Under the pieces are notes generated by a model. It saw nothing but the letters and a program-made list of their open reading frames with translations. It had not been told where the DNA came from and did not search any database. Of a stretch of 64,000 nucleotides of DNA, positions 1 through 64,000 are shown piece after piece. The stretch spans positions 7,580 through 71,579 of the IMG/VR virus record IMGVR_UViG_3300020048_000109; one strand, 5' to 3'. Within the stretch, counting starts at the first letter, position 1. Every line of letters begins with the position of its first letter. The position numbers were made by a program, and so were the translations under genes. This stretch comes from a virus (lineage: Duplodnaviria; Caudoviricetes).

Positions 1-1185
1 CGTCATCATATGTACTTTCCAACCGGCGTTGCGTAATATTTCCGAAGCCTGTTCAGCGAAGGTAAGCTTGCTATTGGCCACACGTGAGTTACCGGCACGG
101 TCACCATAAAACTTAATCACCTTTGTTGGGAATGATTCGTAATAAGGAATGAAACCTTCTAAGAACAAATGGTCCAGTATCTTTGGTGTCTTCACATAGA
201 ATTCCTTCAGTACCTTGTAGGTGTTGTCCTGTAGTTGTGATACGGTTAGCGTGTTGATGTTGGCACCCCAATCCACAGATATGTTCAAAGGCATACCAGG
301 ATTTACATCCCCAAAATCCTTTTTACAATCATAAGACTTCTTATCCTTTATTTGTTCAGGACTTAGGCGCTCTAAATAACTATTATCAAAGTCTGTATAA
401 TAATGAATGTCAGGGTTTAATTGTGCATAAAAGCCGTCTGTGATTTCCTTCGGGCGTATGTTCAGCATCTCGGCATTGTACATCATATCATCGGTATAAG
501 CCTGTCGCATATACTCAAAATAATCACTTCTAAGGTTGTGAATATTACAGTGTGCTGTTGCCTTAATAAATGCAATGTTTTTAGGGTTTTTGCGTGCTTC
601 ATTCTCCATATCAGTAAACCATTTGCCCTTCTTTGTCAAAGGTGTTGAAGAAGTAAACACCTCGCTATGGAGTAGGGGAGCGTTCTTAAATATGGCTTTC
701 TTTGCCCGGTTTGTGTTCTTAACGTTAATGGCCAACTTTTCATCATCAAATAATGCAGCTTCATCACCACGTATGGCATAGGAGTTTAGTCCACGCCCTG
801 AATCCTTATGATCCAAAGAAACAAACTGATAAATACAGCCATTAGAAAAATGCATGATGTTATTGAAAGCATCCGGTGTTTGGAATGGCAATGCAAAGCC
901 GGCTTTCTTTCCGGCCATTGTGCCAACTACATAATCAATATTTTCATAGATGCCAAAGAGTTCCAATCCTTCTTTTATGGAAGGCAAGAAACGGCTTAAT
1001 ATTTGGCTGTAAGTGGAACCAACCAAAGCAAAAGACGCCCTGGGCATTTGTTTTACCAATTGTGATGAATCATAGCCTAAAAAAGTGGTTTTACCTGTTC
1101 CACGGCCCCATTCTAAATACTTTTGTTTTTGCGGTGCGAGTGCCGCCGCTATTTGTGCCGGATTTAATTCTACTTGTTTAATCAT
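1..1185 (-). CDS. terL: Terminase large subunit (3'-truncated by window edge; absent from ORF track)
   Basis: Manual translation from ATG 1185: MIKQVELNPAQIAAALAPQKQKYLEWGRGTGKTT (Walker A), later RGDEA (Walker B) and SVDWG nuclease-type motif; resembles 61729..63423. Confidence 0.9.
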   Translation of the reverse strand, partial: MIKQVELNPAQIAAALAPQKQKYLEWGRGTGKTTFLGYDSSQLVKQMPRASFALVGSTYSQILSRFLPSIKEGLELFGIYENIDYVVGTMAGKKAGFALPFQTPDAFNNIMHFSNGCIYQFVSLDHKDSGRGLNSYAIRGDEAALFDDEKLAINVKNTNRAKKAIFKNAPLLHSEVFTSSTPLTKKGKWFTDMENEARKNPKNIAFIKATAHCNIHNLRSDYFEYMRQAYTDDMMYNAEMLNIRPKEITDGFYAQLNPDIHYYTDFDNSYLERLSPEQIKDKKSYDCKKDFGDVNPGMPLNISVDWGANINTLTVSQLQDNTYKVLKEFYVKTPKILDHLFLEGFIPYYESFPTKVIKFYGDRAGNSRVANSKLTFAEQASEILRNAGWKVHMMT

Positions 1186-1741
1186 TTTCTTTTACTTCTT
1201 CAAACGGAACATCCTGCACCTGATAATTGTTAAAATCAATAACACCTTTGGAAATCATTACTTCAAAAGCTGCTTGAACTGCTTTAGGTAATGATATGTT
1301 ATAGCTTTGCGCCTGCAGTTTTTCTAAGTTAAACGGACTTTCTTCTTTGTCCAGATCGGCAAGTTTTATCATACGGTCCAAACATTTTCCCATGGTCTCC
1401 AAATTTTTGTCTTTGGTGGCCATTTGAAACAGTTTTTGGTTGTATTCAAAAATAATATAGCGCCAACCTTCCTTTCGGCTTTTGGTAATGTCACCAAACA
1501 AAGACAATGCCCTGTTAATATCGCGGTAAGCTGTAGCCATTGAAATACCGCCAAATTGCCCCATTAAAACTTTAACGGTTTGTTCTCGGCTATGAAAATT
1601 CAGCAAACAAGAAAACGCCGCTTCCCAACGTTTTTTCATTTCTACTTCCAACGGTGAAAGCGTTATGCGTTCTTCTTCCAAATAAGAAGCAAGGATGTTT
1701 TCAAAATGGGTATCGGCAATATTTAATGCAGGAAGGCTCAT
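1178..1741 (-). CDS. terS: Putative terminase small subunit
   Basis: Directly upstream of and overlapping TerL; helical HTH-like segment (ISMATAYRDINRA); same position as 63395..64000. Confidence 0.6.
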   Translation of the reverse strand: MSLPALNIADTHFENILASYLEEERITLSPLEVEMKKRWEAAFSCLLNFHSREQTVKVLMGQFGGISMATAYRDINRALSLFGDITKSRKEGWRYIIFEYNQKLFQMATKDKNLETMGKCLDRMIKLADLDKEESPFNLEKLQAQSYNISLPKAVQAAFEVMISKGVIDFNNYQVQDVPFEEVKEND

Positions 1742-3028
1742 TTATACGTTGTTTAAATACAAATCAATTTCTTCTGAAGTCATTTTTTTGCCGTTCTTTT
1801 TTATTTCAAACTCCAATTTATTGTCATTCATATATTTCACCCATCGGCGCACGTCAACATCAATATAAACAGGGTCCAACTCCATTCCATAGCAATTGCG
1901 CCAAGTTTGTTCACAGGCAATTAAAGCGGAACCACCGCCCAGAAACAAATCACCAACAATGTCTTTTTGTTTGGTGCTATTTTTTATCAAATACATAATT
2001 AATTCAACAGGTTTCATTGTTGGATGCTCTTCATTTCGCAATGGTTTGTCAAAAAAAAGTGTTGTTTTTTGAGTTCGGTCACTATACCATTTATGCGCAG
2101 CACCTTCTTTCCAACCATATAAAATTGGTTCGTGTTGCCAGTGATAATCATTACGGCCCATCACCATACTATTTTTAACCCAAATTAAGCACTGGCTTAA
2201 TTTAAAGCCGGCATCTTTTAAGGCCATTCTAAAATTGGCACCTTCACTATCTGCGTGGAAAATATAAATTGGAGCACCGGGTTTTGTATTCAAAAACGCT
2301 TCCTGATAAAACATATATAAAAATGTATAAAAGGAATCATCACTCATTTTATCATTTTTAATTTTCAGTTTTTCTTTAGTTCCACCTTGGTAATCTACAT
2401 TGTATGGCGGATCAGTATTGATATGATCAAACTGCTCTCCATTCAATAGTTTTTTATAATCTGAAGCAATGGTTGCATCGCCACAAACCAATCGATGTTT
2501 AAGGCCTTTCTGTTTGCTTATAAAGTCAAATTCATCCCCTAAAACACTAATAGGTTCCTTTGGTGGTGTAGGATCAAATTCTGCTTCTTCTTCAACTTTT
2601 AAATTATCCGGAATAAAATCTTCAGGAATCACAATGTCGTCAACATTTAAACCCAAAGCCATTAAATCAATATCCCCAAACATTTCAGCAAGCACATCTA
2701 TATCCCAATAACCGGTTGAAATATTGGAAGTAATATTATACTCCTTATATTCCTGGTCTGTCAATGCCCGGTTAGGTACTCTTACATCAATAACTTCTTC
2801 GCCACGCCCTAATTCCATTAAAACCTTAACCCTTTGATGTCCGGCAACAATGATATTATCAGTGTTTATTGCAGGCACTTCTGCAAGGTTAAATTTTTCT
2901 AAACTCGCCTTTAATTTTTCAAGTTTTTCAGGAGTAATAATTCTCGGGTTATATTCATAAGGCACCAAGTCTTTAACTTTACGTTTTTCATTATGCCATT
3001 CCAGTGGAGCAATTAATATTTCATTCAT
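1742..3028 (-). CDS. ParB-like N-terminal domain fused to N6/N4 DNA methyltransferase
   Basis: PYEYNPR and IVAGHQR (ParB-like), TDPPYN catalytic motif, HPTMKP, DLFLGGGS SAM-binding motif. Confidence 0.92.
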   Translation of the reverse strand: MNEILIAPLEWHNEKRKVKDLVPYEYNPRIITPEKLEKLKASLEKFNLAEVPAINTDNIIVAGHQRVKVLMELGRGEEVIDVRVPNRALTDQEYKEYNITSNISTGYWDIDVLAEMFGDIDLMALGLNVDDIVIPEDFIPDNLKVEEEAEFDPTPPKEPISVLGDEFDFISKQKGLKHRLVCGDATIASDYKKLLNGEQFDHINTDPPYNVDYQGGTKEKLKIKNDKMSDDSFYTFLYMFYQEAFLNTKPGAPIYIFHADSEGANFRMALKDAGFKLSQCLIWVKNSMVMGRNDYHWQHEPILYGWKEGAAHKWYSDRTQKTTLFFDKPLRNEEHPTMKPVELIMYLIKNSTKQKDIVGDLFLGGGSALIACEQTWRNCYGMELDPVYIDVDVRRWVKYMNDNKLEFEIKKNGKKMTSEEIDLYLNNV

Positions 3029-3780
3029 AATAAAGATTCTATTTTATTTAAATTTATTTTGTGTTGGTGCAACAGCTTTTCCGATCGGTTTATTTTTCCT
3101 TCAATTAAGTGCTGTGCGTGTTTCTCGGTGGCTTCATCCAGTTCTTTGTACAATAAATCAACCCGTGAGTTGATTTTTGAAATACTGCTCTTTGTGTTGC
3201 CTTGTTTGCGCAGTAATTGCACAGGCGCCAATCCGTTAAAGTCATCGGTTTTACTTGGCAACAAGGTTTTGTGGTTTTTCCAATGATTTAATTCTTCCCA
3301 AATTAAATCGCGTTCATCATCCAATTTTTCTATTTGTTGCATCAATTTAAGCGCACTTTCTTCGGCTTTGGCCGGCAGGTCATTTAAAAGGAATTTGAGT
3401 TCAATCATTTCAACAAAAATGTTTCGCGCCTGGGAATAACGCAATCTAAGTTCCGCAGGAAGATCACCCAGCATAACGCCTTTAAACTCTTTGTCGGTGC
3501 TGTCATTTACCTGTTGTCGGCGTTGCACTTCAACATTTACGGTTTCCTGCGTTGGCAGTACTTTTATGGGTGCAATAACGGGCGCTTTAGCAATTGGCGC
3601 AACGTGGGTATTGTTTTTGTGTTTCCGCAGTTCATAGACCAAGGTGGCCATATTACCGCTTGTTTTTCCACGGTTTAATTGCTGAAGAATTCTTATGTTT
3701 TTAACCGGCAAACAGGCATACAAAGCCACGCCTTCATAATATTCATTACTTCCATTAAACCAGTTTTCAATTCCTTCCAT
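3025..3780 (-). CDS. Phage hypothetical protein (coiled-coil)
   Basis: Long ORF; ATG 3780 lies just downstream of a late-promoter motif. Confidence 0.7.
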   Translation of the reverse strand: MEGIENWFNGSNEYYEGVALYACLPVKNIRILQQLNRGKTSGNMATLVYELRKHKNNTHVAPIAKAPVIAPIKVLPTQETVNVEVQRRQQVNDSTDKEFKGVMLGDLPAELRLRYSQARNIFVEMIELKFLLNDLPAKAEESALKLMQQIEKLDDERDLIWEELNHWKNHKTLLPSKTDDFNGLAPVQLLRKQGNTKSSISKINSRVDLLYKELDEATEKHAQHLIEGKINRSEKLLHQHKINLNKIESLL

Positions 3781-3783
3781 ACC

Positions 3784-3819
3784 CAAAGATGACTAAAAGG
3801 CAACTGTCATAAAAGGACA
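3784..3819 (-). promoter_or_regulatory. Phage A late promoter candidate (TGTCCTTTT-N19-CATCTTTG)
   Basis: Same motif and 28-nt offset to a -7-like box at 7517-7552 and 26478-26513. Confidence 0.65.
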
Positions 3820-3833
3820 TAGGCAAAAGGCAT

Positions 3834-3863
3834 AAAAAAACCCCTGCAGATGCAAGGGTTTTT
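3834..3863. terminator. Intrinsic terminator hairpin
   Basis: AAAACCCCTGCA-GA-TGCAAGGGTTTT downstream of 3891..4196. Confidence 0.6.
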
Positions 3864-3890
3864 CCAATTAATCAAATAAAAAATGAAACA

Positions 3891-4196
3891 CTAAAATAAA
3901 CTGGATTCGAAAGATTTTATTTTTATTTCGGCTATGGAAGGTAACGGCTTTTTGTTGTTTACTTCTAAAAGCCACTTAACTTCTTCAACTGATTTTGCTC
4001 GTAATATTAAGGAAGCAACACGTTTAATGTCTAATTTTTGCTTCTTTAAAAACGGCACTGCTTTGGCTGTTATGGTTATAAAAGGAAAATGGCGGTTTTC
4101 ATATAAAGAAAGCAATTGATCATTGGTCAGTTTTTCCCTTGTGTCAATTCTTCCAAAATTTGGAACGGTGTATATTCCTTCTCTAACTTTAAACAT
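3891..4196 (-). CDS. Phage hypothetical protein
   Basis: 101-aa ORF translationally coupled to 4196..4765. Confidence 0.65.
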   Translation of the reverse strand: MFKVREGIYTVPNFGRIDTREKLTNDQLLSLYENRHFPFITITAKAVPFLKKQKLDIKRVASLILRAKSVEEVKWLLEVNNKKPLPSIAEIKIKSFESSLF

Positions 4197-4765
4197 TACG
4201 GTGCTGGTGTAAATTCAGTAATTGTTGAAGCGTATGTTGGCGCTGGGTAAGCTTGTGTGTCGGAAAACTTAACAGGAATACCGCTAACGTCACCTGCTTT
4301 TTGTCCGCTGGTTCCCGGTGCTTCAGTTAAGTAAGCAGGACTTACTTTACTTCCAATTTGCACTTTGTCGCCATTAATTTGGGTTACAATAAAAATCATA
4401 CCCACATTTTGGTATTTTCTAATGAAACCTTTGTTGCGTGCACTTATTCCAGGCAATGTGCCACTGAATGAATTCACGTTTGTTTTTCCGCCCGGTTCGC
4501 CTTGGTTTTCAAAATCAACAAGGCCAGTGTTTGGCATTACGTTAATTTTAAAGAAGCCTTTTCCGGTATCAAAAGTGTGTGCGGTTGCAATGGTTGCAGC
4601 TTCAGCTAAAGTGGTTGCTGTGCCCAACGCTGGCGGTTCTGCAATGGTTAAAAAATCCTGTACACGTGCGGCAAAGATTTCTACAGATGAAACTCCTGCA
4701 GCGTTTTCTTGATCCGCGCAAAAGTCAATGTTTTCGGTTAAAATGGTATCTGAACAAGTAGCCAT
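4196..4765 (-). CDS. Putative major tail tube / structural protein
   Basis: 189 aa, T/A/G-rich beta-type sequence in the capsid operon; function by inference only. Confidence 0.5.
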   Translation of the reverse strand: MATCSDTILTENIDFCADQENAAGVSSVEIFAARVQDFLTIAEPPALGTATTLAEAATIATAHTFDTGKGFFKINVMPNTGLVDFENQGEPGGKTNVNSFSGTLPGISARNKGFIRKYQNVGMIFIVTQINGDKVQIGSKVSPAYLTEAPGTSGQKAGDVSGIPVKFSDTQAYPAPTYASTITEFTPAP

Positions 4766-4767
4766 AA

Positions 4768-5274
4768 TTATTGAATGTTTTCTATAAATGAGTTATTCCC
4801 GTGAACCAACTCCAACATCACTTCGGCTTCGTCAATCAGTTCGGAAACCAATCGGCTTTGGCCGTCAATGTTTAAGGATTTTGGCGCGGTTGTTTTAAAT
4901 CTAAATTTTAAGCCGCGATCATCTGTAAAAACTTTGCGGTCATCTTTTTCCACTTCTTTTGAAGCTTTTTCTTCAGCTTTTTTGGTTGCTTCTTCTGCTT
5001 TCGCTTCTGCAGCTTCCTTTTTTGCCTGCTTTTTCCTTTGTGAAGCCTGCGCTTCTTTAGCTGCTAATTGGCGTAATTGCGTTGGATTTAGGGTTGTTTC
5101 TTCAACCGTTTCCTCAACCGTTTCTTCGGCAGTTTCTTCAATAGTTTCTTCAACCACTTCTTCAATAGTTTCTTCAACAATTGCCTCTGCAGTTTCTTTA
5201 ACTATTTCTTCAACAGCTTCAACAGCTCCTGTTACCGGAGCTGTTTCTGCTTTTATTTTTTTTTCTAGAGACAT
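4768..5274 (-). CDS. Acidic low-complexity protein with EET(V/I/A) tandem repeats
   Basis: 168-aa ORF between capsid and tube genes. Confidence 0.7.
   Translation of the reverse strand: MSLEKKIKAETAPVTGAVEAVEEIVKETAEAIVEETIEEVVEETIEETAEETVEETVEETTLNPTQLRQLAAKEAQASQRKKQAKKEAAEAKAEEATKKAEEKASKEVEKDDRKVFTDDRGLKFRFKTTAPKSLNIDGQSRLVSELIDEAEVMLELVHGNNSFIENIQ
5090..5195 (-). repeat. 12-nt tandem coding repeats (EETx)
   Basis: Repeated gtttcttcaa/ttcaacc units encoding EETIEEVVEETIEETAEETVEETVEETT. Confidence 0.8.
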
Positions 5275-5289
5275 AAGTCAATTTTTAGA

Positions 5290-6300
5290 TTAAGCCACAG
5301 TTACGCCGTCAATTGCGTAATATTTTTGGTTTAATACTGTTGATCCCAATCCGTATTCTAAATCGGTGTAATTGGCAACAAATACCAATTCGTTCAATAA
5401 GAAATCATAACCTTTCCAAAATTCTAAGAAGAATTTAATTTTGTAATCTGCTTTCTGAATATCAGTGATTGCAGGTTTACCGTCAAAAACATCAATCAAC
5501 CTTACAAAGTTGGCTTCAGTAGTTGCAAAAATATCGTCAGTGTCCATTCCTGGCAATGCAATAATTTCACGTTTTCCTAAACGTGTTTTCATTGTATCAT
5601 TTTGGAATTTATTTTGGCCAAACTGAGTTTCATACTGAAGCATATAGCGTTCAGCATTGTTTTCAGACATAAAGATTTTTTTGATTTTCGATTTTGCTTT
5701 TGAAGGCAATTTGCGTTCCCATGCAGTTACTTGATCAACAATGTTGGCATCGGTTAATGCAGAAACAGGAATTTTGAAAGGTGTGTGGCCTGTTCCTGGT
5801 ACTTCAGCAAATAAATCCAACAATATTTTTTCAATACCATTCATAGAGTTTCCAAAAGTTCCCAAAGCGGCACCATTGTAAACACCTTTAATTTCCAAAT
5901 AAGCGCAGTCATCAACTACTTTTGGAAGCATTTCCATTTCAACAATGTATTTTGAAATCGGCATATCTTCCGGTTTCAAGTTTTCTGCATACAAATGTGC
6001 CCAGTAAGAAGCAAGAATATCAGCAGGAGTGATTGCAAAATTCACTTTTTGGTGATAGTTTTTCAAAATTTTGTGCTCAATTTGAAGAGCGCCAAGTTCG
6101 TTCCAAACAGGGGCAAAACCTTGTACAACATTAGACAAAAGGGAAGCGCCTTGTGGGTACAATCCTTTCACTTTGGTTAACGGTTTTGTGTGTTTGTCAA
6201 GCGTGCTTTCTGCGCGATTCAAAGATGCAGAAATTAAATCAGGGTTTGCTGCTAAGTAGGTATTTACCTCTTTTACAACGTCATCAATGGTTATTGCCAT
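5290..6300 (-). CDS. Major capsid protein (putative HK97 fold)
   Basis: 336 aa, immediately downstream of the ClpP prohead protease. Confidence 0.75.
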   Translation of the reverse strand: MAITIDDVVKEVNTYLAANPDLISASLNRAESTLDKHTKPLTKVKGLYPQGASLLSNVVQGFAPVWNELGALQIEHKILKNYHQKVNFAITPADILASYWAHLYAENLKPEDMPISKYIVEMEMLPKVVDDCAYLEIKGVYNGAALGTFGNSMNGIEKILLDLFAEVPGTGHTPFKIPVSALTDANIVDQVTAWERKLPSKAKSKIKKIFMSENNAERYMLQYETQFGQNKFQNDTMKTRLGKREIIALPGMDTDDIFATTEANFVRLIDVFDGKPAITDIQKADYKIKFFLEFWKGYDFLLNELVFVANYTDLEYGLGSTVLNQKYYAIDGVTVA

Positions 6301-6318
6301 AATATTTTTATTAAAAAG

Positions 6319-7470
6319 TTAAAGTTTTTCAGTGTAAAGACCCGATTTAAAGTCAATGTACGGATGTAGATTTTCTTTTGTATCGGATGCCGGTTTGTTG
6401 GTATGGCTTGCGCCTGGTTCAGCACCAAGTGCTTCAATTTTTGCTTTTAAAGCAGTAAAGGCATCGGCAACCGTAGTTACTTTTGCATCGGCTTCCAATT
6501 CTAAGCTTTCATTTACTTCAGCAAGCAAAGCATCAAATCCTGCGTTGGCAGCATCAACATTTTGTTGCATTTCAGTGGCTTTTAATTCTGCAGCGGCTGT
6601 TTCAGCAATGGCAGTATTTTTTAATTCTGCTTCCAAAACGGCAGCAGCCTGCAGTTGCACAATTTGCGCTTCTACATTGTCAGCTTCTTCTTCGGATAGT
6701 AAAATTCCGTTTGAAGCTTCGCCGTCTTCAAACTTTTTGTTGAGTACGGCTTCAATTTGCGGATAGGTTTTATTCATAATATTTTCAATGGTTTGCAAGG
6801 GTTGTTTTACGTCTTCAAAATTTAATGAGGCATAATGCTTCATTAAATCCTGCGGACTCATATTTTCAATGTTTTCCGGTAAGTCGGCTTTTTTGGAAGT
6901 GATAATTTCATCGAAGAAACCAAGCTTTTGTGCTTTTTTTCCTACAAAATAATTATCGTTAAAATTCAAATACAGTTCAGCAACTTTTTCGGCAGAAATG
7001 CCTAATTTTTCTTCAATAATGGAAGAAAGCGCTTCATCATAACTTTTTAAGGTTTCGGCACTGTCTCTTAATTGTTTGGCGTTTCCGTAGGCATAAGTAG
7101 ATCCGTTATGAAACATCAACATACTATTGCTGTAACCATAAACGTGGTCACCGGCCAAGGCAATTAAAGAAGCCATTGAATAAGCAATCCCATCAACATA
7201 CGTGTTAATGGTTTTGGTACTGTTGCGAAGTGTGTTGTAAATTGGAAGGCCATCCCAAATGTTACCGCCCGGTGAATTAATTTTCACGTGAATAACATCA
7301 ACTGTTGGTTCCAGTGCAGCAAAGTCTTCAACAAATTTGTCGGCAGTGTTTATTGGTTCCCACTTATCAAAATCCCAACCGCCAATAACGCCATAAATAA
7401 AAATAGTTGCTTCTTTGGCAGTAGCATCTTTCACAATGTTGTAAAATCCTTTATATTTCAAGTTGTCCAA
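6319..7470 (-). CDS. ClpP-like (S14) prohead protease with C-terminal coiled-coil scaffold
   Basis: KINSPGG, GIAYSMAS (catalytic Ser), LMFHN (His); Ala/Glu-rich helical tail. Confidence 0.9.
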   Translation of the reverse strand: MDNLKYKGFYNIVKDATAKEATIFIYGVIGGWDFDKWEPINTADKFVEDFAALEPTVDVIHVKINSPGGNIWDGLPIYNTLRNSTKTINTYVDGIAYSMASLIALAGDHVYGYSNSMLMFHNGSTYAYGNAKQLRDSAETLKSYDEALSSIIEEKLGISAEKVAELYLNFNDNYFVGKKAQKLGFFDEIITSKKADLPENIENMSPQDLMKHYASLNFEDVKQPLQTIENIMNKTYPQIEAVLNKKFEDGEASNGILLSEEEADNVEAQIVQLQAAAVLEAELKNTAIAETAAAELKATEMQQNVDAANAGFDALLAEVNESLELEADAKVTTVADAFTALKAKIEALGAEPGASHTNKPASDTKENLHPYIDFKSGLYTEKL

Positions 7471-7516
7471 GGCCTTGTTGTTTAGTTAATTTAAACGTCA
7501 GTTAATAATTCAACAA

Positions 7517-7552
7517 CAAGGATAAGGACTTAACTATGGGCAAAAAAGGACA
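7517..7552 (-). promoter_or_regulatory. Phage A late promoter candidate (TGTCCTTTT-N19-TATCCTTG)
   Basis: Upstream of the ClpP-capsid operon; motif and spacing shared with two other sites. Confidence 0.65.
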
Positions 7553-8116
7553 TTACATTTCGGCGGCCAATTGGAAGGCTAAGCCACGTGTGTAAATATT
7601 GAATAAAATATCTTCAAACATTTTTTCCGGACCGCTGGTTTTACCTTCCAAGGTAACTGCATAACCTTTTAATGAAGAAGGATCGTTGGTGTGAATGGAA
7701 GAATATTTGAAAAGCAAAGGCTGGGCAGTGGTTCCAAATAAATGGGACGTGTTTCTTTTTGAAACCAAACCAATTACTTCCTTATTAATGTAGGTTTCCA
7801 ATAAAGCCTGAAGGTTTTTGTCCTGTGGTGTTAACACAAATGAAATTTTAACATCATAAGAAACCCCGGAATCGTTAATTCTTGAAGGATTTGAAACCTG
7901 AATATTTTTTGGAAGCAAATCAGTGATCAAAACCTGATAACTGTCGGCAATATTTGTGATAATGCTTTCAATGGTTGCATCGGGTGTTAAATGATTGAAT
8001 TTTTGAAGTTGTGAAGCTTCAATAATAGCAATTTTGTAAAAAGTGTCGATGCTGTGTTCGTTGCCTATATTGCACAATTCTTGTATCATAATTTTTGGGT
8101 GTTTTTGCAGTGACAA
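7553..8116 (-). CDS. Conserved phage protein Y (counterpart of 34211..34732)
   Basis: SGVSYDVKISF resembles SGLSFTQVLEIKF; syntenic. Confidence 0.65.
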   Translation of the reverse strand: MSLQKHPKIMIQELCNIGNEHSIDTFYKIAIIEASQLQKFNHLTPDATIESIITNIADSYQVLITDLLPKNIQVSNPSRINDSGVSYDVKISFVLTPQDKNLQALLETYINKEVIGLVSKRNTSHLFGTTAQPLLFKYSSIHTNDPSSLKGYAVTLEGKTSGPEKMFEDILFNIYTRGLAFQLAAEM

Positions 8117-8143
8117 TAATCTCTTATGCGAATATTGTCTATA

Positions 8144-8605
8144 TTAAAATAGGGTGTTTGACAATTCTTCTTTTTTCCTTTTGAAGTCCCTGTAAATGGA
8201 TTCCAACTTAATGTCGTCTTCATCTATGTTATAGATTTTCAAGTATTTACGAATTCCTTCTAAATGTTGATCTTTGGAACTTTGTGCATTTACAAAAACG
8301 TGAAAATACATTTCATCCCTAAACAGTTTATCAATCATTTTATTAAACGCCTGTCCGCTTTTTACGCCTAAAAATATGCCATTCCTTAAATACGAGTATT
8401 CCTTGATAACCACATTGAAGGTTTTGGTATATTTCGATTTAGAAATTTTAAGGTCAGAATTTCTTCCCAGACTTGAAAGGACTATATTTCCAATAATGTC
8501 GTTTCTGGATGCAACATAAGTGTCACCGCCACAGCGCTTAATTAAAAATTTGTAAACGTGGTCCGAAACAGGAATATTTTCGGTGATGGAATAATCTAAA
8601 TTCAT
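8144..8605 (-). CDS. Conserved phage protein X, candidate late-gene activator (RHH-like N-terminus)
   Basis: ITENIPVSDHVYKFL strand-helix start; C-terminus resembles 33617..34174; function inferred. Confidence 0.55.
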   Translation of the reverse strand: MNLDYSITENIPVSDHVYKFLIKRCGGDTYVASRNDIIGNIVLSSLGRNSDLKISKSKYTKTFNVVIKEYSYLRNGIFLGVKSGQAFNKMIDKLFRDEMYFHVFVNAQSSKDQHLEGIRKYLKIYNIDEDDIKLESIYRDFKRKKEELSNTLF

Positions 8606-8616
8606 ATAGTTTTCAT

Positions 8617-8640
8617 CAAATATATAGAAAATTGTCTATA
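8617..8640 (-). promoter_or_regulatory. TATATTTG -7 box overlapped by the 18-bp palindrome TATAGAAAATTGTCTATA
   Basis: 8623-8640 is identical to array units 17867-17884 and 17896-17913; -7 box at 8617-8624. Confidence 0.7.
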
Positions 8641-8719
8641 AATGAATAAATTTTTATGAATTTTTTTGCTGAAGATTTTTTTTCAGAAAAAAAAGAAGGG
8701 TGTTCCTGGCGGTCTAAAT

Positions 8720-8970
8720 TCTGTTGGAATGCGATTCAACAATTCCAACAAATTACTTAACTGATTAATAATAAAAGATTTAACCATTTTTAGGCTGTTG
8801 GAATTTGTTGAATCGTATGGTCATTTGTTGGAATCGTAAAAATAGCGATTCAACAAAGTCCAACACTTTTATATTTATTTTATTCAGAAAAATATAAGAT
8901 AACTGTTTAATTATTATATAGTTAGTATAAATAATATCTATACTGTTGGAATTGTTGAATTGTTGAACTG
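8720..8970. repeat. Putative replication origin A: 11 copies of TGTTG(G)AA / TT(C)CAACA in both orientations
   Basis: Copies at 8722, 8734, 8742, 8796, 8806, 8826, 8848, 8859, 8944, 8953, 8961 in an AT-rich non-coding gap. Confidence 0.7.
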
Positions 8971-9180
8971 CTTTTCTTTTACATTTTTCGCTTTAATAGA
9001 TTTTATACAAATGGGGTGGTGGGGCAACGCCAAAAACCAACAAAAGAAATTTGAGTAAAATTGGCGTTATTAGCCGTTGTTTTGTGTTTTTGGTCAACAA
9101 GTTCCTTAAAATGAAAAAACCCGCTAAAAAGCGGGTGAATTACTGTGGTGTGCGGAGTTTTGGCCTGAAGTGCTGTGGTG

Positions 9181-9591
9181 TCATTCACTTTCCTTCAAAA
9201 TATAATTAGTGTCTATATCCCTGCAGCCTTTTTCTGAAGATATTACAAAGCAACTTACTTTTTTCTTTACAAATGCGCACGCAAACACATATTTATATCG
9301 AAGTACCTTATGTTTGGAAAATAAGTCCAACTGCACGTTTGGGATCACATTGTGGGCCGGAACATCAAAAACAGCATACACAATATTGTTTTGTTTTAAA
9401 ACGCCTTCATACCGCATAAAGAATCCGTCCTGCAGTTCAAACGATGTTCTTTTTTTAATTCCAATCTTTACCACCTTTTCACCCGGAAGCAAGGTGGTGT
9501 TGTTTGTAAAATTCAGCGAGCGCTTTCTAATTTTAACCGGTTCATCAAACGCCAGGTACTCGGCACCGTATTTTGGTATAATTGCAATCAT
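9181..9591 (-). CDS. Phage hypothetical protein
   Basis: 136-aa ORF in early operon. Confidence 0.6.
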   Translation of the reverse strand: MIAIIPKYGAEYLAFDEPVKIRKRSLNFTNNTTLLPGEKVVKIGIKKRTSFELQDGFFMRYEGVLKQNNIVYAVFDVPAHNVIPNVQLDLFSKHKVLRYKYVFACAFVKKKVSCFVISSEKGCRDIDTNYILKESE

Positions 9592-9610
9592 AGTTTTATT
9601 TTTTTTGATT

Positions 9611-9847
9611 TTAAAATAATGTCATTTGTTCGCCATAAGCAGGCATCACTTTTTTTATTCGGTTGAAGGGGATTCCATATTTTTTATCATCAACCATAAC
9701 CATACATTTTGATTCGTGCCTACCTAACGGATCAATGATTAAATGTAAAATTTCAGCTTTAAATTCTTTCATTACCATTTCATCTTCGGGCCACGTTTCT
9801 AAATCAAAAAATATTACTTTTCCGGGAATGAAAATTTGTGCACTCAT
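9611..9847 (-). CDS. Phage hypothetical protein (homolog of 36501..36773)
   Basis: IIDPLGRHESKC vs IIDPSGRHETKC; C-terminal QMTLF vs QMLLF. Confidence 0.75.
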   Translation of the reverse strand: MSAQIFIPGKVIFFDLETWPEDEMVMKEFKAEILHLIIDPLGRHESKCMVMVDDKKYGIPFNRIKKVMPAYGEQMTLF

Positions 9848-9908
9848 TTTAAATTTTTTTTGATAGATGATGTTAATAATAATTTGGGTTTAACTAAGCA
9901 AGAATTCA

Positions 9909-10012
9909 GCAATATTACTCGGCGCGAAAAGCGCCTGCGTCATACTGCTGCCAACACCTGATAAAACCAAAGTTTTTGAAGGAAAAAACCTTGGTTTATC
10001 AGTTAGTTGGCA
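9909..10012. repeat. attC-like imperfect inverted repeat, copy 1 (shared with 35483..35584)
   Basis: TGCCAAC-ACCTGATAAAACCAAAG...CCTTGGTTTATCAG-TTA-GTTGGCA, directly after the stop of 10013..10258. Confidence 0.6.
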
Positions 10013-10258
10013 TTAATTAGCCACTGCATTAAATATTTGAGTGTCTCTTAACCTAATTAGTTCTCTAATTCTTTCAGCAGATTCTTCTACTTCATTAGAA
10101 TAAATGCACATTATATCGCCATTTTCTTTTTTAAGTACAATAGGCAAAGAATTAGAATACAGTTCAAATAGTTTTTGAAATAACTGTTTTCTGTGAGTAT
10201 CATTTAAAATAGCTTCTCTTTGCTTTTTGAAATAAGTTTGTATGTTCATTTTATCCAA
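10013..10258 (-). CDS. Hypothetical protein (cassette-like)
   Basis: 81-aa ORF whose stop abuts the attC-like repeat. Confidence 0.6.
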   Translation of the reverse strand: MDKMNIQTYFKKQREAILNDTHRKQLFQKLFELYSNSLPIVLKKENGDIMCIYSNEVEESAERIRELIRLRDTQIFNAVAN

Positions 10259-10281
10259 TTTTTAATATTAATATTTCATTT

Positions 10282-10389
10282 AAAAAAAACCGTGGGCAGT
10301 CTCGAGTATATTATAGACAATAGTTAGAACAAAATATGAATGGAAAATTCAAGATTGGCTTAGATTGTTTTGAGTTTCTCCCACGGTGC
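10282..10389 (-). ncRNA. Candidate structured RNA / attenuator, copy 1
   Basis: Stem ACCGTGGG/CCCACGGT covaries with ACCGCCAG/CTGGCGGT at 37583..37677; poly-U tail on minus strand. Confidence 0.45.
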
Positions 10390-10393
10390 TTTT

Positions 10394-10645
10394 TTATGGG
10401 TTTATATCATCGAGATAGTTGCCTACAAAATTCAATTGCTTTTCAGTTAATTCATTTAAAAGCAATCCGTTTTTAAATTTCAATTTTTGTGGAATTTTAT
10501 TGATATACAAATAATATCCCCATTTGGTTTGGCGCAGCTTCAGTATTTCTGAAGTGTCCATTGGTTTTGGTTTTAAGGTTTCTTTATTCATTTTACCATT
10601 TTGTTTCTCTTGGACAATCTTTGGCCAATTCTTGTAAAAATTCAA
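10394..10645 (-). CDS. Hypothetical protein (start uncertain)
   Basis: ORF in early operon. Confidence 0.4.
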   Translation of the reverse strand: MNFYKNWPKIVQEKQNGKMNKETLKPKPMDTSEILKLRQTKWGYYLYINKIPQKLKFKNGLLLNELTEKQLNFVGNYLDDINP

Positions 10646-10697
10646 CTATTTGATCTAACAATTTTTTAATTTTCTGCATTATTTTTTACTTTTTTTA

Positions 10698-11000
10698 TTA
10701 ATTATTAAAAGGATTTTTAGCGATGTAAACCATATCATTTTTTAACCATTCGGCAAGCTCGTTAAGGTCGGTGCGGTCATTTAATATATATGGCGTGGAC
10801 CCTATTTGCAAAGTGACCATACTTCGCAGCCAAAAGATAACGCCGGTGCGTAATCTCATTTTACGTTCCCGGGCACCATCGGCCAATATTGCCCAGGAAT
10901 CAAATTCTTTCAGGTCTTCAGGAAGCGCCAATATCAATTCAAGGGTAACTTCTTCAGGTTTTAAAACCATTGGTCTGGTACAATATGCAGTTGCTGTCAT
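10698..11000 (-). CDS. Phage hypothetical protein (related to 37997..38467)
   Basis: STPYILNDRTDLNELAEWLKNDMVYI resembles GPYVLSELTNAQQFKTDLKNNIVFV; both lie directly after the primase. Confidence 0.65.
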   Translation of the reverse strand: MTATAYCTRPMVLKPEEVTLELILALPEDLKEFDSWAILADGARERKMRLRTGVIFWLRSMVTLQIGSTPYILNDRTDLNELAEWLKNDMVYIAKNPFNN

Positions 11001-11011
11001 AGTTTTTATTT

Positions 11012-14000
11012 TTAAAATGGAATATCATCTTCTTTTACTTCAATAGTGGGCATTGTTACGGTTGAAGCGGTGGTTGTTTTATTTTCAATAGACATATCTT
11101 TTTCAATGGTTAACAAGCCCATTTCAACCATTGCTTCATAATCAAAAGCATAACAGCTTTGTGAACCGGCTGTGCCAAAACGCCTTCCTTTTATAAGGCC
11201 TATAAAATAAGACCGGCTTTTAAAATATTGGCGAAGCGTTGTTTGCCCAATTACATCAACACCTTCACGTTTAGAAACTTCTTTGTTGTAGAATTGATAC
11301 ACACTTTTTAATCGTAAAAACAGTATTTTTTTACGTTCGGGATTGGTGTATTTGAATTCGGTTTTGTTTTCACCCAACACTTTAAATTCAATTGGCTGTT
11401 CAATGGTGAATTCATTGTCTTCCTTTAAAATTGAAGTTTCAAACAAAAATTGAATGATGGACCAGAATTCGGTCAATCCGTTTGAATCAGTAATTTGTTC
11501 AGAATTTTCAATAATCAGTTTCATACACATCGCTTCAACAGCTTTGTCGGTAAAAGGAAACTTGATTTTGTCTTTCAAAATTCGATATGTAGTAAGCAAC
11601 ATCGCAGTGTTATCGAAAATACGGCCTTGGTATTCTTTAGCTTCCAGCGCTTCTTTTAAATCTCTTACTGTCTGCGTGTGAACCCTCGTGAGGTTACTTT
11701 CAAAATACGCCCGATGTTGCACTACATCAACTACCAAACTACTAACCCCACTGTTAGTCCAGTTTAATAATTTACTAAAATTTTCTTTTTCTGTTGATGA
11801 AAATTCACGGCTTTGGAACAACCAACTTATGGTTCTGGTGGCCAAGGCGTTTTCCATTCGTGTTGGCATAAATTGCCCGGCATAATAAATGGCCGAGTTA
11901 ATTTTATCATATTGGGTGCGTTTGTCTCCGCTGTTCATCCCTTTTTCACGTCCAATCCCATTCCAGGCGCCCATCATTCCGCTGAAAATCTTTTCATCGC
12001 ATTGTTTGTCCTGGTATTCATCCAAAAACTGAACGGTGTTTACGTTTCTGCTCAATCTTCGGCTAAAACCAACGTGTGTGGCTTGCGTTAAATCCAAGGC
12101 AGGAAGGCGGTAATAAAAGAAGTTTTGCAAAATTTTACCAAAACCAGACTTCCCGGAATCCTTTTCACCAAAACCGCCCATTAACGGAAAACTGTCATAA
12201 TTTTCCAAAAACAAATCCCTAAAAATGGAAGCAAAATTGAATAAAATACCGCCCATTCCTTTTTCCTGAAACACTAAAATCATTTGTTCTTGCCATTCCA
12301 ATAAAGTGATGCCGCTTTCTTTGTACACAAAAGTCCGGTCGTTTTCATATTTATCATCCCCATCCTGATTGTCGGCGTGCATCACTGAAAATGCAGGCGA
12401 ATAGTAATAATCAATTTTTTGGTTGTATTCGGTTTTTGCGGTGTCTATGCCTTCCAAATGCATAATGCCATACTTATTCACGCCACGAAACTTTCCTTCC
12501 CAAAAAACGCCGTCAGCGAAGGCGAAGAAGCCTTTTTTATTCCAACCCATTGTCAACAGTTCAAGTGCAGGTTCAAACATATCATCAAAGCGGTACACAA
12601 ACTTGTCAAAATGTTCGGTGCGCACGCCGTTGTGGGTTAACCACATAAAACCGCCAATACGAAAAAGGTATTTTCTAAATTCGGCAAAGTTGGCCAGCAT
12701 ATCACTGTCGAAATCAATCAGTTTCTTTTTGCCTTTTTGGTTGGTAATTTCACAAAGGCGCTTGTTTTCTTTATCGCCTAAAATGTGAAATAAAGGTTGA
12801 AGTCCGTAATTTGTGCCCTGAAAAAAACCACCGCCGTCACTTCTTTGAAACCAGTAACTATTGTCAACAGTCACAAAACCGTGTTGCATATATTCTTCCT
12901 TATCGGCGCCTTTTGGCAGTCTTAAATTTTGGGTTGCGGGTACACCAATGGTTTTTTCTTTATTTTCAGTTTCTTTGCGTTCTAAATTGCCTATTTCGGT
13001 TTTTAAAGTACCAACAGTCACATCAAAAGTTTTGGCAATCAGTTTTATATATTCGGTACGTTTAACTTCCTGTTTAATGTTCAACAGTGTTTTGCAAATT
13101 TCCTGAAACGCTTCACTTTTTTTGGTTGGATCAATCTTTGCAACGTTGGTAATTTCTTGTTTAGATTCCTTTAAAATAAGATTTATTTCTTCGCGCAAAT
13201 TGCGGTTGAATTCCTTTGCTTCGCGCAAAGCATCGCCTTTTAGCGTGGCCATTGTTTCATCATTGATAAACTCCGATTTTAAGGCCCCAATATTCAACAA
13301 AGCCACTTCATTAATGGTGTCAATATCGCTTTGGTAATAATCGCGTTCAATATCGTACTGTTCCACTTTCCACAACAAAGCATCTTTTTTGTTTTGCTGA
13401 ATCCAGACGTTCATTTCATTTTTATGCAAGCGTGCGAAGGAATCGGGATCTTCGCCTTCAGGCAATTCACAAAGCGAAACATTCAGTCCGTTTATCAAAC
13501 AAATATCAATGTCTTTAATGGTTGCTTTTTGTCCGGCTTTGTCGCCGTCACGCAATAAAATAACTTCTTCGGCATATTTCTTCAGCAATTGGGCGTGGTT
13601 ATCGGTAAGCGCGGTTCCACAACTTGCAACGGTATTTTCACAGCCATTTTGAAACATCGAAATTACATCGGTATAGCCTTCGGTTAAAATTACGGTCCCG
13701 GATTTGCCAATCGCTTTCTTTGCCTGAAACAAGCCATACAACACATCGCTTTTAATGTAAATGGTGCTTTCTTTGGAATTTAAATATTTTGGAAACTTAG
13801 CATCTTCTTCAGAGTTGCTTCTTCGGCCACCAAAGCCAACCACAGTTCCTTTATCATTGTGAATAGGGAAGATGATACGGTTTTTAAATTTATCGAAACT
13901 GGCGTTGTTTTGTGTGTCGCTTAACCCTAAATCTTTGGCAATTGACAACGTTCCTTTTTCCATTGCCCATTTTGTTAAGGCGTTTTCTAAAGGTGCATAA

Positions 14001-14470
14001 CCAATTTGAAAATCGATGCAAGTTTCATCGGTAAATTCACGCCCGGAAATCAATTCTTTTGCCCAATGATTGGCTTCTAATTTTTTAAAACTTTGCACAT
14101 ATTTGCGCGAAGCTTCATTTAAAAGATGAAACATTTCATCCTTGGTTTCCTGTTTGCGCTTTTGTTCTGGAGATTCTTCTTCTTTTTCTAAAAAGATGTT
14201 GTGAATTTTGGCAATTATTTCAATGGCTTCAATAAACTCCACATTTTCTTTTATGGTAACAAATGTTATTCCGTCACCGCCAATTCCTGAAGAAAAGCAT
14301 TTAAAAATTTGTTTTGCAGGGGAAACAACAAAGCTTGGTGTTTTTTCATTTGCAAAAGGTGAAGATCCTTTGTAGTTGGAGCCTTCTTTTTTTAACGGTA
14401 CGTAATTTTCAATGGTTTTAACAATATCTGCTTCTCTAACCCGGTCTATACTTGAATTTGTGTATCTCAT
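11012..14470 (-). CDS. dnaG: DnaG-type primase fused to a C-terminal P-loop helicase-like domain
   Basis: SPFANEKTPSF...KCFSSG (CHC2-like), FGGR, KYLNS, EGYTD and DGD TOPRIM motifs, PEGEDPD, then GEKDSGKS Walker A and FLDE Walker B. Confidence 0.92.
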   Translation of the reverse strand: MRYTNSSIDRVREADIVKTIENYVPLKKEGSNYKGSSPFANEKTPSFVVSPAKQIFKCFSSGIGGDGITFVTIKENVEFIEAIEIIAKIHNIFLEKEEESPEQKRKQETKDEMFHLLNEASRKYVQSFKKLEANHWAKELISGREFTDETCIDFQIGYAPLENALTKWAMEKGTLSIAKDLGLSDTQNNASFDKFKNRIIFPIHNDKGTVVGFGGRRSNSEEDAKFPKYLNSKESTIYIKSDVLYGLFQAKKAIGKSGTVILTEGYTDVISMFQNGCENTVASCGTALTDNHAQLLKKYAEEVILLRDGDKAGQKATIKDIDICLINGLNVSLCELPEGEDPDSFARLHKNEMNVWIQQNKKDALLWKVEQYDIERDYYQSDIDTINEVALLNIGALKSEFINDETMATLKGDALREAKEFNRNLREEINLILKESKQEITNVAKIDPTKKSEAFQEICKTLLNIKQEVKRTEYIKLIAKTFDVTVGTLKTEIGNLERKETENKEKTIGVPATQNLRLPKGADKEEYMQHGFVTVDNSYWFQRSDGGGFFQGTNYGLQPLFHILGDKENKRLCEITNQKGKKKLIDFDSDMLANFAEFRKYLFRIGGFMWLTHNGVRTEHFDKFVYRFDDMFEPALELLTMGWNKKGFFAFADGVFWEGKFRGVNKYGIMHLEGIDTAKTEYNQKIDYYYSPAFSVMHADNQDGDDKYENDRTFVYKESGITLLEWQEQMILVFQEKGMGGILFNFASIFRDLFLENYDSFPLMGGFGEKDSGKSGFGKILQNFFYYRLPALDLTQATHVGFSRRLSRNVNTVQFLDEYQDKQCDEKIFSGMMGAWNGIGREKGMNSGDKRTQYDKINSAIYYAGQFMPTRMENALATRTISWLFQSREFSSTEKENFSKLLNWTNSGVSSLVVDVVQHRAYFESNLTRVHTQTVRDLKEALEAKEYQGRIFDNTAMLLTTYRILKDKIKFPFTDKAVEAMCMKLIIENSEQITDSNGLTEFWSIIQFLFETSILKEDNEFTIEQPIEFKVLGENKTEFKYTNPERKKILFLRLKSVYQFYNKEVSKREGVDVIGQTTLRQYFKSRSYFIGLIKGRRFGTAGSQSCYAFDYEAMVEMGLLTIEKDMSIENKTTTASTVTMPTIEVKEDDIPF

Positions 14471-14586
14471 TTTTTATTGAGTTGTTCGTAATATTCTCCA
14501 ACAGTTGCCGGAGTTTGATTAAATTCTGATTCTAACTGTTCAATTTTTTGGTAAAGCGCAATTAAGGTTTTACAATACAGGTCCAT
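14467..14586 (-). CDS. Small hypothetical protein (MDLYCK...)
   Basis: ATG 14586 follows the stop of 14591..14863; stop overlaps the primase start. Confidence 0.45.
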   Translation of the reverse strand: MDLYCKTLIALYQKIEQLESEFNQTPATVGEYYEQLNKK

Positions 14587-14590
14587 TCCG

Positions 14591-14863
14591 TCATCCAACA
14601 GCTTTTGCTCTGGGCGCGTAAGCTTGTACAATTGTTCCTTCAAACTCAATAGTTTTAATTCCTTCGCAGATGGCAATTTCGGCAGACAATTGTTTGATTT
14701 TTTCATCGTAGAAATCGAGCAGTAATTGCTTTTTTTCTTCAAATCCGCTATAATCATTTGATGCGTATAATGCCGCCCATTGGTTTTTGTATCTGTTAAG
14801 TTCATAGGTAAGTCTTTGGAGTTGTTCTTGATTTTTCATAACATTAATCGGTAATAAGTTCAA
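14591..14863 (-). CDS. Hypothetical coiled-coil protein
   Basis: ORF coupled to its neighbours. Confidence 0.55.
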   Translation of the reverse strand: MNLLPINVMKNQEQLQRLTYELNRYKNQWAALYASNDYSGFEEKKQLLLDFYDEKIKQLSAEIAICEGIKTIEFEGTIVQAYAPRAKAVG

Positions 14864-15143
14864 ATGATAATTTTTCGCAGTGTTTCAATGTGCCGCGCAA
14901 TCCGTTACGGTCGCAAACATCCTTATTGGTAGTTTTCAAAATTTGAATCAACACTTTTAGGTTTGAAGCTTCCAAGTCGAAGTTTGAAGCCAGATCAAAA
15001 CGTTTCAGTTTTTTTGCTTTGGAAGAATAATCGTAAAACCGAAGACAAAAAGTTTCACATATTTCAATCAATTCGGTATTGTTTGCAAACATTACGGATT
15101 GCATTGTTTTGGCAGATTTTATCATTTTGTTCATATTAAACAT
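14844..15143 (-). CDS. Hypothetical protein (counterpart of 42654..43004)
   Basis: Follows the LuxR gene in both phages; KAKKLKRFDL vs KARRIKRVDL. Confidence 0.6.
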   Translation of the reverse strand: MFNMNKMIKSAKTMQSVMFANNTELIEICETFCLRFYDYSSKAKKLKRFDLASNFDLEASNLKVLIQILKTTNKDVCDRNGLRGTLKHCEKLSFELITD

Positions 15144-15720
15144 GTTGTTTTAATAAAGCAATTATTAAGGAAGTTTTCCCATTAACGTGGGTGCGTTTGT
15201 ATAAATTTCTTTTGTGAAAATCGAGCGTAGGCTGCGTAATCTTCATTTCAGATGCAATGGCTTTATCGGGTTCATCTTCAAGAATAAGATCAATAATAAT
15301 AAGATCACGAAGCGTTAATACTTCACCGTTTAAAGTGATGCGTTTGCTATCCCAAAGCAATGCAGGTGTATTTTTTTCATCCCTGAAATTTTCAGAAATG
15401 GTTAAATGTCCCTTTAAAATATCGGGAGCAGCATCCATACCACCATATAAATGGTAAATGTAAAGTTCAACTTGGCGGTTTACGCTGGTTTTAGCTTTTT
15501 GAAGAAATTTAACCGCTTTTTTATCTTGCAAATATTGTTTTTTGCAAATGGCATAAACCCATTTAGGTAAATAATTCCATTCGAGCGTGCGCCCGTGTTG
15601 CAACCAAATTACTTGCTTTGTTTCTTTTAGGCCAATAAATTCAATGTTTGAATCGCCTGGTAACAATCCTGCTATTTGCGCAGTGTTTGTTTTTTCTGTA
15701 GTTTTGCAATTGTTAATCAT
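15136..15720 (-). CDS. LuxR-type HTH regulator (homolog of 43102..43671)
   Basis: LTLRDL...DKAIASEMKITQPTLDFHKRNLYKR C-terminal LuxR HTH. Confidence 0.85.
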   Translation of the reverse strand: MINNCKTTEKTNTAQIAGLLPGDSNIEFIGLKETKQVIWLQHGRTLEWNYLPKWVYAICKKQYLQDKKAVKFLQKAKTSVNRQVELYIYHLYGGMDAAPDILKGHLTISENFRDEKNTPALLWDSKRITLNGEVLTLRDLIIIDLILEDEPDKAIASEMKITQPTLDFHKRNLYKRTHVNGKTSLIIALLKQHV

Positions 15721-16152
15721 TTCCTTTAAAATTTAGTGATTAATAAATACTATAAACCTGAAGTTCTAGCTTCGGGTTTATTTTTTTTCTCCGGTATCGT
15801 AATCGCAAAAACGATTAAAACCGAAATAAAGCAGCTTGTAAAATCAAAACCCAATCCGAAGAATAAATAAGCTTCAAAAATAATGGCTGCTATGCGTGCA
15901 AATTTTAATGTGTTTTTCATTTTAGTTTAATATTTGTGATAGTTGAATGTAAAAAGCCAGTGCAATTAGTGCTATGGCGATAATAAATGCTTTTAAATCT
16001 TTTTCCATTTTTTTTGTTTTAAAAAACCGCCCTTGTAACCCCTCACAAGGGCGGAAAATTGCTATGAAAAGTTACGTATTCATTCCGCGTCCGGTATAAA
16101 GAACTTATGCGTTTAAGGGAAGTTACAGAAACCCTTGTAGTTAGTTCGCCAA

Positions 16153-16728
16153 CTATTTTTTTTCTGAAAAATCAAATTTTATTTGATTGATTCTGGCTTT
16201 AATTGCGCCACGCTTTTCAGCGTTAGTAGTTTTAATAAGTAAATTGATGTTTTGATACTTCACAAACAAAGGATTATTGTATAATTCACTTTCCACAACT
16301 TCCAATTCTTTTTCAAATTGTAAGTTGTCAATTACTGCCTGATCGTGTTTTTTGTAGTCTCCAAACAAAATGTGTTCAATAGCACTGTAAACCCAAACTT
16401 CAAATGCAGGATCTAACCAGGCAGCAAATTTTAAAGCTAAAATTCTATGAAAATAAATTCCGTTTCTACCTCTAAATTCAATTATATCTTCTTCTCTTAA
16501 AAATTCTTTATTCCCACCATTTGGTGTAAATACAGAATTTAAACTCCCACCATTTGGTTGGAGTTTAAGCACTTCAATAAATGCTTTTGCGTGGTCAGAT
16601 TTTAAAAATAATTCTGTTTTCTTATTAAATGCTTTTGCCATTTCTGTGGCGTTTACCATTACGTTTTTATCGTTAGATAATGCAAAATGGATTTGTGTGT
16701 CCTGATAAATAAATTCAATTGCTTTCAT
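16153..16728 (-). CDS. KilA-N domain protein (antirepressor-like)
   Basis: MVNATEMAKAFNK and FAAWLDPAFEVWV KilA-N motifs. Confidence 0.9.
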   Translation of the reverse strand: MKAIEFIYQDTQIHFALSNDKNVMVNATEMAKAFNKKTELFLKSDHAKAFIEVLKLQPNGGSLNSVFTPNGGNKEFLREEDIIEFRGRNGIYFHRILALKFAAWLDPAFEVWVYSAIEHILFGDYKKHDQAVIDNLQFEKELEVVESELYNNPLFVKYQNINLLIKTTNAEKRGAIKARINQIKFDFSEKK

Positions 16729-16736
16729 ATTTCCGT

Positions 16737-16991
16737 TTATTTTAAAATTTCGCTTTTAAATTTTTCCGATTCTCTTGCTTCTTTCTTTTTTATGGCTGCA
16801 AGTTGTAAAATAGCAGTTTCAATATCTTTGTTTTCTCTTAGGCCAACAAACACTGTTCTTATGTGCTGAAGGGCGTAAGGATGACCATTTCTGTTCCTAA
16901 CTCCTTTGTCGTTTAAAATGTCTGAAACGTCTTCTGCGTAGTGTGCACCTATGATGTTTTTTAATTGAATTTGTTCTTCTGGAGTAATCAT
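16737..16991 (-). CDS. Cro-like early protein
   Basis: Divergent from CI; resembles 43677..44054. Confidence 0.55.
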   Translation of the reverse strand: MITPEEQIQLKNIIGAHYAEDVSDILNDKGVRNRNGHPYALQHIRTVFVGLRENKDIETAILQLAAIKKKEARESEKFKSEILK

Positions 16992-16992
16992 A

Positions 16993-17097
16993 GAGATATA
17001 TTATTGTTTTTGTAAAAAATTGGTTATATATTAGTTATATATTGATAAAACAAAGTAAAGTAAATTATCTCGTATAAACAAGTAAAATATCTCATAT
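16993..17097. promoter_or_regulatory. CI/Cro control region with three GAGAYAWWTTA operator-like sites
   Basis: 16993-17003 (+), 17061-17071 (-), 17083-17093 (-); a fourth copy lies inside CI at 17240-17250. Confidence 0.5.
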
Positions 17098-17100
17098 TTT

Positions 17101-17487
17101 ATGAGCTCAAAGCAAAAAATATTAAAATACATTGATTTTAAAGGGATTACAGTCTATGAGTTTGAAAAAATCACTAGATTAAGTCATGGTATTTTAAGAA
17201 GCGGAAGTGATTTCGGTACGGACAAACTAAAACAAATAAGAGACAATTTACCCGATTTAAATATGAATTGGCTTATATATGATGAAGGGAATATGCTTTT
17301 ATCAGAAGAAAATGAAGTAAAAGAACCCCAAAATAACTATGAAAAAATGACAATTAACACAGAGATGCTATTAAAAGAAGTTGAAAATTTAAAAAATTTA
17401 CTGGAAGCTAAACAAGAAACCATTGATTTATTAAAATTGAAATTTGGAATACAAACCATTGGCAACGATCAAAGGAAACAAGGATGA
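17101..17487 (+). CDS. CI-like XRE HTH repressor
   Basis: YIDFKGITVYEFEK...LNMNWLIYDEG typical of Bacteroidota phage repressors; divergent position. Confidence 0.8.
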   Translation: MSSKQKILKYIDFKGITVYEFEKITRLSHGILRSGSDFGTDKLKQIRDNLPDLNMNWLIYDEGNMLLSEENEVKEPQNNYEKMTINTEMLLKEVENLKNLLEAKQETIDLLKLKFGIQTIGNDQRKQG

Positions 17488-17606
17488 GAGTGGTTCATAA
17501 AAGCAACTCACTTCAAAATGTAAAAGTAATGCAATACGCTTCAAAAAATTACGGGTTTCCTTACGCTCGTAAAGAATATCTTACCGTTTATAAATAAATA
17601 TAAAAA

Positions 17607-17825
17607 ATGAAAGCAATTAACAGGGTATTTGAGTATTTAGAATTGAAAAACATTCCTCATACAAGGTTTGAAAAAGAAGCAGGATTGGGAAACGGTTATC
17701 TAAAAAAACAACTGGACCGTGAAGCAGATTTAGGTGAAGGTGTTATAATAAAGATTATAGACAATAGTCTCATAAATCCACTTTGGCTTTTAACCGGGAA
17801 AGGCGATATAGAAAATAGTCTATAA
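17607..17825 (+). CDS. Second XRE HTH protein, short, ending inside the palindrome array
   Basis: IPHTRFEKEAGLGNGYL...INPLWLLTGKG; stop falls in the repeat unit at 17807-17824. Confidence 0.7.
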   Translation: MKAINRVFEYLELKNIPHTRFEKEAGLGNGYLKKQLDREADLGEGVIIKIIDNSLINPLWLLTGKGDIENSL

Positions 17826-17961
17826 AGCAGTATTTATATAGAAAATAGTCTATAAAGCAGTATTTATATAGAAAATTGTCTATAAATAACTGTGATATAG
17901 AAAATTGTCTATAATATATAAGCATTTGACAATTGGCGGAGAGTTTAGACAATTGTCTATA
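17756..17961. repeat. Array of 18-bp quasi-palindromes, consensus TATAGACAATTGTCTATA, 29-30 bp period
   Basis: Units at 17756, 17807, 17837, 17867, 17896, 17944 plus a degenerate TTGACAATTGG near 17926. Confidence 0.9.
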
Positions 17962-18138
17962 TAAAAACACACAAAATCAGCAAAAATAAGGGTTTCAAGA
18001 AAATTAAAAACGGTTTAAAGCCAGTGTAACTCTCCGCTTCGGCGTTTTAAACCGGGTTAAATTTGGGTCAAACAAGGTGAAAATTGAAAAGTTTAAATAT
18101 TGATAATCAAATAGTTACAATTTAAAAAACGGCTTAAA

Positions 18139-18163
18139 AGAGTTCGAGTCTCTCCGCCCGCAC
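18139..18163 (+). tRNA. tRNA 3' fragment only (T-arm plus acceptor strand, tRNA-Leu-like), att core
   Basis: AGAG-TTCGAGT-CTCT-CCGCCCGCAC; no 5' half upstream; isotype from recalled Bacteroidota tRNA-Leu ends. Confidence 0.7.
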
Positions 18164-18168
18164 TTCTT

Positions 18169-18203
18169 GAAAGCTTATAAACACTGAGTTTGTAAGCTTT
18201 CTT
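18169..18203 (+). terminator. Hairpin downstream of the tRNA 3' core
   Basis: GAAAGCTTATAAAC-ACTGA-GTTTGTAAGCTTTC followed by a T-rich run. Confidence 0.65.
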
Positions 18204-18278
18204 CTTTAAAAGTGGGTTAAAATTGGGTCAATAGATTATTAATATTTACAACTGATAACATTCAGATGTAAAAAAAAA

Positions 18279-19451
18279 ATGTCTAAACTTCAAAAAAATA
18301 ACAAAAGCATCGTTTTTGTAGATTACGTACCTGCAGAGCTTCAGGAAAATAAAGAATGGCGAATAGTTTTTTACGTCAAAAATCCAATCACAGAAAAATT
18401 AGAATCTAAAAGGCCACGTGTAAAACCGTTAAAAAGTATTACTGAACGCAGGAAATTGGCTAAAAGAATGATTTTAGAAATCAATAAAAGACTTGAATCG
18501 GGTTGGAATCCTTTCTACAGCAATAAAGGAACTAAGGAATTGACAAAATTTGCCGATACACTTAAACTTTTTATGAAACGCATTAAAATTGAATACGATG
18601 AAAACAATTTGCGTTACGATACCTACAAAACTTACAGATCACAAATCACAATTTTAGAAAATTATCTGGAAGAAATTAATGCAAAAGATATGCTTTCCTA
18701 TAAGTTTGATGTTGATTTTGTTGGCGCGTATTTAGACAATATCCGATATGAAAAAGGAAGGTCGGCACGTACACGTGATAATTATTTAGGATTTTTAGGA
18801 ACATTAAGTGTCTTTTTACTTCAGAAAAAATATATAGCAGCAAATCCAACTGAAAATTTTAACAAAATCAACAAAAAGGTTAAAAAACGTGTTTTGGTAC
18901 CGGAAACACTGCGCGACATTATTTTTGATTACTGGAAAGGCAAAAATGAAAGTTATTTAACTTTATGTATGACGTGTTACTATTGCTTAATAAGAAGAAC
19001 TGAACTTACAAAATTAAGAGTTGGCGATGTTTCTTTAAAAAATTCAACTATTTGGATTGACGGTGAAGATTCTAAAAACAAAAAAAGCAACGCCATTACT
19101 ATTCCAAATGAATTAATGCCTTTTTTGGTTGAACACCTTAAAACTGCCAAACAAACTGACTATTTATTTTCTAACGATAATTTTGCACCAGGTTCCGCAA
19201 AAATTCACCCGGACCGTGTAACAAAAAGCTGGGCCAAAATGCGTACTGAATTGGAAATAAACAAAAATATTGATTGGTATTCTTTAAAAGATAGCGGAAT
19301 TACTGATTTGTTAAGAGCTGGCGTTCCGTTAATTTCGGTTAGAGACCAAGCCAGACATCACAGTTCTGCGCAAACAGATACTTATACTCCAAAAGATTTG
19401 AAAATTGCCGATAAGAAAATACAGGATTCAACCGTTAAGTTTAATGATTAA
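18279..19451 (+). CDS. int: Tyrosine integrase A
   Basis: LIRRTEL (Arg), YSLKDSG in place of HxxR, QARHHS, TYT catalytic Tyr; SAM-like middle domain; follows the att core. Confidence 0.92.
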   Translation: MSKLQKNNKSIVFVDYVPAELQENKEWRIVFYVKNPITEKLESKRPRVKPLKSITERRKLAKRMILEINKRLESGWNPFYSNKGTKELTKFADTLKLFMKRIKIEYDENNLRYDTYKTYRSQITILENYLEEINAKDMLSYKFDVDFVGAYLDNIRYEKGRSARTRDNYLGFLGTLSVFLLQKKYIAANPTENFNKINKKVKKRVLVPETLRDIIFDYWKGKNESYLTLCMTCYYCLIRRTELTKLRVGDVSLKNSTIWIDGEDSKNKKSNAITIPNELMPFLVEHLKTAKQTDYLFSNDNFAPGSAKIHPDRVTKSWAKMRTELEINKNIDWYSLKDSGITDLLRAGVPLISVRDQARHHSSAQTDTYTPKDLKIADKKIQDSTVKFND

Positions 19452-21229
19452 AAAGTTTCCGTTTCCATATCCACTTTCCAATATTCTTCATTAACTCGTT
19501 TTTTATTTAGGGTTTTAATTAAATGCAGCTTATTGTATTTTTTAATTCCTTTTTTAAAATCAAACGGTTTAGAAATATGGCAAAAAAAAGTGTCTTTATA
19601 AATTTCAGAATTTGTACGAAAAGAAAGCCATATTTTATGCCAATTCTGATAAATATCTTGTAATGATAAGTTTCGATTAGCAAATTTGTCTACAAGTACC
19701 GGCTGATTATTTAAAAGTCCATTGTATAGGCCTATCATAATTTCATTATCATCTTCAGGATATTCTCCTGTAATTAAATTTTCATTATCAGCTATTTTTA
19801 AAGGAAGAATATCAAATTCAACCGTTTCTGTTTCGCCGCTTAGATAATCATTTTCATTATAAATTTGCCCTGTTTTATTAACCAAAACTTCATCACCGTT
19901 GGGGTACATCAATTTAAATAAATTGTTTTTATTTAAGGTTCTTTTATAATCAAGAACTTCAAATTCAGAATCATCATCAAAATTCAATTTTTTTATTGAA
20001 TTGTCTAAATAATTAAGATAAACCGCATTTTTTAGATATACAACGTCAAGATTAGCCCATTTTTTAATGATATTAAAATAGGTTTTAAAAGTCATATTAG
20101 GCATAAAATCGGCCAAAGAATATTCTTGCGGAAATACATTTAAATTTCCGTCTTTAAAATCGAAAATAAAACGCTGTAGTGATTCAATACTATTAACCTG
20201 CTGCGATATTCTAAGAGTGGTTTTAATATTTTCATAAGGGCCATCTTCTGTTAAATTAATGCTTAAGGTGTCATTTAAAATTAAAGCATCATTGGTTGCT
20301 GATGCATTAAAAAGCACCGTTTCTCCGTAGGTAATTTGTAGTTGAAAAAAATCGGCAATGCCTTTAGGAAAATTAACGCTATATTTTAAGGTATAAGTTC
20401 CTTTTGCTGTTGGAACGTGTATTTTTTCATATATATTCACGGTTTTCCCATCAACAGTTTCCTGGTTATTAAAAAAATCGAAGCTAAACATATCTCTTTG
20501 ATCCGGATCTGAATATTCTTGAAAAAATTGCTTAGGAATTAACACTATTTTTTTACAGAATTCATCATTTGGAAATTCACCTCTTAATTCAAGCCCTTCA
20601 CTTTTAAATCCCACTCTTAAAACTTCCAATAAATAAGTCATTGGTGCCATTACATTTTTATTGTTAGGAACCGAAGGATTATCAACTGGATAAGACATTG
20701 CATTTGATAAAAAATAACCGGGATCAGCATAATTATTTACAAAAAGTTGAAACAGTTCATATTTTGATTTTTCTTTTATTTCTGGTCGGTAAACTTTAGG
20801 AAAATTGTGTGAAGTTTCAGGATAACTTTTTGATAGCTGCATTTGTGCATAATCAACCAAAGCAATACCTGCATTAATTATAGGAAACGGCAATTGACTT
20901 AGCTTTTTATCGAATACGGCTAAAATATCTTCGCCATAAAACAAGGTAATTTCTGCTTTCTTTTTTACAATTTCATTTATAACAAGATATGCTTTGTAAA
21001 ATTTGTAATCAAGAATTAAAAAACCTTCAATTTTAATTTTATAACCAGAAATATTATCCAAATTTGGAAGGCCAAGTTTTAATGCAGTTTCATCATCTAA
21101 GGATATATTGAAAGGAAGTGAATAATTTTTTTGAATATCTTCTTTAAAATTGGGTGATTCTTCATTAAAATTTACGCCATATTGTGTTAAATCCAATTTA
21201 TAATTATCGGTAGTTTGAAAGATGATCAT
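19448..21229 (-). CDS. Tail tip / baseplate hub-like protein (homolog of 45719..47539)
   Basis: YSLPFNI, NFPKVY, IMAPMTYLLEVL parallel YSFPFNV, NYPQI, IIQPLPYFLHIL; last gene of the tail operon. Confidence 0.7.
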   Translation of the reverse strand: MIIFQTTDNYKLDLTQYGVNFNEESPNFKEDIQKNYSLPFNISLDDETALKLGLPNLDNISGYKIKIEGFLILDYKFYKAYLVINEIVKKKAEITLFYGEDILAVFDKKLSQLPFPIINAGIALVDYAQMQLSKSYPETSHNFPKVYRPEIKEKSKYELFQLFVNNYADPGYFLSNAMSYPVDNPSVPNNKNVMAPMTYLLEVLRVGFKSEGLELRGEFPNDEFCKKIVLIPKQFFQEYSDPDQRDMFSFDFFNNQETVDGKTVNIYEKIHVPTAKGTYTLKYSVNFPKGIADFFQLQITYGETVLFNASATNDALILNDTLSINLTEDGPYENIKTTLRISQQVNSIESLQRFIFDFKDGNLNVFPQEYSLADFMPNMTFKTYFNIIKKWANLDVVYLKNAVYLNYLDNSIKKLNFDDDSEFEVLDYKRTLNKNNLFKLMYPNGDEVLVNKTGQIYNENDYLSGETETVEFDILPLKIADNENLITGEYPEDDNEIMIGLYNGLLNNQPVLVDKFANRNLSLQDIYQNWHKIWLSFRTNSEIYKDTFFCHISKPFDFKKGIKKYNKLHLIKTLNKKRVNEEYWKVDMETETF

Positions 21230-23115
21230 ATTATAGCCTTTTTAAAATTCAAATTATAAGAATTAAGATATTCCCTTGTTTTATAAATAGTGAGTTTATT
21301 TGTTTCTAAGATAACTTCAGTTGGTACATTGTTTTCATAAATAAAAATCCTTTTTGCTTTTAATATTTTTGAAAACCATTCTATTTCTTCCTGCGATTGT
21401 ATATAACCGGTATTTAAAGTAAAGCCAGGTTCTTCAATAGCTTCAATAACCCTTGTGTGCGCCTGACCTTCAATAGATTTATTAAAAATAGTTTTACCTG
21501 TTTCTAAGTCTTTTGTGAATTTTCCTTTTGTTTCAAAAAACTCGTAGGTTTCCCATTCATTTTCAAAGGCAATTGTATGTAATTCGGTATAAACATTGTT
21601 TATGGTTACCACAAGTGTTTTAGTACCAAAAGTCACGGTAAAAACATCGCCATGGGAAAGTTCATAATCGTTTAAATTAAGTAATAGTGTATAAACATAT
21701 ACATCTACAGGCAGTGAGTTTAAAATTGTAGTTTCAATAGCACCTGTTAATATTGCATTACCAGGGTTAATTATTGAAATTATTGATAACTGAATAATTG
21801 ATTTATTTGAAATGGTTATATTTTCAGGTATAAAACTTAATTTATTCGCAACTACAGGTGTTCTTCCCTTTAAAAATTTAAGATTGGTATAATTGCCAAC
21901 CGTTTTTTGGGCGCCTGTAAATAAATTTACATCATATGCCGCAATATTAATATTTATGGGTTTAGTTTCATTGTGTATTCTTGTGGATAAATTATTTGTG
22001 GGTTGTTTTGATTTTAATAAATAATTTGTTTCAACACCAATTAAAGCATTGCATATGCCTTTAAAATACGGCTGTGAAGTTTGATAATTAATATTTTCTT
22101 CAAAATTAGAGGTATTCATTTCTAAATTCAAAAAAGTATTGTCTTCAACACTAGATACCGTTAGTTTATTTCTATCATCCGCATAATAAAGCATATTACT
22201 TTCAATACCATTAATTGATAGGGCAATCACGCGTAAAGTAATATATGTTTTTTTGATAATACTGTTTGACATAAATACAATTTCGGCTTGATAAACACCT
22301 ACATCCAAGGAAGTGCTGTTTACCGAAATATTGATGTCTGTAATTCCGGAAACACCGCTTAATGCAGATAATACAACCCAAGTTTGGTTTGCTGTGGCTG
22401 TCCAAGTGTTTGCGGTATCTATATTTATCTTTTTTTGAGTAGTGTTGGCTACAAGTTTTTCTGATAAAAATTCAATATTTACGGGCGTTAGGTATAAATA
22501 ATTACTTAAATTATCACCTTCTGTAACTGTTAAATAAACGTTTGTTTGCCTTGTAAAAATGCCATCGTTAATGGTTATTATTGATTGGTACAAGCCAGCA
22601 TTTAACCCTGAAACATTAACGCTAACAGAAATTGAAGCGCTATTTGAACCAATAGTTGAAGATAGTAACACCCAAGTTTGATCAGCAGAAATGCTCCAAT
22701 TGTTTTCAGAAACAATTTGAAGCAATTTTGTAGTAGGTGCAGGGTCTCCAATATTATAATTGTAGGTAAGTAAACTTGGCGTTGCAGTTAAAAAAACAGT
22801 ATCTTCTACAATAAGCTTTACCAGGTACGTTCCCAAATTTGTTGGGCTATGTGTTTCGCTTAATGCCGTAAAACTAATGTTTGCAGAATAACTTCCGGGT
22901 GCTAAATTATTAACGCTATTTTGATCTAAATTAAAGAAAAAAGAACCAAGCGTAACATTAAAACTTTGATTTACTATTTGAAGCCAGTTAGGTTTGCCTG
23001 TGGTTGTTAAAATATAAGTTTCAATTGGCACGTTTACAGTAACTTTTACCGGTGTAGGAATATTTGCGTATTTTTTAAACACAAAAGTTAAAGGCGATGT
23101 TGGCGTAAATCCCAT
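21226..23115 (-). CDS. Tail protein with three BACON-like Ig repeats fused to a distal-tail-like C-terminus
   Basis: Repeats WSISADQTWVLLS...ISVSVNVSGLNAGLYQSIITI and WTATANQTWVVLS...INISVNSTSLDVGVYQAEIVF; C-terminus resembles 47517..48566. Confidence 0.75.
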   Translation of the reverse strand: MGFTPTSPLTFVFKKYANIPTPVKVTVNVPIETYILTTTGKPNWLQIVNQSFNVTLGSFFFNLDQNSVNNLAPGSYSANISFTALSETHSPTNLGTYLVKLIVEDTVFLTATPSLLTYNYNIGDPAPTTKLLQIVSENNWSISADQTWVLLSSTIGSNSASISVSVNVSGLNAGLYQSIITINDGIFTRQTNVYLTVTEGDNLSNYLYLTPVNIEFLSEKLVANTTQKKINIDTANTWTATANQTWVVLSALSGVSGITDINISVNSTSLDVGVYQAEIVFMSNSIIKKTYITLRVIALSINGIESNMLYYADDRNKLTVSSVEDNTFLNLEMNTSNFEENINYQTSQPYFKGICNALIGVETNYLLKSKQPTNNLSTRIHNETKPININIAAYDVNLFTGAQKTVGNYTNLKFLKGRTPVVANKLSFIPENITISNKSIIQLSIISIINPGNAILTGAIETTILNSLPVDVYVYTLLLNLNDYELSHGDVFTVTFGTKTLVVTINNVYTELHTIAFENEWETYEFFETKGKFTKDLETGKTIFNKSIEGQAHTRVIEAIEEPGFTLNTGYIQSQEEIEWFSKILKAKRIFIYENNVPTEVILETNKLTIYKTREYLNSYNLNFKKAII

Positions 23116-23120
23116 TTTAT

Positions 23121-26078
23121 TTATTTTTTTGAAGCGTTAATTGTATTGTCTAATTTTTGTTGTAATAATTGGCGCTCACGTTCATCATCTAAGGTATAAT
23201 TGAGTTTTAAACCATTATTTAAATGGTCATTTAACCTGGATAAAACAGCAACAACCATTGCATTAATATCGTTTGAAGCACCTGCGGATGTGGTGTTTGA
23301 TAAAGCTGTTTCTTTCCCGGTACGTTTTGCTTCTAAATATTCAATAATTTGTGGAACTTCGGGGTCTTTGCGCACAAATTGCGGAATTACGTATTCGTTT
23401 TTGTGAACTAAGCCTGCAACATCACTGTTATTTCCAAATCCTGTATCTCCACCGCCTGAAAAGCCTTTTTTCTTTGATAAAGCAGCACCTAAACCACTTA
23501 TCGCGGCACTTGCTAAGATGCTTCCTTGTTGCATTTTTGAAGAAGCGCCTAAAGCAATATTTTGAGCAGCGGCAGCAACCATAAAAGGAACGTTTAAAGG
23601 TGGCGGTGCGGCGGCAGTTGCGTTTGCTAAATTTATTTGTTGTGCCGATGATGTTGCTATTTTTAATTTTGCAATTTCTATAACGGCATTTAAAGCGATT
23701 GAAGCCAATTGTGCTCCCAATGAATTTCCTAAAATTCCTAACAATACATTGCCTAATTGTTGCGCTAAATTTATTTTTATTTCAGATTTCTGTTTTTCAA
23801 AATTTATTTCAGCAACATCAACTTCATTTTGTTTTTGAAGTCTTTTTAACGCAGCCGATTCAACTATTTTAGCAACATCATTGTTATATTTTTCAATGAT
23901 TTTTAGTTTTAATGCTGCTTTCTGTTCTTCGCTTAGTTTTAATTTATCTAATTCAGTAAGTTCTTTTTCTAAATCAATGGTTAATTTTAGCGCATCGGCT
24001 TCTTCTTGAGTAGTTGCATTTTGTAAATCAATTTCATTTTGTAAGGTTTTTTTGCGAAGTTCAAAATCAGCAATTTTTTGCAATTCAATTTCTTCATCGG
24101 CTGTTTTACCTGCATCAATTTTTATTTTATGCTCGGCTTCAATAGTATCCAGCAATTCCTTTTTAGCACCTAAAGCGGTTGCGGAATTAATGGCTTCGTC
24201 GCGTGCCAATTGCGCTTTTTGTTCGTTACTTACGGCAAGGCGTTGTAATTTTTCTTTTTCATATTGGGTTTCTAAAGCAGTAAGTTTGTCCTGGGCGTCT
24301 TTTGTGGCTTTTAGCTTATCGGCTAAGGATTTTTTTGCTGCTTCTTCCCTTGCTTTTTTTGCTTCTTCGGTTTCTGTTCCTGTTGGTGTAGTTGTTGGCG
24401 TTGTTGAACCGCCTGGTATAACAGGATTTTCAAAAGTGTTTATTTTTTTATTTGCTTCAGCAATTATCGAATTATAGGCTGCAATTTCTTTGGTTAATTC
24501 TTCCTTTCTTACTTTCAAATCTCTTTCTGGCAGACCTGAAAAATGTGCCCAAGGATTATATTCATCAATTTCTTTTTGATTTTTTTCATAAGATTGTTTT
24601 AAGGCATAAAGTGTATTTTTAGCACTTTCTTTAACTGATTTGGCTATTTCAGCATCATTTCCGGTACCGCTTAAATTATTAAACTGAGATTGAAAAGTTT
24701 TAACGCCTTTTGCGGTTCCGTCACCTTGTGCACGTGCGTACAATTCATCCCAAGAAGAATTTAACCTGGTTAAACCGGTTAACGCATTTGAAGCACCTTC
24801 AATCCAAAATTTAAAGAAGTTGGAAATTACGCCACCGCCACCACTTACAGAAAGAATGAAGCTGTCGTATTTTCCTTTTAACAATTCGGTTTTACCGGCA
24901 ACAGTATTCATTTTTATGGAAGCCTGTTCGGTTGCTGTGCCCACTTCACCCATTTTGGAAGTTAATTCACCAATACGATCTGTATGTTCAATGACATTTA
25001 TGGCTGCAGTGGCATTTTCAAGTCCGAATACTTCAATAATATCGGCATTGTTTTTTAACAATGGTTTTAAGGCTTCCAATTTTTGCTGAAGCGGAATTGT
25101 TTTGTCGTTTAAGAATTCCATAGAAATTCCCAAACGCTCAAAAGTGGCTTGAGCTTCTTTTGGAAGTGCATCCGGGGCACTAATTTTTAATAAAACGTTC
25201 CTTAATTTGGTTCCTGCTTCAGCGCCTTTTATACCATTTTCGGCCAATAATTCAACCAAGGCAACACTTTCTTTAATGTCGATGTTTGATGTTCTTGAAA
25301 CGGCACCAAATTTTAAGACAGCTTCTGTAATATCGGGTATTTCTGCTGCGCCATATTTTGCACCGTTGGCCAAAGCATCAACAAAAACAGAAGCTTGCGA
25401 TGCATCGGCACCAAATTGGTTCATTGCATCGGTTAAAGCGGTTGCGGCGGCCGGCATTTCCATTCCTGCAGCTTGCGCCAATGTTAGCGTAGCTTCCGTC
25501 ACCATATTAAGCGCTTCAACATTTTCCAGCAATTCAGGTTTTGCGGATGCAATTAATTTGTAAGCTTCCACAACAGCAACAGCGCCTCCTTTTGTTTCAG
25601 CACCTAAAGTAATGGCCTGATTTTTTAAATATTCTAAATCATCACCAGTGGCACCTGTTATGGCTTGTAAATCGGCAACAGATTGTTCAAATTCATTGAT
25701 AGTTTTTACGGCGCCACGCAAAGCAGACATAGCGCCACCTACTACGGCGCCAATAGAAAACGCGGCAAGAAAGCCGGTAGCAACAGGACCTAATTTTGTT
25801 TTAAGTTTGTCTAACCAATTGCCACTTTCTTTAAGATTAGGAATGCCTAAACCAGTTTCTTCCCTAAATTTCTTTTGTGCGGCTGTTGCCTGCAATAATT
25901 CGGCTTCGGTACGTGCAACTTCTTCATTGTATTTTTTCCATTCGGGGGTTCCTTCAACGGCGGCGTTGCTTTGCGCTTTAAATTTAATTAAAGATTTGCG
26001 TAAATTGGTAAGCGTGGCATCAACTTCATTTCCGTTAATGAAAATTTTGAGCCTTCTGGTGATTGCTTTTTCAGCCAT
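23121..26078 (-). CDS. Tape measure protein A
   Basis: 985 aa; FEQSVADLQAITGA and AAGMEMPAAATAL TMP core, coiled coils, C-terminal GFSGGG...AGLVHKNEYVIP. Confidence 0.92.
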   Translation of the reverse strand: MAEKAITRRLKIFINGNEVDATLTNLRKSLIKFKAQSNAAVEGTPEWKKYNEEVARTEAELLQATAAQKKFREETGLGIPNLKESGNWLDKLKTKLGPVATGFLAAFSIGAVVGGAMSALRGAVKTINEFEQSVADLQAITGATGDDLEYLKNQAITLGAETKGGAVAVVEAYKLIASAKPELLENVEALNMVTEATLTLAQAAGMEMPAAATALTDAMNQFGADASQASVFVDALANGAKYGAAEIPDITEAVLKFGAVSRTSNIDIKESVALVELLAENGIKGAEAGTKLRNVLLKISAPDALPKEAQATFERLGISMEFLNDKTIPLQQKLEALKPLLKNNADIIEVFGLENATAAINVIEHTDRIGELTSKMGEVGTATEQASIKMNTVAGKTELLKGKYDSFILSVSGGGGVISNFFKFWIEGASNALTGLTRLNSSWDELYARAQGDGTAKGVKTFQSQFNNLSGTGNDAEIAKSVKESAKNTLYALKQSYEKNQKEIDEYNPWAHFSGLPERDLKVRKEELTKEIAAYNSIIAEANKKINTFENPVIPGGSTTPTTTPTGTETEEAKKAREEAAKKSLADKLKATKDAQDKLTALETQYEKEKLQRLAVSNEQKAQLARDEAINSATALGAKKELLDTIEAEHKIKIDAGKTADEEIELQKIADFELRKKTLQNEIDLQNATTQEEADALKLTIDLEKELTELDKLKLSEEQKAALKLKIIEKYNNDVAKIVESAALKRLQKQNEVDVAEINFEKQKSEIKINLAQQLGNVLLGILGNSLGAQLASIALNAVIEIAKLKIATSSAQQINLANATAAAPPPLNVPFMVAAAAQNIALGASSKMQQGSILASAAISGLGAALSKKKGFSGGGDTGFGNNSDVAGLVHKNEYVIPQFVRKDPEVPQIIEYLEAKRTGKETALSNTTSAGASNDINAMVVAVLSRLNDHLNNGLKLNYTLDDERERQLLQQKLDNTINASKK

Positions 26079-26462
26079 TTAAAAACGAATTTTACTTGTT
26101 ATTTCTTCGGCACGCAATTCGCCAAGGTCATCAATTAACCGTTCAAGTGCGTTGGTGCTGTTGAATAAATTGGTGAAATGGTTAAAGGGTTTCATACTCA
26201 TTCTTGCGCCATTTTTTTTGATGCCTTCAAAACCATAATGCTGCATAAAAGTGGCCGAAGTTGCTTTTATGACAATGGCATTTACCTGATCAAACTTCAT
26301 TTCAACTGAAGCACCGGCTTTTTGCAACATTAACCCGGTTCCTGTTTGTTTGGTTGATGTTGCCAATATGTTTTTTAAGTTTCTAGATAATGAACGAGCC
26401 GCGTTTTGTCCCGCTTTTTTTTCGAGTGCACTTAAATCACGATCGTTTTCGCCTGTTGCCAT
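26079..26462 (-). CDS. Putative tail completion-type protein
   Basis: Basic 127 aa directly before the TMP; analogous to 54369..54746. Confidence 0.5.
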   Translation of the reverse strand: MATGENDRDLSALEKKAGQNAARSLSRNLKNILATSTKQTGTGLMLQKAGASVEMKFDQVNAIVIKATSATFMQHYGFEGIKKNGARMSMKPFNHFTNLFNSTNALERLIDDLGELRAEEITSKIRF

Positions 26463-26477
26463 ATTGATGATTTTACA

Positions 26478-26513
26478 GCAAGTTGGGATTTGTTTTACGC
26501 TAAAAAAAGGACA
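26478..26513 (-). promoter_or_regulatory. Phage A late promoter candidate (TGTCCTTTT-N19-CAACTTGC)
   Basis: Third copy at identical spacing, heading the TMP operon. Confidence 0.6.
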
Positions 26514-26552
26514 GGGAAAATGAAGTTTAAAGTTTAAAGTTTAAAAAATAAT

Positions 26553-27176
26553 TTATCTTCTAATCTTAAAAACGGTAAAATGATAACCAATAAATATACG
26601 TTGCTCGGTATCGTAGGATGCTGTAAGGATGCTTCCTTTTGCATTTTGAAATCCGATGTTTGCTTTAAACAGTGGTTTGTTAAATTCTAAATTATTGCCG
26701 ACTTCCATACCGGCCAACAGTCTAAATTTTACTTCTTTTGGCTGTACTTCTATTGTTTGTGGCTTAATAACATACGATGGTGTAATTTCTTGCACTTCAC
26801 CCTGGACAATTCCGTTGATGTTGATGATTAAATTTTCGTCTTCAAATTTGGTATCGAATTTATTTAATTGGATGGCTTTTTTGTAGAGTAATTCTTTTTT
26901 CAACAAGTCGTTTTCTCGCTGGTAGGATTTTAACAGACTGTCATTTTGAATAATTATTGGCGCCGGAATCACCGTGTTTTTTGACTTGTCATTTTTGGAC
27001 ACTTTTTGTCCAAAATTTACGGGCGTGTGAATTGGCTTTACCGGATCAAACTTTGCTTCAATTTTAGGCGTTGTGATTATTTGCGGTTTTACCGTTGGCG
27101 CATTGGAGCAGTCGTTTAAAAATATGAAGGCTAACAACGCCGCTATAATGATGTACGGAAAGGATTTTTTAAGCAT
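26553..27176 (-). CDS. Putative spanin-like membrane or lipoprotein
   Basis: N-terminal hydrophobic segment followed by Cys (FIFLNDC); last gene of the lysis cluster. Confidence 0.5.
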   Translation of the reverse strand: MLKKSFPYIIIAALLAFIFLNDCSNAPTVKPQIITTPKIEAKFDPVKPIHTPVNFGQKVSKNDKSKNTVIPAPIIIQNDSLLKSYQRENDLLKKELLYKKAIQLNKFDTKFEDENLIININGIVQGEVQEITPSYVIKPQTIEVQPKEVKFRLLAGMEVGNNLEFNKPLFKANIGFQNAKGSILTASYDTEQRIFIGYHFTVFKIRR

Positions 27177-27195
27177 AATTTCACTTATAAGTTAA

Positions 27196-27636
27196 TTATT
27201 TTACGTTTGGTTCGGTGGTCACTATTAAAACAGCTTCGGTGTAAGCGGCTAAAGCCAAATGAAATTCGGCCATTGTATCTACGCTGTTGGTAATGTCATC
27301 GTAATTGTCTTTGTTTAAATCGCGCAGGCGCAAACCCAAAGCAGTGCAACCTTCCAGTTGTGCCCAATAATTGGCTGCGTGGAATTTACATTCGCTACGT
27401 CCGGGAACATTTTTAACTTCCCAAAGTTTCTTTTTAAACCGATCTGAAAACTCTAATTTAACAGTGAACACACCGGCAGGATAACAGCTTACACGATTGG
27501 CATTGTTTTGCCAGCCACGTTCTAAAGAAAGTGATGTGAACACTAATTTGTTGTTATGGTCTAAAACTGTGCAGGTTCCCAATGTTTGGTTTTTGTCCTG
27601 GTTAATTCTGTGAATTCTTATGATTGGTTTTTTCAT
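27196..27636 (-). CDS. DUF5675-like putative endolysin
   Basis: TLG...LSLERGW...YPAG...VPGRSECKFHAAN...EGCTALG pattern. Confidence 0.7.
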   Translation of the reverse strand: MKKPIIRIHRINQDKNQTLGTCTVLDHNNKLVFTSLSLERGWQNNANRVSCYPAGVFTVKLEFSDRFKKKLWEVKNVPGRSECKFHAANYWAQLEGCTALGLRLRDLNKDNYDDITNSVDTMAEFHLALAAYTEAVLIVTTEPNVK

Positions 27637-28187
27637 TACTCGTTAATTTTAGATTTTCCTTTTTTAAATACATCTACTATTTTGTTGAATTTATCGACCA
27701 CATCGAACCCAAGTTTTTTGGCGTTTTCGAATATGATGGAATAAATTTCGACAGTGATCCAAAAGAGAATGACTATTAATGTAATTGTAAAATTTAATTT
27801 TGAAAATGAAAAACTAAAAGTGTTTAGCATCAAAATTTTATGAAGAAACCAAGCCATTAAAATAGTGGAGCTGTACAACAAAAATTTAACGCCCGATTTT
27901 TTTAAACCTTCCGACGAAATTAAATGTTGATTTTTTAATTCGGGATTTGTTTTTTCAAGTTCTTTTTTGTTGTTCCAAGACACCCAAACGCCTGTTACAA
28001 AATCACCTGCCATTAACATTCCTAAAAATATTCCCATTAGCGTGTTGGTGGAAAATATAGGCATTGCGATAACTAAAGGTGATACCAATATAATTCCGTT
28101 TTTGGAAAACAGTGTTTTGGAAACCACAATAGCTTTTTGTGCGTATGGCACCAAGAGTGTGAGGAATATTTTCATAATTGCAAACAT
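27636..28187 (-). CDS. Putative holin
   Basis: Several transmembrane segments, GDFVTG and SIIFEN motifs; adjacent to the endolysin. Confidence 0.65.
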   Translation of the reverse strand: MFAIMKIFLTLLVPYAQKAIVVSKTLFSKNGIILVSPLVIAMPIFSTNTLMGIFLGMLMAGDFVTGVWVSWNNKKELEKTNPELKNQHLISSEGLKKSGVKFLLYSSTILMAWFLHKILMLNTFSFSFSKLNFTITLIVILFWITVEIYSIIFENAKKLGFDVVDKFNKIVDVFKKGKSKINE

Positions 28188-28220
28188 TTTTTTAGTGATT
28201 TTTGTTATTATTTTGGTATT

Positions 28221-28289
28221 TTAAGTTGATGCTAAGATTAACAAGCCGCTTAGTGTTGTTTTCCAATTTTTTATGATAAAGTTTTTCAT
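28221..28289 (-). pseudogene. Possible remnant of an NWKTT-type small holin
   Basis: MKNFIIKNWKTTLSGLLILAST*, in frame with 27636..28187. Confidence 0.3.
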
Positions 28290-28303
28290 AACTATTTTTA
28301 TTA

Positions 28304-28328
28304 TAAACCGCCTAATTAAAGGCGGTTG
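28304..28328. terminator. Intrinsic terminator hairpin
   Basis: AACCGCC-TAATTAAA-GGCGGTT after 28333..29946. Confidence 0.55.
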
Positions 28329-28332
28329 TTGA

Positions 28333-29946
28333 TTATATTAAACTTTGACCTGATAATAGTTTCGCATTTATTTCTGACCTTTCAGCATCATTTAGCGCAT
28401 AATTAGAAATAATAAACTCATCTATTGTAGCTGTTACTGAACCTCGATAACCCCTACCAATTAAAAAATTCCCTGTTGATTGTTTTGATTGTGAAAATGC
28501 CATTTTATAACATGTACACAATTCATTGTTTAAATAAAGGCTAAAATTTCCGTTTGTATAATCCCTTACTAATGTGATTATTGTCGTTTTATTTAAAGGT
28601 ATTTTAAAAAATGTAACAAAACTAAGATAACTACCTGACGGATGCGGTGAAAAGAAAAATTCCAATGTGCCATTAGTACTTTGTACTAATGTTCCCCAAC
28701 TTGTATAACTGCCATATTCAAAAATACAACTATTTGCCCAAGCCGTAGGATTGTATGAAAATGAAATTGTTGAATTTCCATTAATAGCAAACGCTGTTGA
28801 ATTACCCGCAATTATATTTGATGCGCTTGAATTTAAAAATTTAGCGCCTTGCCCTATTAAAGATGAATTATAAGTTATTGAATTTGCCGTTCCGTTATTT
28901 GTACCGATAGCGTCAAAAACATTATTTTCCATTTTATAATAAGAAATTATTTTTGATATTGGTATAATAAACGATACGATTGTTAGTTGAGAAACGATAT
29001 TTGATGTGCTTCTATTGTAATAAATATCAACTGGTTTAACCTCTATACTATTAACTGAATTTGGTTTTAAATTAATGGCAAAAACATTGCCATAAGTGCA
29101 TCTGTTATTATACCTACCATTTACATAAACCTCATAAAAATCAATAAGATTGACATTTCCTGTAGGTTCTGTGAAAAGTAATTCAATAGCTGTTGCGTAA
29201 ATACTTCCTGCGGATAAATTAACAATTGAGTTAGGCGATGTGAAATTTTGTATATAACTTACTTTACCATAATTAGTATTTATTAAAGCGGTTATTTCAC
29301 CGTCAGGATTCCCGCCATTAATTGTTGCGTTATCTAAATGAGTATATAACCTAAAATTTGAAGTCCCTACAAAAATATTTGTATTAGTAGCATCTACACC
29401 TATTGGTTTATAATTAGGAGCGTAAAATATTGCGTCTGAATTATCTTGAAAATACCCATAAGTAGAGTTTAAAGTAGTTAAATTAGGGAAAATATACTGC
29501 CTTATCTTATTTCTTGAACCAAATACACCTGAACCAGATTCTATTATACCTTTTAACCTTATTTCTTTAATATTTTCTGATAATTTAAAATTATCAATCC
29601 CTATTTTTTTACAGTAATTTTCCTCGTCAAAATAATAAGTTATTGCATTATTATTATATAAACCATAATTAGCAATCTGATAATCAACCCCAATATAACA
29701 CTCAATGTCATTTCCAACAATGGTAAAATTTTGAATATTGGCCTCGTCAAAACCTGTTCCGCTTGGGTAGTTTTGCAGTTTAGCCGACAATTGTGCAGGC
29801 GTGTTTATTGCACTTGCAACCCCACCTATAAAAGTGTTGTTTACATAAATAGGTGTTGGTATTCCAAAACGGTACGGGTTTACAAATTGCATCTGTCTAT
29901 ATTTTTTATATACGTTAAATAGCGGATTAATTATGAGTTGAGCCAT
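28333..29946 (-). CDS. Virion-associated protein with C-terminal LamG / concanavalin-like domain
   Basis: FVNPYRFG N-terminus; ISYYKMENNVFD...IDEFIISNYALND LamG pattern; FN3-like middle. Confidence 0.75.
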   Translation of the reverse strand: MAQLIINPLFNVYKKYRQMQFVNPYRFGIPTPIYVNNTFIGGVASAINTPAQLSAKLQNYPSGTGFDEANIQNFTIVGNDIECYIGVDYQIANYGLYNNNAITYYFDEENYCKKIGIDNFKLSENIKEIRLKGIIESGSGVFGSRNKIRQYIFPNLTTLNSTYGYFQDNSDAIFYAPNYKPIGVDATNTNIFVGTSNFRLYTHLDNATINGGNPDGEITALINTNYGKVSYIQNFTSPNSIVNLSAGSIYATAIELLFTEPTGNVNLIDFYEVYVNGRYNNRCTYGNVFAINLKPNSVNSIEVKPVDIYYNRSTSNIVSQLTIVSFIIPISKIISYYKMENNVFDAIGTNNGTANSITYNSSLIGQGAKFLNSSASNIIAGNSTAFAINGNSTISFSYNPTAWANSCIFEYGSYTSWGTLVQSTNGTLEFFFSPHPSGSYLSFVTFFKIPLNKTTIITLVRDYTNGNFSLYLNNELCTCYKMAFSQSKQSTGNFLIGRGYRGSVTATIDEFIISNYALNDAERSEINAKLLSGQSLI

Positions 29947-30491
29947 CCCTCGTCTATATTTGGCTCTAACCCTGCATTTACTTGTGCTATTTTAATATTT
30001 TTGGTGTCTTGGTTTTGCAAAAACTTAGTGTTAACGCTGTTTAAATGGTCAATTTTTGCTTGTTCTTCTGCGTTTAAGGCTAAACTTTTAGCGTCTTTAT
30101 AAATGCTATTCATCATTAAAGCAAATTCCCTAACGTGCGTAACTTCGCTAAAAATTGAACTGTTGGCCATAGTTTCTGCATTTTCAATTTCTAAAATAAT
30201 GCTTTCATCTGAGCGTTTAATTGGGTTGAAAGTCATTCTGTATTCTCGTATTCCTGGATAACTTGGATGCTCTTGAAATTCAGCTAAAAAATTAAGGTCG
30301 GGCATTACATCTTCCATTATGAAAATGCGTGAATCATAAGTAGGTTCAGCAAACGGCGTGTGTTTTATTAGCCATTCATAGTCCGGGTCAATTTCACCTT
30401 CAGCAAAAGGCGATAAATCTGCCTTTGGATAATCGGCGTGTTTGATAATTTGTTTAGTGGATTTACGAATCAATACTGCTGGTACACTCAT
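29931..30491 (-). CDS. Hypothetical tail-fibre-associated protein
   Basis: 186-aa ORF between the fibre and LamG genes. Confidence 0.6.
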   Translation of the reverse strand: MSVPAVLIRKSTKQIIKHADYPKADLSPFAEGEIDPDYEWLIKHTPFAEPTYDSRIFIMEDVMPDLNFLAEFQEHPSYPGIREYRMTFNPIKRSDESIILEIENAETMANSSIFSEVTHVREFALMMNSIYKDAKSLALNAEEQAKIDHLNSVNTKFLQNQDTKNIKIAQVNAGLEPNIDEGWLNS

Positions 30492-30518
30492 TTTTATTTA
30501 TTTTTAGATTATTAATTA

Positions 30519-33500
30519 TTATACTCTTGTTCCTTTTAAAACTATTTTTAAACCTTTGCCCACATCACCACTTCCTAATTGCGTGGTGCTTATTACTAAT
30601 AAAGCATCATCTGCTAAATTTACATCACTAATTACCGCTGGCACACTTGCCGTTACACTTGTTAATTCTTCGGTGTCAATACTTAAAAGCGTACTTAAAA
30701 TTGAAACACCGCTTTCTTTTACATCAACAATTACTTTACTTATTGTTGGCGCGTTGTTTAGTGATATTCTTATTTCGGTTAACGTCATAGCAAAAGGCAT
30801 ACGGATTGAAATTAAATTGCCTAAAGTCAAATCACTTGTTTCATCGCTACAAGCGTATGCAATCTCTACTTTTTTATAATTTGAATTAATAGTGCTTACT
30901 AAAGCGGCATCTGTATAACTTACTTTTGCAGTGTTTAACCCTACCGCAGTCGTTAAATCTGTTATCTGTTTTTGCAGTTTCCCAAAACCAATTAAAATAG
31001 TATCGGTTGCAACAACGGCTGTGCCTGTTAAAAAGGAAATACCTGTTAAAACAGTTGCTAAAACACCAACGCCCGCAGGGTGCGTATGGCTTGTGATTTC
31101 GCCAGTTAATTTTGCTTCAATATTAGCCTTTGTTAAATTGGCTAACCATCGAGCAACAGTAAAATACAAATTACTTGTACCTTCGGGCAGTTCATCAGTA
31201 TTTGTCGCGCCACTACCACCAACCGCATTAGGAATCCAAACGCTTTCTTCAACATCCCAATTATAGTTTAAAACATCGGTTGCGCCAACTACATTCACTT
31301 GTGCATAATCGCCTGCTTCGCCTGTTGGGTTCGCTGCAACTAAAGCGGCAAAAGTTAGGTAAACACCTTTAAAGTGTTGGTTGTAATCGGCTATGTTTAG
31401 TTTTAAATTTAATGCTGTTTGTGTTGCTATAGAAACGGGTTTATTTGCGTCGCTTGTGTTGTCGGCATTGCCTAAGCCTACTTGTGATTTTGTTACTTGG
31501 TGTGGATTATCTGTTCTTGTTAGGTGCGTTATTAATGTTGCGCCGTTGGTGGTGATCCAAGTTGATGCGTTATTCCACGCATTAATAAGTGCATCGGTAA
31601 TTCTATCCAGTGCGCTTAAATTGCCGTGCGTATGCGAACTTGGCACGGGTATAACACCACTACCAACGTGAAACTTAATATTGTCGAGCGTATAGCCTGC
31701 AAAATTTTTAAGGATGAATATTTCTAATTGCCTAAAATTTCCTAGTGATAAAAATGAAAAATCACTGCCATTTATAACAATATTTTGTGTGACTAAACTT
31801 GCAGAATTAAACCCATAATCTCCATTATTTAATAGTAATGATGAAGTCATTTGTTGTCCGCTTGCATTAAACATATTGATAAAAATATATGAATTTCCTA
31901 AATTCGCTTTTAAGGTAATGTCAAAAGACAAAGAGAATTTTTTTAAGGAATCCAAACCATCAACATCGGCGTTGTTTATAAATTTTGCCTTACTGGACGA
32001 TAAAGGATTTGTGGCATTAACAACACCTGCACTGTTTAAAATGCGTGAAGTGTTTGAGCTAAATACCCACTCGGTTGGTTCACCTGTACCGTTTGCATAA
32101 ACAGTTTCGGTGGTCATTGTAATACCACCGCCATCGGTTGGCGTAGTGCTACCGGCTTTTACAATAACTTGTTTTATAGGGAAAAATATTTCGGGATCAT
32201 AATCTGGCGGTACAACCAATTCTGTAGATGCCGGCTCGCCTGTTATTTTACCTACCAAACCTAAAGTATCAGGATAAACTGGCGCAAAAGCACCTATTAA
32301 ATCGATACGGTCTAACAGTTCATCAGCAGCCACTAAAATAACTTCATTTGCGGTGGCCGAATACCAATTATTGCCGGCAGGAAATTGTGAGGCTTTTACA
32401 TCGAATTTTAATAATGATGTCCAAATTGCTGAAACTATTGGTTTTTTGTTGGCGTTTGCAATAAAATCTAGAATGTTTTGGCCGTTGGTGGTGATCCAAG
32501 TTGAAGCCGAGTTCCAGGCGTTTATGAATGGTTGGGTAATGGTTTCCAGGATGGAGAAATTATTGTGCTTGTGTACAAATTCATCTGGATCAATAGCACT
32601 GCCAACGTGAAATTTCACATTGTCAATAGTATAACCGGCAAAGGTTTTCATTGGCCAAATTTCTAGACCTCTGATTGGTTTATTTAAGTAAAATGAAAAA
32701 TTAGATCCGTCAATAACTATTGTTTGTTTAGCCAAACTATTGGCATCAAAACCAAACAAACCATCTCTTACATATAAAATACTGGTGTTGTAAGAATAAT
32801 CATCATCTTCCAGCCTTATAATTATTACAGAAGTTCCAAAAGGAGCATCTAAAGTGATTTCAAAAGATAATGAAAATTTTTTGTTGCTGTCCAATCCTGT
32901 AATATCTTCTGCGTTTCTTAGAAAAAATTCACTTGGATAGTGAGGATTTGTGGCTTTTATAACGCCTGCAGCATTTACAATTTCTGTATGTATGGTGCTA
33001 AATGTCCACTCGTTTGGTTCACCCGTTCCGTTTTCATAAACGGTTTCCGTTACCATAGGATTTCCATTTTCATCGGTTGGCGTGGTGCTTCCTGCTTTTA
33101 CAATGACTTGTTTAATAGGGAAAAATAATGTTGGATCATAATCGGGCGGTACCACCAATGATGCGGATGCAGGCGTACCTGTTATTTTACCAACGATTCC
33201 TATAGTATCAGGAGCCACCGGCGCAAAAGCACCAATTAAATCGATACGGTCCAATCCGGAATTAACAGCTTCTGCAGGTTCCAAGATCACTTCACCAGGA
33301 GTGGCTGCATACCAATTAAATCCGGCAGGAAATTGTGAAGCTTTTACGTCGAATTTTAATTCCTCAATCCAAATGGCAGAAACAACTTCGTTTGCTTTAA
33401 AATTTAATTTATACAGCTCATTTATGGCATCTTCGTATAGCTTTAATTCTTCGGCTTTATAATAATATTTTGGATCTACACCCACAAGTTTTGCAACCCG

Positions 33501-33548
33501 TTGCGGATGATCTTCTTTTGGCCCGGTTGAAATAGGAAATTGAATCAT
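30519..33548 (-). CDS. Tail fibre-like protein with internal tandem duplication
   Basis: NPHQVTKSQVGLGNADNTSD, TDELPEGTSNLYFT and ATDTILIGFGKLQKQI fibre motifs; two ~315-aa repeats. Confidence 0.8.
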   Translation of the reverse strand: MIQFPISTGPKEDHPQRVAKLVGVDPKYYYKAEELKLYEDAINELYKLNFKANEVVSAIWIEELKFDVKASQFPAGFNWYAATPGEVILEPAEAVNSGLDRIDLIGAFAPVAPDTIGIVGKITGTPASASLVVPPDYDPTLFFPIKQVIVKAGSTTPTDENGNPMVTETVYENGTGEPNEWTFSTIHTEIVNAAGVIKATNPHYPSEFFLRNAEDITGLDSNKKFSLSFEITLDAPFGTSVIIIRLEDDDYSYNTSILYVRDGLFGFDANSLAKQTIVIDGSNFSFYLNKPIRGLEIWPMKTFAGYTIDNVKFHVGSAIDPDEFVHKHNNFSILETITQPFINAWNSASTWITTNGQNILDFIANANKKPIVSAIWTSLLKFDVKASQFPAGNNWYSATANEVILVAADELLDRIDLIGAFAPVYPDTLGLVGKITGEPASTELVVPPDYDPEIFFPIKQVIVKAGSTTPTDGGGITMTTETVYANGTGEPTEWVFSSNTSRILNSAGVVNATNPLSSSKAKFINNADVDGLDSLKKFSLSFDITLKANLGNSYIFINMFNASGQQMTSSLLLNNGDYGFNSASLVTQNIVINGSDFSFLSLGNFRQLEIFILKNFAGYTLDNIKFHVGSGVIPVPSSHTHGNLSALDRITDALINAWNNASTWITTNGATLITHLTRTDNPHQVTKSQVGLGNADNTSDANKPVSIATQTALNLKLNIADYNQHFKGVYLTFAALVAANPTGEAGDYAQVNVVGATDVLNYNWDVEESVWIPNAVGGSGATNTDELPEGTSNLYFTVARWLANLTKANIEAKLTGEITSHTHPAGVGVLATVLTGISFLTGTAVVATDTILIGFGKLQKQITDLTTAVGLNTAKVSYTDAALVSTINSNYKKVEIAYACSDETSDLTLGNLISIRMPFAMTLTEIRISLNNAPTISKVIVDVKESGVSILSTLLSIDTEELTSVTASVPAVISDVNLADDALLVISTTQLGSGDVGKGLKIVLKGTRV
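31540..33385 (-). repeat. Two ~0.94-kb tandem coding repeats inside the fibre gene
   Basis: VSAIW..KFDVKASQFPAG...DRIDLIGAFAP...WITTNG occurs twice (~32480-33385 and ~31540-32435). Confidence 0.9.
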
Positions 33549-33573
33549 GGTTAATTCATTATTTTATTTTAAC

Positions 33574-33608
33574 CAAATATAAATTGCGGGAAAAACATTT
33601 TTAAGACA
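33574..33608 (-). promoter_or_regulatory. Phage B late promoter candidate (TGTCTTAAA-N18-TATATTTG)
   Basis: Same motif and spacing at 52247-52281 and 59280-59314. Confidence 0.7.
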
Positions 33609-33616
33609 TGAGAAAA

Positions 33617-34174
33617 TCAACCTTTATAATTCAATACCCGGTTGCTCACTTTGCTTTGCATACGGCTCATTGAAGCATTCTTTAATATTTCGCGATTGTA
33701 AAGTGTGCGCATACTCTCAAGGCGATAGCCAAACTCATCGAGCTTGTATTCTATCATAAAATCGGATATTAGGTCCTTAATTTTTATGTTAGGCGCGTAT
33801 TTGGCGGCTGTTTTTATGGTATAAACAAATGCAATGCGAAACTGGTCTTCTAAAATATCGTTTAAATCTTCTGCAACTTTTTCAGGAACTTTTAAAAAGG
33901 AATATTGGCCAGATACGCATTTATACATTTGCGCTGAATATTTTGTATTTACATCATCGCTGACGGAAATGTACATATTGAATTTTTCAACCTTTTCCGG
34001 ATAACCGCTTTTTTCTAAAGTAATGCGAAACATTTTGCCAATGGAAGAAGTCATTGTGATTTTGCACGCTTTTACTTTTTTATTGAGGTAGTAAGCTTCT
34101 TTCCCTTTAAATTCTTGGTAAAAGAACGGAATTAAGTGCTGGCGTATTTTAACCGGTACAATGCTTTGTGACAT
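33617..34174 (-). CDS. Protein X' (homolog of 8144..8605), candidate late activator
   Basis: IVPVKIRQHLIPFF strand-helix start; ILEDQFR...FMIEYKLDE..YRLESM parallels MIDKLFR...YLKIYNIDE..IKLESI. Confidence 0.6.
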   Translation of the reverse strand: MSQSIVPVKIRQHLIPFFYQEFKGKEAYYLNKKVKACKITMTSSIGKMFRITLEKSGYPEKVEKFNMYISVSDDVNTKYSAQMYKCVSGQYSFLKVPEKVAEDLNDILEDQFRIAFVYTIKTAAKYAPNIKIKDLISDFMIEYKLDEFGYRLESMRTLYNREILKNASMSRMQSKVSNRVLNYKG

Positions 34175-34210
34175 TTATCTCTTTTTCATTAGTATTTTTG
34201 GCGTTTCTTT

Positions 34211-34732
34211 TTAAATATTGATAAAGGTGATTGGAATATCGTGCGGTAATAAATCGTTAAAGAAATCATTGGTTCCTGCGCCGGCTGCATCAACAAAGCC
34301 AATGGAGAAGATTGATTTTGTTTCAAATTTTACGGTAGTGATCATTTCATCGGATGTGATGGAAACATCGGGCAGTTTGTTTTGAAAATAGTCGTTTCGG
34401 CCAATAACCATTGTATTTCCGTTATCCAGGATTAACTTAACATATTTCACTTTTTCAAACAAAGAAATCCGATCTGATCGGTTGCTGTCGTTGCTTGGAA
34501 ATTTAATTTCTAAAACTTGGGTAAAGGAAAGTCCGGACTTACTGCTTTTTGAAGTTTCACGAAAAGAAACGCGCTTTTTTCCGAAGTAGGCATCGTTCCA
34601 AATATTGTCGACACCACGGCTGTTGTAAAAATTTTGGATGGAAGAAGCGGCTTCTGGAGACAAGGCTCCTGCAAAATCTAATTGAATTCTACAGATATTT
34701 GGGTTAACACGTACTTTTTCAAGGATCTCCAT
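34211..34732 (-). CDS. Protein Y' (counterpart of 7553..8116); likely start ATG 34732
   Basis: The upstream extension in the ORF track overlaps the origin repeats; TATATTTG -7 box at 34747-34754. Confidence 0.6.
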   Translation of the reverse strand: MEILEKVRVNPNICRIQLDFAGALSPEAASSIQNFYNSRGVDNIWNDAYFGKKRVSFRETSKSSKSGLSFTQVLEIKFPSNDSNRSDRISLFEKVKYVKLILDNGNTMVIGRNDYFQNKLPDVSITSDEMITTVKFETKSIFSIGFVDAAGAGTNDFFNDLLPHDIPITFINI

Positions 34733-34849
34733 TTCAAAAATTTTAATCAAATATATGAAATTTTGATATAGGAGTATAATTTTTAGGATAAAAATGTACT
34801 TATAGGTAAATAAAAATAATTCAAAAAAGCTAAAAAGTACGGATTTTTT

Positions 34850-35071
34850 TGTAACAATGTAACCTTGTGATTTTATAGGCTTCAAAGCCTTGTAAACACT
34901 AGGTTTTTTATTTACAATGATTTTGTAACCAAAGGCAGAAACAGAAATGTAATTTTGTAACCTCTTTATTAGTTACATTTTTTTTGTAACTGAGTGTACA
35001 TTAAGAATAGTAAAATGTAACCTAAATACCTATATTTTTCGCCACCTCTCGGCAATGGTTACAAAGTTACA
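34850..35071. repeat. Putative replication origin B: 9 copies of TGTAAC / GTTACA
   Basis: Copies at 34850, 34858, 34924, 34956, 34972, 34985, 35016, 35058, 35066; same genomic position as origin A. Confidence 0.7.
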
Positions 35072-35225
35072 TTTTTTTCGTGGTTTATATGAAATGAGGG
35101 AGTAGGGAGAAGAAACGTGCAGGTGTTTGCGTGAGATACGCTTTTCGGGTGGTGATTGTACCTAAATGTCATAAACAAAAGAAACCGCCTAAAAAGCGGT
35201 TTAATTACTTAACTGAAGCGGCATA

Positions 35226-35486
35226 TTATTTAATATTTAGCAGCTGGTCTTTTCTGTTTAGTTTTTTGAAGTATTCAAAATTGTACTTCTTAGTATGTCG
35301 CTGGATGCAACAATAATTTACTTTCCATTTATCTTCGAGTTCTACTTTGGTAAGTGGTGAAAATAAACAATCTTTTGCTATTGCTATTTTAAGATCTTCG
35401 CTTCGGGAAGCATATTTTTTAGTATAATTTTTTTGTTTTGAATTTCTCATAATAATTTGGGAATCACTAATTAAGATTTGAAGCAA
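35226..35486 (-). CDS. Small basic hypothetical protein (start uncertain)
   Basis: ORF between the attC-like site and the origin. Confidence 0.45.
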   Translation of the reverse strand: MLQILISDSQIIMRNSKQKNYTKKYASRSEDLKIAIAKDCLFSPLTKVELEDKWKVNYCCIQRHTKKYNFEYFKKLNRKDQLLNIK

Positions 35487-35584
35487 TATTACTCGGCATA
35501 AAAAGCCGAGTAAGACTGCTTATAACACCTGATAAAGCCAAAGTTTTTTGAAGTAAAAAACCTTGGTTTATCAGTCAGTTAGCC
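35483..35584. repeat. attC-like imperfect inverted repeat, copy 2
   Basis: TTATAAC-ACCTGATAAAGCCAAAG...CCTTGGTTTATCAG-TCA-GTTAGCC plus hairpin TTACTCGGC/GCCGAGTAA. Confidence 0.6.
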
Positions 35585-35696
35585 GTAATGTCGGGCGAAG
35601 AACATTCCATCCATCACAATTTTAGTAAACCATCCCGTCACTTCGGCTAACTCCGTATATAATTAACTTTAAAAAAAGCCATCTACACGTTTATTT

Positions 35697-36161
35697 TTAA
35701 TGGAAAACAACAACGCCTTTATCTTTTCCTAATCTAAAAACTTCCGTCCAAGCATCATAATTATACATATTATCTTCTCCAAATACTTTTAAGGCTTTTT
35801 CTCTGTTATTTACAAAATCATCGTAAAGGTTTTCTGAAACTTCCCAATCCAAACAACCTTCGTTGTCTGCAAAATTTATAAGTTCATAAAAAGGTTTTGT
35901 TTTATCTCCGTCTATTTCTGTCCAAGTTTTGGGTATTCCAACAACATCACACAAGTTATCTCTAAAGAATCTATGAGAACCATAACCAGTCGAATGTGAA
36001 CCAACGCTTTTGCCAACGTAAAATTGACCATATTCAAGGTTTTTAACTCTGTCTTTCCAACAGTCGCTAATTACAAACGCTTCAAAATCGTAAGCATCTT
36101 CTTTAATTTTTTTCTCAGATGCTTTTTTAATCTTTTGGTAAACTGTAATATCTAATCCCAT
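35697..36161 (-). CDS. Phage hypothetical protein (MGLDI family)
   Basis: 154-aa ORF; MGLDITVY start common in phage early genes. Confidence 0.7.
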   Translation of the reverse strand: MGLDITVYQKIKKASEKKIKEDAYDFEAFVISDCWKDRVKNLEYGQFYVGKSVGSHSTGYGSHRFFRDNLCDVVGIPKTWTEIDGDKTKPFYELINFADNEGCLDWEVSENLYDDFVNNREKALKVFGEDNMYNYDAWTEVFRLGKDKGVVVFH

Positions 36162-36279
36162 AATTTTAATTGTTTTTAATATTAATATTTATTTTAAATT
36201 GTTTAATTCTATTTTGGCTAAAAAGCCAATTTGCCAACGCCTTTTTTTAAAAGCTAATCATATACAAATTAGTTATAAT

Positions 36280-36498
36280 TTATTTTTCAGGATCCTTCAA
36301 TCTTACTACGAAAGAATTAAATCCACTGGCGATAAAAGTTTTTTCACTGATTGATAAACAATTTATTTTAAACTCATCATTTTGCATAAGTATATTGCCT
36401 TGCATCGCTTTTGTGTAACTTTCTTTAATTTTAGTTACTCCACTGCCATCTCTTTTTATTTGGCTAATAAATTCCAATTCGCTTGCTTTTTTTTTCAT
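36280..36498 (-). CDS. Hypothetical protein
   Basis: 72-aa ORF in early operon. Confidence 0.5.
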   Translation of the reverse strand: MKKKASELEFISQIKRDGSGVTKIKESYTKAMQGNILMQNDEFKINCLSISEKTFIASGFNSFVVRLKDPEK

Positions 36499-36500
36499 AA

Positions 36501-36773
36501 TTAAAAGAGTAACATTTGAGAGCCTATTGGTTGTGTGATTTCTATTATTTCAGATAATGGAATTCCGCAGTGTCCTTCATTTACTAAAACCAAACATTTT
36601 GTTTCGTGTCTTCCTGAAGGATCTATAATAAAATCCAATATTTTTGATTTTATAATTATCATTGAATGTGTTCCTGAATTATCCCAGTTGTCAAATTCAA
36701 AAGAAATATAACTGCCTATAGTAAGCTCTTTTACATCAGTTATAATTATTTTCTTAACATGTGTATGCATCAC
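36501..36773 (-). CDS. Phage hypothetical protein (homolog of 9611..9847)
   Basis: IIDPSGRHETKC motif. Confidence 0.75.
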   Translation of the reverse strand: MMHTHVKKIIITDVKELTIGSYISFEFDNWDNSGTHSMIIIKSKILDFIIDPSGRHETKCLVLVNEGHCGIPLSEIIEITQPIGSQMLLF

Positions 36774-37039
36774 TACTTATTTTTATGAGGATTAATAACA
36801 TCGGTAATGCGAAGTCCTAAAATGCAATAGCCTTTTTCCAATCCAAATTCACCGCCTAAAAAAACATAGGTTACATAGCACAGTATTTTTTTACCGGTAT
36901 ATTCGGTACCGTTCCATTCTTGCTTTATCAGTTTGTCGCCCAGTTTAAAGTCCCGGTCGTTTTTGCGGATGGTAAATGTTTTTTTCCCGGAAGCTGTAGC
37001 CGCATAATGCTCTGGAAGTATTTTTAAAGTGTGTTCCAT
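36773..37039 (-). CDS. DUF3850 / ASCH-like (PUA fold) protein
   Basis: HTLKILPEHY...GKKTFTIRKNDRDFKLGD...EW...YTG. Confidence 0.85.
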   Translation of the reverse strand: MEHTLKILPEHYAATASGKKTFTIRKNDRDFKLGDKLIKQEWNGTEYTGKKILCYVTYVFLGGEFGLEKGYCILGLRITDVINPHKNK

Positions 37040-37383
37040 TATTTTTGTTTTATTAATTCTGGGTTTTGATAAATGTTTCCAATGATGGTATAATGACCAA
37101 CTACATTAAACAGTAACTCCTGCCAAATAATTTCACTTTGTAATCTTAAAATAAAACCACAATGATACCATTCGATAGTTCCTTTACCCATATTTGGCAG
37201 CGTTAGAATATCACCTTCATAAATCTCTTCACCGTTTTTATCTTGCAGGCCTGTAAATTGCATTGGAATTACAATATTTTCATCTAATGAAAGATAATAG
37301 TGTAAGTGTTCAGTATTGATGTTTTCCCAAGGAATGATTTCTTTATCTCTAACATCCCAAAATCTAAATTTTATTGTTCTCAT
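37039..37383 (-). CDS. yopX: YopX family protein
   Basis: MRTIKFRFWD, MQFTGLQDKNGEEIYEGDIL, IIGNIYQNPEL. Confidence 0.92.
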   Translation of the reverse strand: MRTIKFRFWDVRDKEIIPWENINTEHLHYYLSLDENIVIPMQFTGLQDKNGEEIYEGDILTLPNMGKGTIEWYHCGFILRLQSEIIWQELLFNVVGHYTIIGNIYQNPELIKQK

Positions 37384-37582
37384 TTTTCTTCTATAAATTA
37401 ATGATGATATTTACTTCTGTTTTTTTGAATTAAATCCCTTGCATTCGATAACATTTCGAACGGTTTTGCTGATTTCCTGAAAGCTTCTGCCAGTCCACAA
37501 AAAGCAGCTTCTAATTTTTTGGCCGAAATAACGGCAATTTGTAAGTTTTTCATTTTTGTATTTTTAAGTTAATTTCTTTTTT

Positions 37583-37677
37583 AAAAAAACCGCCAGCAGT
37601 CTCATTTATATTATATCCAATAGTTAAAAAATATGATAATCATAGATTTGATTTGGGTTGAGTTTCTCTGGCGGTGC
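37583..37677 (-). ncRNA. Candidate structured RNA / attenuator, copy 2
   Basis: Covarying counterpart of 10282..10389. Confidence 0.45.
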
Positions 37678-37689
37678 ATTTTTATACTG

Positions 37690-37974
37690 CTATCTTCTTA
37701 TCGCCTGAGCGGCTGCTTTGCCCCAAGGCTCCATTTTTTTATTAAATGTTGACCAGCTAAATGAAATACCTATTTTACGGTTAAAATACCTGCGCAACAC
37801 ATAACTGCGTGCTATGCTTATGAGCGTGAAATAGAATGTGATCTGTAAATTTTTTGCGGTGGTGCTTTCAATATCCATCAATGGAAATAATACCATGGTA
37901 CTGATTAATGATATTCCAAATCCTACGGCTACATTGATAAGTGATTCAACTAATGATTGTCTTTTTGTCTGCAT
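37690..37974 (-). CDS. Small phage membrane protein
   Basis: QTKRQSLVESLINVAVG...RSYVLRRYF, two TM segments. Confidence 0.75.
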   Translation of the reverse strand: MQTKRQSLVESLINVAVGFGISLISTMVLFPLMDIESTTAKNLQITFYFTLISIARSYVLRRYFNRKIGISFSWSTFNKKMEPWGKAAAQAIRR

Positions 37975-37996
37975 TTTTTTTAATTTATTTTAATTG

Positions 37997-38467
37997 TTAA
38001 ACTGCTATTTTAATTGTAATAAATTCGAATGTTTGTGTTTTGGAGAGGACAAAAACAATGTTGTTTTTTAGGTCGGTTTTAAATTGTTGGGCATTGGTCA
38101 ATTCGCTTAAAACATAAGGGCCGTTCATTGCGTTTTTTACCAAAAGATAAAAGGATATGCCTTGTTTTATTTCGTCCTTGTAAGCAACCACGTCAGCCAT
38201 AACAGCTTCTTTTAAACGAAGCTTAAAAGCAATTGCGGTTTCTTTTTTGTCGCTGTAATCAAGTACGTAAATCATTCCCATTTTACATTGGTTCCACAAC
38301 TCTAAATAATCGTTGTTTGTGCTCAATAAATATGGACCTTCAAAATTTCCTGAAAACTGCGATTTATAAAACACTTCCTTGTTTTCTAGAATATCGCCTT
38401 CGCCTTGGTGAAAAACATCTGCCAATAAGGCTTGTTTCAAATACGACATAATTTTAAATCCTCTCAT
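37997..38467 (-). CDS. Phage hypothetical protein with internal duplication (related to 10698..11000)
   Basis: GPYLL and GPYVL repeated halves. Confidence 0.65.
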   Translation of the reverse strand: MRGFKIMSYLKQALLADVFHQGEGDILENKEVFYKSQFSGNFEGPYLLSTNNDYLELWNQCKMGMIYVLDYSDKKETAIAFKLRLKEAVMADVVAYKDEIKQGISFYLLVKNAMNGPYVLSELTNAQQFKTDLKNNIVFVLSKTQTFEFITIKIAV

Positions 38468-38669
38468 AACTACTGAATTAATTATTTACTTAATTCTATA
38501 AACCTTAAACCGGTCACCATTCTTAGGTGCAGGTTTTTTTGGATGTAGTTGTTTTCAATCAAATATTTAAAACAAATACACACATCATCCAACTGCAGAA
38601 GATCACTGCAGTTGTTGGCTATTATTTCAATTTCTTGTTTTGAGTAACTCATAATTAATGGCTAAAAAA

Positions 38670-41534
38670 TTAATCTTCTTCTATTTCGTGCGATGATATT
38701 CCATCAGCTTTATCAAAACCTTCCGGCACGGTTAAGGTTCTTATGTAAATAGCCTCTTGCGTTTTATTGTCGATTTTTTTGACAATTCTTCCCGGAGCGT
38801 TTTGCAATTCTTTTGGATTTAAAATATATCCGTTCCAGCTGCAATAAGCTTGTAATGCTTTTTTGAATTTATTGGAAGTCCATTTGCTTTGTTTGGTTGC
38901 TTTTATGAATTCATCAAAAGCCATTTCTTTGGAAAAATATTGATCCAAATATTTATTTTCTTCCACGTAAGTATCAACATTGTTTTGTTTGGTTTCAAAG
39001 AAAGCCAATGCCCAGCCTTGAAAGGCGTCGCCCATTTCGGCTTGTAAACTTCTTTTGGTCACATTGTCCATTGGCGGATTTACCTTCGTTGGATGCGTTA
39101 AAAAGAACTGTAAGCTTTGTGCGCAAAAATTGTAATAAGCATTCCATTCAGCATCGGTAAAATCTTTGAAAAGGTTTCTTCCTCCAAAATCGGCAGAAAC
39201 TTGTCTTTCTTCCCTATATTCATTGTCTTTATTAAAATGATAATAATCAGAAAAAACCGTATACAACAATCGTCTGGCTGTTGATGGATCGGCATTAAAA
39301 ACCGTAAAGTTTGAAGCAATCACAAATTTTGGCGCTTTGTTGAAAGGAATTTCAAACGGTTGCATATTTTTCGGATTCACTTTTATGGATCCGGTTATTT
39401 CTGAGAAAAAGAAATCGAATTTCAAATATTGCGAAGCATCATCAATCATAATATAATCGGTGTCTTCGGTTACGCCTGCATAGATGAAATCGTTTTGCGT
39501 TAATTTTTCGTCACGGCCTTTTAAATAAAATCGTCTTTTTAAAATATGATTTAAAGATCCGTAGCACAATGATTTTCCAGAACCACCGTGGCTTTCTCCA
39601 TTTTCAGAAATTTTGTTGTCCATCGCAAATACACACCAGGCTTTACTCTCGTCTTTGTATTTGTGAAGCATATACCCGATTGAATATATTTTATTGATTA
39701 AATGCTGTTTTTGTTCATGAATTTCATCTTCAGTTAAATTTTCACCTGCAATATTGAATTGATTTTTTGCAAAATATTCTTCACGGTCCTTCTCAGTTTT
39801 TCCATCAAAAGATTCTTCTAATTCTTTGCGCCAGTGCACACGAGAAGTGTTGATTAAATAATTCAGGAATGGATTGTCGGCTTTCAATATTTCGATATTT
39901 AAATCGCCTGCAACATCTTTGGTAATTGTAAAATGCGGATCCTCTTTTTTTGCATTGAAATCAATAATTTTATCTTCCCAAATAAATTTATCCACTTCGC
40001 CTTGTTTGTATTCAACTATTTCTCTTTTTGAAATTTTCCAAACTGTTTTTGGAAAGAACAGGTATTGTGTTTTGATATCGGCATCAGTAAAATCAATCTC
40101 TAATTTCGGTAATTTAGAAAGTGAACGCTCGCTTAATTGCGGACTTTTATAAATGTAATCTCTTAAATTTGGGTGCATTTGGCGCTCTTCCAAAAATGAA
40201 TGCACAAAATTTTCAATTTCATACGGATGCAACACTTTTACTATGCTTCCTTCTTTTTTGATGTACAAAAAACCTTCTTTTAAATTTTCACTTTCATAAC
40301 GGCCAAATCCTAAATTTGAAAGGAAATGATACAACCTGGTATTTGATAAATTGTAGTTGGTTTTTTTCTCAGTTTTATATTCTGTCCAAAACTGCATTGG
40401 CAATGCATTGGCAATTAATTTATCAAGCGCATAAATAAAAGTGTTTGGATTTTCTTTACGGTAAAATTTCTCCACATAATCCTTAAAATCTTTGCAAGGA
40501 TTTCCTCTTTTATCTCTGTATAACTTCAATTTATCAGGCAACCAAAGCAATTTTATATCCAAATATTTTAAACCCATCACAACCGCTTGTTTAACGCCTG
40601 TGCTGTCAAGATCGGCAACATAAAATATCTCCTTCACCCAAACTTTCAATTTTTTGTACTCTTCCCAATCCAAATGCTCACTTTCTGAATTAAACCAGAT
40701 AGGAAATTTACCGAAGCTCCAAAGGTTGATGCCGTCAGAACCACCGCTGATAATAAAAACAGCCTCCAATCGCGGATCTTTCTTTTTAGTTGGTGCAGCT
40801 TCATCTTCTTCATCATCACCGGTTACCGAATAATCAACATCATCATCTTCTTCCAACGCCTTTTTTCTTCTTTTAAATTCAGCTTCAATCAATTCCATAC
40901 CAAACATATGGCGTGGCGGTTTGGTCCCGGCATAACGAAAACGGTATTGTTTTTCGAATGAGTTTGGCTGGTAAATTTTTTGCCAAGTGCCAAAATCAAA
41001 AACCAAGATTGGATATTCATCGGTTGCCGTAGTGACAATGGTTTCATTTTCCTTGCAATAAGCAAATGACTGGCAAGAGCGAAGTTTAAAATCGGCACAA
41101 TGTTTTTCGTTTACACGCTGTCCAATGATGGCCAATTCTTTTACGGAAAAATCTTTGTAAGTGAAATGATAACTTCCCGGAGTTTCTTCATCCGTTAAAG
41201 GCCGTTTTTCAATGATTGGTTTCCAAACTTGCATTTCGGCACCTTTAATATTGAAACGAGCGCCCAGCAAAGCACAAGCTTCGCCATAGGTAATATTTTC
41301 TTCCAATGCGCAAACGTGAATTCCGTTTCTGGAAACCTGGTCTCCGCCAAAATCGGTAACCACCCAAACGCCATTTGGTAATTGCTTTAAAGAAGCAGAG
41401 GCTGTTTTTTCTGATTCCCTTAATTTAAATTGAATATTCTTTTTTGATTGATTTGCATTTGGATAATATGCTGATATGATGTCAAGTCCTCCGTTAGTGG
41501 CATCAAAAATGTCAGTGTCTTTTACGTAACTCAT
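38670..41534 (-). CDS. Bacteroidota phage primase-helicase (TOPRIM plus P-loop), not DnaG-type
   Basis: WVVTDFGG N-terminus, SGGSD and ADLDSTG TOPRIM-like motifs, GGSGKS Walker A, MIDD Walker B, KFVIASN sensor, RRLL arginine finger. Confidence 0.85.
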   Translation of the reverse strand: MSYVKDTDIFDATNGGLDIISAYYPNANQSKKNIQFKLRESEKTASASLKQLPNGVWVVTDFGGDQVSRNGIHVCALEENITYGEACALLGARFNIKGAEMQVWKPIIEKRPLTDEETPGSYHFTYKDFSVKELAIIGQRVNEKHCADFKLRSCQSFAYCKENETIVTTATDEYPILVFDFGTWQKIYQPNSFEKQYRFRYAGTKPPRHMFGMELIEAEFKRRKKALEEDDDVDYSVTGDDEEDEAAPTKKKDPRLEAVFIISGGSDGINLWSFGKFPIWFNSESEHLDWEEYKKLKVWVKEIFYVADLDSTGVKQAVVMGLKYLDIKLLWLPDKLKLYRDKRGNPCKDFKDYVEKFYRKENPNTFIYALDKLIANALPMQFWTEYKTEKKTNYNLSNTRLYHFLSNLGFGRYESENLKEGFLYIKKEGSIVKVLHPYEIENFVHSFLEERQMHPNLRDYIYKSPQLSERSLSKLPKLEIDFTDADIKTQYLFFPKTVWKISKREIVEYKQGEVDKFIWEDKIIDFNAKKEDPHFTITKDVAGDLNIEILKADNPFLNYLINTSRVHWRKELEESFDGKTEKDREEYFAKNQFNIAGENLTEDEIHEQKQHLINKIYSIGYMLHKYKDESKAWCVFAMDNKISENGESHGGSGKSLCYGSLNHILKRRFYLKGRDEKLTQNDFIYAGVTEDTDYIMIDDASQYLKFDFFFSEITGSIKVNPKNMQPFEIPFNKAPKFVIASNFTVFNADPSTARRLLYTVFSDYYHFNKDNEYREERQVSADFGGRNLFKDFTDAEWNAYYNFCAQSLQFFLTHPTKVNPPMDNVTKRSLQAEMGDAFQGWALAFFETKQNNVDTYVEENKYLDQYFSKEMAFDEFIKATKQSKWTSNKFKKALQAYCSWNGYILNPKELQNAPGRIVKKIDNKTQEAIYIRTLTVPEGFDKADGISSHEIEED

Positions 41535-41555
41535 TTGGTTTTGTTTGGTGGTTTG

Positions 41556-42251
41556 TTAATCTCTTAATTTTTGGATGGCTATGATTTGTTTGGAAATTGT
41601 ATTTCTAATAAAAAAATAATCTTGATTTTCATCATACAATTCCCACTTGTATTCCTCACTTTTGATATAAAACCAATCGCCTTCTTTCATTTTAGGTAGT
41701 TCCCAAGGCAATTTATAAAGCGAGTAAGTTCCAATGATGGTTACTTTGTTTTCTTTTGTAAAAAGATTTATGACTTTAAACCTTTTATATAGAGAAACCC
41801 CTTGTGGTAAATCAAAAAAGTTGATATTTTGATCGCATATAATTATTATTTTTGGATCAATAAATAATGGTGTTTTATAATGTCTGTCCACAAGAATAGT
41901 GTCCATTGTAAATAATAAGAAATCACACAAATCTTCTTTTCTTTGGAAACCGTCCGCGATAATTACTTTTGTTTCCTCGGTGCAATGACCAAAATTGAAA
42001 TTTATACTAGAATCGTAATATCTTCCGTCAATTGTTGCCGGATTTATATTTGGATAATATTTTGCAATCGTGTTATATGCAATGGTACTTTTACCAGAAC
42101 CGTTTGGGCCAATAATAATCAGTCCTTTATATTCATTTTGAAAAGCTTGAAATATTTTTTCAAAGTCAAAGTTTTTACAATCATCAGTAAATAATATTTT
42201 AGTATTTACTTTTACAGTTTCGAATTTTAAATATTTTTTATTAGTCATCAT
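41556..42251 (-). CDS. Small P-loop NTPase resembling a helicase domain
   Basis: IIIGPNGSGKST Walker A, IIADG, PKIII, YKRF. Confidence 0.65.
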   Translation of the reverse strand: MMTNKKYLKFETVKVNTKILFTDDCKNFDFEKIFQAFQNEYKGLIIIGPNGSGKSTIAYNTIAKYYPNINPATIDGRYYDSSINFNFGHCTEETKVIIADGFQRKEDLCDFLLFTMDTILVDRHYKTPLFIDPKIIIICDQNINFFDLPQGVSLYKRFKVINLFTKENKVTIIGTYSLYKLPWELPKMKEGDWFYIKSEEYKWELYDENQDYFFIRNTISKQIIAIQKLRD

Positions 42252-42261
42252 TTCCTTCTTT

Positions 42262-42417
42262 TTAAATATTTACTTCAATTTCTTTCGCCAATTCCTCCAA
42301 TTCCTTAAGAACTGGCGCGGATAGAATTTCGATTTCTTTTTCTGTGAAATGTCCGCAGTTTTTAAACTGATCTATCCTGGCGTTTAGCTCGTTTATTTTG
42401 GATCTAGTTGCGTTCAT
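42262..42417 (-). CDS. Small hypothetical protein (MNATRSKINELNARID...)
   Basis: 51-aa ORF translated manually; below the ORF-track cutoff. Confidence 0.45.
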   Translation of the reverse strand: MNATRSKINELNARIDQFKNCGHFTEKEIEILSAPVLKELEELAKEIEVNI

Positions 42418-42649
42418 TGTGCCATTTATTTAATTCATTAGTAGCTATTTGTTTGGCGGCGATATTCAAAAGATTAAGAAGGACCGGAGACAATACAAAC
42501 CAAGAAATCAATGTGAAAATCATATACTTAAAAAGGAAAGTGCCATCATCATCAATAGAAAGATTCCATATTTTAAAAAGCAGGTAGCAGGATGGTAATG
42601 CCAGTAAGACAATACAAATGGCGATTTGTAATTTTATTTTGAGTGTCAT
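42404..42649 (-). CDS. Small two-TM membrane protein
   Basis: Two hydrophobic stretches. Confidence 0.55.
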   Translation of the reverse strand: MTLKIKLQIAICIVLLALPSCYLLFKIWNLSIDDDGTFLFKYMIFTLISWFVLSPVLLNLLNIAAKQIATNELNKWHNERN

Positions 42650-42653
42650 AGGA

Positions 42654-43004
42654 TTATTGTTTATCGGTTAATTCGGAGATTAATCTGCTGCAGTGTTTTA
42701 AATCAATTCTTAATGAATTTCTGTTTACTGCACTTTCATCATTGGTGGATTGCAATACGCCCATGATGTTTTGTAATTTCATTACCATCATTGAAAACTC
42801 AATCATTAAATCAACTCGTTTTATGCGGCGTGCTTTTGCTTTGTATTTATTGAAATGAGGAATAAAAGCTTTGCACATTTCAATTAATTCAGGATTGGTG
42901 GCTTCCATTACCCAAGGAGCTCTTTGGGTTGGTTTAGGCATTGATGAAGCAAGAACTTCAATATTTACGGTCAGTTTTTCGGATACTATTATATTTGGTT
43001 TCAT
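42654..43004 (-). CDS. Hypothetical protein (counterpart of 14844..15143)
   Basis: Syntenic, weak similarity. Confidence 0.6.
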   Translation of the reverse strand: MKPNIIVSEKLTVNIEVLASSMPKPTQRAPWVMEATNPELIEMCKAFIPHFNKYKAKARRIKRVDLMIEFSMMVMKLQNIMGVLQSTNDESAVNRNSLRIDLKHCSRLISELTDKQ

Positions 43005-43101
43005 TTGAGTGTTTTTTAGTTAACCACCGCCTATTGACGGTGGTTGAGTTAATCAATAAATTTGTGCTTATGCACTTTAAAGAACGTATATCTAGCGACT
43101 G

Positions 43102-43671
43102 CTAAATGAGGTTAAGACTGCGCGCAATAAGCGCCACTTCTTGTTTTGTTTGTACTTTTAGTTTATCGTACAATGCTTTTTTTAATTTGTGGAATGTGCC
43201 AAAGTGAAGGTGTAATTCTTCGGCAATAACTTCATTAGTTGCACTGGTTGAAGTCATTTTCATCAGGGCAATATCAACAGGCGTAAGATCCTGATTGTTG
43301 TATTTTGGCGATTTACAAACCAATCCGTTGCTAGGGCAGGTTGCTCTTAACGGGCAATCCCAATATTCACCACTTTGCAAAGTGTTTTCTTTAATATCGG
43401 CTTCAAAATCCAAGCCTCCAAAACGGCATTTTGCAAATTGTTCCAAACGTTTGTATTCGCTGTTTGGATGCCAGTCCATTAAGGCCATTTTTAAAGCTGA
43501 ATCTTTTTCAATTGTTTCTCTCAACAATTGTATAACAGGAAATGACAGTTCGGTAAAATTGGAGACTTTACCATTGGCAATCATTTTCACTTCATCCTCG
43601 ACGATGAAGAACTCAATCCCGGCACAATACATTCCAGGATAAAGATTTGGAAATTTTTCTGTGAGTGTCAT
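43102..43671 (-). CDS. LuxR-type HTH regulator
   Basis: LTPVDIAL...NEVIAEELHLHFGTFHKLKKALYDKLKVQTKQE. Confidence 0.85.
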   Translation of the reverse strand: MTLTEKFPNLYPGMYCAGIEFFIVEDEVKMIANGKVSNFTELSFPVIQLLRETIEKDSALKMALMDWHPNSEYKRLEQFAKCRFGGLDFEADIKENTLQSGEYWDCPLRATCPSNGLVCKSPKYNNQDLTPVDIALMKMTSTSATNEVIAEELHLHFGTFHKLKKALYDKLKVQTKQEVALIARSLNLI

Positions 43672-43676
43672 AATTT

Positions 43677-44054
43677 TTAGGTGTTAATGGTTATTTCAAT
43701 TTTCTCTAATAGTTTCTTGTTTTTTTTAGCAACAAGAAGTAAAGCGTTTAAAACATCAATTCTATTTGTGGTGCGCGCAGCTCGCACATTTCGAACAACT
43801 GCAGAAGTAACTTTTACGTTTTTTTTCTTCAAATTTTTGACAACCTCATTGGCATATTCGTAGGGTAAATGGGCGTCTAAAAAGTCATAAGCTTTCGAAA
43901 TATGCGAATGCACTTTTTTTTCTGAAGGATTGTTTACTATATTTGTCATATCTGTGTACATTTGTGTATATATGTGTACAAATGTAATAATAAAATTGAC
44001 ATATAGGTATAATTTATAAATTATTTTTGATACATATATACAATTTATAATCAT
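43677..44054 (-). CDS. Cro-like early protein (true start probably ATG near 43950-43965)
   Basis: Divergent from CI; VRNVRAARTTNRIDVLNALL HTH-like. Confidence 0.55.
   Translation of the reverse strand: MIINCIYVSKIIYKLYLYVNFIITFVHIYTQMYTDMTNIVNNPSEKKVHSHISKAYDFLDAHLPYEYANEVVKNLKKKNVKVTSAVVRNVRAARTTNRIDVLNALLLVAKKNKKLLEKIEITINT
44009..44024. promoter_or_regulatory. Perfect palindrome ATAATTTATAAATTAT, candidate operator
   Basis: Between the divergent Cro and CI starts; AT-only, so chance is possible. Confidence 0.35.
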
Positions 44055-44062
44055 TCTAAATC

Positions 44063-44380
44063 ATGGAATTTCACGAAAAATTAAAACAGTACCTAAAGAC
44101 CACTGGATTCTCACAAAAAGAAGTGGCGAAAAAGATTGGGTATAGCGATTCTATGATGTCTCGTTATTTAAAATCAAACAAACCAAATTATGAATTTCTT
44201 AATGCCTTGATAAAGGTGTTCCCAGACATTGATTTAAACTACCTGTTTAAAGATGATACTGAAGAACATTTGGCAGAAGGGATTGGTCCTCACACCAAAG
44301 ATGAAGTGGTTTTAATTGATGAAATTGAGCTAAGACTTCACTTTCTAAAAGAGGTTTTGACACAAAAACGACACGAATAA
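44063..44380 (+). CDS. CI-like XRE HTH repressor
   Basis: FSQKEVAKKIGYSDSMMSRYLK..KPN...IDLNYLF. Confidence 0.85.
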   Translation: MEFHEKLKQYLKTTGFSQKEVAKKIGYSDSMMSRYLKSNKPNYEFLNALIKVFPDIDLNYLFKDDTEEHLAEGIGPHTKDEVVLIDEIELRLHFLKEVLTQKRHE

Positions 44381-44599
44381 TATTTAACACATTGTTAACC
44401 TGCGTATTATGTGCTTTAAATTAATCCTTCTGCGATCACAAAGGTTGAGTTAACCAATAAATTAGAGTGCTATTGCATAGTTAAATTGCTATGTTTTAGC
44501 ACTTTATTTTTTAACTCAATTTTTACCTAATCCCCAAATGACACTATTAAATAGCATATTTGACACAAGGGTTGACACAAACAAAATTTATGTGTCAAT
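44357..44599 (+). other. attP-like site of phage B: TTGACACAA arms flanking a tRNA-like core and long hairpin
   Basis: Arms at 44357 and 44368 (left), 44560, 44572 and inverted 44592 (right); core AATCCTTCTGCGATCAC 44423-44439; inverted repeat 44445-44519. Confidence 0.7.
44423..44439 (+). tRNA. Possible tRNA 3' fragment (Arg-like end GCGATCAC), att core
   Basis: AATCC T-arm strand plus acceptor strand; isotype is from memory and uncertain. Confidence 0.4.
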
Positions 44600-45722
44600 G
44601 AAGACAAAATTTATAATAAGAAAGACGACCGGCGCGAAAAGTTTAGCACCGATTTACCTGCACATCACCGGCAGCGCAAAAAGGTTTCGGGTGAACCTGG
44701 ATATTAAAGTGGATCCTAATCAATGGGATACAAAGCTTCAACGGTTAAAGCCTTTAACCGACAAATCAAAGGACCTGAATTTAATTTTGGACAATGTTGA
44801 TTCTAAAATCACCAATATTAAAACGGTTTACAGGCTTTCAGAAAAAGTATTGTCGCCTGCAGGTTTGGCCAAAGAATTAGTGGACGGTTTGCCACGCGTT
44901 AATTTTTGTGCCTTTTTTGCCCATACTTTGAAAGAGGAGAAGCCATCCATTGGTGCCGGAACTTACCGCCGATATGAATCGGTTTTGAATAAGTTGGTTG
45001 AACACCAGGCGGAAATCATTTTTACCGAGATCACCGAGAATTGGTTTTTTAAATACCGTAAATATTTAAAAGGAAAAGGTAACCGCGATACCACCATAAA
45101 CAGCAATATTATTGCCATTAAAAAGTTTTTACGGATTGCCATAAAACAAGGCGTAAAATTGCCTTGCAACTTGGATGATATTAAATGTGGACCAACTACC
45201 GGCAACAGAACTTCCTTAAAGTCGCAAGATTTAATTAGGATCTACAAATTTTATAAATCTGAATTTATTAAACCCGGACATAAATTGGTAATTGGCTATT
45301 TTTTATTTTCGTGTATGACCGGTTTAAGAGACAGCGATATTCGCGCTTTGAACAGACAGGATTTAAGCGATGGCTACATATCATTTACCACCGTTAAAAC
45401 AAAGAAGGACCAGAATATAAAATTGAATGACCGGGCAAAAGAAATTGTGGCACTTTGCCCCGAATTATTTCTTACAAAGTTTACCAACGAGCATTTAAAC
45501 CGAGAGCTAAAAGCTGTTATGGTTATTTTGGGAATTAAAAAACACGTTACTTTTCACGTGGCGCGCCATACTTTTGCAACTTCTTTTTTAAGAATGGGTG
45601 GCAGGGTAGAAAAACTGCAATTATTAATGGGCCACAGCAATATAAAAGAAACAATGATTTATGTTCATATAGTTTCGGCCGAAGCAAATGACAGCATTCA
45701 TTTGCTCGACCAACTATTTTAA
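44599..45722 (+). CDS. int: Tyrosine integrase B (likely start ATG 44599; ORF track starts at 44538)
   Basis: APIYLHIT arm-binding domain, TGLRDSD, HVARHTFAT, LMGHS, IYVH. Confidence 0.95.
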
Positions 45723-47539
45723 TTTAAGGTATCGCTTTCAATATCCACTTCGAATAAGTCTTCTGAAATTTGCGTTTTATTGATGGTTTTAATAATATGA
45801 TACCGTCCGTAAGCGTAAATTTTCTTTTTAATTTCTGACAAACTTTCTGCCCACATTTTAAATTTCCATTGGTAAGAAATGGAAAAGATTCGGAATGTAA
45901 ACCATTTTTTGTAATGGTTTTGATGAACCGTAGGAATTAATATTGGCGTAATATCTTTGGTTAAATTTATGCCATCAGCATTTAAACCATCGTAAAGCAC
46001 AGCATATATTTTAGCGTTTCCGCCGTGATCAAAAGCAAATGCTGTTTCCACATCATTGGCGAATTTCTGAGGCAAAGGCAATGCTTCAATGGTAATGGTG
46101 TTGGTTTGCTTATTCACTTTTATATCTGACATTTCAAAACCATCATTATTTTGAAACATAACATCGTAAGTGTAATCTGTAGAATCCACATCTGCAAATT
46201 TCAACAGAAAGGAAACATCGTTGTTAAATTTGCGCTGTGGTTTTAGTACTTCGAAGTCTTTTAAACTGGTAGCATTGTTGTAATTTATTTCATTTTCAAT
46301 GAAATTCATATAAATATCTCTCCCTAAAATAGTAAGATCTATGTTGAACCAATTTTTTAAGACTGAAATAAAGGTGCCGAAGGTAATATCGGGCACTACA
46401 TTTTTTAAATTGACTTCATTTTTTATATTAATTTCATCCGGAGGAACAGTGCCGCCAACTAAAACTTCCTGTATAATTGCATTAAATACTTCGGAAATAT
46501 AAGTATTTCCAGATTCAACTTCTATTTTTAATATCTGGGTAGATATATCATCAGCATTGGTATCTAAGTTAAAATCAAAATCGTATTTAAAGCTTCCATA
46601 ATTAGAATAAGCATCACCTTCCTTTATATATAACACGGTTGATTTGTACGTTATTTTAGAAAATGTAGAAGGATAATTCTTTGCGAAAAATTGCACAAAA
46701 CGCGTAACACCTTTTATGTTGTATTTTTTTGAGGGGCGCAAATTAATTTCCAAATAATATCTTCTGTTGCCATTGGGAAGCATCGTAGATGTTTGGAATT
46801 GATTCAAATAATTAATAATAGCCTCAATTCTTTGCTCATTTACACGAGCAAAATAATCAATATCAGAAAATAAGCATAGCTTTAAAAAGTTTACATTGGT
46901 AGTCACATCACCTTTTAATGTATAACCGGCATCTAAAAAACCAGCCGTTAATATATGCAAAAAGTAAGGTAACGGCTGTATAATATTGCGGTTTGCAAAA
47001 TTGATTGATGTGAATGTATTTACTAAAAATTCGCCAGCCACATAGTTGTTTATTTTACCTAAGAATGTGCGCCAAGTATCTTCCGTAAGATCATACTTAT
47101 CGGTACTAATTTGCGGATAATTGTAATTTACCGCAGGCCACGTTTGCGGAATAATGGTTTTTGCGTGCGCATAAATATCGGTAATGGCCGTAACTTCCAA
47201 AGGCAGCTCTGCCAATTTTTTATCGAAGTTTGGCAGCTCATCAAAACCATAACGAACTTCAAAAGTAAGTTGTTTGCCTAGTTGCGAAGTTATTTCCAAC
47301 GTAGCATTTTCAAGGCTGTTATGAAGCAGGTATTTCACTTCAAAATAAGTCACCAAAAATTCAATGTTATCGTCGAGGAATTCTCCGAAAACTTTGATCA
47401 ACTCATCAGTCAAATACACATTAAAAGGAAATGAGTATTTGGTAAAAAACTGATCACTGAACCAATGATTGTCTTCAACGGTTGAAATTTTGTAATTCGT
47501 TAAATCGAACTCAAAGCTAGAGTGTATAATTTTGTGCAT
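45719..47539 (-). CDS. Tail tip / baseplate hub-like protein
   Basis: Homolog of 19448..21229; same 4-nt convergent overlap with the integrase. Confidence 0.7.
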   Translation of the reverse strand: MHKIIHSSFEFDLTNYKISTVEDNHWFSDQFFTKYSFPFNVYLTDELIKVFGEFLDDNIEFLVTYFEVKYLLHNSLENATLEITSQLGKQLTFEVRYGFDELPNFDKKLAELPLEVTAITDIYAHAKTIIPQTWPAVNYNYPQISTDKYDLTEDTWRTFLGKINNYVAGEFLVNTFTSINFANRNIIQPLPYFLHILTAGFLDAGYTLKGDVTTNVNFLKLCLFSDIDYFARVNEQRIEAIINYLNQFQTSTMLPNGNRRYYLEINLRPSKKYNIKGVTRFVQFFAKNYPSTFSKITYKSTVLYIKEGDAYSNYGSFKYDFDFNLDTNADDISTQILKIEVESGNTYISEVFNAIIQEVLVGGTVPPDEINIKNEVNLKNVVPDITFGTFISVLKNWFNIDLTILGRDIYMNFIENEINYNNATSLKDFEVLKPQRKFNNDVSFLLKFADVDSTDYTYDVMFQNNDGFEMSDIKVNKQTNTITIEALPLPQKFANDVETAFAFDHGGNAKIYAVLYDGLNADGINLTKDITPILIPTVHQNHYKKWFTFRIFSISYQWKFKMWAESLSEIKKKIYAYGRYHIIKTINKTQISEDLFEVDIESDTLN

Positions 47540-48566
47540 TGTAGGCTCTGTTTATTTGGAATTCTAAATCATATTCGTACAAATCGAGTTCACTGTCAAT
47601 ATTTACCAATTTCTTGGAAATAGGCGCCAATTCAATAACCTCTTGATCATTGATAAATAACCATGCTTTTTTTGAACGCGCTAAACTGTCGATGGTAATA
47701 TTGTCGGTTTTTAATAACCAACCGGTATTTATTTTGAATTGATTTACTTTTTCGGTTTCAATAATTACCAATACTTCTACCAAATTGCGTTTGTATTCGT
47801 GCGTTGTTTGGTTATAATTTGTAGGAAATGAATAATCGCCTGTACATTCGAGGCTGGTTAACAAATTAAATTCATCGATAAATAAAAGGTGGTTGCTAAA
47901 TTTTTGTTCAGGAAAAACAATTACCGATTTTTGGACGGCCAAATCTTTCACTTTAAAGTGAAATACATCGCCCGGATTGCCTGCGTAATCGGATATTTTA
48001 TATTTTTTGGTAAAAATGTTGTCGGTAGCCGTGGTTGTAATCACTTCATCCTGCATAAGATTGTTGTTCTTATATATTTCAATGGTGGCATTTCCTGAAG
48101 GCAATAAGAAGCTAACGTTCACAAAGCCTTTTGGCGTTATGCGCGATGCGTTTGTGTTGATGTTTAGCATTGCTGTATTGGCCACCAATATTGAAGGCAA
48201 AACGCCTGCAACAAATTTAATGTTATCCAAAACAGTCGTTTCCACAAGCGTATCATCCGACACATTCAATTCTTTGGCTTCAATATTTACCAGGGCTGTT
48301 TTGTACTGAAGTGCCAAACTGTTTAGTTCGGTTATTACGCCCATATTGCGGTGAATTTTACGGCCAATATTAAACTCTGCTTCATTTTGAAAGAGCCAAA
48401 TTTTATAATTCAGTACTTTTTGTTTGGAAACCGTGCCATAGAATTCATAATAATTGATAGTGATTTTTAACGTAAAATAAGTGTCGGCCGTTTCGGTTGA
48501 AAAAAGCAAAAACAAATCGTTTAGCGTGAAGTGAAAATCGGTATTGTTATAAGGAATTGTTACCAT
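47517..48566 (-). CDS. Distal-tail-like protein (no BACON repeats)
   Basis: FIDEFNLLTSLECTG...INTGWL parallels FENEWETYEFFETKG...LNTGYI of 21226..23115. Confidence 0.65.
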   Translation of the reverse strand: MVTIPYNNTDFHFTLNDLFLLFSTETADTYFTLKITINYYEFYGTVSKQKVLNYKIWLFQNEAEFNIGRKIHRNMGVITELNSLALQYKTALVNIEAKELNVSDDTLVETTVLDNIKFVAGVLPSILVANTAMLNINTNASRITPKGFVNVSFLLPSGNATIEIYKNNNLMQDEVITTTATDNIFTKKYKISDYAGNPGDVFHFKVKDLAVQKSVIVFPEQKFSNHLLFIDEFNLLTSLECTGDYSFPTNYNQTTHEYKRNLVEVLVIIETEKVNQFKINTGWLLKTDNITIDSLARSKKAWLFINDQEVIELAPISKKLVNIDSELDLYEYDLEFQINRAYNAQNYTL

Positions 48567-51500
48567 TATACTTTGTTTTTATTTCTTAATTTATCATAGT
48601 CGGCAATGGAATCTTTAATTTCTTTGGCGTTTTTAAGGTCGTTGCTCATATAAGCAATGACGCCATTGGAATCTAATTTTTCAAGGATATCACTGTTTCT
48701 GTTTAATGCGGCCGTTAAAAGCGCATCATTTGAATTGCCTGGTAAAGAAACACCATCAACACTTGCCGGTTGCCTTGAAGCTTCAGGATAAAAACCGTTT
48801 TCAAAACCTTTTACCCGGGCAATTTCGCGGTGCAAAGCGTATTTAATATCGGGATTTATTTGTTTGTAAGCTGCACTGTCTATAATTAACTCAGGACCGT
48901 TTTCACCGGCCATAAATACGGTTGGTTTGTTTACCATCCCGGAAGAAGTTTGTCCGCCAAACGAGGCGTTAAACTGTTTTCCGTCTTGTGATCTGGTTAC
49001 CGGATACAAACCACCTTCAAAACCAGTAATTGCAGAACCAACTATTGTAGCAATTTGAGCGGCTGCATTTAATTTAGCTGCCAAAACAGATGCGGTCATT
49101 GTTGCTACAGAAACGGCTTTCATTGGGTTTGGAATACCAGGAGGTATTATAGCAGGAACTGCAAGATCCGCAGCTCTCGCCAATCCAATTGATTTTGTAG
49201 TTGATGCTATAATTTCGGCTACAGCCAAGGCTTTTTCCAAAGCAAACATCACCTTATACATAGCTGTTTTTTTACCGAATAAACCTGCTAACGTTGTTAA
49301 ACCAACGTGCATTATATTAGACTTCGCTTTCTCTAAATCATCTTCAGCCTTTTTTAAACCCTCTTTGGCTTTTTTATCCAGTGCAGCATATTCATCATCA
49401 CTTTTCTTTTTATCTGCTTTTTTCTTTTCACCCCATTTATTTCGTACAGCATCAATTTCAGCCTGTTTGGCTTCTTCCAAGCCTGCAGCAACAATAGTTT
49501 CAAAGCCGGCTTCTTCTGCCATTTTTAAAAACTTATTTTCAATACGAATTATTTCTTCTTCTTCTGCCCTGTTTTTCTCATCAAATTTTAATAATTCTTT
49601 TTGCAACGCCTGATCTGCTTCAAAATCGGCTAAAAACTCAGCTAATTTTTTCTTTGAATCTAAAATTGCCTGGTCTTCGGGTGTCAATACATCTTTAGCA
49701 TCACCGGTTCCGCCACCGCCACCACCGCCTTCTTTATTTACTTTTTGCCAAGCGCCATTTTTAAAAACAAAATCAACACCGTTTTCTGACATTGTATCCC
49801 CTTCTTTTGGTCCACCGCCACCACCACCGCCACCACTTGCTGTTGCTTTGGCGTTAATTCTTAATTGTGCATCATATAATTGCTTTGCCGTCTCAGTTTC
49901 TTCTTTGGTTAAAGCAATTAACTGTTGTTTGTTTGCAACGGCTGTTTTTGTATTGGCCATACTCATTGCAAAAACATTACCGCCCGTTTTAATGAGATTC
50001 CACGATTTCTCCATCCACCCGATATTATCTTCCAAACTTGCATTTTCAGCCTCTTGCTGTGCGGCCACCTTCTTTTTCCAGTCATTCAATAAAATATCGG
50101 CCATTATTTCACGCTCTTTAGCTTCAATATATTTGTTTAATTTATCGGTAGCATCGAGCGTGCGTGCGCTTTCTATGGTTAAATTGTTGTTGTATTCCGG
50201 TACAATTTTATTTAATTCATCAACTGCTTTTTGGCGCTCTTGTTTGGATCTGGTTTCATCCCGGGCAGTTTCCAATAACAATTTTAAATTTTCTCTTTCA
50301 AAACCTATTTGTTTGTTTGCCTCTTTAACGGCATCATTTAACATAGTTTGTTTTGTGGCGGCTTCTTTTGAAGCATCAGAAAAAGCGATGTATGCAACGG
50401 CTGCAGCCGCTACTAAACCAACCAATAAACCTACAGGAGATAATTTGGTTGCTAAATTAAAGGCAACCATAGCTTCTTTTGCCAATACTAATTGACCGGT
50501 TAATAAATAGTAAGCCGCCTTACCTAAAGCTATTGCCGCCGTTAAAAAGTTGGTGCTTATGGTTGTTGCTTTTTGTATTAAATTGTAAGATGCAGTGCCT
50601 ATGGTGGCGCTTTCTGTCCAAAATGTTGCCAATTTTATGGCCGTTCTATAAGAAACAATGGCAGTGGTTAAAATTAATGCAGTTTTTATAAGTGCAATTA
50701 AGCCATTGCGCCAAAAAGTTGTTTTCTCTTCGGCATCTTCTGTGGCGCCAATAAATTTGGCAAACCATTCAACTGCGGTGGTTAAGCCTTTTACCAATGA
50801 TTCGGAAGAAAACATTCCCACCATTGTTTTTTTAACTTTCTCTAAAGTTGCCGCTAAGTTGCTGTTTTTTATGCCGTATTCATCAGTTAAAGAAGTGGCA
50901 TCAATCATTGAATCGTTAGAGAGTTTCAATAATTCACGGAAACGCTCCATATTGTTTCCTGCAGCTCCAACAATTTTATTGGCCCCGTCGGCATTTACGC
51001 CTAAATATTGTAATGTTTGAGCCGTTTCTGTGGCATTCATTCCTTTTAATCCGTCAGAAAATTGCAAGAAGAATTCGGTAGGATTGGAATTGATCATTGC
51101 TTTTACTTCTTCGGTGGTAATGCCCATTACTTTGGCAAACTTATCCGATTCGGTAGAAGCTTGTTTTAAGAAGATATTGTATGCACGTGCAGAGATTTCC
51201 GCTTCAATACCACTTTCTTCAAAAGCGGTACCCAATGCCAATGCATCAGCAATTGAAGGTTTTAAAGCACCGGGCAAAGAACCCAAGCGCGTGGCGAAAT
51301 TGGCAATGTTTTGTTCGGTTGCCACACCATTTGCGCCCAGCTCATTAATGGCAGAACCTATGGCATTGTAAGCTAAATCTACCCCAAGATCTTTGGTTTC
51401 AGCAAACAAAAATTTAAGTTTCCCAAGTACAGAAGCAACTTCCGAAACGCCACCGGTAAAACTATCGCCCAATGCCACTGTGGCTTTATTCATAACATCC

Positions 51501-52228
51501 ACAAAAGCGCCTATTTCTTCGGTTGCAATTCCAATACGCCCACCTTCTTCCGCAATTTTTAATAAATCGATTCTTGAAGTACGGGTAAGCAACATTCCAA
51601 AAGATTTGGTTAACTCATCGACTTCCTCTTTTGTCATCCCGGTTGTTTTACGAACATCGGACATTGCATCGGAGAGTTTGCCGTTATAGTCAATCATTTT
51701 TTGCAAAGACAACACAACACCGGTTCCCATTGCGATAACGGAAGCGCCCAAGGCGGCATATTTATTAAAACCATCGGCCAAAGATGATAATGATAATTTT
51801 GCCGTTGCTGCTTTGCCTTTAAGTTCATCCATTCTTGCGGACACCTGCCTTAATTCTTCTTTATATCGGGTGTAAGCTTCGCCACCAGGAACAGCATTAA
51901 GCAATTGCATTTTTAACAATTTGGCTTTTTGCCCCAATTGATTCATTGTTAAACCAGTGATGCCAATCTCTTTTTGAAGGGCTTCCATTTTGGTTTTATT
52001 CAATCCTAAAACAACATTGTTAGCTTTTATTTCTGCGGATAGTTTTTTGTAAGCTTCGGATTCTTTTTTGCCTTCAGCAACCAATTTAGCTTTGGCGGCC
52101 GACAATTCTTTATTTGCCTTGGTAACTTCACGGGTTGACTTTTCTAAATCCAACAATTCCTTTTGCGCGGAATTGCCGTTGATGATAATGTTTAGGCGGA
52201 TATTTTCATCGGAGATTGTCTTGGCCAT
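48566..52228 (-). CDS. Tape measure protein B (likely start ATG 52228)
   Basis: LSDAMSDVRKTTG, IAEEGGRIG TMP core; C-terminal GFEGG...MAGENGPELII; the late-promoter -7 box at 52247-52254 overlaps the ORF-track start. Confidence 0.92.
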   Translation of the reverse strand: MAKTISDENIRLNIIINGNSAQKELLDLEKSTREVTKANKELSAAKAKLVAEGKKESEAYKKLSAEIKANNVVLGLNKTKMEALQKEIGITGLTMNQLGQKAKLLKMQLLNAVPGGEAYTRYKEELRQVSARMDELKGKAATAKLSLSSLADGFNKYAALGASVIAMGTGVVLSLQKMIDYNGKLSDAMSDVRKTTGMTKEEVDELTKSFGMLLTRTSRIDLLKIAEEGGRIGIATEEIGAFVDVMNKATVALGDSFTGGVSEVASVLGKLKFLFAETKDLGVDLAYNAIGSAINELGANGVATEQNIANFATRLGSLPGALKPSIADALALGTAFEESGIEAEISARAYNIFLKQASTESDKFAKVMGITTEEVKAMINSNPTEFFLQFSDGLKGMNATETAQTLQYLGVNADGANKIVGAAGNNMERFRELLKLSNDSMIDATSLTDEYGIKNSNLAATLEKVKKTMVGMFSSESLVKGLTTAVEWFAKFIGATEDAEEKTTFWRNGLIALIKTALILTTAIVSYRTAIKLATFWTESATIGTASYNLIQKATTISTNFLTAAIALGKAAYYLLTGQLVLAKEAMVAFNLATKLSPVGLLVGLVAAAAVAYIAFSDASKEAATKQTMLNDAVKEANKQIGFERENLKLLLETARDETRSKQERQKAVDELNKIVPEYNNNLTIESARTLDATDKLNKYIEAKEREIMADILLNDWKKKVAAQQEAENASLEDNIGWMEKSWNLIKTGGNVFAMSMANTKTAVANKQQLIALTKEETETAKQLYDAQLRINAKATASGGGGGGGGPKEGDTMSENGVDFVFKNGAWQKVNKEGGGGGGGTGDAKDVLTPEDQAILDSKKKLAEFLADFEADQALQKELLKFDEKNRAEEEEIIRIENKFLKMAEEAGFETIVAAGLEEAKQAEIDAVRNKWGEKKKADKKKSDDEYAALDKKAKEGLKKAEDDLEKAKSNIMHVGLTTLAGLFGKKTAMYKVMFALEKALAVAEIIASTTKSIGLARAADLAVPAIIPPGIPNPMKAVSVATMTASVLAAKLNAAAQIATIVGSAITGFEGGLYPVTRSQDGKQFNASFGGQTSSGMVNKPTVFMAGENGPELIIDSAAYKQINPDIKYALHREIARVKGFENGFYPEASRQPASVDGVSLPGNSNDALLTAALNRNSDILEKLDSNGVIAYMSNDLKNAKEIKDSIADYDKLRNKNKV

Positions 52229-52246
52229 AATCTTGTAGATTTTTAT

Positions 52247-52281
52247 CAAGATTAAATGATTGGCCGGTGGTTTTTAAGACA
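52247..52281 (-). promoter_or_regulatory. Phage B late promoter candidate (TGTCTTAAA-N18-TAATCTTG)
   Basis: Upstream of TMP B. Confidence 0.7.
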
Positions 52282-52284
52282 TGA

Positions 52285-52313
52285 GAAAAACCACCCGGTT
52301 AGGAGTGGTTTTT
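52285..52313. terminator. Intrinsic terminator hairpin
   Basis: AAAAACCAC-CCGGTTAGGA-GTGGTTTTT. Confidence 0.55.
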
Positions 52314-52337
52314 GCATATATGAAGTGAATTTATTTG

Positions 52338-52739
52338 TTATTCAATCATTTGAAACAGTGACAAATTTAACATTGTGGTTACCTGGTTATCAATATCAAT
52401 CAATGTTAAGATATCACCATTACATTTCCAAAGAGCGCCTGCATCAATGGTGGTTTTTTTGCTGACTAAATCATCCATATTTCGGTATAAACTTTCGCAC
52501 TGGGTGGCTTCCATTAATTGTTGGGCCGTAATTTCTTCATCAATAAAACTTTGAAATTCATTTTCATCAAAATACAATTGTTTGCCTGTGCTAAATTGAA
52601 TGAGTAAAGGATTTAAATTGATGAATTGTTGGTGGCTTAATAGTTTTACGGCGATGTCTTTTAAACTTCCGTATTTAAAAACAACAGCTTCGTTTCCCAG
52701 AAATTTGACTGTAATTGAAGGTATTTTATTCATCTTCAT
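52338..52739 (-). CDS. Hypothetical protein
   Basis: 133-aa ORF. Confidence 0.6.
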   Translation of the reverse strand: MKMNKIPSITVKFLGNEAVVFKYGSLKDIAVKLLSHQQFINLNPLLIQFSTGKQLYFDENEFQSFIDEEITAQQLMEATQCESLYRNMDDLVSKKTTIDAGALWKCNGDILTLIDIDNQVTTMLNLSLFQMIE

Positions 52740-53106
52740 CTAAGATTAAAGATTCCTGTTCAATTTGATCATTTGAAAAGCCCTGAATAATTTCCGAAAA
52801 GGCTTTCAGTTGAATTGTTGATGCCAACATTTGCCTTCTGAGGTCTAAATCGCTGGCAATTTCTGTATCTAAAAAAAGTTCAAATAATTCTAATTGACTT
52901 TTAATATTTTCTAAAATTTCTTCTTTTGTAGTCTTTAGGAAGAACGCTCCTAATTGATTGTAAAAGGGTAAATTAACTTTTTTTTTTAAGGTTTCTTTTT
53001 TTTTCGTAAGCATTTTTATTTGAGATTTTAACGCATGCGAGCTTACCTTTAGGTTTCTCAAACCGTTTTTGGACGGAGTAGCAACCCTTTCGGAACTGCT
53101 AACCAT
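52726..53106 (-). CDS. Hypothetical protein; true start probably downstream of the structured leader (MLTKKK)
   Basis: The first ~30 codons overlap the inverted-repeat element. Confidence 0.55.
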   Translation of the reverse strand: MVSSSERVATPSKNGLRNLKVSSHALKSQIKMLTKKKETLKKKVNLPFYNQLGAFFLKTTKEEILENIKSQLELFELFLDTEIASDLDLRRQMLASTIQLKAFSEIIQGFSNDQIEQESLILDEDE

Positions 53107-53170
53107 TGATAAGCCCTTATCAATAAAATTTATTTTCAGATTTCTCCAAAAACGGTTTGAGACGTTAAAA
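53050..53170 (-). ncRNA. Multi-branched structured leader / candidate regulatory RNA
   Basis: 18-bp outer inverted repeat TCTCAAACCGTTTTTGGA / TCCAAAAACGGTTTGAGA enclosing two hairpins. Confidence 0.45.
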
Positions 53171-53309
53171 GTACATTAAATATTTTAACTGTGTAGTATT
53201 GTGTAAGATTATATTAAATTTTTTGAATTTAGGATGTGCGTTCGCATACGAAAACCTATGGCATTCAAGTGAAAATAAGTAACTTTACCATTAATTTAAA
53301 TTTTACCAA

Positions 53310-53696
53310 ATGAAAAATGTATTTTTTACCCTGATTTTATTATTGACATCAACCTTCATTTTTTCGCAGGAGTTTACTTATAAGAAAGTAATTTCCACCA
53401 ATAATTTAGGTACCAATATTGTTTATATGAACGGATCTGTAAACATTGAAGATTCTTTTATTACCATTACTACTGAAGGTGTAGTTTCTAAAATGGAAGT
53501 TATTAAACAACAGGATTACGAAAATTCAAAAGTTTACCGGGTAATTCAACCAGAAGGATCTGATTATGAAATTAGGATTTCATTTACGATAAATGAATTG
53601 GTTAAAAAGGATAAATACCTGCTGAGTTATGAAATGAAAGACCATTTCAGAAATGAGATTAGTACGCTCGCCTATTATTTAATACCTACCAAATAA
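53310..53696 (+). CDS. Secreted protein (moron)
   Basis: Signal peptide MKNVFFTLILLLTSTFIFSQ; antisense to the phage operon. Confidence 0.75.
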   Translation: MKNVFFTLILLLTSTFIFSQEFTYKKVISTNNLGTNIVYMNGSVNIEDSFITITTEGVVSKMEVIKQQDYENSKVYRVIQPEGSDYEIRISFTINELVKKDKYLLSYEMKDHFRNEISTLAYYLIPTK

Positions 53697-54166
53697 CACA
53701 AAAAAACCTGCTAATAGCAGGTTTTTAATTTTAAACTATTAATATTTTAAGGTAAAGAACCGGAAGCAGTAGCTATAACATAACTTCCATTACTGGTTGA
53801 ATTCTCAATTAATTTACCATTATAATATATTTCCGCTGTAATTGTGGCATTTGTATTATTTGTTTGTGCAGAGATATAAACAAAATCACCTTGTTCTCCA
53901 CTAAAAGAAATATTCCAACTACTTGATTGAATATCTTTTTGCTCAGTATTTCCAACAGCATTTTGATAGGTAATATCAAAGCCAGATTTATTACTAGTCA
54001 CTTTATATTCAACAATTCCAGAAGTGTCTTCTTCGCAACTTGTAAAAACAAGCGTAAAAAAGAAAAGCATAAATAACAATTTTTTCATAACATATAATTT
54101 ATTTGATTAAGAAGCGAATTTACACAAAAAAAACCTGCTAATAGCAGGTTTTTAATTTTAAACTAT
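53696..54166. repeat. ~44-bp direct repeat containing a terminator hairpin, flanking a lipoprotein gene
   Basis: ACACA(A)nCCTGCTAATAGCAGGTTTTTAATTTTAAACTAT at 53696-53739 and 54122-54166. Confidence 0.9.
53747..54088 (-). CDS. Lipoprotein (moron)
   Basis: MKKLLFMLFFFTLVFTSC lipobox followed by acidic EEDT. Confidence 0.8.
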   Translation of the reverse strand: MKKLLFMLFFFTLVFTSCEEDTSGIVEYKVTSNKSGFDITYQNAVGNTEQKDIQSSSWNISFSGEQGDFVYISAQTNNTNATITAEIYYNGKLIENSTSNGSYVIATASGSLP

Positions 54167-54337
54167 AAGACAATTTATAATTTTGTGAATGGTTTTTACG
54201 GCGCTTAATTTTTTACGGCGGTCTTCGTTATCGCCAGCAATGTCTTCGTCTAGGTAAATATCCAGCAAATCTGCCACTTGGGTTTGGGCGTTTAATAATT
54301 CTTCTTTTTCAATGCTTTGTAATTCTGGATTTTTCAT
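54158..54337 (-). CDS. Small acidic hypothetical protein (MKNPELQSIEKEELL...)
   Basis: 59-aa ORF translated manually; its stop lies in the direct repeat. Confidence 0.5.
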   Translation of the reverse strand: MKNPELQSIEKEELLNAQTQVADLLDIYLDEDIAGDNEDRRKKLSAVKTIHKIINCLIV

Positions 54338-54368
54338 ATTTTAATTTTTAAATTAATGCCTAAATTAC

Positions 54369-54746
54369 TTATATATTAGTATTATCCAACTGATTTAAAT
54401 TATTTTTAACAGCATCAGAAAAACCGAAGGCCAGTTCTCTAACGATATTGTTGAGATGACCGAAGATTGGTTTGTTGTGAATTGGATGGTTTTTCTTTTT
54501 ATTTACGCCACCATTTTTAACCCTTGTTTTCATATCCACAAAGCGATGTACTTTCTTTTGCGTGTACACCAACGTATTGTTTTGTACGGAAAAATTACGC
54601 TGAGACCAAAATGCAGAAGAGAAACCTGACATTCTTTTTTTGATGTCGCCATCTAACTCGGTACCGCTTTTTCCCAACACCATTTCAATAAAACGGCCTT
54701 GAATAACGGCATCTCTGGTTTTTTGGCGGTCGGTTCTTAAACTCAT
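54369..54746 (-). CDS. Putative tail completion-type protein
   Basis: Basic; RFVDMK and IHNKPIFG; analogous to 26079..26462. Confidence 0.5.
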   Translation of the reverse strand: MSLRTDRQKTRDAVIQGRFIEMVLGKSGTELDGDIKKRMSGFSSAFWSQRNFSVQNNTLVYTQKKVHRFVDMKTRVKNGGVNKKKNHPIHNKPIFGHLNNIVRELAFGFSDAVKNNLNQLDNTNI

Positions 54747-54922
54747 TTTAAATTAATTTGGATAACACTTAGTGTTAATAATATTTCGAGCATTGTACCT
54801 AAACTTGGTTGTTTGCGATGGCGGTAATTGTAAACCACTTGTTTGTCGAGCCCGGAACGTTTTTTAAAATCTTTTTTATTCACTTCAACAGTGAACAATT
54901 CCTCAATTTGTTTGGTTGTCAT
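54743..54922 (-). CDS. Small HTH-like protein (MTTKQIEELF...)
   Basis: 59 aa translated manually; SGLDKQVVYNYR...PSLGTML; ATGA overlap with 54746. Confidence 0.5.
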   Translation of the reverse strand: MTTKQIEELFTVEVNKKDFKKRSGLDKQVVYNYRHRKQPSLGTMLEILLTLSVIQINLK

Positions 54923-54959
54923 AAAATTTATTTGGTAAACAAATATACGACTTTTAAAA

Positions 54960-55448
54960 CTAAAAAGGTGTTTCCATGCTAAAATCTATTTCATAACCAT
55001 CGCAACCGGAAAATGCCCAAATTGGATTGAGATCAATACTTGAGATGTTTAAATATTTCATTAAAGCGCAAGGAACTTCATCATTCAATTTGTCGGCACG
55101 CATTTTCAACACAATTAATCTGGTTAATTGTTGTGCTTCGGTTAGGTTATTTAAAAAAGTATTGTGATCCTGATCGGAACGTGTTACTTTTTTGAGCAAT
55201 AACATTGAAGCCACATCTTCCGATTGGATGGAATCTACATCGCCCATTGGTTTGTGTTTGGGAATGATGCCCAAAAGAATGTATTTTCCGTTATCCGGAA
55301 AGTCTTCCAAAAACTTGTTAATTTGGGAATCATCAATAACAGCTTCGGCCATTTCTATTTCAGGGAAAAAACTTTTTAACCCGGTTAAGTATGTTCTAAA
55401 ATCGGAAATTATTAGCATCTTATTTTTGTTTTTGTTTGCTGTTGGCAA
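54960..55448 (-). CDS. Putative tail terminator-like protein
   Basis: Position in the connector cluster; C-terminal GCDGYEIDFSM. Confidence 0.5.
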   Translation of the reverse strand: MPTANKNKNKMLIISDFRTYLTGLKSFFPEIEMAEAVIDDSQINKFLEDFPDNGKYILLGIIPKHKPMGDVDSIQSEDVASMLLLKKVTRSDQDHNTFLNNLTEAQQLTRLIVLKMRADKLNDEVPCALMKYLNISSIDLNPIWAFSGCDGYEIDFSMETPF

Positions 55449-56313
55449 TTACATCTAAATCCCTTTTGCGAATGTCGTACAGGCGCACCAATATTTCCCA
55501 CAGTGGCGTTTCGCGCACTTCTTTTAAGGTGCCAAATATGCCACTTTCGGCCACGGTATATAAAGTTGATTTCATTCCTATTCCCGGAACTTCGCTTTCG
55601 GTAAATTTACTGTCGTCGAATAAAATGGAAAGGTCAATTTCTTTTCCTTCGATGTACAGCTTTGCACTGGTCAGGTATTTTTGAAAACTGGCAAAAAGCA
55701 AGTAGAATCCATAAATCACGCCAATGTCCTGGATCTCGAATGCTTTTGCCAGCTCTGAAACTCTTTCAGCATTATATTTTATGCGGATATCTTTGGTAAA
55801 ATCTTCCACATTGGTTGACAATATTTTCTTTTCACGGTAAAAAGTAGCCATCAACATAAACAAATACTTGGTTTCTCGTGTTGCGTGGAAATCGGCAAAA
55901 TGTGACAAAGCATCCACATATTCCCCAAATTTCACATTGTTAAATTCATCGGTTGGACCGTAATAATTTGTGATGGCTCCGCGAATTTTATAAATTGGAT
56001 TGTTGATGTAATATTGCTTAATTACCTTTTGGTTTTCTTCTTCGCCTGCTTCAAAAAAGCTCTCAACTAACTCGGCCAACTGCGTAACATTGCTAAATTT
56101 AATGAGGTCGGTTTCATTATCAACTTTCTTGGAAGCTTTCATATTCATTAAATAATAAATGCCATGCACTTTTAATTCTTCAAAGTTGATTTGCTTTGTA
56201 AGCTCACGAAAAATGAGGTTGCACATATTAATGTATTGCTCCGCATCGCATTCGCCCAAATGTTCGGGAACGTATATTTTGATGTTTTTATCGGGAATTT
56301 CTACAATGTGCAT
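55420..56313 (-). CDS. Conserved phage morphogenesis protein (possible tail chaperone)
   Basis: 297 aa; VAESGIFG...LWEIL motif. Confidence 0.55.
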   Translation of the reverse strand: MHIVEIPDKNIKIYVPEHLGECDAEQYINMCNLIFRELTKQINFEELKVHGIYYLMNMKASKKVDNETDLIKFSNVTQLAELVESFFEAGEEENQKVIKQYYINNPIYKIRGAITNYYGPTDEFNNVKFGEYVDALSHFADFHATRETKYLFMLMATFYREKKILSTNVEDFTKDIRIKYNAERVSELAKAFEIQDIGVIYGFYLLFASFQKYLTSAKLYIEGKEIDLSILFDDSKFTESEVPGIGMKSTLYTVAESGIFGTLKEVRETPLWEILVRLYDIRKRDLDVIANSKQKQK

Positions 56314-56315
56314 AA

Positions 56316-56618
56316 TTATACCACTTGAAGTTTGTTGTTTAGCTTCACGTTATGCTCGGCCATTTTTGCGCCATATTTTAAATCGACCTGAAAACGGATT
56401 TCGGCCCTTGTTTTTTCATCCAAAGGAATGTATTTGGATCGTCGGTCTTTATCCCATTTGGTGTATTTCATTATGAGCCTGGTAATGTCGTACCGCAAAC
56501 GCAAACGCTGTTTGGTTTTGGTAACTACCGCCTTTTTTAATTTACGGTTTAACAGGTAAAAACTTAAATGTTTGCGCCACTCCCACAGAAAAAGGAAAAA
56601 TAATTTGATTGATTTCAT
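56316..56618 (-). CDS. Basic hypothetical protein
   Basis: 100-aa ORF in the late operon. Confidence 0.6.
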   Translation of the reverse strand: MKSIKLFFLFLWEWRKHLSFYLLNRKLKKAVVTKTKQRLRLRYDITRLIMKYTKWDKDRRSKYIPLDEKTRAEIRFQVDLKYGAKMAEHNVKLNNKLQVV

Positions 56619-56642
56619 AATAATTGTTTTGGTTTTGGTTTG

Positions 56643-57590
56643 TTAGGTACTCATAAATTTGTTGTAAACATCGTAGGCTGGCGTTAAGGGTTCTACCACC
56701 ACCAACGGTGCATTTATTTTGGTAATAATGGATTCAATGGCTGATAATGCCAACTTTGCATCTTCATCAAAATAAAATGCTGCAGAAAACGCTTCATTGA
56801 ATTCGGGTGATTTTTTGGCATTGATGGTCATTCTTTCAGAAGTAAATCCTTGCAATACGCCTTCAGGAAATAATTGCACAGACAAACGGCGCATTGCCCA
56901 AGCCATTGCACTATAAGCGCAGGCTTCTTTAATTTTATACAGCAACTCAGGATTGGTTGATGGCGTTGTTTTTAACGTGGCAAAAAGTTCGGCACCAATT
57001 CTTGGTTTAATGTCGTTGTCTTCGCATTTTCGAATACCAGGCGCCAATTTTAACACCAACAAACGAGAATTTCCGATAGGAAAGAACTGGTCGAAGTCGG
57101 CAGCATTGGCAATAAATAAGCTGTGGGTTGATTTATACTGATCTGTTAATTTCCAACTGACAATATTTTCATCCAAATACTTGATTAAGTCATCAAGTGC
57201 TTCATAGAAACTGCGCTCTAAAGCTTCATTATCTTTGTTAATCATCCACTCGAATGGCGTTTTCTCCTTGTCTTCAATGCGGTTGATACGGCCTTTGTTG
57301 GTATGGCTCACATCATTATGAGGCGCAAACTTTTTATAAGCCTGAATGGCAATTGGATTTCGAACGTTAAAAATGAGGTCATCATTTTTGGAAAGGTCGG
57401 CATCGGCTTTTTCATATTCAGCAACAGCCAAATCATATGTTTCTTTTCCTATTAAATTGATAACATCATTGGTTGCAGTGATGATTTTTGATTTTATGTT
57501 GGCAAATTTCAGGTCTAAATCTAAAAACCCAAGCAACGATTTTAATTCTTCATTACCTTTTCCGGCTACTTTTTCGAATAATAATTTCAT
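56643..57590 (-). CDS. Head-tail adaptor-like protein (DUF6712-like)
   Basis: Follows the portal; two internal helical repeats (IGKETY / IGAELF). Confidence 0.6.
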   Translation of the reverse strand: MKLLFEKVAGKGNEELKSLLGFLDLDLKFANIKSKIITATNDVINLIGKETYDLAVAEYEKADADLSKNDDLIFNVRNPIAIQAYKKFAPHNDVSHTNKGRINRIEDKEKTPFEWMINKDNEALERSFYEALDDLIKYLDENIVSWKLTDQYKSTHSLFIANAADFDQFFPIGNSRLLVLKLAPGIRKCEDNDIKPRIGAELFATLKTTPSTNPELLYKIKEACAYSAMAWAMRRLSVQLFPEGVLQGFTSERMTINAKKSPEFNEAFSAAFYFDEDAKLALSAIESIITKINAPLVVVEPLTPAYDVYNKFMST

Positions 57591-57591
57591 T

Positions 57592-58968
57592 TTAGTTTGG
57601 ATTTAGATTTAACGGTCTTTCGGATGGTGTTGTATCCTGCAATTTTTTTGCGCCTATGTGATAAAAGCCCATTTTTAGATTTTTATCCGGGAAGTTTACC
57701 TTTAAGGCATAGTTTATCATTTTGGTGACAATCATCTCTGGAATGTCATTTTGCGTTAACAGGTAATTTTGAAGCGCATTGTTTTGCTCGCTTCCTGAAT
57801 TTACCTTGGTTTGTTCGCCTGAACCTGCAATGGCCGGATTTACGCCAATGGAAGTCGATATTTTTTGAGAGGAGTGATCGGAGATTACTACCTGTGCATT
57901 TACAAAATCTTTTAATTTTTGGTCGATTGGTTTAATTTCCCAACCGTGTTCAATAAGGTTGGTTCCGTCAACGGTAAAGGATTTTTTAGTATGCCAAAAC
58001 TTCCCGGTATTTTCTTCTGAAGACAATACTTTTGAAACGCCTTTTAAAAGTTCCTGCTCGTAATCGGCCAACATTTGGCTGTTATAGGTGATGCCTCTAT
58101 CAGTGCAATTCTTTTTTAAAGCATCTTCTTTCTGGTCCCAAAATTCCTGCGGAGAAATTACGTGGTAACTTAAGTTGATGCTGTTTTTGGATAAGGCTTT
58201 CAATATTAAAGGAATCGCATTAGAACGGCGAATCCATTCCAATGAGCCATATATATCCGGCACGGTATAATAATCGGCACAAAATGAGTACATATTTGAA
58301 TAGTACATTGAATTGCGATGCTGAAAAGGATTCTTAAAATCGAATATCGCATAGACATTCATATCCATTATGGCGTTCAATGTTTCAAAAGAGAAGTCGG
58401 TAACTACAACGTGTGTAGGCTTACGGCTTTGTTTGGCGTACTCAGATGCCAGGCGCGCACGGTCTACAGATACGTGCTCTAACTTGGAGATGATCTTATT
58501 AAGCCCTACTCGGTTACCTTTGCCTAGGTAAGCCTTGGTAAACGCACCCTCAATGTAGGAGGTATCTACAGCACAGCGCATAAGATATTCCTCATAGTCC
58601 CACGTATCGAGCCATTTTTGTACATCTTTATCCTCAGTCCACATCTTATTCAGTTGATTATCTTTATCAACTTCCTCCTTATATAGCTTAGGACCTTTCC
58701 CCCACAACAATCCCGACTTACGTTTAAGCATACCAGGCGCATCGCTATTGGCTTGGATAACCTTTTGTATCTCTTTAGGTAGGTTATTGTTATCACCATA
58801 AGGATGAATACGCCAGTCACCAACGTGATAATCTTTATCAACCCAGTCTAGGGTATCCTGAGAAGTACGGAAGGATGCGAAGTCTCTTGGACTTTCAGAT
58901 ACTTCAAATGTGTAGGCCATTTGGTCATTGGTCACTAAGGCATTCTTACCTATATATTCTATATTCAT
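57592..58968 (-). CDS. Portal protein
   Basis: 458 aa; PYGDNNNLP, LLWGKG, YYTVPD, GVNPAIAG, SGSE. Confidence 0.85.
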   Translation of the reverse strand: MNIEYIGKNALVTNDQMAYTFEVSESPRDFASFRTSQDTLDWVDKDYHVGDWRIHPYGDNNNLPKEIQKVIQANSDAPGMLKRKSGLLWGKGPKLYKEEVDKDNQLNKMWTEDKDVQKWLDTWDYEEYLMRCAVDTSYIEGAFTKAYLGKGNRVGLNKIISKLEHVSVDRARLASEYAKQSRKPTHVVVTDFSFETLNAIMDMNVYAIFDFKNPFQHRNSMYYSNMYSFCADYYTVPDIYGSLEWIRRSNAIPLILKALSKNSINLSYHVISPQEFWDQKEDALKKNCTDRGITYNSQMLADYEQELLKGVSKVLSSEENTGKFWHTKKSFTVDGTNLIEHGWEIKPIDQKLKDFVNAQVVISDHSSQKISTSIGVNPAIAGSGEQTKVNSGSEQNNALQNYLLTQNDIPEMIVTKMINYALKVNFPDKNLKMGFYHIGAKKLQDTTPSERPLNLNPN

Positions 58969-59258
58969 ATGGATATGTATTGTCCGTTAAACATCATTAG
59001 TAATGGTAGGTAGAACTGTTTATTGTCTTCTGCCCCTGTGCTCTTGTAGTCTATGTAAGCTATAAGTATGTCAGCTTTATCACTCTGGTTGGCTCGGTAA
59101 CCTGGTCTAAGGATAGCGTTATGCACCACCTTGTAACCTTTAGATATCTTATTGGTTGTATCACAAGTTATGAAGCCAAAAGAAAAAGGGATGTTGAGCT
59201 CCGAAAGATCTCTCATCTTCTGTATGGCGTCTCGCAGCTTAATTGGTTGGTTGCTCAT
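58965..59258 (-). CDS. Conserved small protein upstream of the portal (likely start ATG 59258)
   Basis: IKLRDAIQKMR...FSFGF; the late-promoter -7 box lies inside the longer ORF-track call. Confidence 0.65.
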   Translation of the reverse strand: MSNQPIKLRDAIQKMRDLSELNIPFSFGFITCDTTNKISKGYKVVHNAILRPGYRANQSDKADILIAYIDYKSTGAEDNKQFYLPLLMMFNGQYISI

Positions 59259-59279
59259 TATACGGTTGCTTATTAAGTA

Positions 59280-59314
59280 CAAGTATACATATAGGTACAT
59301 TGTTCTTTAAGACA
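59280..59314 (-). promoter_or_regulatory. Phage B late promoter candidate (TGTCTTAAA-N18-TATACTTG)
   Basis: Heads the portal operon. Confidence 0.7.
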
Positions 59315-59690
59315 TGAACAATAAGAAGCATACAAGTACTGATTATCAAGCCTTGAAAGGTATTTTATAGCTTAAACGGTTGCCTTTTAGGCAATCATAT
59401 ATCTAAAAAAGAGCAATTTGCACAAGCAATAACGATTATCAGCGTGACGGGGAGAGTTGTTATACAATCAATTCGTTGACCCTTGTTATCAAGGTTAAAC
59501 GATTGATTTATAAAACTTTACATATTTTTAATGTTGATTTATGGGCGGTTTTTGGCTTTTTATTTATGCATATCGACTTATTTAGAATGATTTTAAACTA
59601 GTGTTAATACTGCCGTTTTACTGGTGTTTAGTCGTTTTTTTGTTTACTTTTTTGTATCTTTAAGTATTAATAATCAATAAATTATCTATT

Positions 59691-60158
59691 ATGAGTACTT
59701 TAAAAAATGCGCCTAAAATGGGCAACAATGACAAAAAGGTTTTATTTCTTAACCCTGCCGGAACCGGCAAAAAAGAAGCTATTGTTGAAACTCAAAAAGA
59801 GGTAAAAAAAGAAGAAACGCCTGGCGTTCTTTTGGATGGTCCGAAAGTTGAGAAAAAAACGACCGAAGAAATTATAAAAACTTTTGCACCAAGCGCAGAA
59901 GAGCGAATTAAAAACGCTGACAATTTCAAAATTTTGACGAATAAATTTGCGCACTTGAAAACCAAAAGCGACGAGTTAAAACGCTTCAAAATTTCGAGCG
60001 ACGGCACCAAAGAAAAAATTTATTTGGAAAATGCGGAAGGCTTCAAATTTGAGGTTTCAAATTCAAAAATTGTGGATGCTACTTTAAAACTTTTGGAGAC
60101 TACGCTCGATGAAATTTTAAGCAACACCGAAAAACAAGTACAAGAATTTATTATTTAA
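59691..60158 (+). CDS. Hypothetical protein, first gene of the antisense cassette
   Basis: 155-aa ORF followed by a terminator. Confidence 0.7.
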   Translation: MSTLKNAPKMGNNDKKVLFLNPAGTGKKEAIVETQKEVKKEETPGVLLDGPKVEKKTTEEIIKTFAPSAEERIKNADNFKILTNKFAHLKTKSDELKRFKISSDGTKEKIYLENAEGFKFEVSNSKIVDATLKLLETTLDEILSNTEKQVQEFII

Positions 60159-60171
60159 TTAACCAAAATGA

Positions 60172-60200
60172 GAAAGCCCTTTTGTCGAGAAAGGGCTTTT
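60172..60200 (+). terminator. Intrinsic terminator
   Basis: AAAGCCCTTT-TGTCGAG-AAAGGGCTTTT. Confidence 0.65.
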
Positions 60201-60219
60201 AAATCCTAAAAGTAAGTAT

Positions 60220-60450
60220 ATGACACTCACAACAATTAAGACGGACAAATCTAAATTATTTCTTCTATCTGAGCAAGTAAAAAGACACTTAAACGATAAA
60301 GGTTTTTTAAAAATTTTCAATTACTCGGATTACGAGTATTTTAAAGGAAAAACAAAAAACGCCTCCAATAAAGTTGAGGCAATTGTAAACCTATTTATTG
60401 AAGAAAACCAAATTTCAAACACAAGCGATTTACATGAGTACATTTTTTAA
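60220..60450 (+). CDS. Hypothetical protein
   Basis: 76-aa ORF. Confidence 0.55.
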   Translation: MTLTTIKTDKSKLFLLSEQVKRHLNDKGFLKIFNYSDYEYFKGKTKNASNKVEAIVNLFIEENQISNTSDLHEYIF

Positions 60451-60628
60451 TATCAGGAAATTAACGGTTTCCTCGCAGTATGTTAAAAATATGTGGAAAA
60501 AACAAACCGTTTCACCAAAACTCACCATTTCGGGAGTATGGATGCAAAAAGCAGGTTTTGAAATTGGCGAAAAAGTAACGGTTTCAGTATCAAAAAATTT
60601 ATTAATCATCACAAAATTAGAAGAATGA
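60398..60628 (+). CDS. symE: SymE-family (AbrB-fold) toxin-like protein
   Basis: PKLTISGVWMQKAGFEIGEKVTVSV...LII signature. Confidence 0.8.
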   Translation: MKKTKFQTQAIYMSTFFNIRKLTVSSQYVKNMWKKQTVSPKLTISGVWMQKAGFEIGEKVTVSVSKNLLIITKLEE

Positions 60629-60984
60629 CACCAAAACAGGAAGAACACCAAATAAAAAAAAGAGCCTTAATTGAACTTTCCAAAACGGCTAAAATGATTC
60701 AGCTCACAGACCCAGACGAAAGAAATATTAATAGTATTTTAATCGAGGAATTTTATATGGATGACGAAAATCAAGAATTTAACACCTTTCACGATTGGAT
60801 AAAACAAGGTAAAAAGGTAAAAAAAGGAGAAAAAGCCTTTTTGGTTTGGGGAAGAAAACGCAAAAACACCCAAGACCAACCAACGGCAGAACCAAAGAGC
60901 GCCGACGAAAAAGAATTTTCTTTTTATCCTATGTGCTATTTATTTTCTAACGCCCAAGTTGAAAACCGAAATGTTAAAAACTAG
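60625..60984 (+). CDS. ardC: ArdC-like ssDNA-binding N-terminal domain protein
   Basis: FNTFHDWIKQGKKVKKGEKAFLVW...LFSNAQV. Confidence 0.8.
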   Translation: MTPKQEEHQIKKRALIELSKTAKMIQLTDPDERNINSILIEEFYMDDENQEFNTFHDWIKQGKKVKKGEKAFLVWGRKRKNTQDQPTAEPKSADEKEFSFYPMCYLFSNAQVENRNVKN

Positions 60985-61624
60985 GGATGTACCAAGCGAG
61001 TTGAAAAATTTCAACTCGCTTTTTTCTGCATTCAAATACAAATATGATTTGTATAGTTTGTACGATGATTTACTGACAATTATCATTTGTTGCCTTGCGC
61101 ATCAAACCGAAGAAAAACTATATTTTGAAACCATTAAAAAATATACAAAAGAGGAACTCAATAATTTTGCGCGTTTGTTTGCCGAATTACTTATTATTTA
61201 CAACAGAGCAAAGACTGCAGAGCGCTGGACGGATCCTTTAGGCGAATATTACGAAATATTGGCAAGCAACTCTAAAAAGAGCGCATTTGGCCAATTTTTT
61301 ACACCTGCTCCAATTTGTGATATGATTGCCCAAATGACCATAGGCAAAAATGAATGGGGCAAAAATATAAATGAGCCTTGTAGCGGTAGCGGTCGCTTTA
61401 TTTTGGCTGCAAACCACCAAGCAATGGGCAATTATTTTGTGGCGCAGGATTTAGATTCCATTTGCTGTAAAATGACCGCAATTAATATGTGCCTGCACGA
61501 AATAAGAGGAGAAGTCCACAATATGGACACTATAAGGATGACAGACCTTAGAGTGTCATATTCTATCAATTATGATTTTCACAAGCACAAAACGCCTTTA
61601 ATTGTTGTTATACGCCCTAATTAG
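60959..61624 (+). CDS. Short N-6 DNA methylase-like protein
   Basis: DPLGEYY, GQFFTP, INEPCSGSGRF SAM-binding motif; no NPPY/DPPY motif seen. Confidence 0.8.
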   Translation: MKTEMLKTRDVPSELKNFNSLFSAFKYKYDLYSLYDDLLTIIICCLAHQTEEKLYFETIKKYTKEELNNFARLFAELLIIYNRAKTAERWTDPLGEYYEILASNSKKSAFGQFFTPAPICDMIAQMTIGKNEWGKNINEPCSGSGRFILAANHQAMGNYFVAQDLDSICCKMTAINMCLHEIRGEVHNMDTIRMTDLRVSYSINYDFHKHKTPLIVVIRPN

Positions 61625-61635
61625 GGCGTTTTTTA
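61611..61635 (+). terminator. Intrinsic terminator
   Basis: ACGCCCT-AATT-AGGGCGT-TTTTT. Confidence 0.65.
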
Positions 61636-61728
61636 TTCAAAAAAAATCGCCCTTGCGGGCGGTTTTGGTTTGTTCCGGGCTTTCTTTTAGTTTTTTTTTA
61701 GTTTGCCATGGCTTTTTTCAGAAATCTT

Positions 61729-63423
61729 TTACCCAATAGTTGGCGCACTCAAGGTACTTTGTTTGCGTTTCATTGCAATTTTTACCCACTGTGGACGAAA
61801 GAAAAAGTATTTTAAGGCATCGCTCATATTGGTGGAATGCATTGGCAGTTTTTTATGTTCCAATTTTTCTGATGACTTATCTTTATGCAGTGTTTTAGAA
61901 CCGTTTGGTTTTATCCTTATTTTAATTTTCGCCAGTTCCATACTGCTTTTTAATTCCCTGCAGCCAAATTTATCAATTCTTACTTCGGGCAAAGCAGGAT
62001 CATAATTGCCCAGCATATTTTTCATTAAATTATATTCTTCCTCTTGCATAATGGTGGCTTGGTTCTTACTCATCAGCCTAACGGTCCATCCTGTTGAAAC
62101 GCCATTGGTATATTCAATAAAATCGGCAAGCTCGCTCACCCAGTCACGGCGAATTTTAGAATACTGATTTCCGCTTCGGTCGTAATACAAATTCAAGGTT
62201 TTGTTTTTATGGTATTTATAAAAACTTAGAAACTGCAATGCAAGATGTTTACTGCTTTCTGGAGGAAGCGTCCAAAAATTCTTAAACATATACACATAAT
62301 TTCCCAATTCCTGACCGGTAACCATTGAGCACATATCTCCAAAATCGACACCGCCATCCAATTCTTTAGTATGATTTATGTAGATTAATGCCAGCGAGCT
62401 CGGCTCAACTTCTTCCCCAATTTTATATTTATCGTAATAAGCTTTGTTGATGCCGTCGCCAATAAAATGATGTTCGCCCAAATTCACATAAAACTTTTCG
62501 CCTTTTTTTAAACTTGGGCGCAGGGAAACAATGGCACTTTTAAATTCTTCAATTCCCAAGGCTTCCAAAGAATCTTTAAAATAGCCCGGCGTTAAAATAT
62601 CTACATTGGCAAAGGAAGAAACCACGTAAAACAACGTAGACTCTTTTCGCACGCGCACCCAATCCACCATCCACCGAAACAATTGCTTTTGCAGTAATTT
62701 TACTTTCGCAAAATCTCTATCCTGGAGCGCATTGTACAATTCCTTTTTCACCTTGTTTAAAGTAATGGCGACATTTAAGCAATCTTTTATTTGCTGCACG
62801 TTCATTTCCTTTTCACGATCATAAATCCAGTCATAATCGCCTTCCAAAATGTTTGGCATATCGGTAGTGGCAGTAATTCCACGGTAATAAACAGAATGTC
62901 CAAATAGCGGATAGCCACGCAACGCCGGCATTAATTTTTTCAACTTCTGAAAATCCTGATTACGGGCTTCATCCACAAATCCGTGCTGATAACTATTTCC
63001 TGCAGCCGATGTTGGTACATCTAAACTTACCAAAATAAAAAGATTTCCAAATCTTGTGGAAATGGTATGCTTGTAAGTTTCGGGCTGTTTGTAGGGTAAT
63101 AAAAAATGCGCAGGCGGCGGCTGGTCGGTCACAAAATCGATACCTTCTTTCCATCCTTTTCGTTTCCATCCCTCGATTAACGACGGAACAATATTTTTGA
63201 GGGCGTTGGTATAGGTATCTGAAGAAAAGAAAAAATAAGCGCCCGGCATATCTTCGCAAATTTTTATTGAACGCCCTGCAGCTATATCCGTAGTTTTTGC
63301 ACCACCGCGCCCAACAACCAAAAACAAGTTTTTAGGCGAAATTAAATCCACCATCATTGTTAACCACGAGGCAAATCTTACTTCAACCTGTTCATCAATC
63401 TTTACGCGCGTTTTCCTGCTCAT
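61729..63423 (-). CDS. terL: Terminase large subunit B
   Basis: VVGRGGAKTT Walker A, FVDEA Walker B, GVDFG and MSDALKY nuclease motifs. Confidence 0.92.
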   Translation of the reverse strand: MSRKTRVKIDEQVEVRFASWLTMMVDLISPKNLFLVVGRGGAKTTDIAAGRSIKICEDMPGAYFFFSSDTYTNALKNIVPSLIEGWKRKGWKEGIDFVTDQPPPAHFLLPYKQPETYKHTISTRFGNLFILVSLDVPTSAAGNSYQHGFVDEARNQDFQKLKKLMPALRGYPLFGHSVYYRGITATTDMPNILEGDYDWIYDREKEMNVQQIKDCLNVAITLNKVKKELYNALQDRDFAKVKLLQKQLFRWMVDWVRVRKESTLFYVVSSFANVDILTPGYFKDSLEALGIEEFKSAIVSLRPSLKKGEKFYVNLGEHHFIGDGINKAYYDKYKIGEEVEPSSLALIYINHTKELDGGVDFGDMCSMVTGQELGNYVYMFKNFWTLPPESSKHLALQFLSFYKYHKNKTLNLYYDRSGNQYSKIRRDWVSELADFIEYTNGVSTGWTVRLMSKNQATIMQEEEYNLMKNMLGNYDPALPEVRIDKFGCRELKSSMELAKIKIRIKPNGSKTLHKDKSSEKLEHKKLPMHSTNMSDALKYFFFRPQWVKIAMKRKQSTLSAPTIG

Positions 63424-64000
63424 CTGGGAATAGTATAATATCTTCGATTAGTGATTCCCGGTAAATCATTTTGCGTTCTTTTTCTGTCAACTCCGGATAA
63501 TTGTCCACTTGTTCTTTTAAGGCAATTCTGTTAATTGGATCCATTCCTGCTTCCAGCGCATCGGTAGTGTACATCACAAATTGTTTTTTCAACCATTCTT
63601 CCGGAATAAAAGCCACTTCTTCTTTATCGCCACCACGAACAATCCAAGCATCTTTTATCATAGAAACCAACGCTTTTGCATCTTTCATATCATTTACAAC
63701 CATTTCAGCAATGGCAATTACACGGTCAATTTTATCGGCATAAACATTACTTTGCGCCTGTTGAGACAGCTGTGCGCTTGCATAGAAGTACTCCAGTGCG
63801 TTATAATATAAATTTGTTGCTACGTGTCGACTTAACGAATGAACCTTTATAAAATGATTTAAAATGGATTCTTTAGTTCCGTAATCCAAAGCCCGTAAAT
63901 GCATAGACCGTACCTGATCCATAAAATCCAAGTACACCACGATTTTTTCGGGTGCTTTTGCCGGATCTCCGTTATCTATAAAATCATAGATATCGGACAA
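63395..64000 (-). CDS. terS: Putative terminase small subunit B (start at window edge)
   Basis: Overlaps the TerL start; same position as 1178..1741. Confidence 0.55.
   Translation of the reverse strand: MSDIYDFIDNGDPAKAPEKIVVYLDFMDQVRSMHLRALDYGTKESILNHFIKVHSLSRHVATNLYYNALEYFYASAQLSQQAQSNVYADKIDRVIAIAEMVVNDMKDAKALVSMIKDAWIVRGGDKEEVAFIPEEWLKKQFVMYTTDALEAGMDPINRIALKEQVDNYPELTEKERKMIYRESLIEDIILFPDEQENARKD

Follow-up and report, generated by a model that had tools for sequence, protein, structure and literature searches.

A 71.6-kb virus contig holds two different temperate Flavobacteriaceae phages, most likely joined by an assembler path through a shared fibre-lysis cassette

The virus contig studied here consists of two different temperate Flavobacteriaceae phages, designated A and B, each with an intact attP. 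Their joining in one record most likely reflects an assembler path through a fibre-plus-lysis cassette of about 6.2 kb that both phages carry in near-identical form. The contig is 71,579 bp in total, and the window, meaning the whole stretch of 64,000 nucleotides that was analysed, corresponds to its bases 7580-71579; positions below are those of the window unless the contig is named. The layout runs from A-specific DNA through one copy of the cassette, mostly of the B allele, into B-specific DNA, and the record strings together about 1.75 phage genomes from A and B.

1-27173, extending outside the window to contig base 56, minus strand: phage A-specific DNA, by its match to the A-type contig k141_358661
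27174-33393 (about 6.2 kb), minus strand: cassette shared by A and B, where the haplotype switches from A to B
33394-64000, minus strand: phage B-specific DNA, laban6-1-like, colinear with NC_048834 and 99.9% identical to ENA k141_79392

The sequence-only reading had proposed two distinct temperate phages with duplicated modules, and this was borne out: the two integrases, both of the tyrosine type, are unrelated, the cores beside them are tRNA 3ʹ ends, and the phage gene sets are doubled in the contig, with two TerL genes, two tape measures and two replication modules all present. The core proteins of A and B are about 22-26% identical.

Phage A is a temperate siphovirus of Flavobacteriaceae with a size of about 41 kb.

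1-1185 plus upstream sequence, within the minus-strand A segment: TerL of A, 501 aa (PHROG/Pfam)
1742-3028: ParB-N6 methylase (PHROG/Pfam)
6319-7470: S49 protease (PHROG/Pfam)
11012-14470: primase (PHROG/Pfam)
16153-16728: KilA-N (PHROG/Pfam)
17101-17487 and 17607-17825: HTH genes (PHROG/Pfam)
18054-18231, plus strand: attP of A, with arm repeats at 18054-18071 and 18214-18231 and core at 18139-18163
18279-19451, plus strand: integrase A, tyrosine recombinase, 390 aa (phrog_1, E=1.8e-33; PF00589 on an identical protein)
19448-27176, minus strand: late genes, including 593-aa and 629-aa distal tail proteins
23121-26078, minus strand: tape measure
26079-26462, minus strand: 127-aa gene
26553-27176, minus strand: 207-aa predicted lipoprotein, third gene of the lysis block

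The gene order of A agrees with that of its IMG/VR relatives (L004-L006). The UViGs 3300037047_000329 (L006), 3300008255_004509 (L004) and 3300033553_000698 (L007) share 89% identity with A in TerL and 85% in the portal, and in all of them, as in A, TerL is followed further on by the portal, DUF6712 and the fibre, and then by the 127-aa gene and the tape measure; in A, the DUF6712 ORF between portal and fibre encodes 311 aa. The relatives are 41.6-42.8 kb in size, and carry the A-type fibre N-terminus on a fibre body of the same kind, with tail genes next and no B genes. They differ from A in their fibre bodies, which reach only 41-47% identity, and in the gene content between the fibre and the 127-aa gene; of the A relatives, only L007 and L008 have the DUF5675 gene in common with A (87-92%).

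The core of A corresponds to the 3ʹ end of tRNA-Leu(UAG), from the T-arm to the discriminator, over 24-25 nt in many Flavobacteriaceae. The 18-mer GGGTTAAAWTTGGGTCAA has exactly two copies in the window, at 18054 and 18214, one on either side of this core, compared with a chance expectation of 0.02 matches. The earlier suggestion of a tRNA-3ʹ-like core with an arm motif on both sides therefore stands for A, and these matches indicate that the phage would integrate at tRNA-Leu(UAG). A search of genome contigs with integrase A found no relative, and neither A nor B was encountered as a prophage in a host genome.

Phage B is a temperate siphovirus of about 45 kb related to laban6-1 (Duneviridae).

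33617-34174: gp42-like gene
38670-41534: 954-aa replication protein
43102-43671: LuxR-type regulator
44063-44380, plus strand: HTH repressor-type gene
44357-44580, plus strand: attP of B, with core at 44423-44442 and TTGACACAA repeats at 44357, 44560 and 44572
44538-45722, plus strand: integrase B, tyrosine recombinase with arm-binding N-domain, 394 aa, 43% identical to the laban6-1 integrase
45719-52249: tail genes, with the tape measure at 48566-52249 (PHROG)
55420-56313: capsid-like gene (PHROG)
56643-57590: DUF6712
57592-58968: portal (PHROG)
59691-61624, plus strand: SymE/ArdC-N/methylase block
61729-63423: TerL of B (PHROG)
63395-64000: gp30-like gene, cut by the contig end

The closest known phages are Flavobacterium phage vB_FspS_laban6-1 (NC_048834; Duneviridae, Labanvirus), whose temperate lifestyle is proven (PMC7077304), and the 6H group of F. 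psychrophilum phages. There were 25 B-side ORFs that match NC_048834 in colinear order, with the two genomes sharing the succession of integrase, tail, capsid, portal, plus-strand SymE/ArdC/methylase block and TerL, and again the stretch from gp42 to the repressor. Protein identities to laban6-1 are 30-60% (portal 54%, TerL 56%, integrase 43%), and no match was found at the nucleotide level, where a 28 kb megablast against phage records returned nothing. In B, unlike laban6-1, an insertion of the fibre, 186-aa and LamG genes separates the gp42 homologue from the holin, and a different 954-aa replication protein stands where laban6-1 has its primase.

For B, positions 44423-44438 of the core and up to four further bases (16-20 nt) correspond to the 3ʹ end of tRNA-Arg(UCU), a match seen in 3 of the 301 Flavobacteriaceae genomes searched. 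The laban6-1 record is linearised at the site homologous to the B core; its attP position agrees with that of B, and its tRNA-3ʹ core is homologous. The motif TTGACACAA is present in four copies in the window against 1.05 expected, and three of them cluster at attP; the copies at 44560 and 44572 fall within the first 45 nt of the called integrase B ORF. Thus the tRNA core that had been claimed for B was upheld, and the arm motifs proved weaker than claimed. From the core match, tRNA-Arg(UCU) is the probable integration site of B. Rfam made no partial tRNA call in either att region.

Each core has an HTH repressor-type gene on its left and the integrase and tail genes on its right, in agreement with the initial description. 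At both att regions the core sits between arm repeats, which is the attP arrangement of the excised form; A and B are both circularly permuted relative to att, as had been supposed. With integrases 26 kb apart, one might think of two neighbouring prophages in a bacterial chromosome. This explanation is extremely improbable, because a core between both arm repeats is the arrangement of attP rather than of attL or attR, the breakpoint of each genome lies elsewhere than at att, and the 71.6 kb contig has neither a host gene, extending to the full contig the absence noted earlier, nor a tRNA gene detectable by ARAGORN.

The change from A to B sits at or inside the cassette, not at one joint at 26.5 kb.

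27196-27636, minus strand: DUF5675 (Pfam)
27636-28187, minus strand: holin
28333-29946, minus strand: LamG-domain protein (Pfam)
29931-30491, minus strand: 186-aa protein
30519-33548, minus strand: fibre-like 1009-aa ORF, covered by the cassette from residue ~52 onward

The junction that the sequence-only reading had placed at 26.4-26.7 kb was not confirmed: L015 and L017, which are independent A contigs, both keep the 207-aa gene beside the 127-aa gene and together with the tape measure. The 207-aa protein has an N-terminal signal with a Cys, and a 207-like gene also follows the DUF5675 gene in another contig (L150). We considered this protein as a tail tube and rejected the assignment, given its lipoprotein signal, its place after the holin and DUF5675, and its replacement in B by a different lipoprotein.

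The cassette is common to A and B at 96-99.9% nucleotide identity, and its edges are gene boundaries: one is the start codon (ATG) of the neighbouring gene, and the other lies at about residue 52 of the fibre. Our contig is 99.88% identical to a B-type contig (L011) along 17,001 bp that stop at the start codon of the 207-aa gene, and the ends of A-type contigs match our cassette at 96% (L017) and 96.5% (L016). Of 87 informative cassette sites, 72 have the B allele in our contig, nine the A allele and six a base unique to it. A tblastn search of phages with the LamG protein found nothing.

Exact-protein look-ups retrieved independent MEGAHIT and Logan contigs carrying A or B, and the two phages are unlinked in three other assemblies. 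B occurs alone in ENA ERZ27262922 as k141_79392 (44,963 bp), which is 99.88-100% identical to positions 27174-64000. A single sample, ERZ27262925, holds A as k141_358661 (36,769 bp) separate from B as k141_58870 (44,985 bp), and these B contigs of ~45 kb are colinear with laban6-1. Our contig matches k141_358661 at 100% over 12,966 bp of A-specific DNA and at 99.0% over 12,002 aligned columns, and the identity falls to about 96% in the cassette, where the B contig matches at 99.9%. The A contig breaks inside the cassette at both ends, as expected where a repeat is shared. Logan contigs of SRR7760394 likewise break at 27198 and 27401, at the left cassette edge, and a contig of SRR7760391 links the cassette to the S49 block of B. 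An assembly chimera of two induced prophages had been mentioned earlier only as an alternative; the separate contigs and the shared cassette point to it as the correct reading, and we infer that no single molecule carried A and B together.

In a short-read de Bruijn graph, the cassette would act as a repeat shared between A and B; a switch segment of 6.2 kb at 96-99.9% identity exceeds what short-read pairs can span. The assembler path would start at a k=55 vertex inside the 57-nt repeat of the A fibre gene, pass through A-specific DNA into the cassette, exit on the B side and halt 8 kb before closing B.

32403-32457 (contig 39982-40036): 55-nt stretch identical to contig bases 1-55

The 57-nt repeat has two copies 948 nt apart in the fibre gene of A and one copy in that of B. 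Exactly 55 nt of the repeat in the A fibre gene open the contig, a length commonly used by assemblers as k. Since the true repeat is 57 nt, the contig start reflects k=55 rather than biology. The contig is non-circular, its ends do not overlap, and no repeat was detectable at its 3ʹ end. We also considered contig bases 1-39981 as an exact circle, with the 1009-aa ORF being chimeric at 32403-32457. This was rejected, as the 1009-aa gene is unchanged in independent B contigs and the fibre of A runs past the repeat into a further unit and a second repeat copy.

Neither genome is complete in the contig. A is without one fibre repeat unit and one copy of the 57-nt repeat. B is without the 8,018 bp needed to close its circle, and the gap lies exactly where A DNA attaches. 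The missing segment (the 189-aa lipoprotein gene, Peptidase_S49, the 714-aa protein and others, up to the start of the gp30-like gene) is present in k141_79392, after DUF5675 and running to the gene at the last base of our contig, in an order that agrees with gp42 to gp30 of laban6-1.

A real recombination product across the cassette, either a cointegrate or a hybrid replicon, formed between the two unrelated temperate phages in one Flavobacteriaceae host and able to target tRNA-Leu and tRNA-Arg, is unlikely. The cointegrate or composite episome favoured by the sequence-only reading is not supported, given the separate A and B contigs elsewhere, the shared 6.2-kb switch segment, the incomplete B and the 55-nt start. 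In its explicit form, a cointegrate of ~86 kb would arise by homologous recombination between cassette copies in a doubly infected or lysogenic cell, with our contig a partial copy. Such an event is biologically possible in a double lysogen, with 6.2 kb of homology at 96-99.9% to act on; the two intact attP sites imply that both genomes were circular or replicating, and the assembly graph would look the same. However, the contig has one A-to-B transition, which is one of the two hybrid joints required, both parents are incomplete as described above, and A and B form separate contigs in the three other assemblies. Moreover, ~86 kb is twice the size of any relative (41-47 kb) and would presumably be unpackageable by either head. 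We therefore regard a cointegrate as quite unlikely.

Very unlikely is a single natural hybrid phage or episome whose true order is A-specific DNA, cassette and B-specific DNA, with two integrases. The contig is continuous, and its left joint is not one that a k=55 crossover of the ERZ alleles could produce, because only about 20 nt are shared there. At this joint, 19 nt separate the DUF5675 stop from the start codon of the 207-aa gene, and the 37-nt insert that the A allele has in ERZ27262925 is absent. As a point against the assembler path too, the exact joint was found in no other long contig among the viral and metagenome contigs searched by pattern, and the exact DUF5675 protein of our contig had no match in the protein-position index. 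The cassette allele of A in this sample could itself be a natural recombinant. Against a hybrid, such an element would carry duplicate packaging, head, tail and replication modules and be without the S49/714-aa block that every B relative conserves; furthermore, the contig is non-circular and starts at a k-mer repeat, and the same combination was found in no other record.

The assembler path through the cassette is thus the preferred reading, and the finding is an ordinary one, in which a collapsed-repeat assembly walk meets phage mosaicism. It resembles inter-genome chimeric metagenome contigs formed at shared repeats, with the same long near-identical module in otherwise dissimilar genomes, contigs of other assemblers that break at the module edges, and an end on a k-mer-sized repeat. 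If a cointegrate or hybrid were true, the record would describe an element with two integrases that can target tRNA-Leu and tRNA-Arg. As the record is most likely chimeric, inferences from it about size, gene content, host or a "two-integrase" element would be wrong, and the main value of the finding is a caution on this virus record.

A 6.2-kb unit at 96-99.9% nucleotide identity in two co-occurring temperate phages with ~25% identical core proteins is a clean case of natural modular exchange, an instance of a well-known process, and suggests that A and B have a common host. The one special feature is that the putative receptor-binding genes (fibre and LamG) and the holin and DUF5675 genes travel as one unit, set in different genomic contexts in A and B.

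The 71,579-bp contig, whose bases 7580-71579 form the window, has no terminal overlap, and almost all genes of the window lie on the minus strand. Two temperate Flavobacteriaceae phages, A and B, are represented, each with a tyrosine integrase, and an all-against-all BLASTP comparison detected no similarity between the two enzymes:

18279-19451, integrase A, tyrosine integrase
44538-45722, integrase B, tyrosine integrase

The sequence-only reading had placed a tRNA 3ʹ-like core with flanking arm motifs at each integrase, and both cores were confirmed. For A, the core (window 18139-18163) precedes the integrase and matches, base for base over 24-25 nt, the T-arm and acceptor 3ʹ end of tRNA-Leu(UAG) genes in Lutibacter, Aquimarina, Salinimicrobium and many other Flavobacteriaceae. 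For B, the core, again ahead of the integrase (window 44423-44438, extending at most to 44442), is the 3ʹ end of tRNA-Arg(UCU), matched in 3 of the 301 Flavobacteriaceae genomes searched, and the record of Flavobacterium phage vB_FspS_laban6-1 is cut at homologous sequence. No tRNA gene was found in the window. The arm motif held well for A, where an 18-mer occurs exactly twice, once on each side of the core (0.02 copies expected), and less well for B, where the statistics are weaker and the beginning of the integrase ORF contains two of the copies. These cores and arms indicate that both att regions are attP-like, and host DNA is absent from the contig; to this extent the sequence-only reading holds. 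That attP sites target tRNA genes and carry arm repeats is textbook knowledge.

Beside attP A, tandem repeats of 29-30 nt (window 17806-17915) lie downstream of and overlap a 72-aa HTH gene, with one further copy at window 8621-8643. This contig and the ENA contig k141_358661 differ in the array by exactly one 30-nt unit, and a Logan contig breaks at it. Several Flavobacteriaceae genomes matched by the A core (L049, L068, L021 and L024) carry partial tRNA-Leu(UAG) copies, running from anticodon stem to 3ʹ end after non-tRNA sequence, which look like att duplications of other elements integrated at the same tRNA.

The proposed fusion of A and B near 26.5 kb, by contrast with the att regions, is very probably not real. 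Exact-protein look-ups led to contigs from other assemblers and other samples in which the two phages are separate. The B-type contig k141_79392 (ENA ERZ27262922, 44,963 bp) is 99.88% identical to window 44174-27174, across the complete 1009-aa fibre, the 186-aa gene, the LamG gene, the holin and DUF5675, and departs from our contig precisely where the next gene after DUF5675 has its ATG. Beyond this point it encodes a 189-aa lipoprotein, a Peptidase_S49, a 714-aa protein and nine further genes, and after 8,018 bp it meets the very last base of our contig again, with 99.9% identity over TerL, portal and tape measure and 100% over integrase B. Since this contig runs from window 44436 round to near 44554, it makes one full pass of the B circle, and B is thus a self-contained genome of ~45 kb, cassette included.

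The A genome corresponds to k141_358661 (ENA ERZ27262925, 36,769 bp), which is 100% identical to contig 12966-1. Past the 55-mer that opens our contig, it continues into a ~0.9 kb fibre unit (96.5% identity to window 32458-33393), a second repeat copy and then window 32402 downward. Its opposite end begins within the holin and passes through a DUF5675 allele 96% identical to ours; the 207-aa and 127-aa genes come next, and then the tape measure and integrase A. With cassette sequence at both ends, it therefore breaks within the same segment on both sides. A separate B contig of 44,985 bp is also present in ERZ27262925. In Logan contigs of SRR7760394, breaks fall at window 27198 and 27401; one contig of SRR7760391 begins at the 55-mer, crosses the cassette and enters the S49 block of B.

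The segment common to A and B, here termed the cassette (window ~27174-33393), has its left edge at the start codon of the gene that follows DUF5675 and its right edge at about residue 52 of the fibre. For comparison, 818 + 1,213 bp of A-type cassette sequence were available. Of the 87 informative sites, our contig agrees with B at 72 and with A at 9, the latter in short patches; the other 6, where its base is unique, are clustered third-codon positions (window 27211-27225). Outside the cassette, its identity to the A contig is 100% over 12,966 bp of A-specific DNA; in the A-specific DNA at the other end of that contig, the differences are a 16-SNP cluster plus one more SNP in the 207-aa gene, and otherwise only a 30-nt indel in the tandem array. 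Given A identity outside and B alleles inside, the contig switches from the A to the B haplotype at the cassette's left end.

With separate A and B contigs elsewhere and a common 6.2-kb segment, the best explanation, and a very probable one, is that the assembler walked through a collapsed repeat. The contig comprises A-specific DNA (contig 56-34752), one cassette copy and B-specific DNA, stopping 8 kb short of closure. Short-insert read pairs would be unable to bridge the 6.2-kb segment, so that, from the way such assemblers work, the A-to-B linkage presumably has no data behind it. Chimeric contigs at phage modules held in common are a known artefact. A true A/B cointegrate formed by recombination within the cassette would yield an identical assembly graph, but we consider it highly improbable, because the contig has one joint only, both genomes are incomplete in it and no relative reaches more than about half the size that a cointegrate would have.

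The left joint of our contig lacks a 37-nt insert present in the ERZ27262925 A allele and has only about 20 nt in common with the B context, so it cannot come from a k=55 crossover between these two particular alleles; no other long contig showed the exact joint. The A phage of this sample most likely carries a cassette allele of its own that is nearer to B, with the crossover deeper within DUF5675, where stretches of 84-143 nt carry no known differences.

The contig start is not a biological end. No repeat in the contig is longer than an exact 55-mer found at bases 1-55 and again at 39982-40036 (window 32403-32457); its counterpart in the A contig measures 57 nt and is present in two copies 948 nt apart. 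Our contig starts exactly 55 nt before the two repeat contexts diverge, as expected of a de Bruijn path with k=55. Joining base 39981 to base 1 in silico gives an intact 824-aa ORF; a 39,981-bp circle with a chimeric 1009-aa ORF was rejected by the independent contigs. No repeat explaining the stop at the B end was found. The last ORF there (window 63395-64000) is cut by the contig end, and the full gene in k141_79392 encodes 212 aa, starting 33 nt past our last base.

B represents a new relative of vB_FspS_laban6-1, a temperate Flavobacterium phage (PMC7077304), and of 6H-type phages. It is colinear with laban6-1 over the integrase, distal tail proteins, tape measure, capsid-like protein, DUF6712, portal, SymE/ArdC-N/methylase block, TerL and gp30, and, across att, over the repressor, a LuxR-type regulator and homologues of gp51, gp50, gp46 and gp42. 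The plus-strand block (window 59691-61624), comprising two small ORFs and SymE-like, ArdC-N-like and N6 methylase genes, sits antisense between TerL and portal; its position and sequence are conserved in laban6-1 gp23-gp27 (37-60% aa identity). A belongs to the same broad group, distantly only (25-26% identity in primase, TerL and distal tail protein; 22% in portal). Its close relatives are IMG/VR contigs of 41.6-42.8 kb, and it is a new member of an uncultured group known from IMG/VR. A second, short patch of A/B homology, ~140 nt of non-coding DNA in the early regions (window 9876-10017 and 35448-35588, 80.6% identity), is surrounded by unrelated genes.

What remains as a real observation is a fibre/LamG/holin/DUF5675 unit common to A and B in differing genomic contexts: between DUF6712 and the lipoprotein/tape-measure block in A, and between an early gene and the lipoprotein/S49 block in B. 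Its presence in two otherwise dissimilar phages is ordinary phage mosaicism. The fibre-like gene (window 30519-33548; positions 12376-14136 of one k141_358661 end) contains an internal tandem duplication of a ~310-aa unit. In B, the units are 61% identical to each other; a linker precedes each, with one 57-nt stretch exactly repeated in A. Between A and B, only the N-terminal anchor of the fibre differs (179 aa in A, ~52 aa in B), as though one and the same receptor-binding body had been fitted to two different virions. The predicted lipoproteins following holin and DUF5675, of 207 aa in A (window 26553-27176) and 189 aa in B (16998-17567 of L011, a stretch of k141_79392), are unrelated in sequence: A/B homology ends exactly at their ATG, with ~20 nt of ribosome-binding region in common. 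A more distant relative, L150, retains the pairing of DUF5675 with a gene like that for the 207-aa protein.
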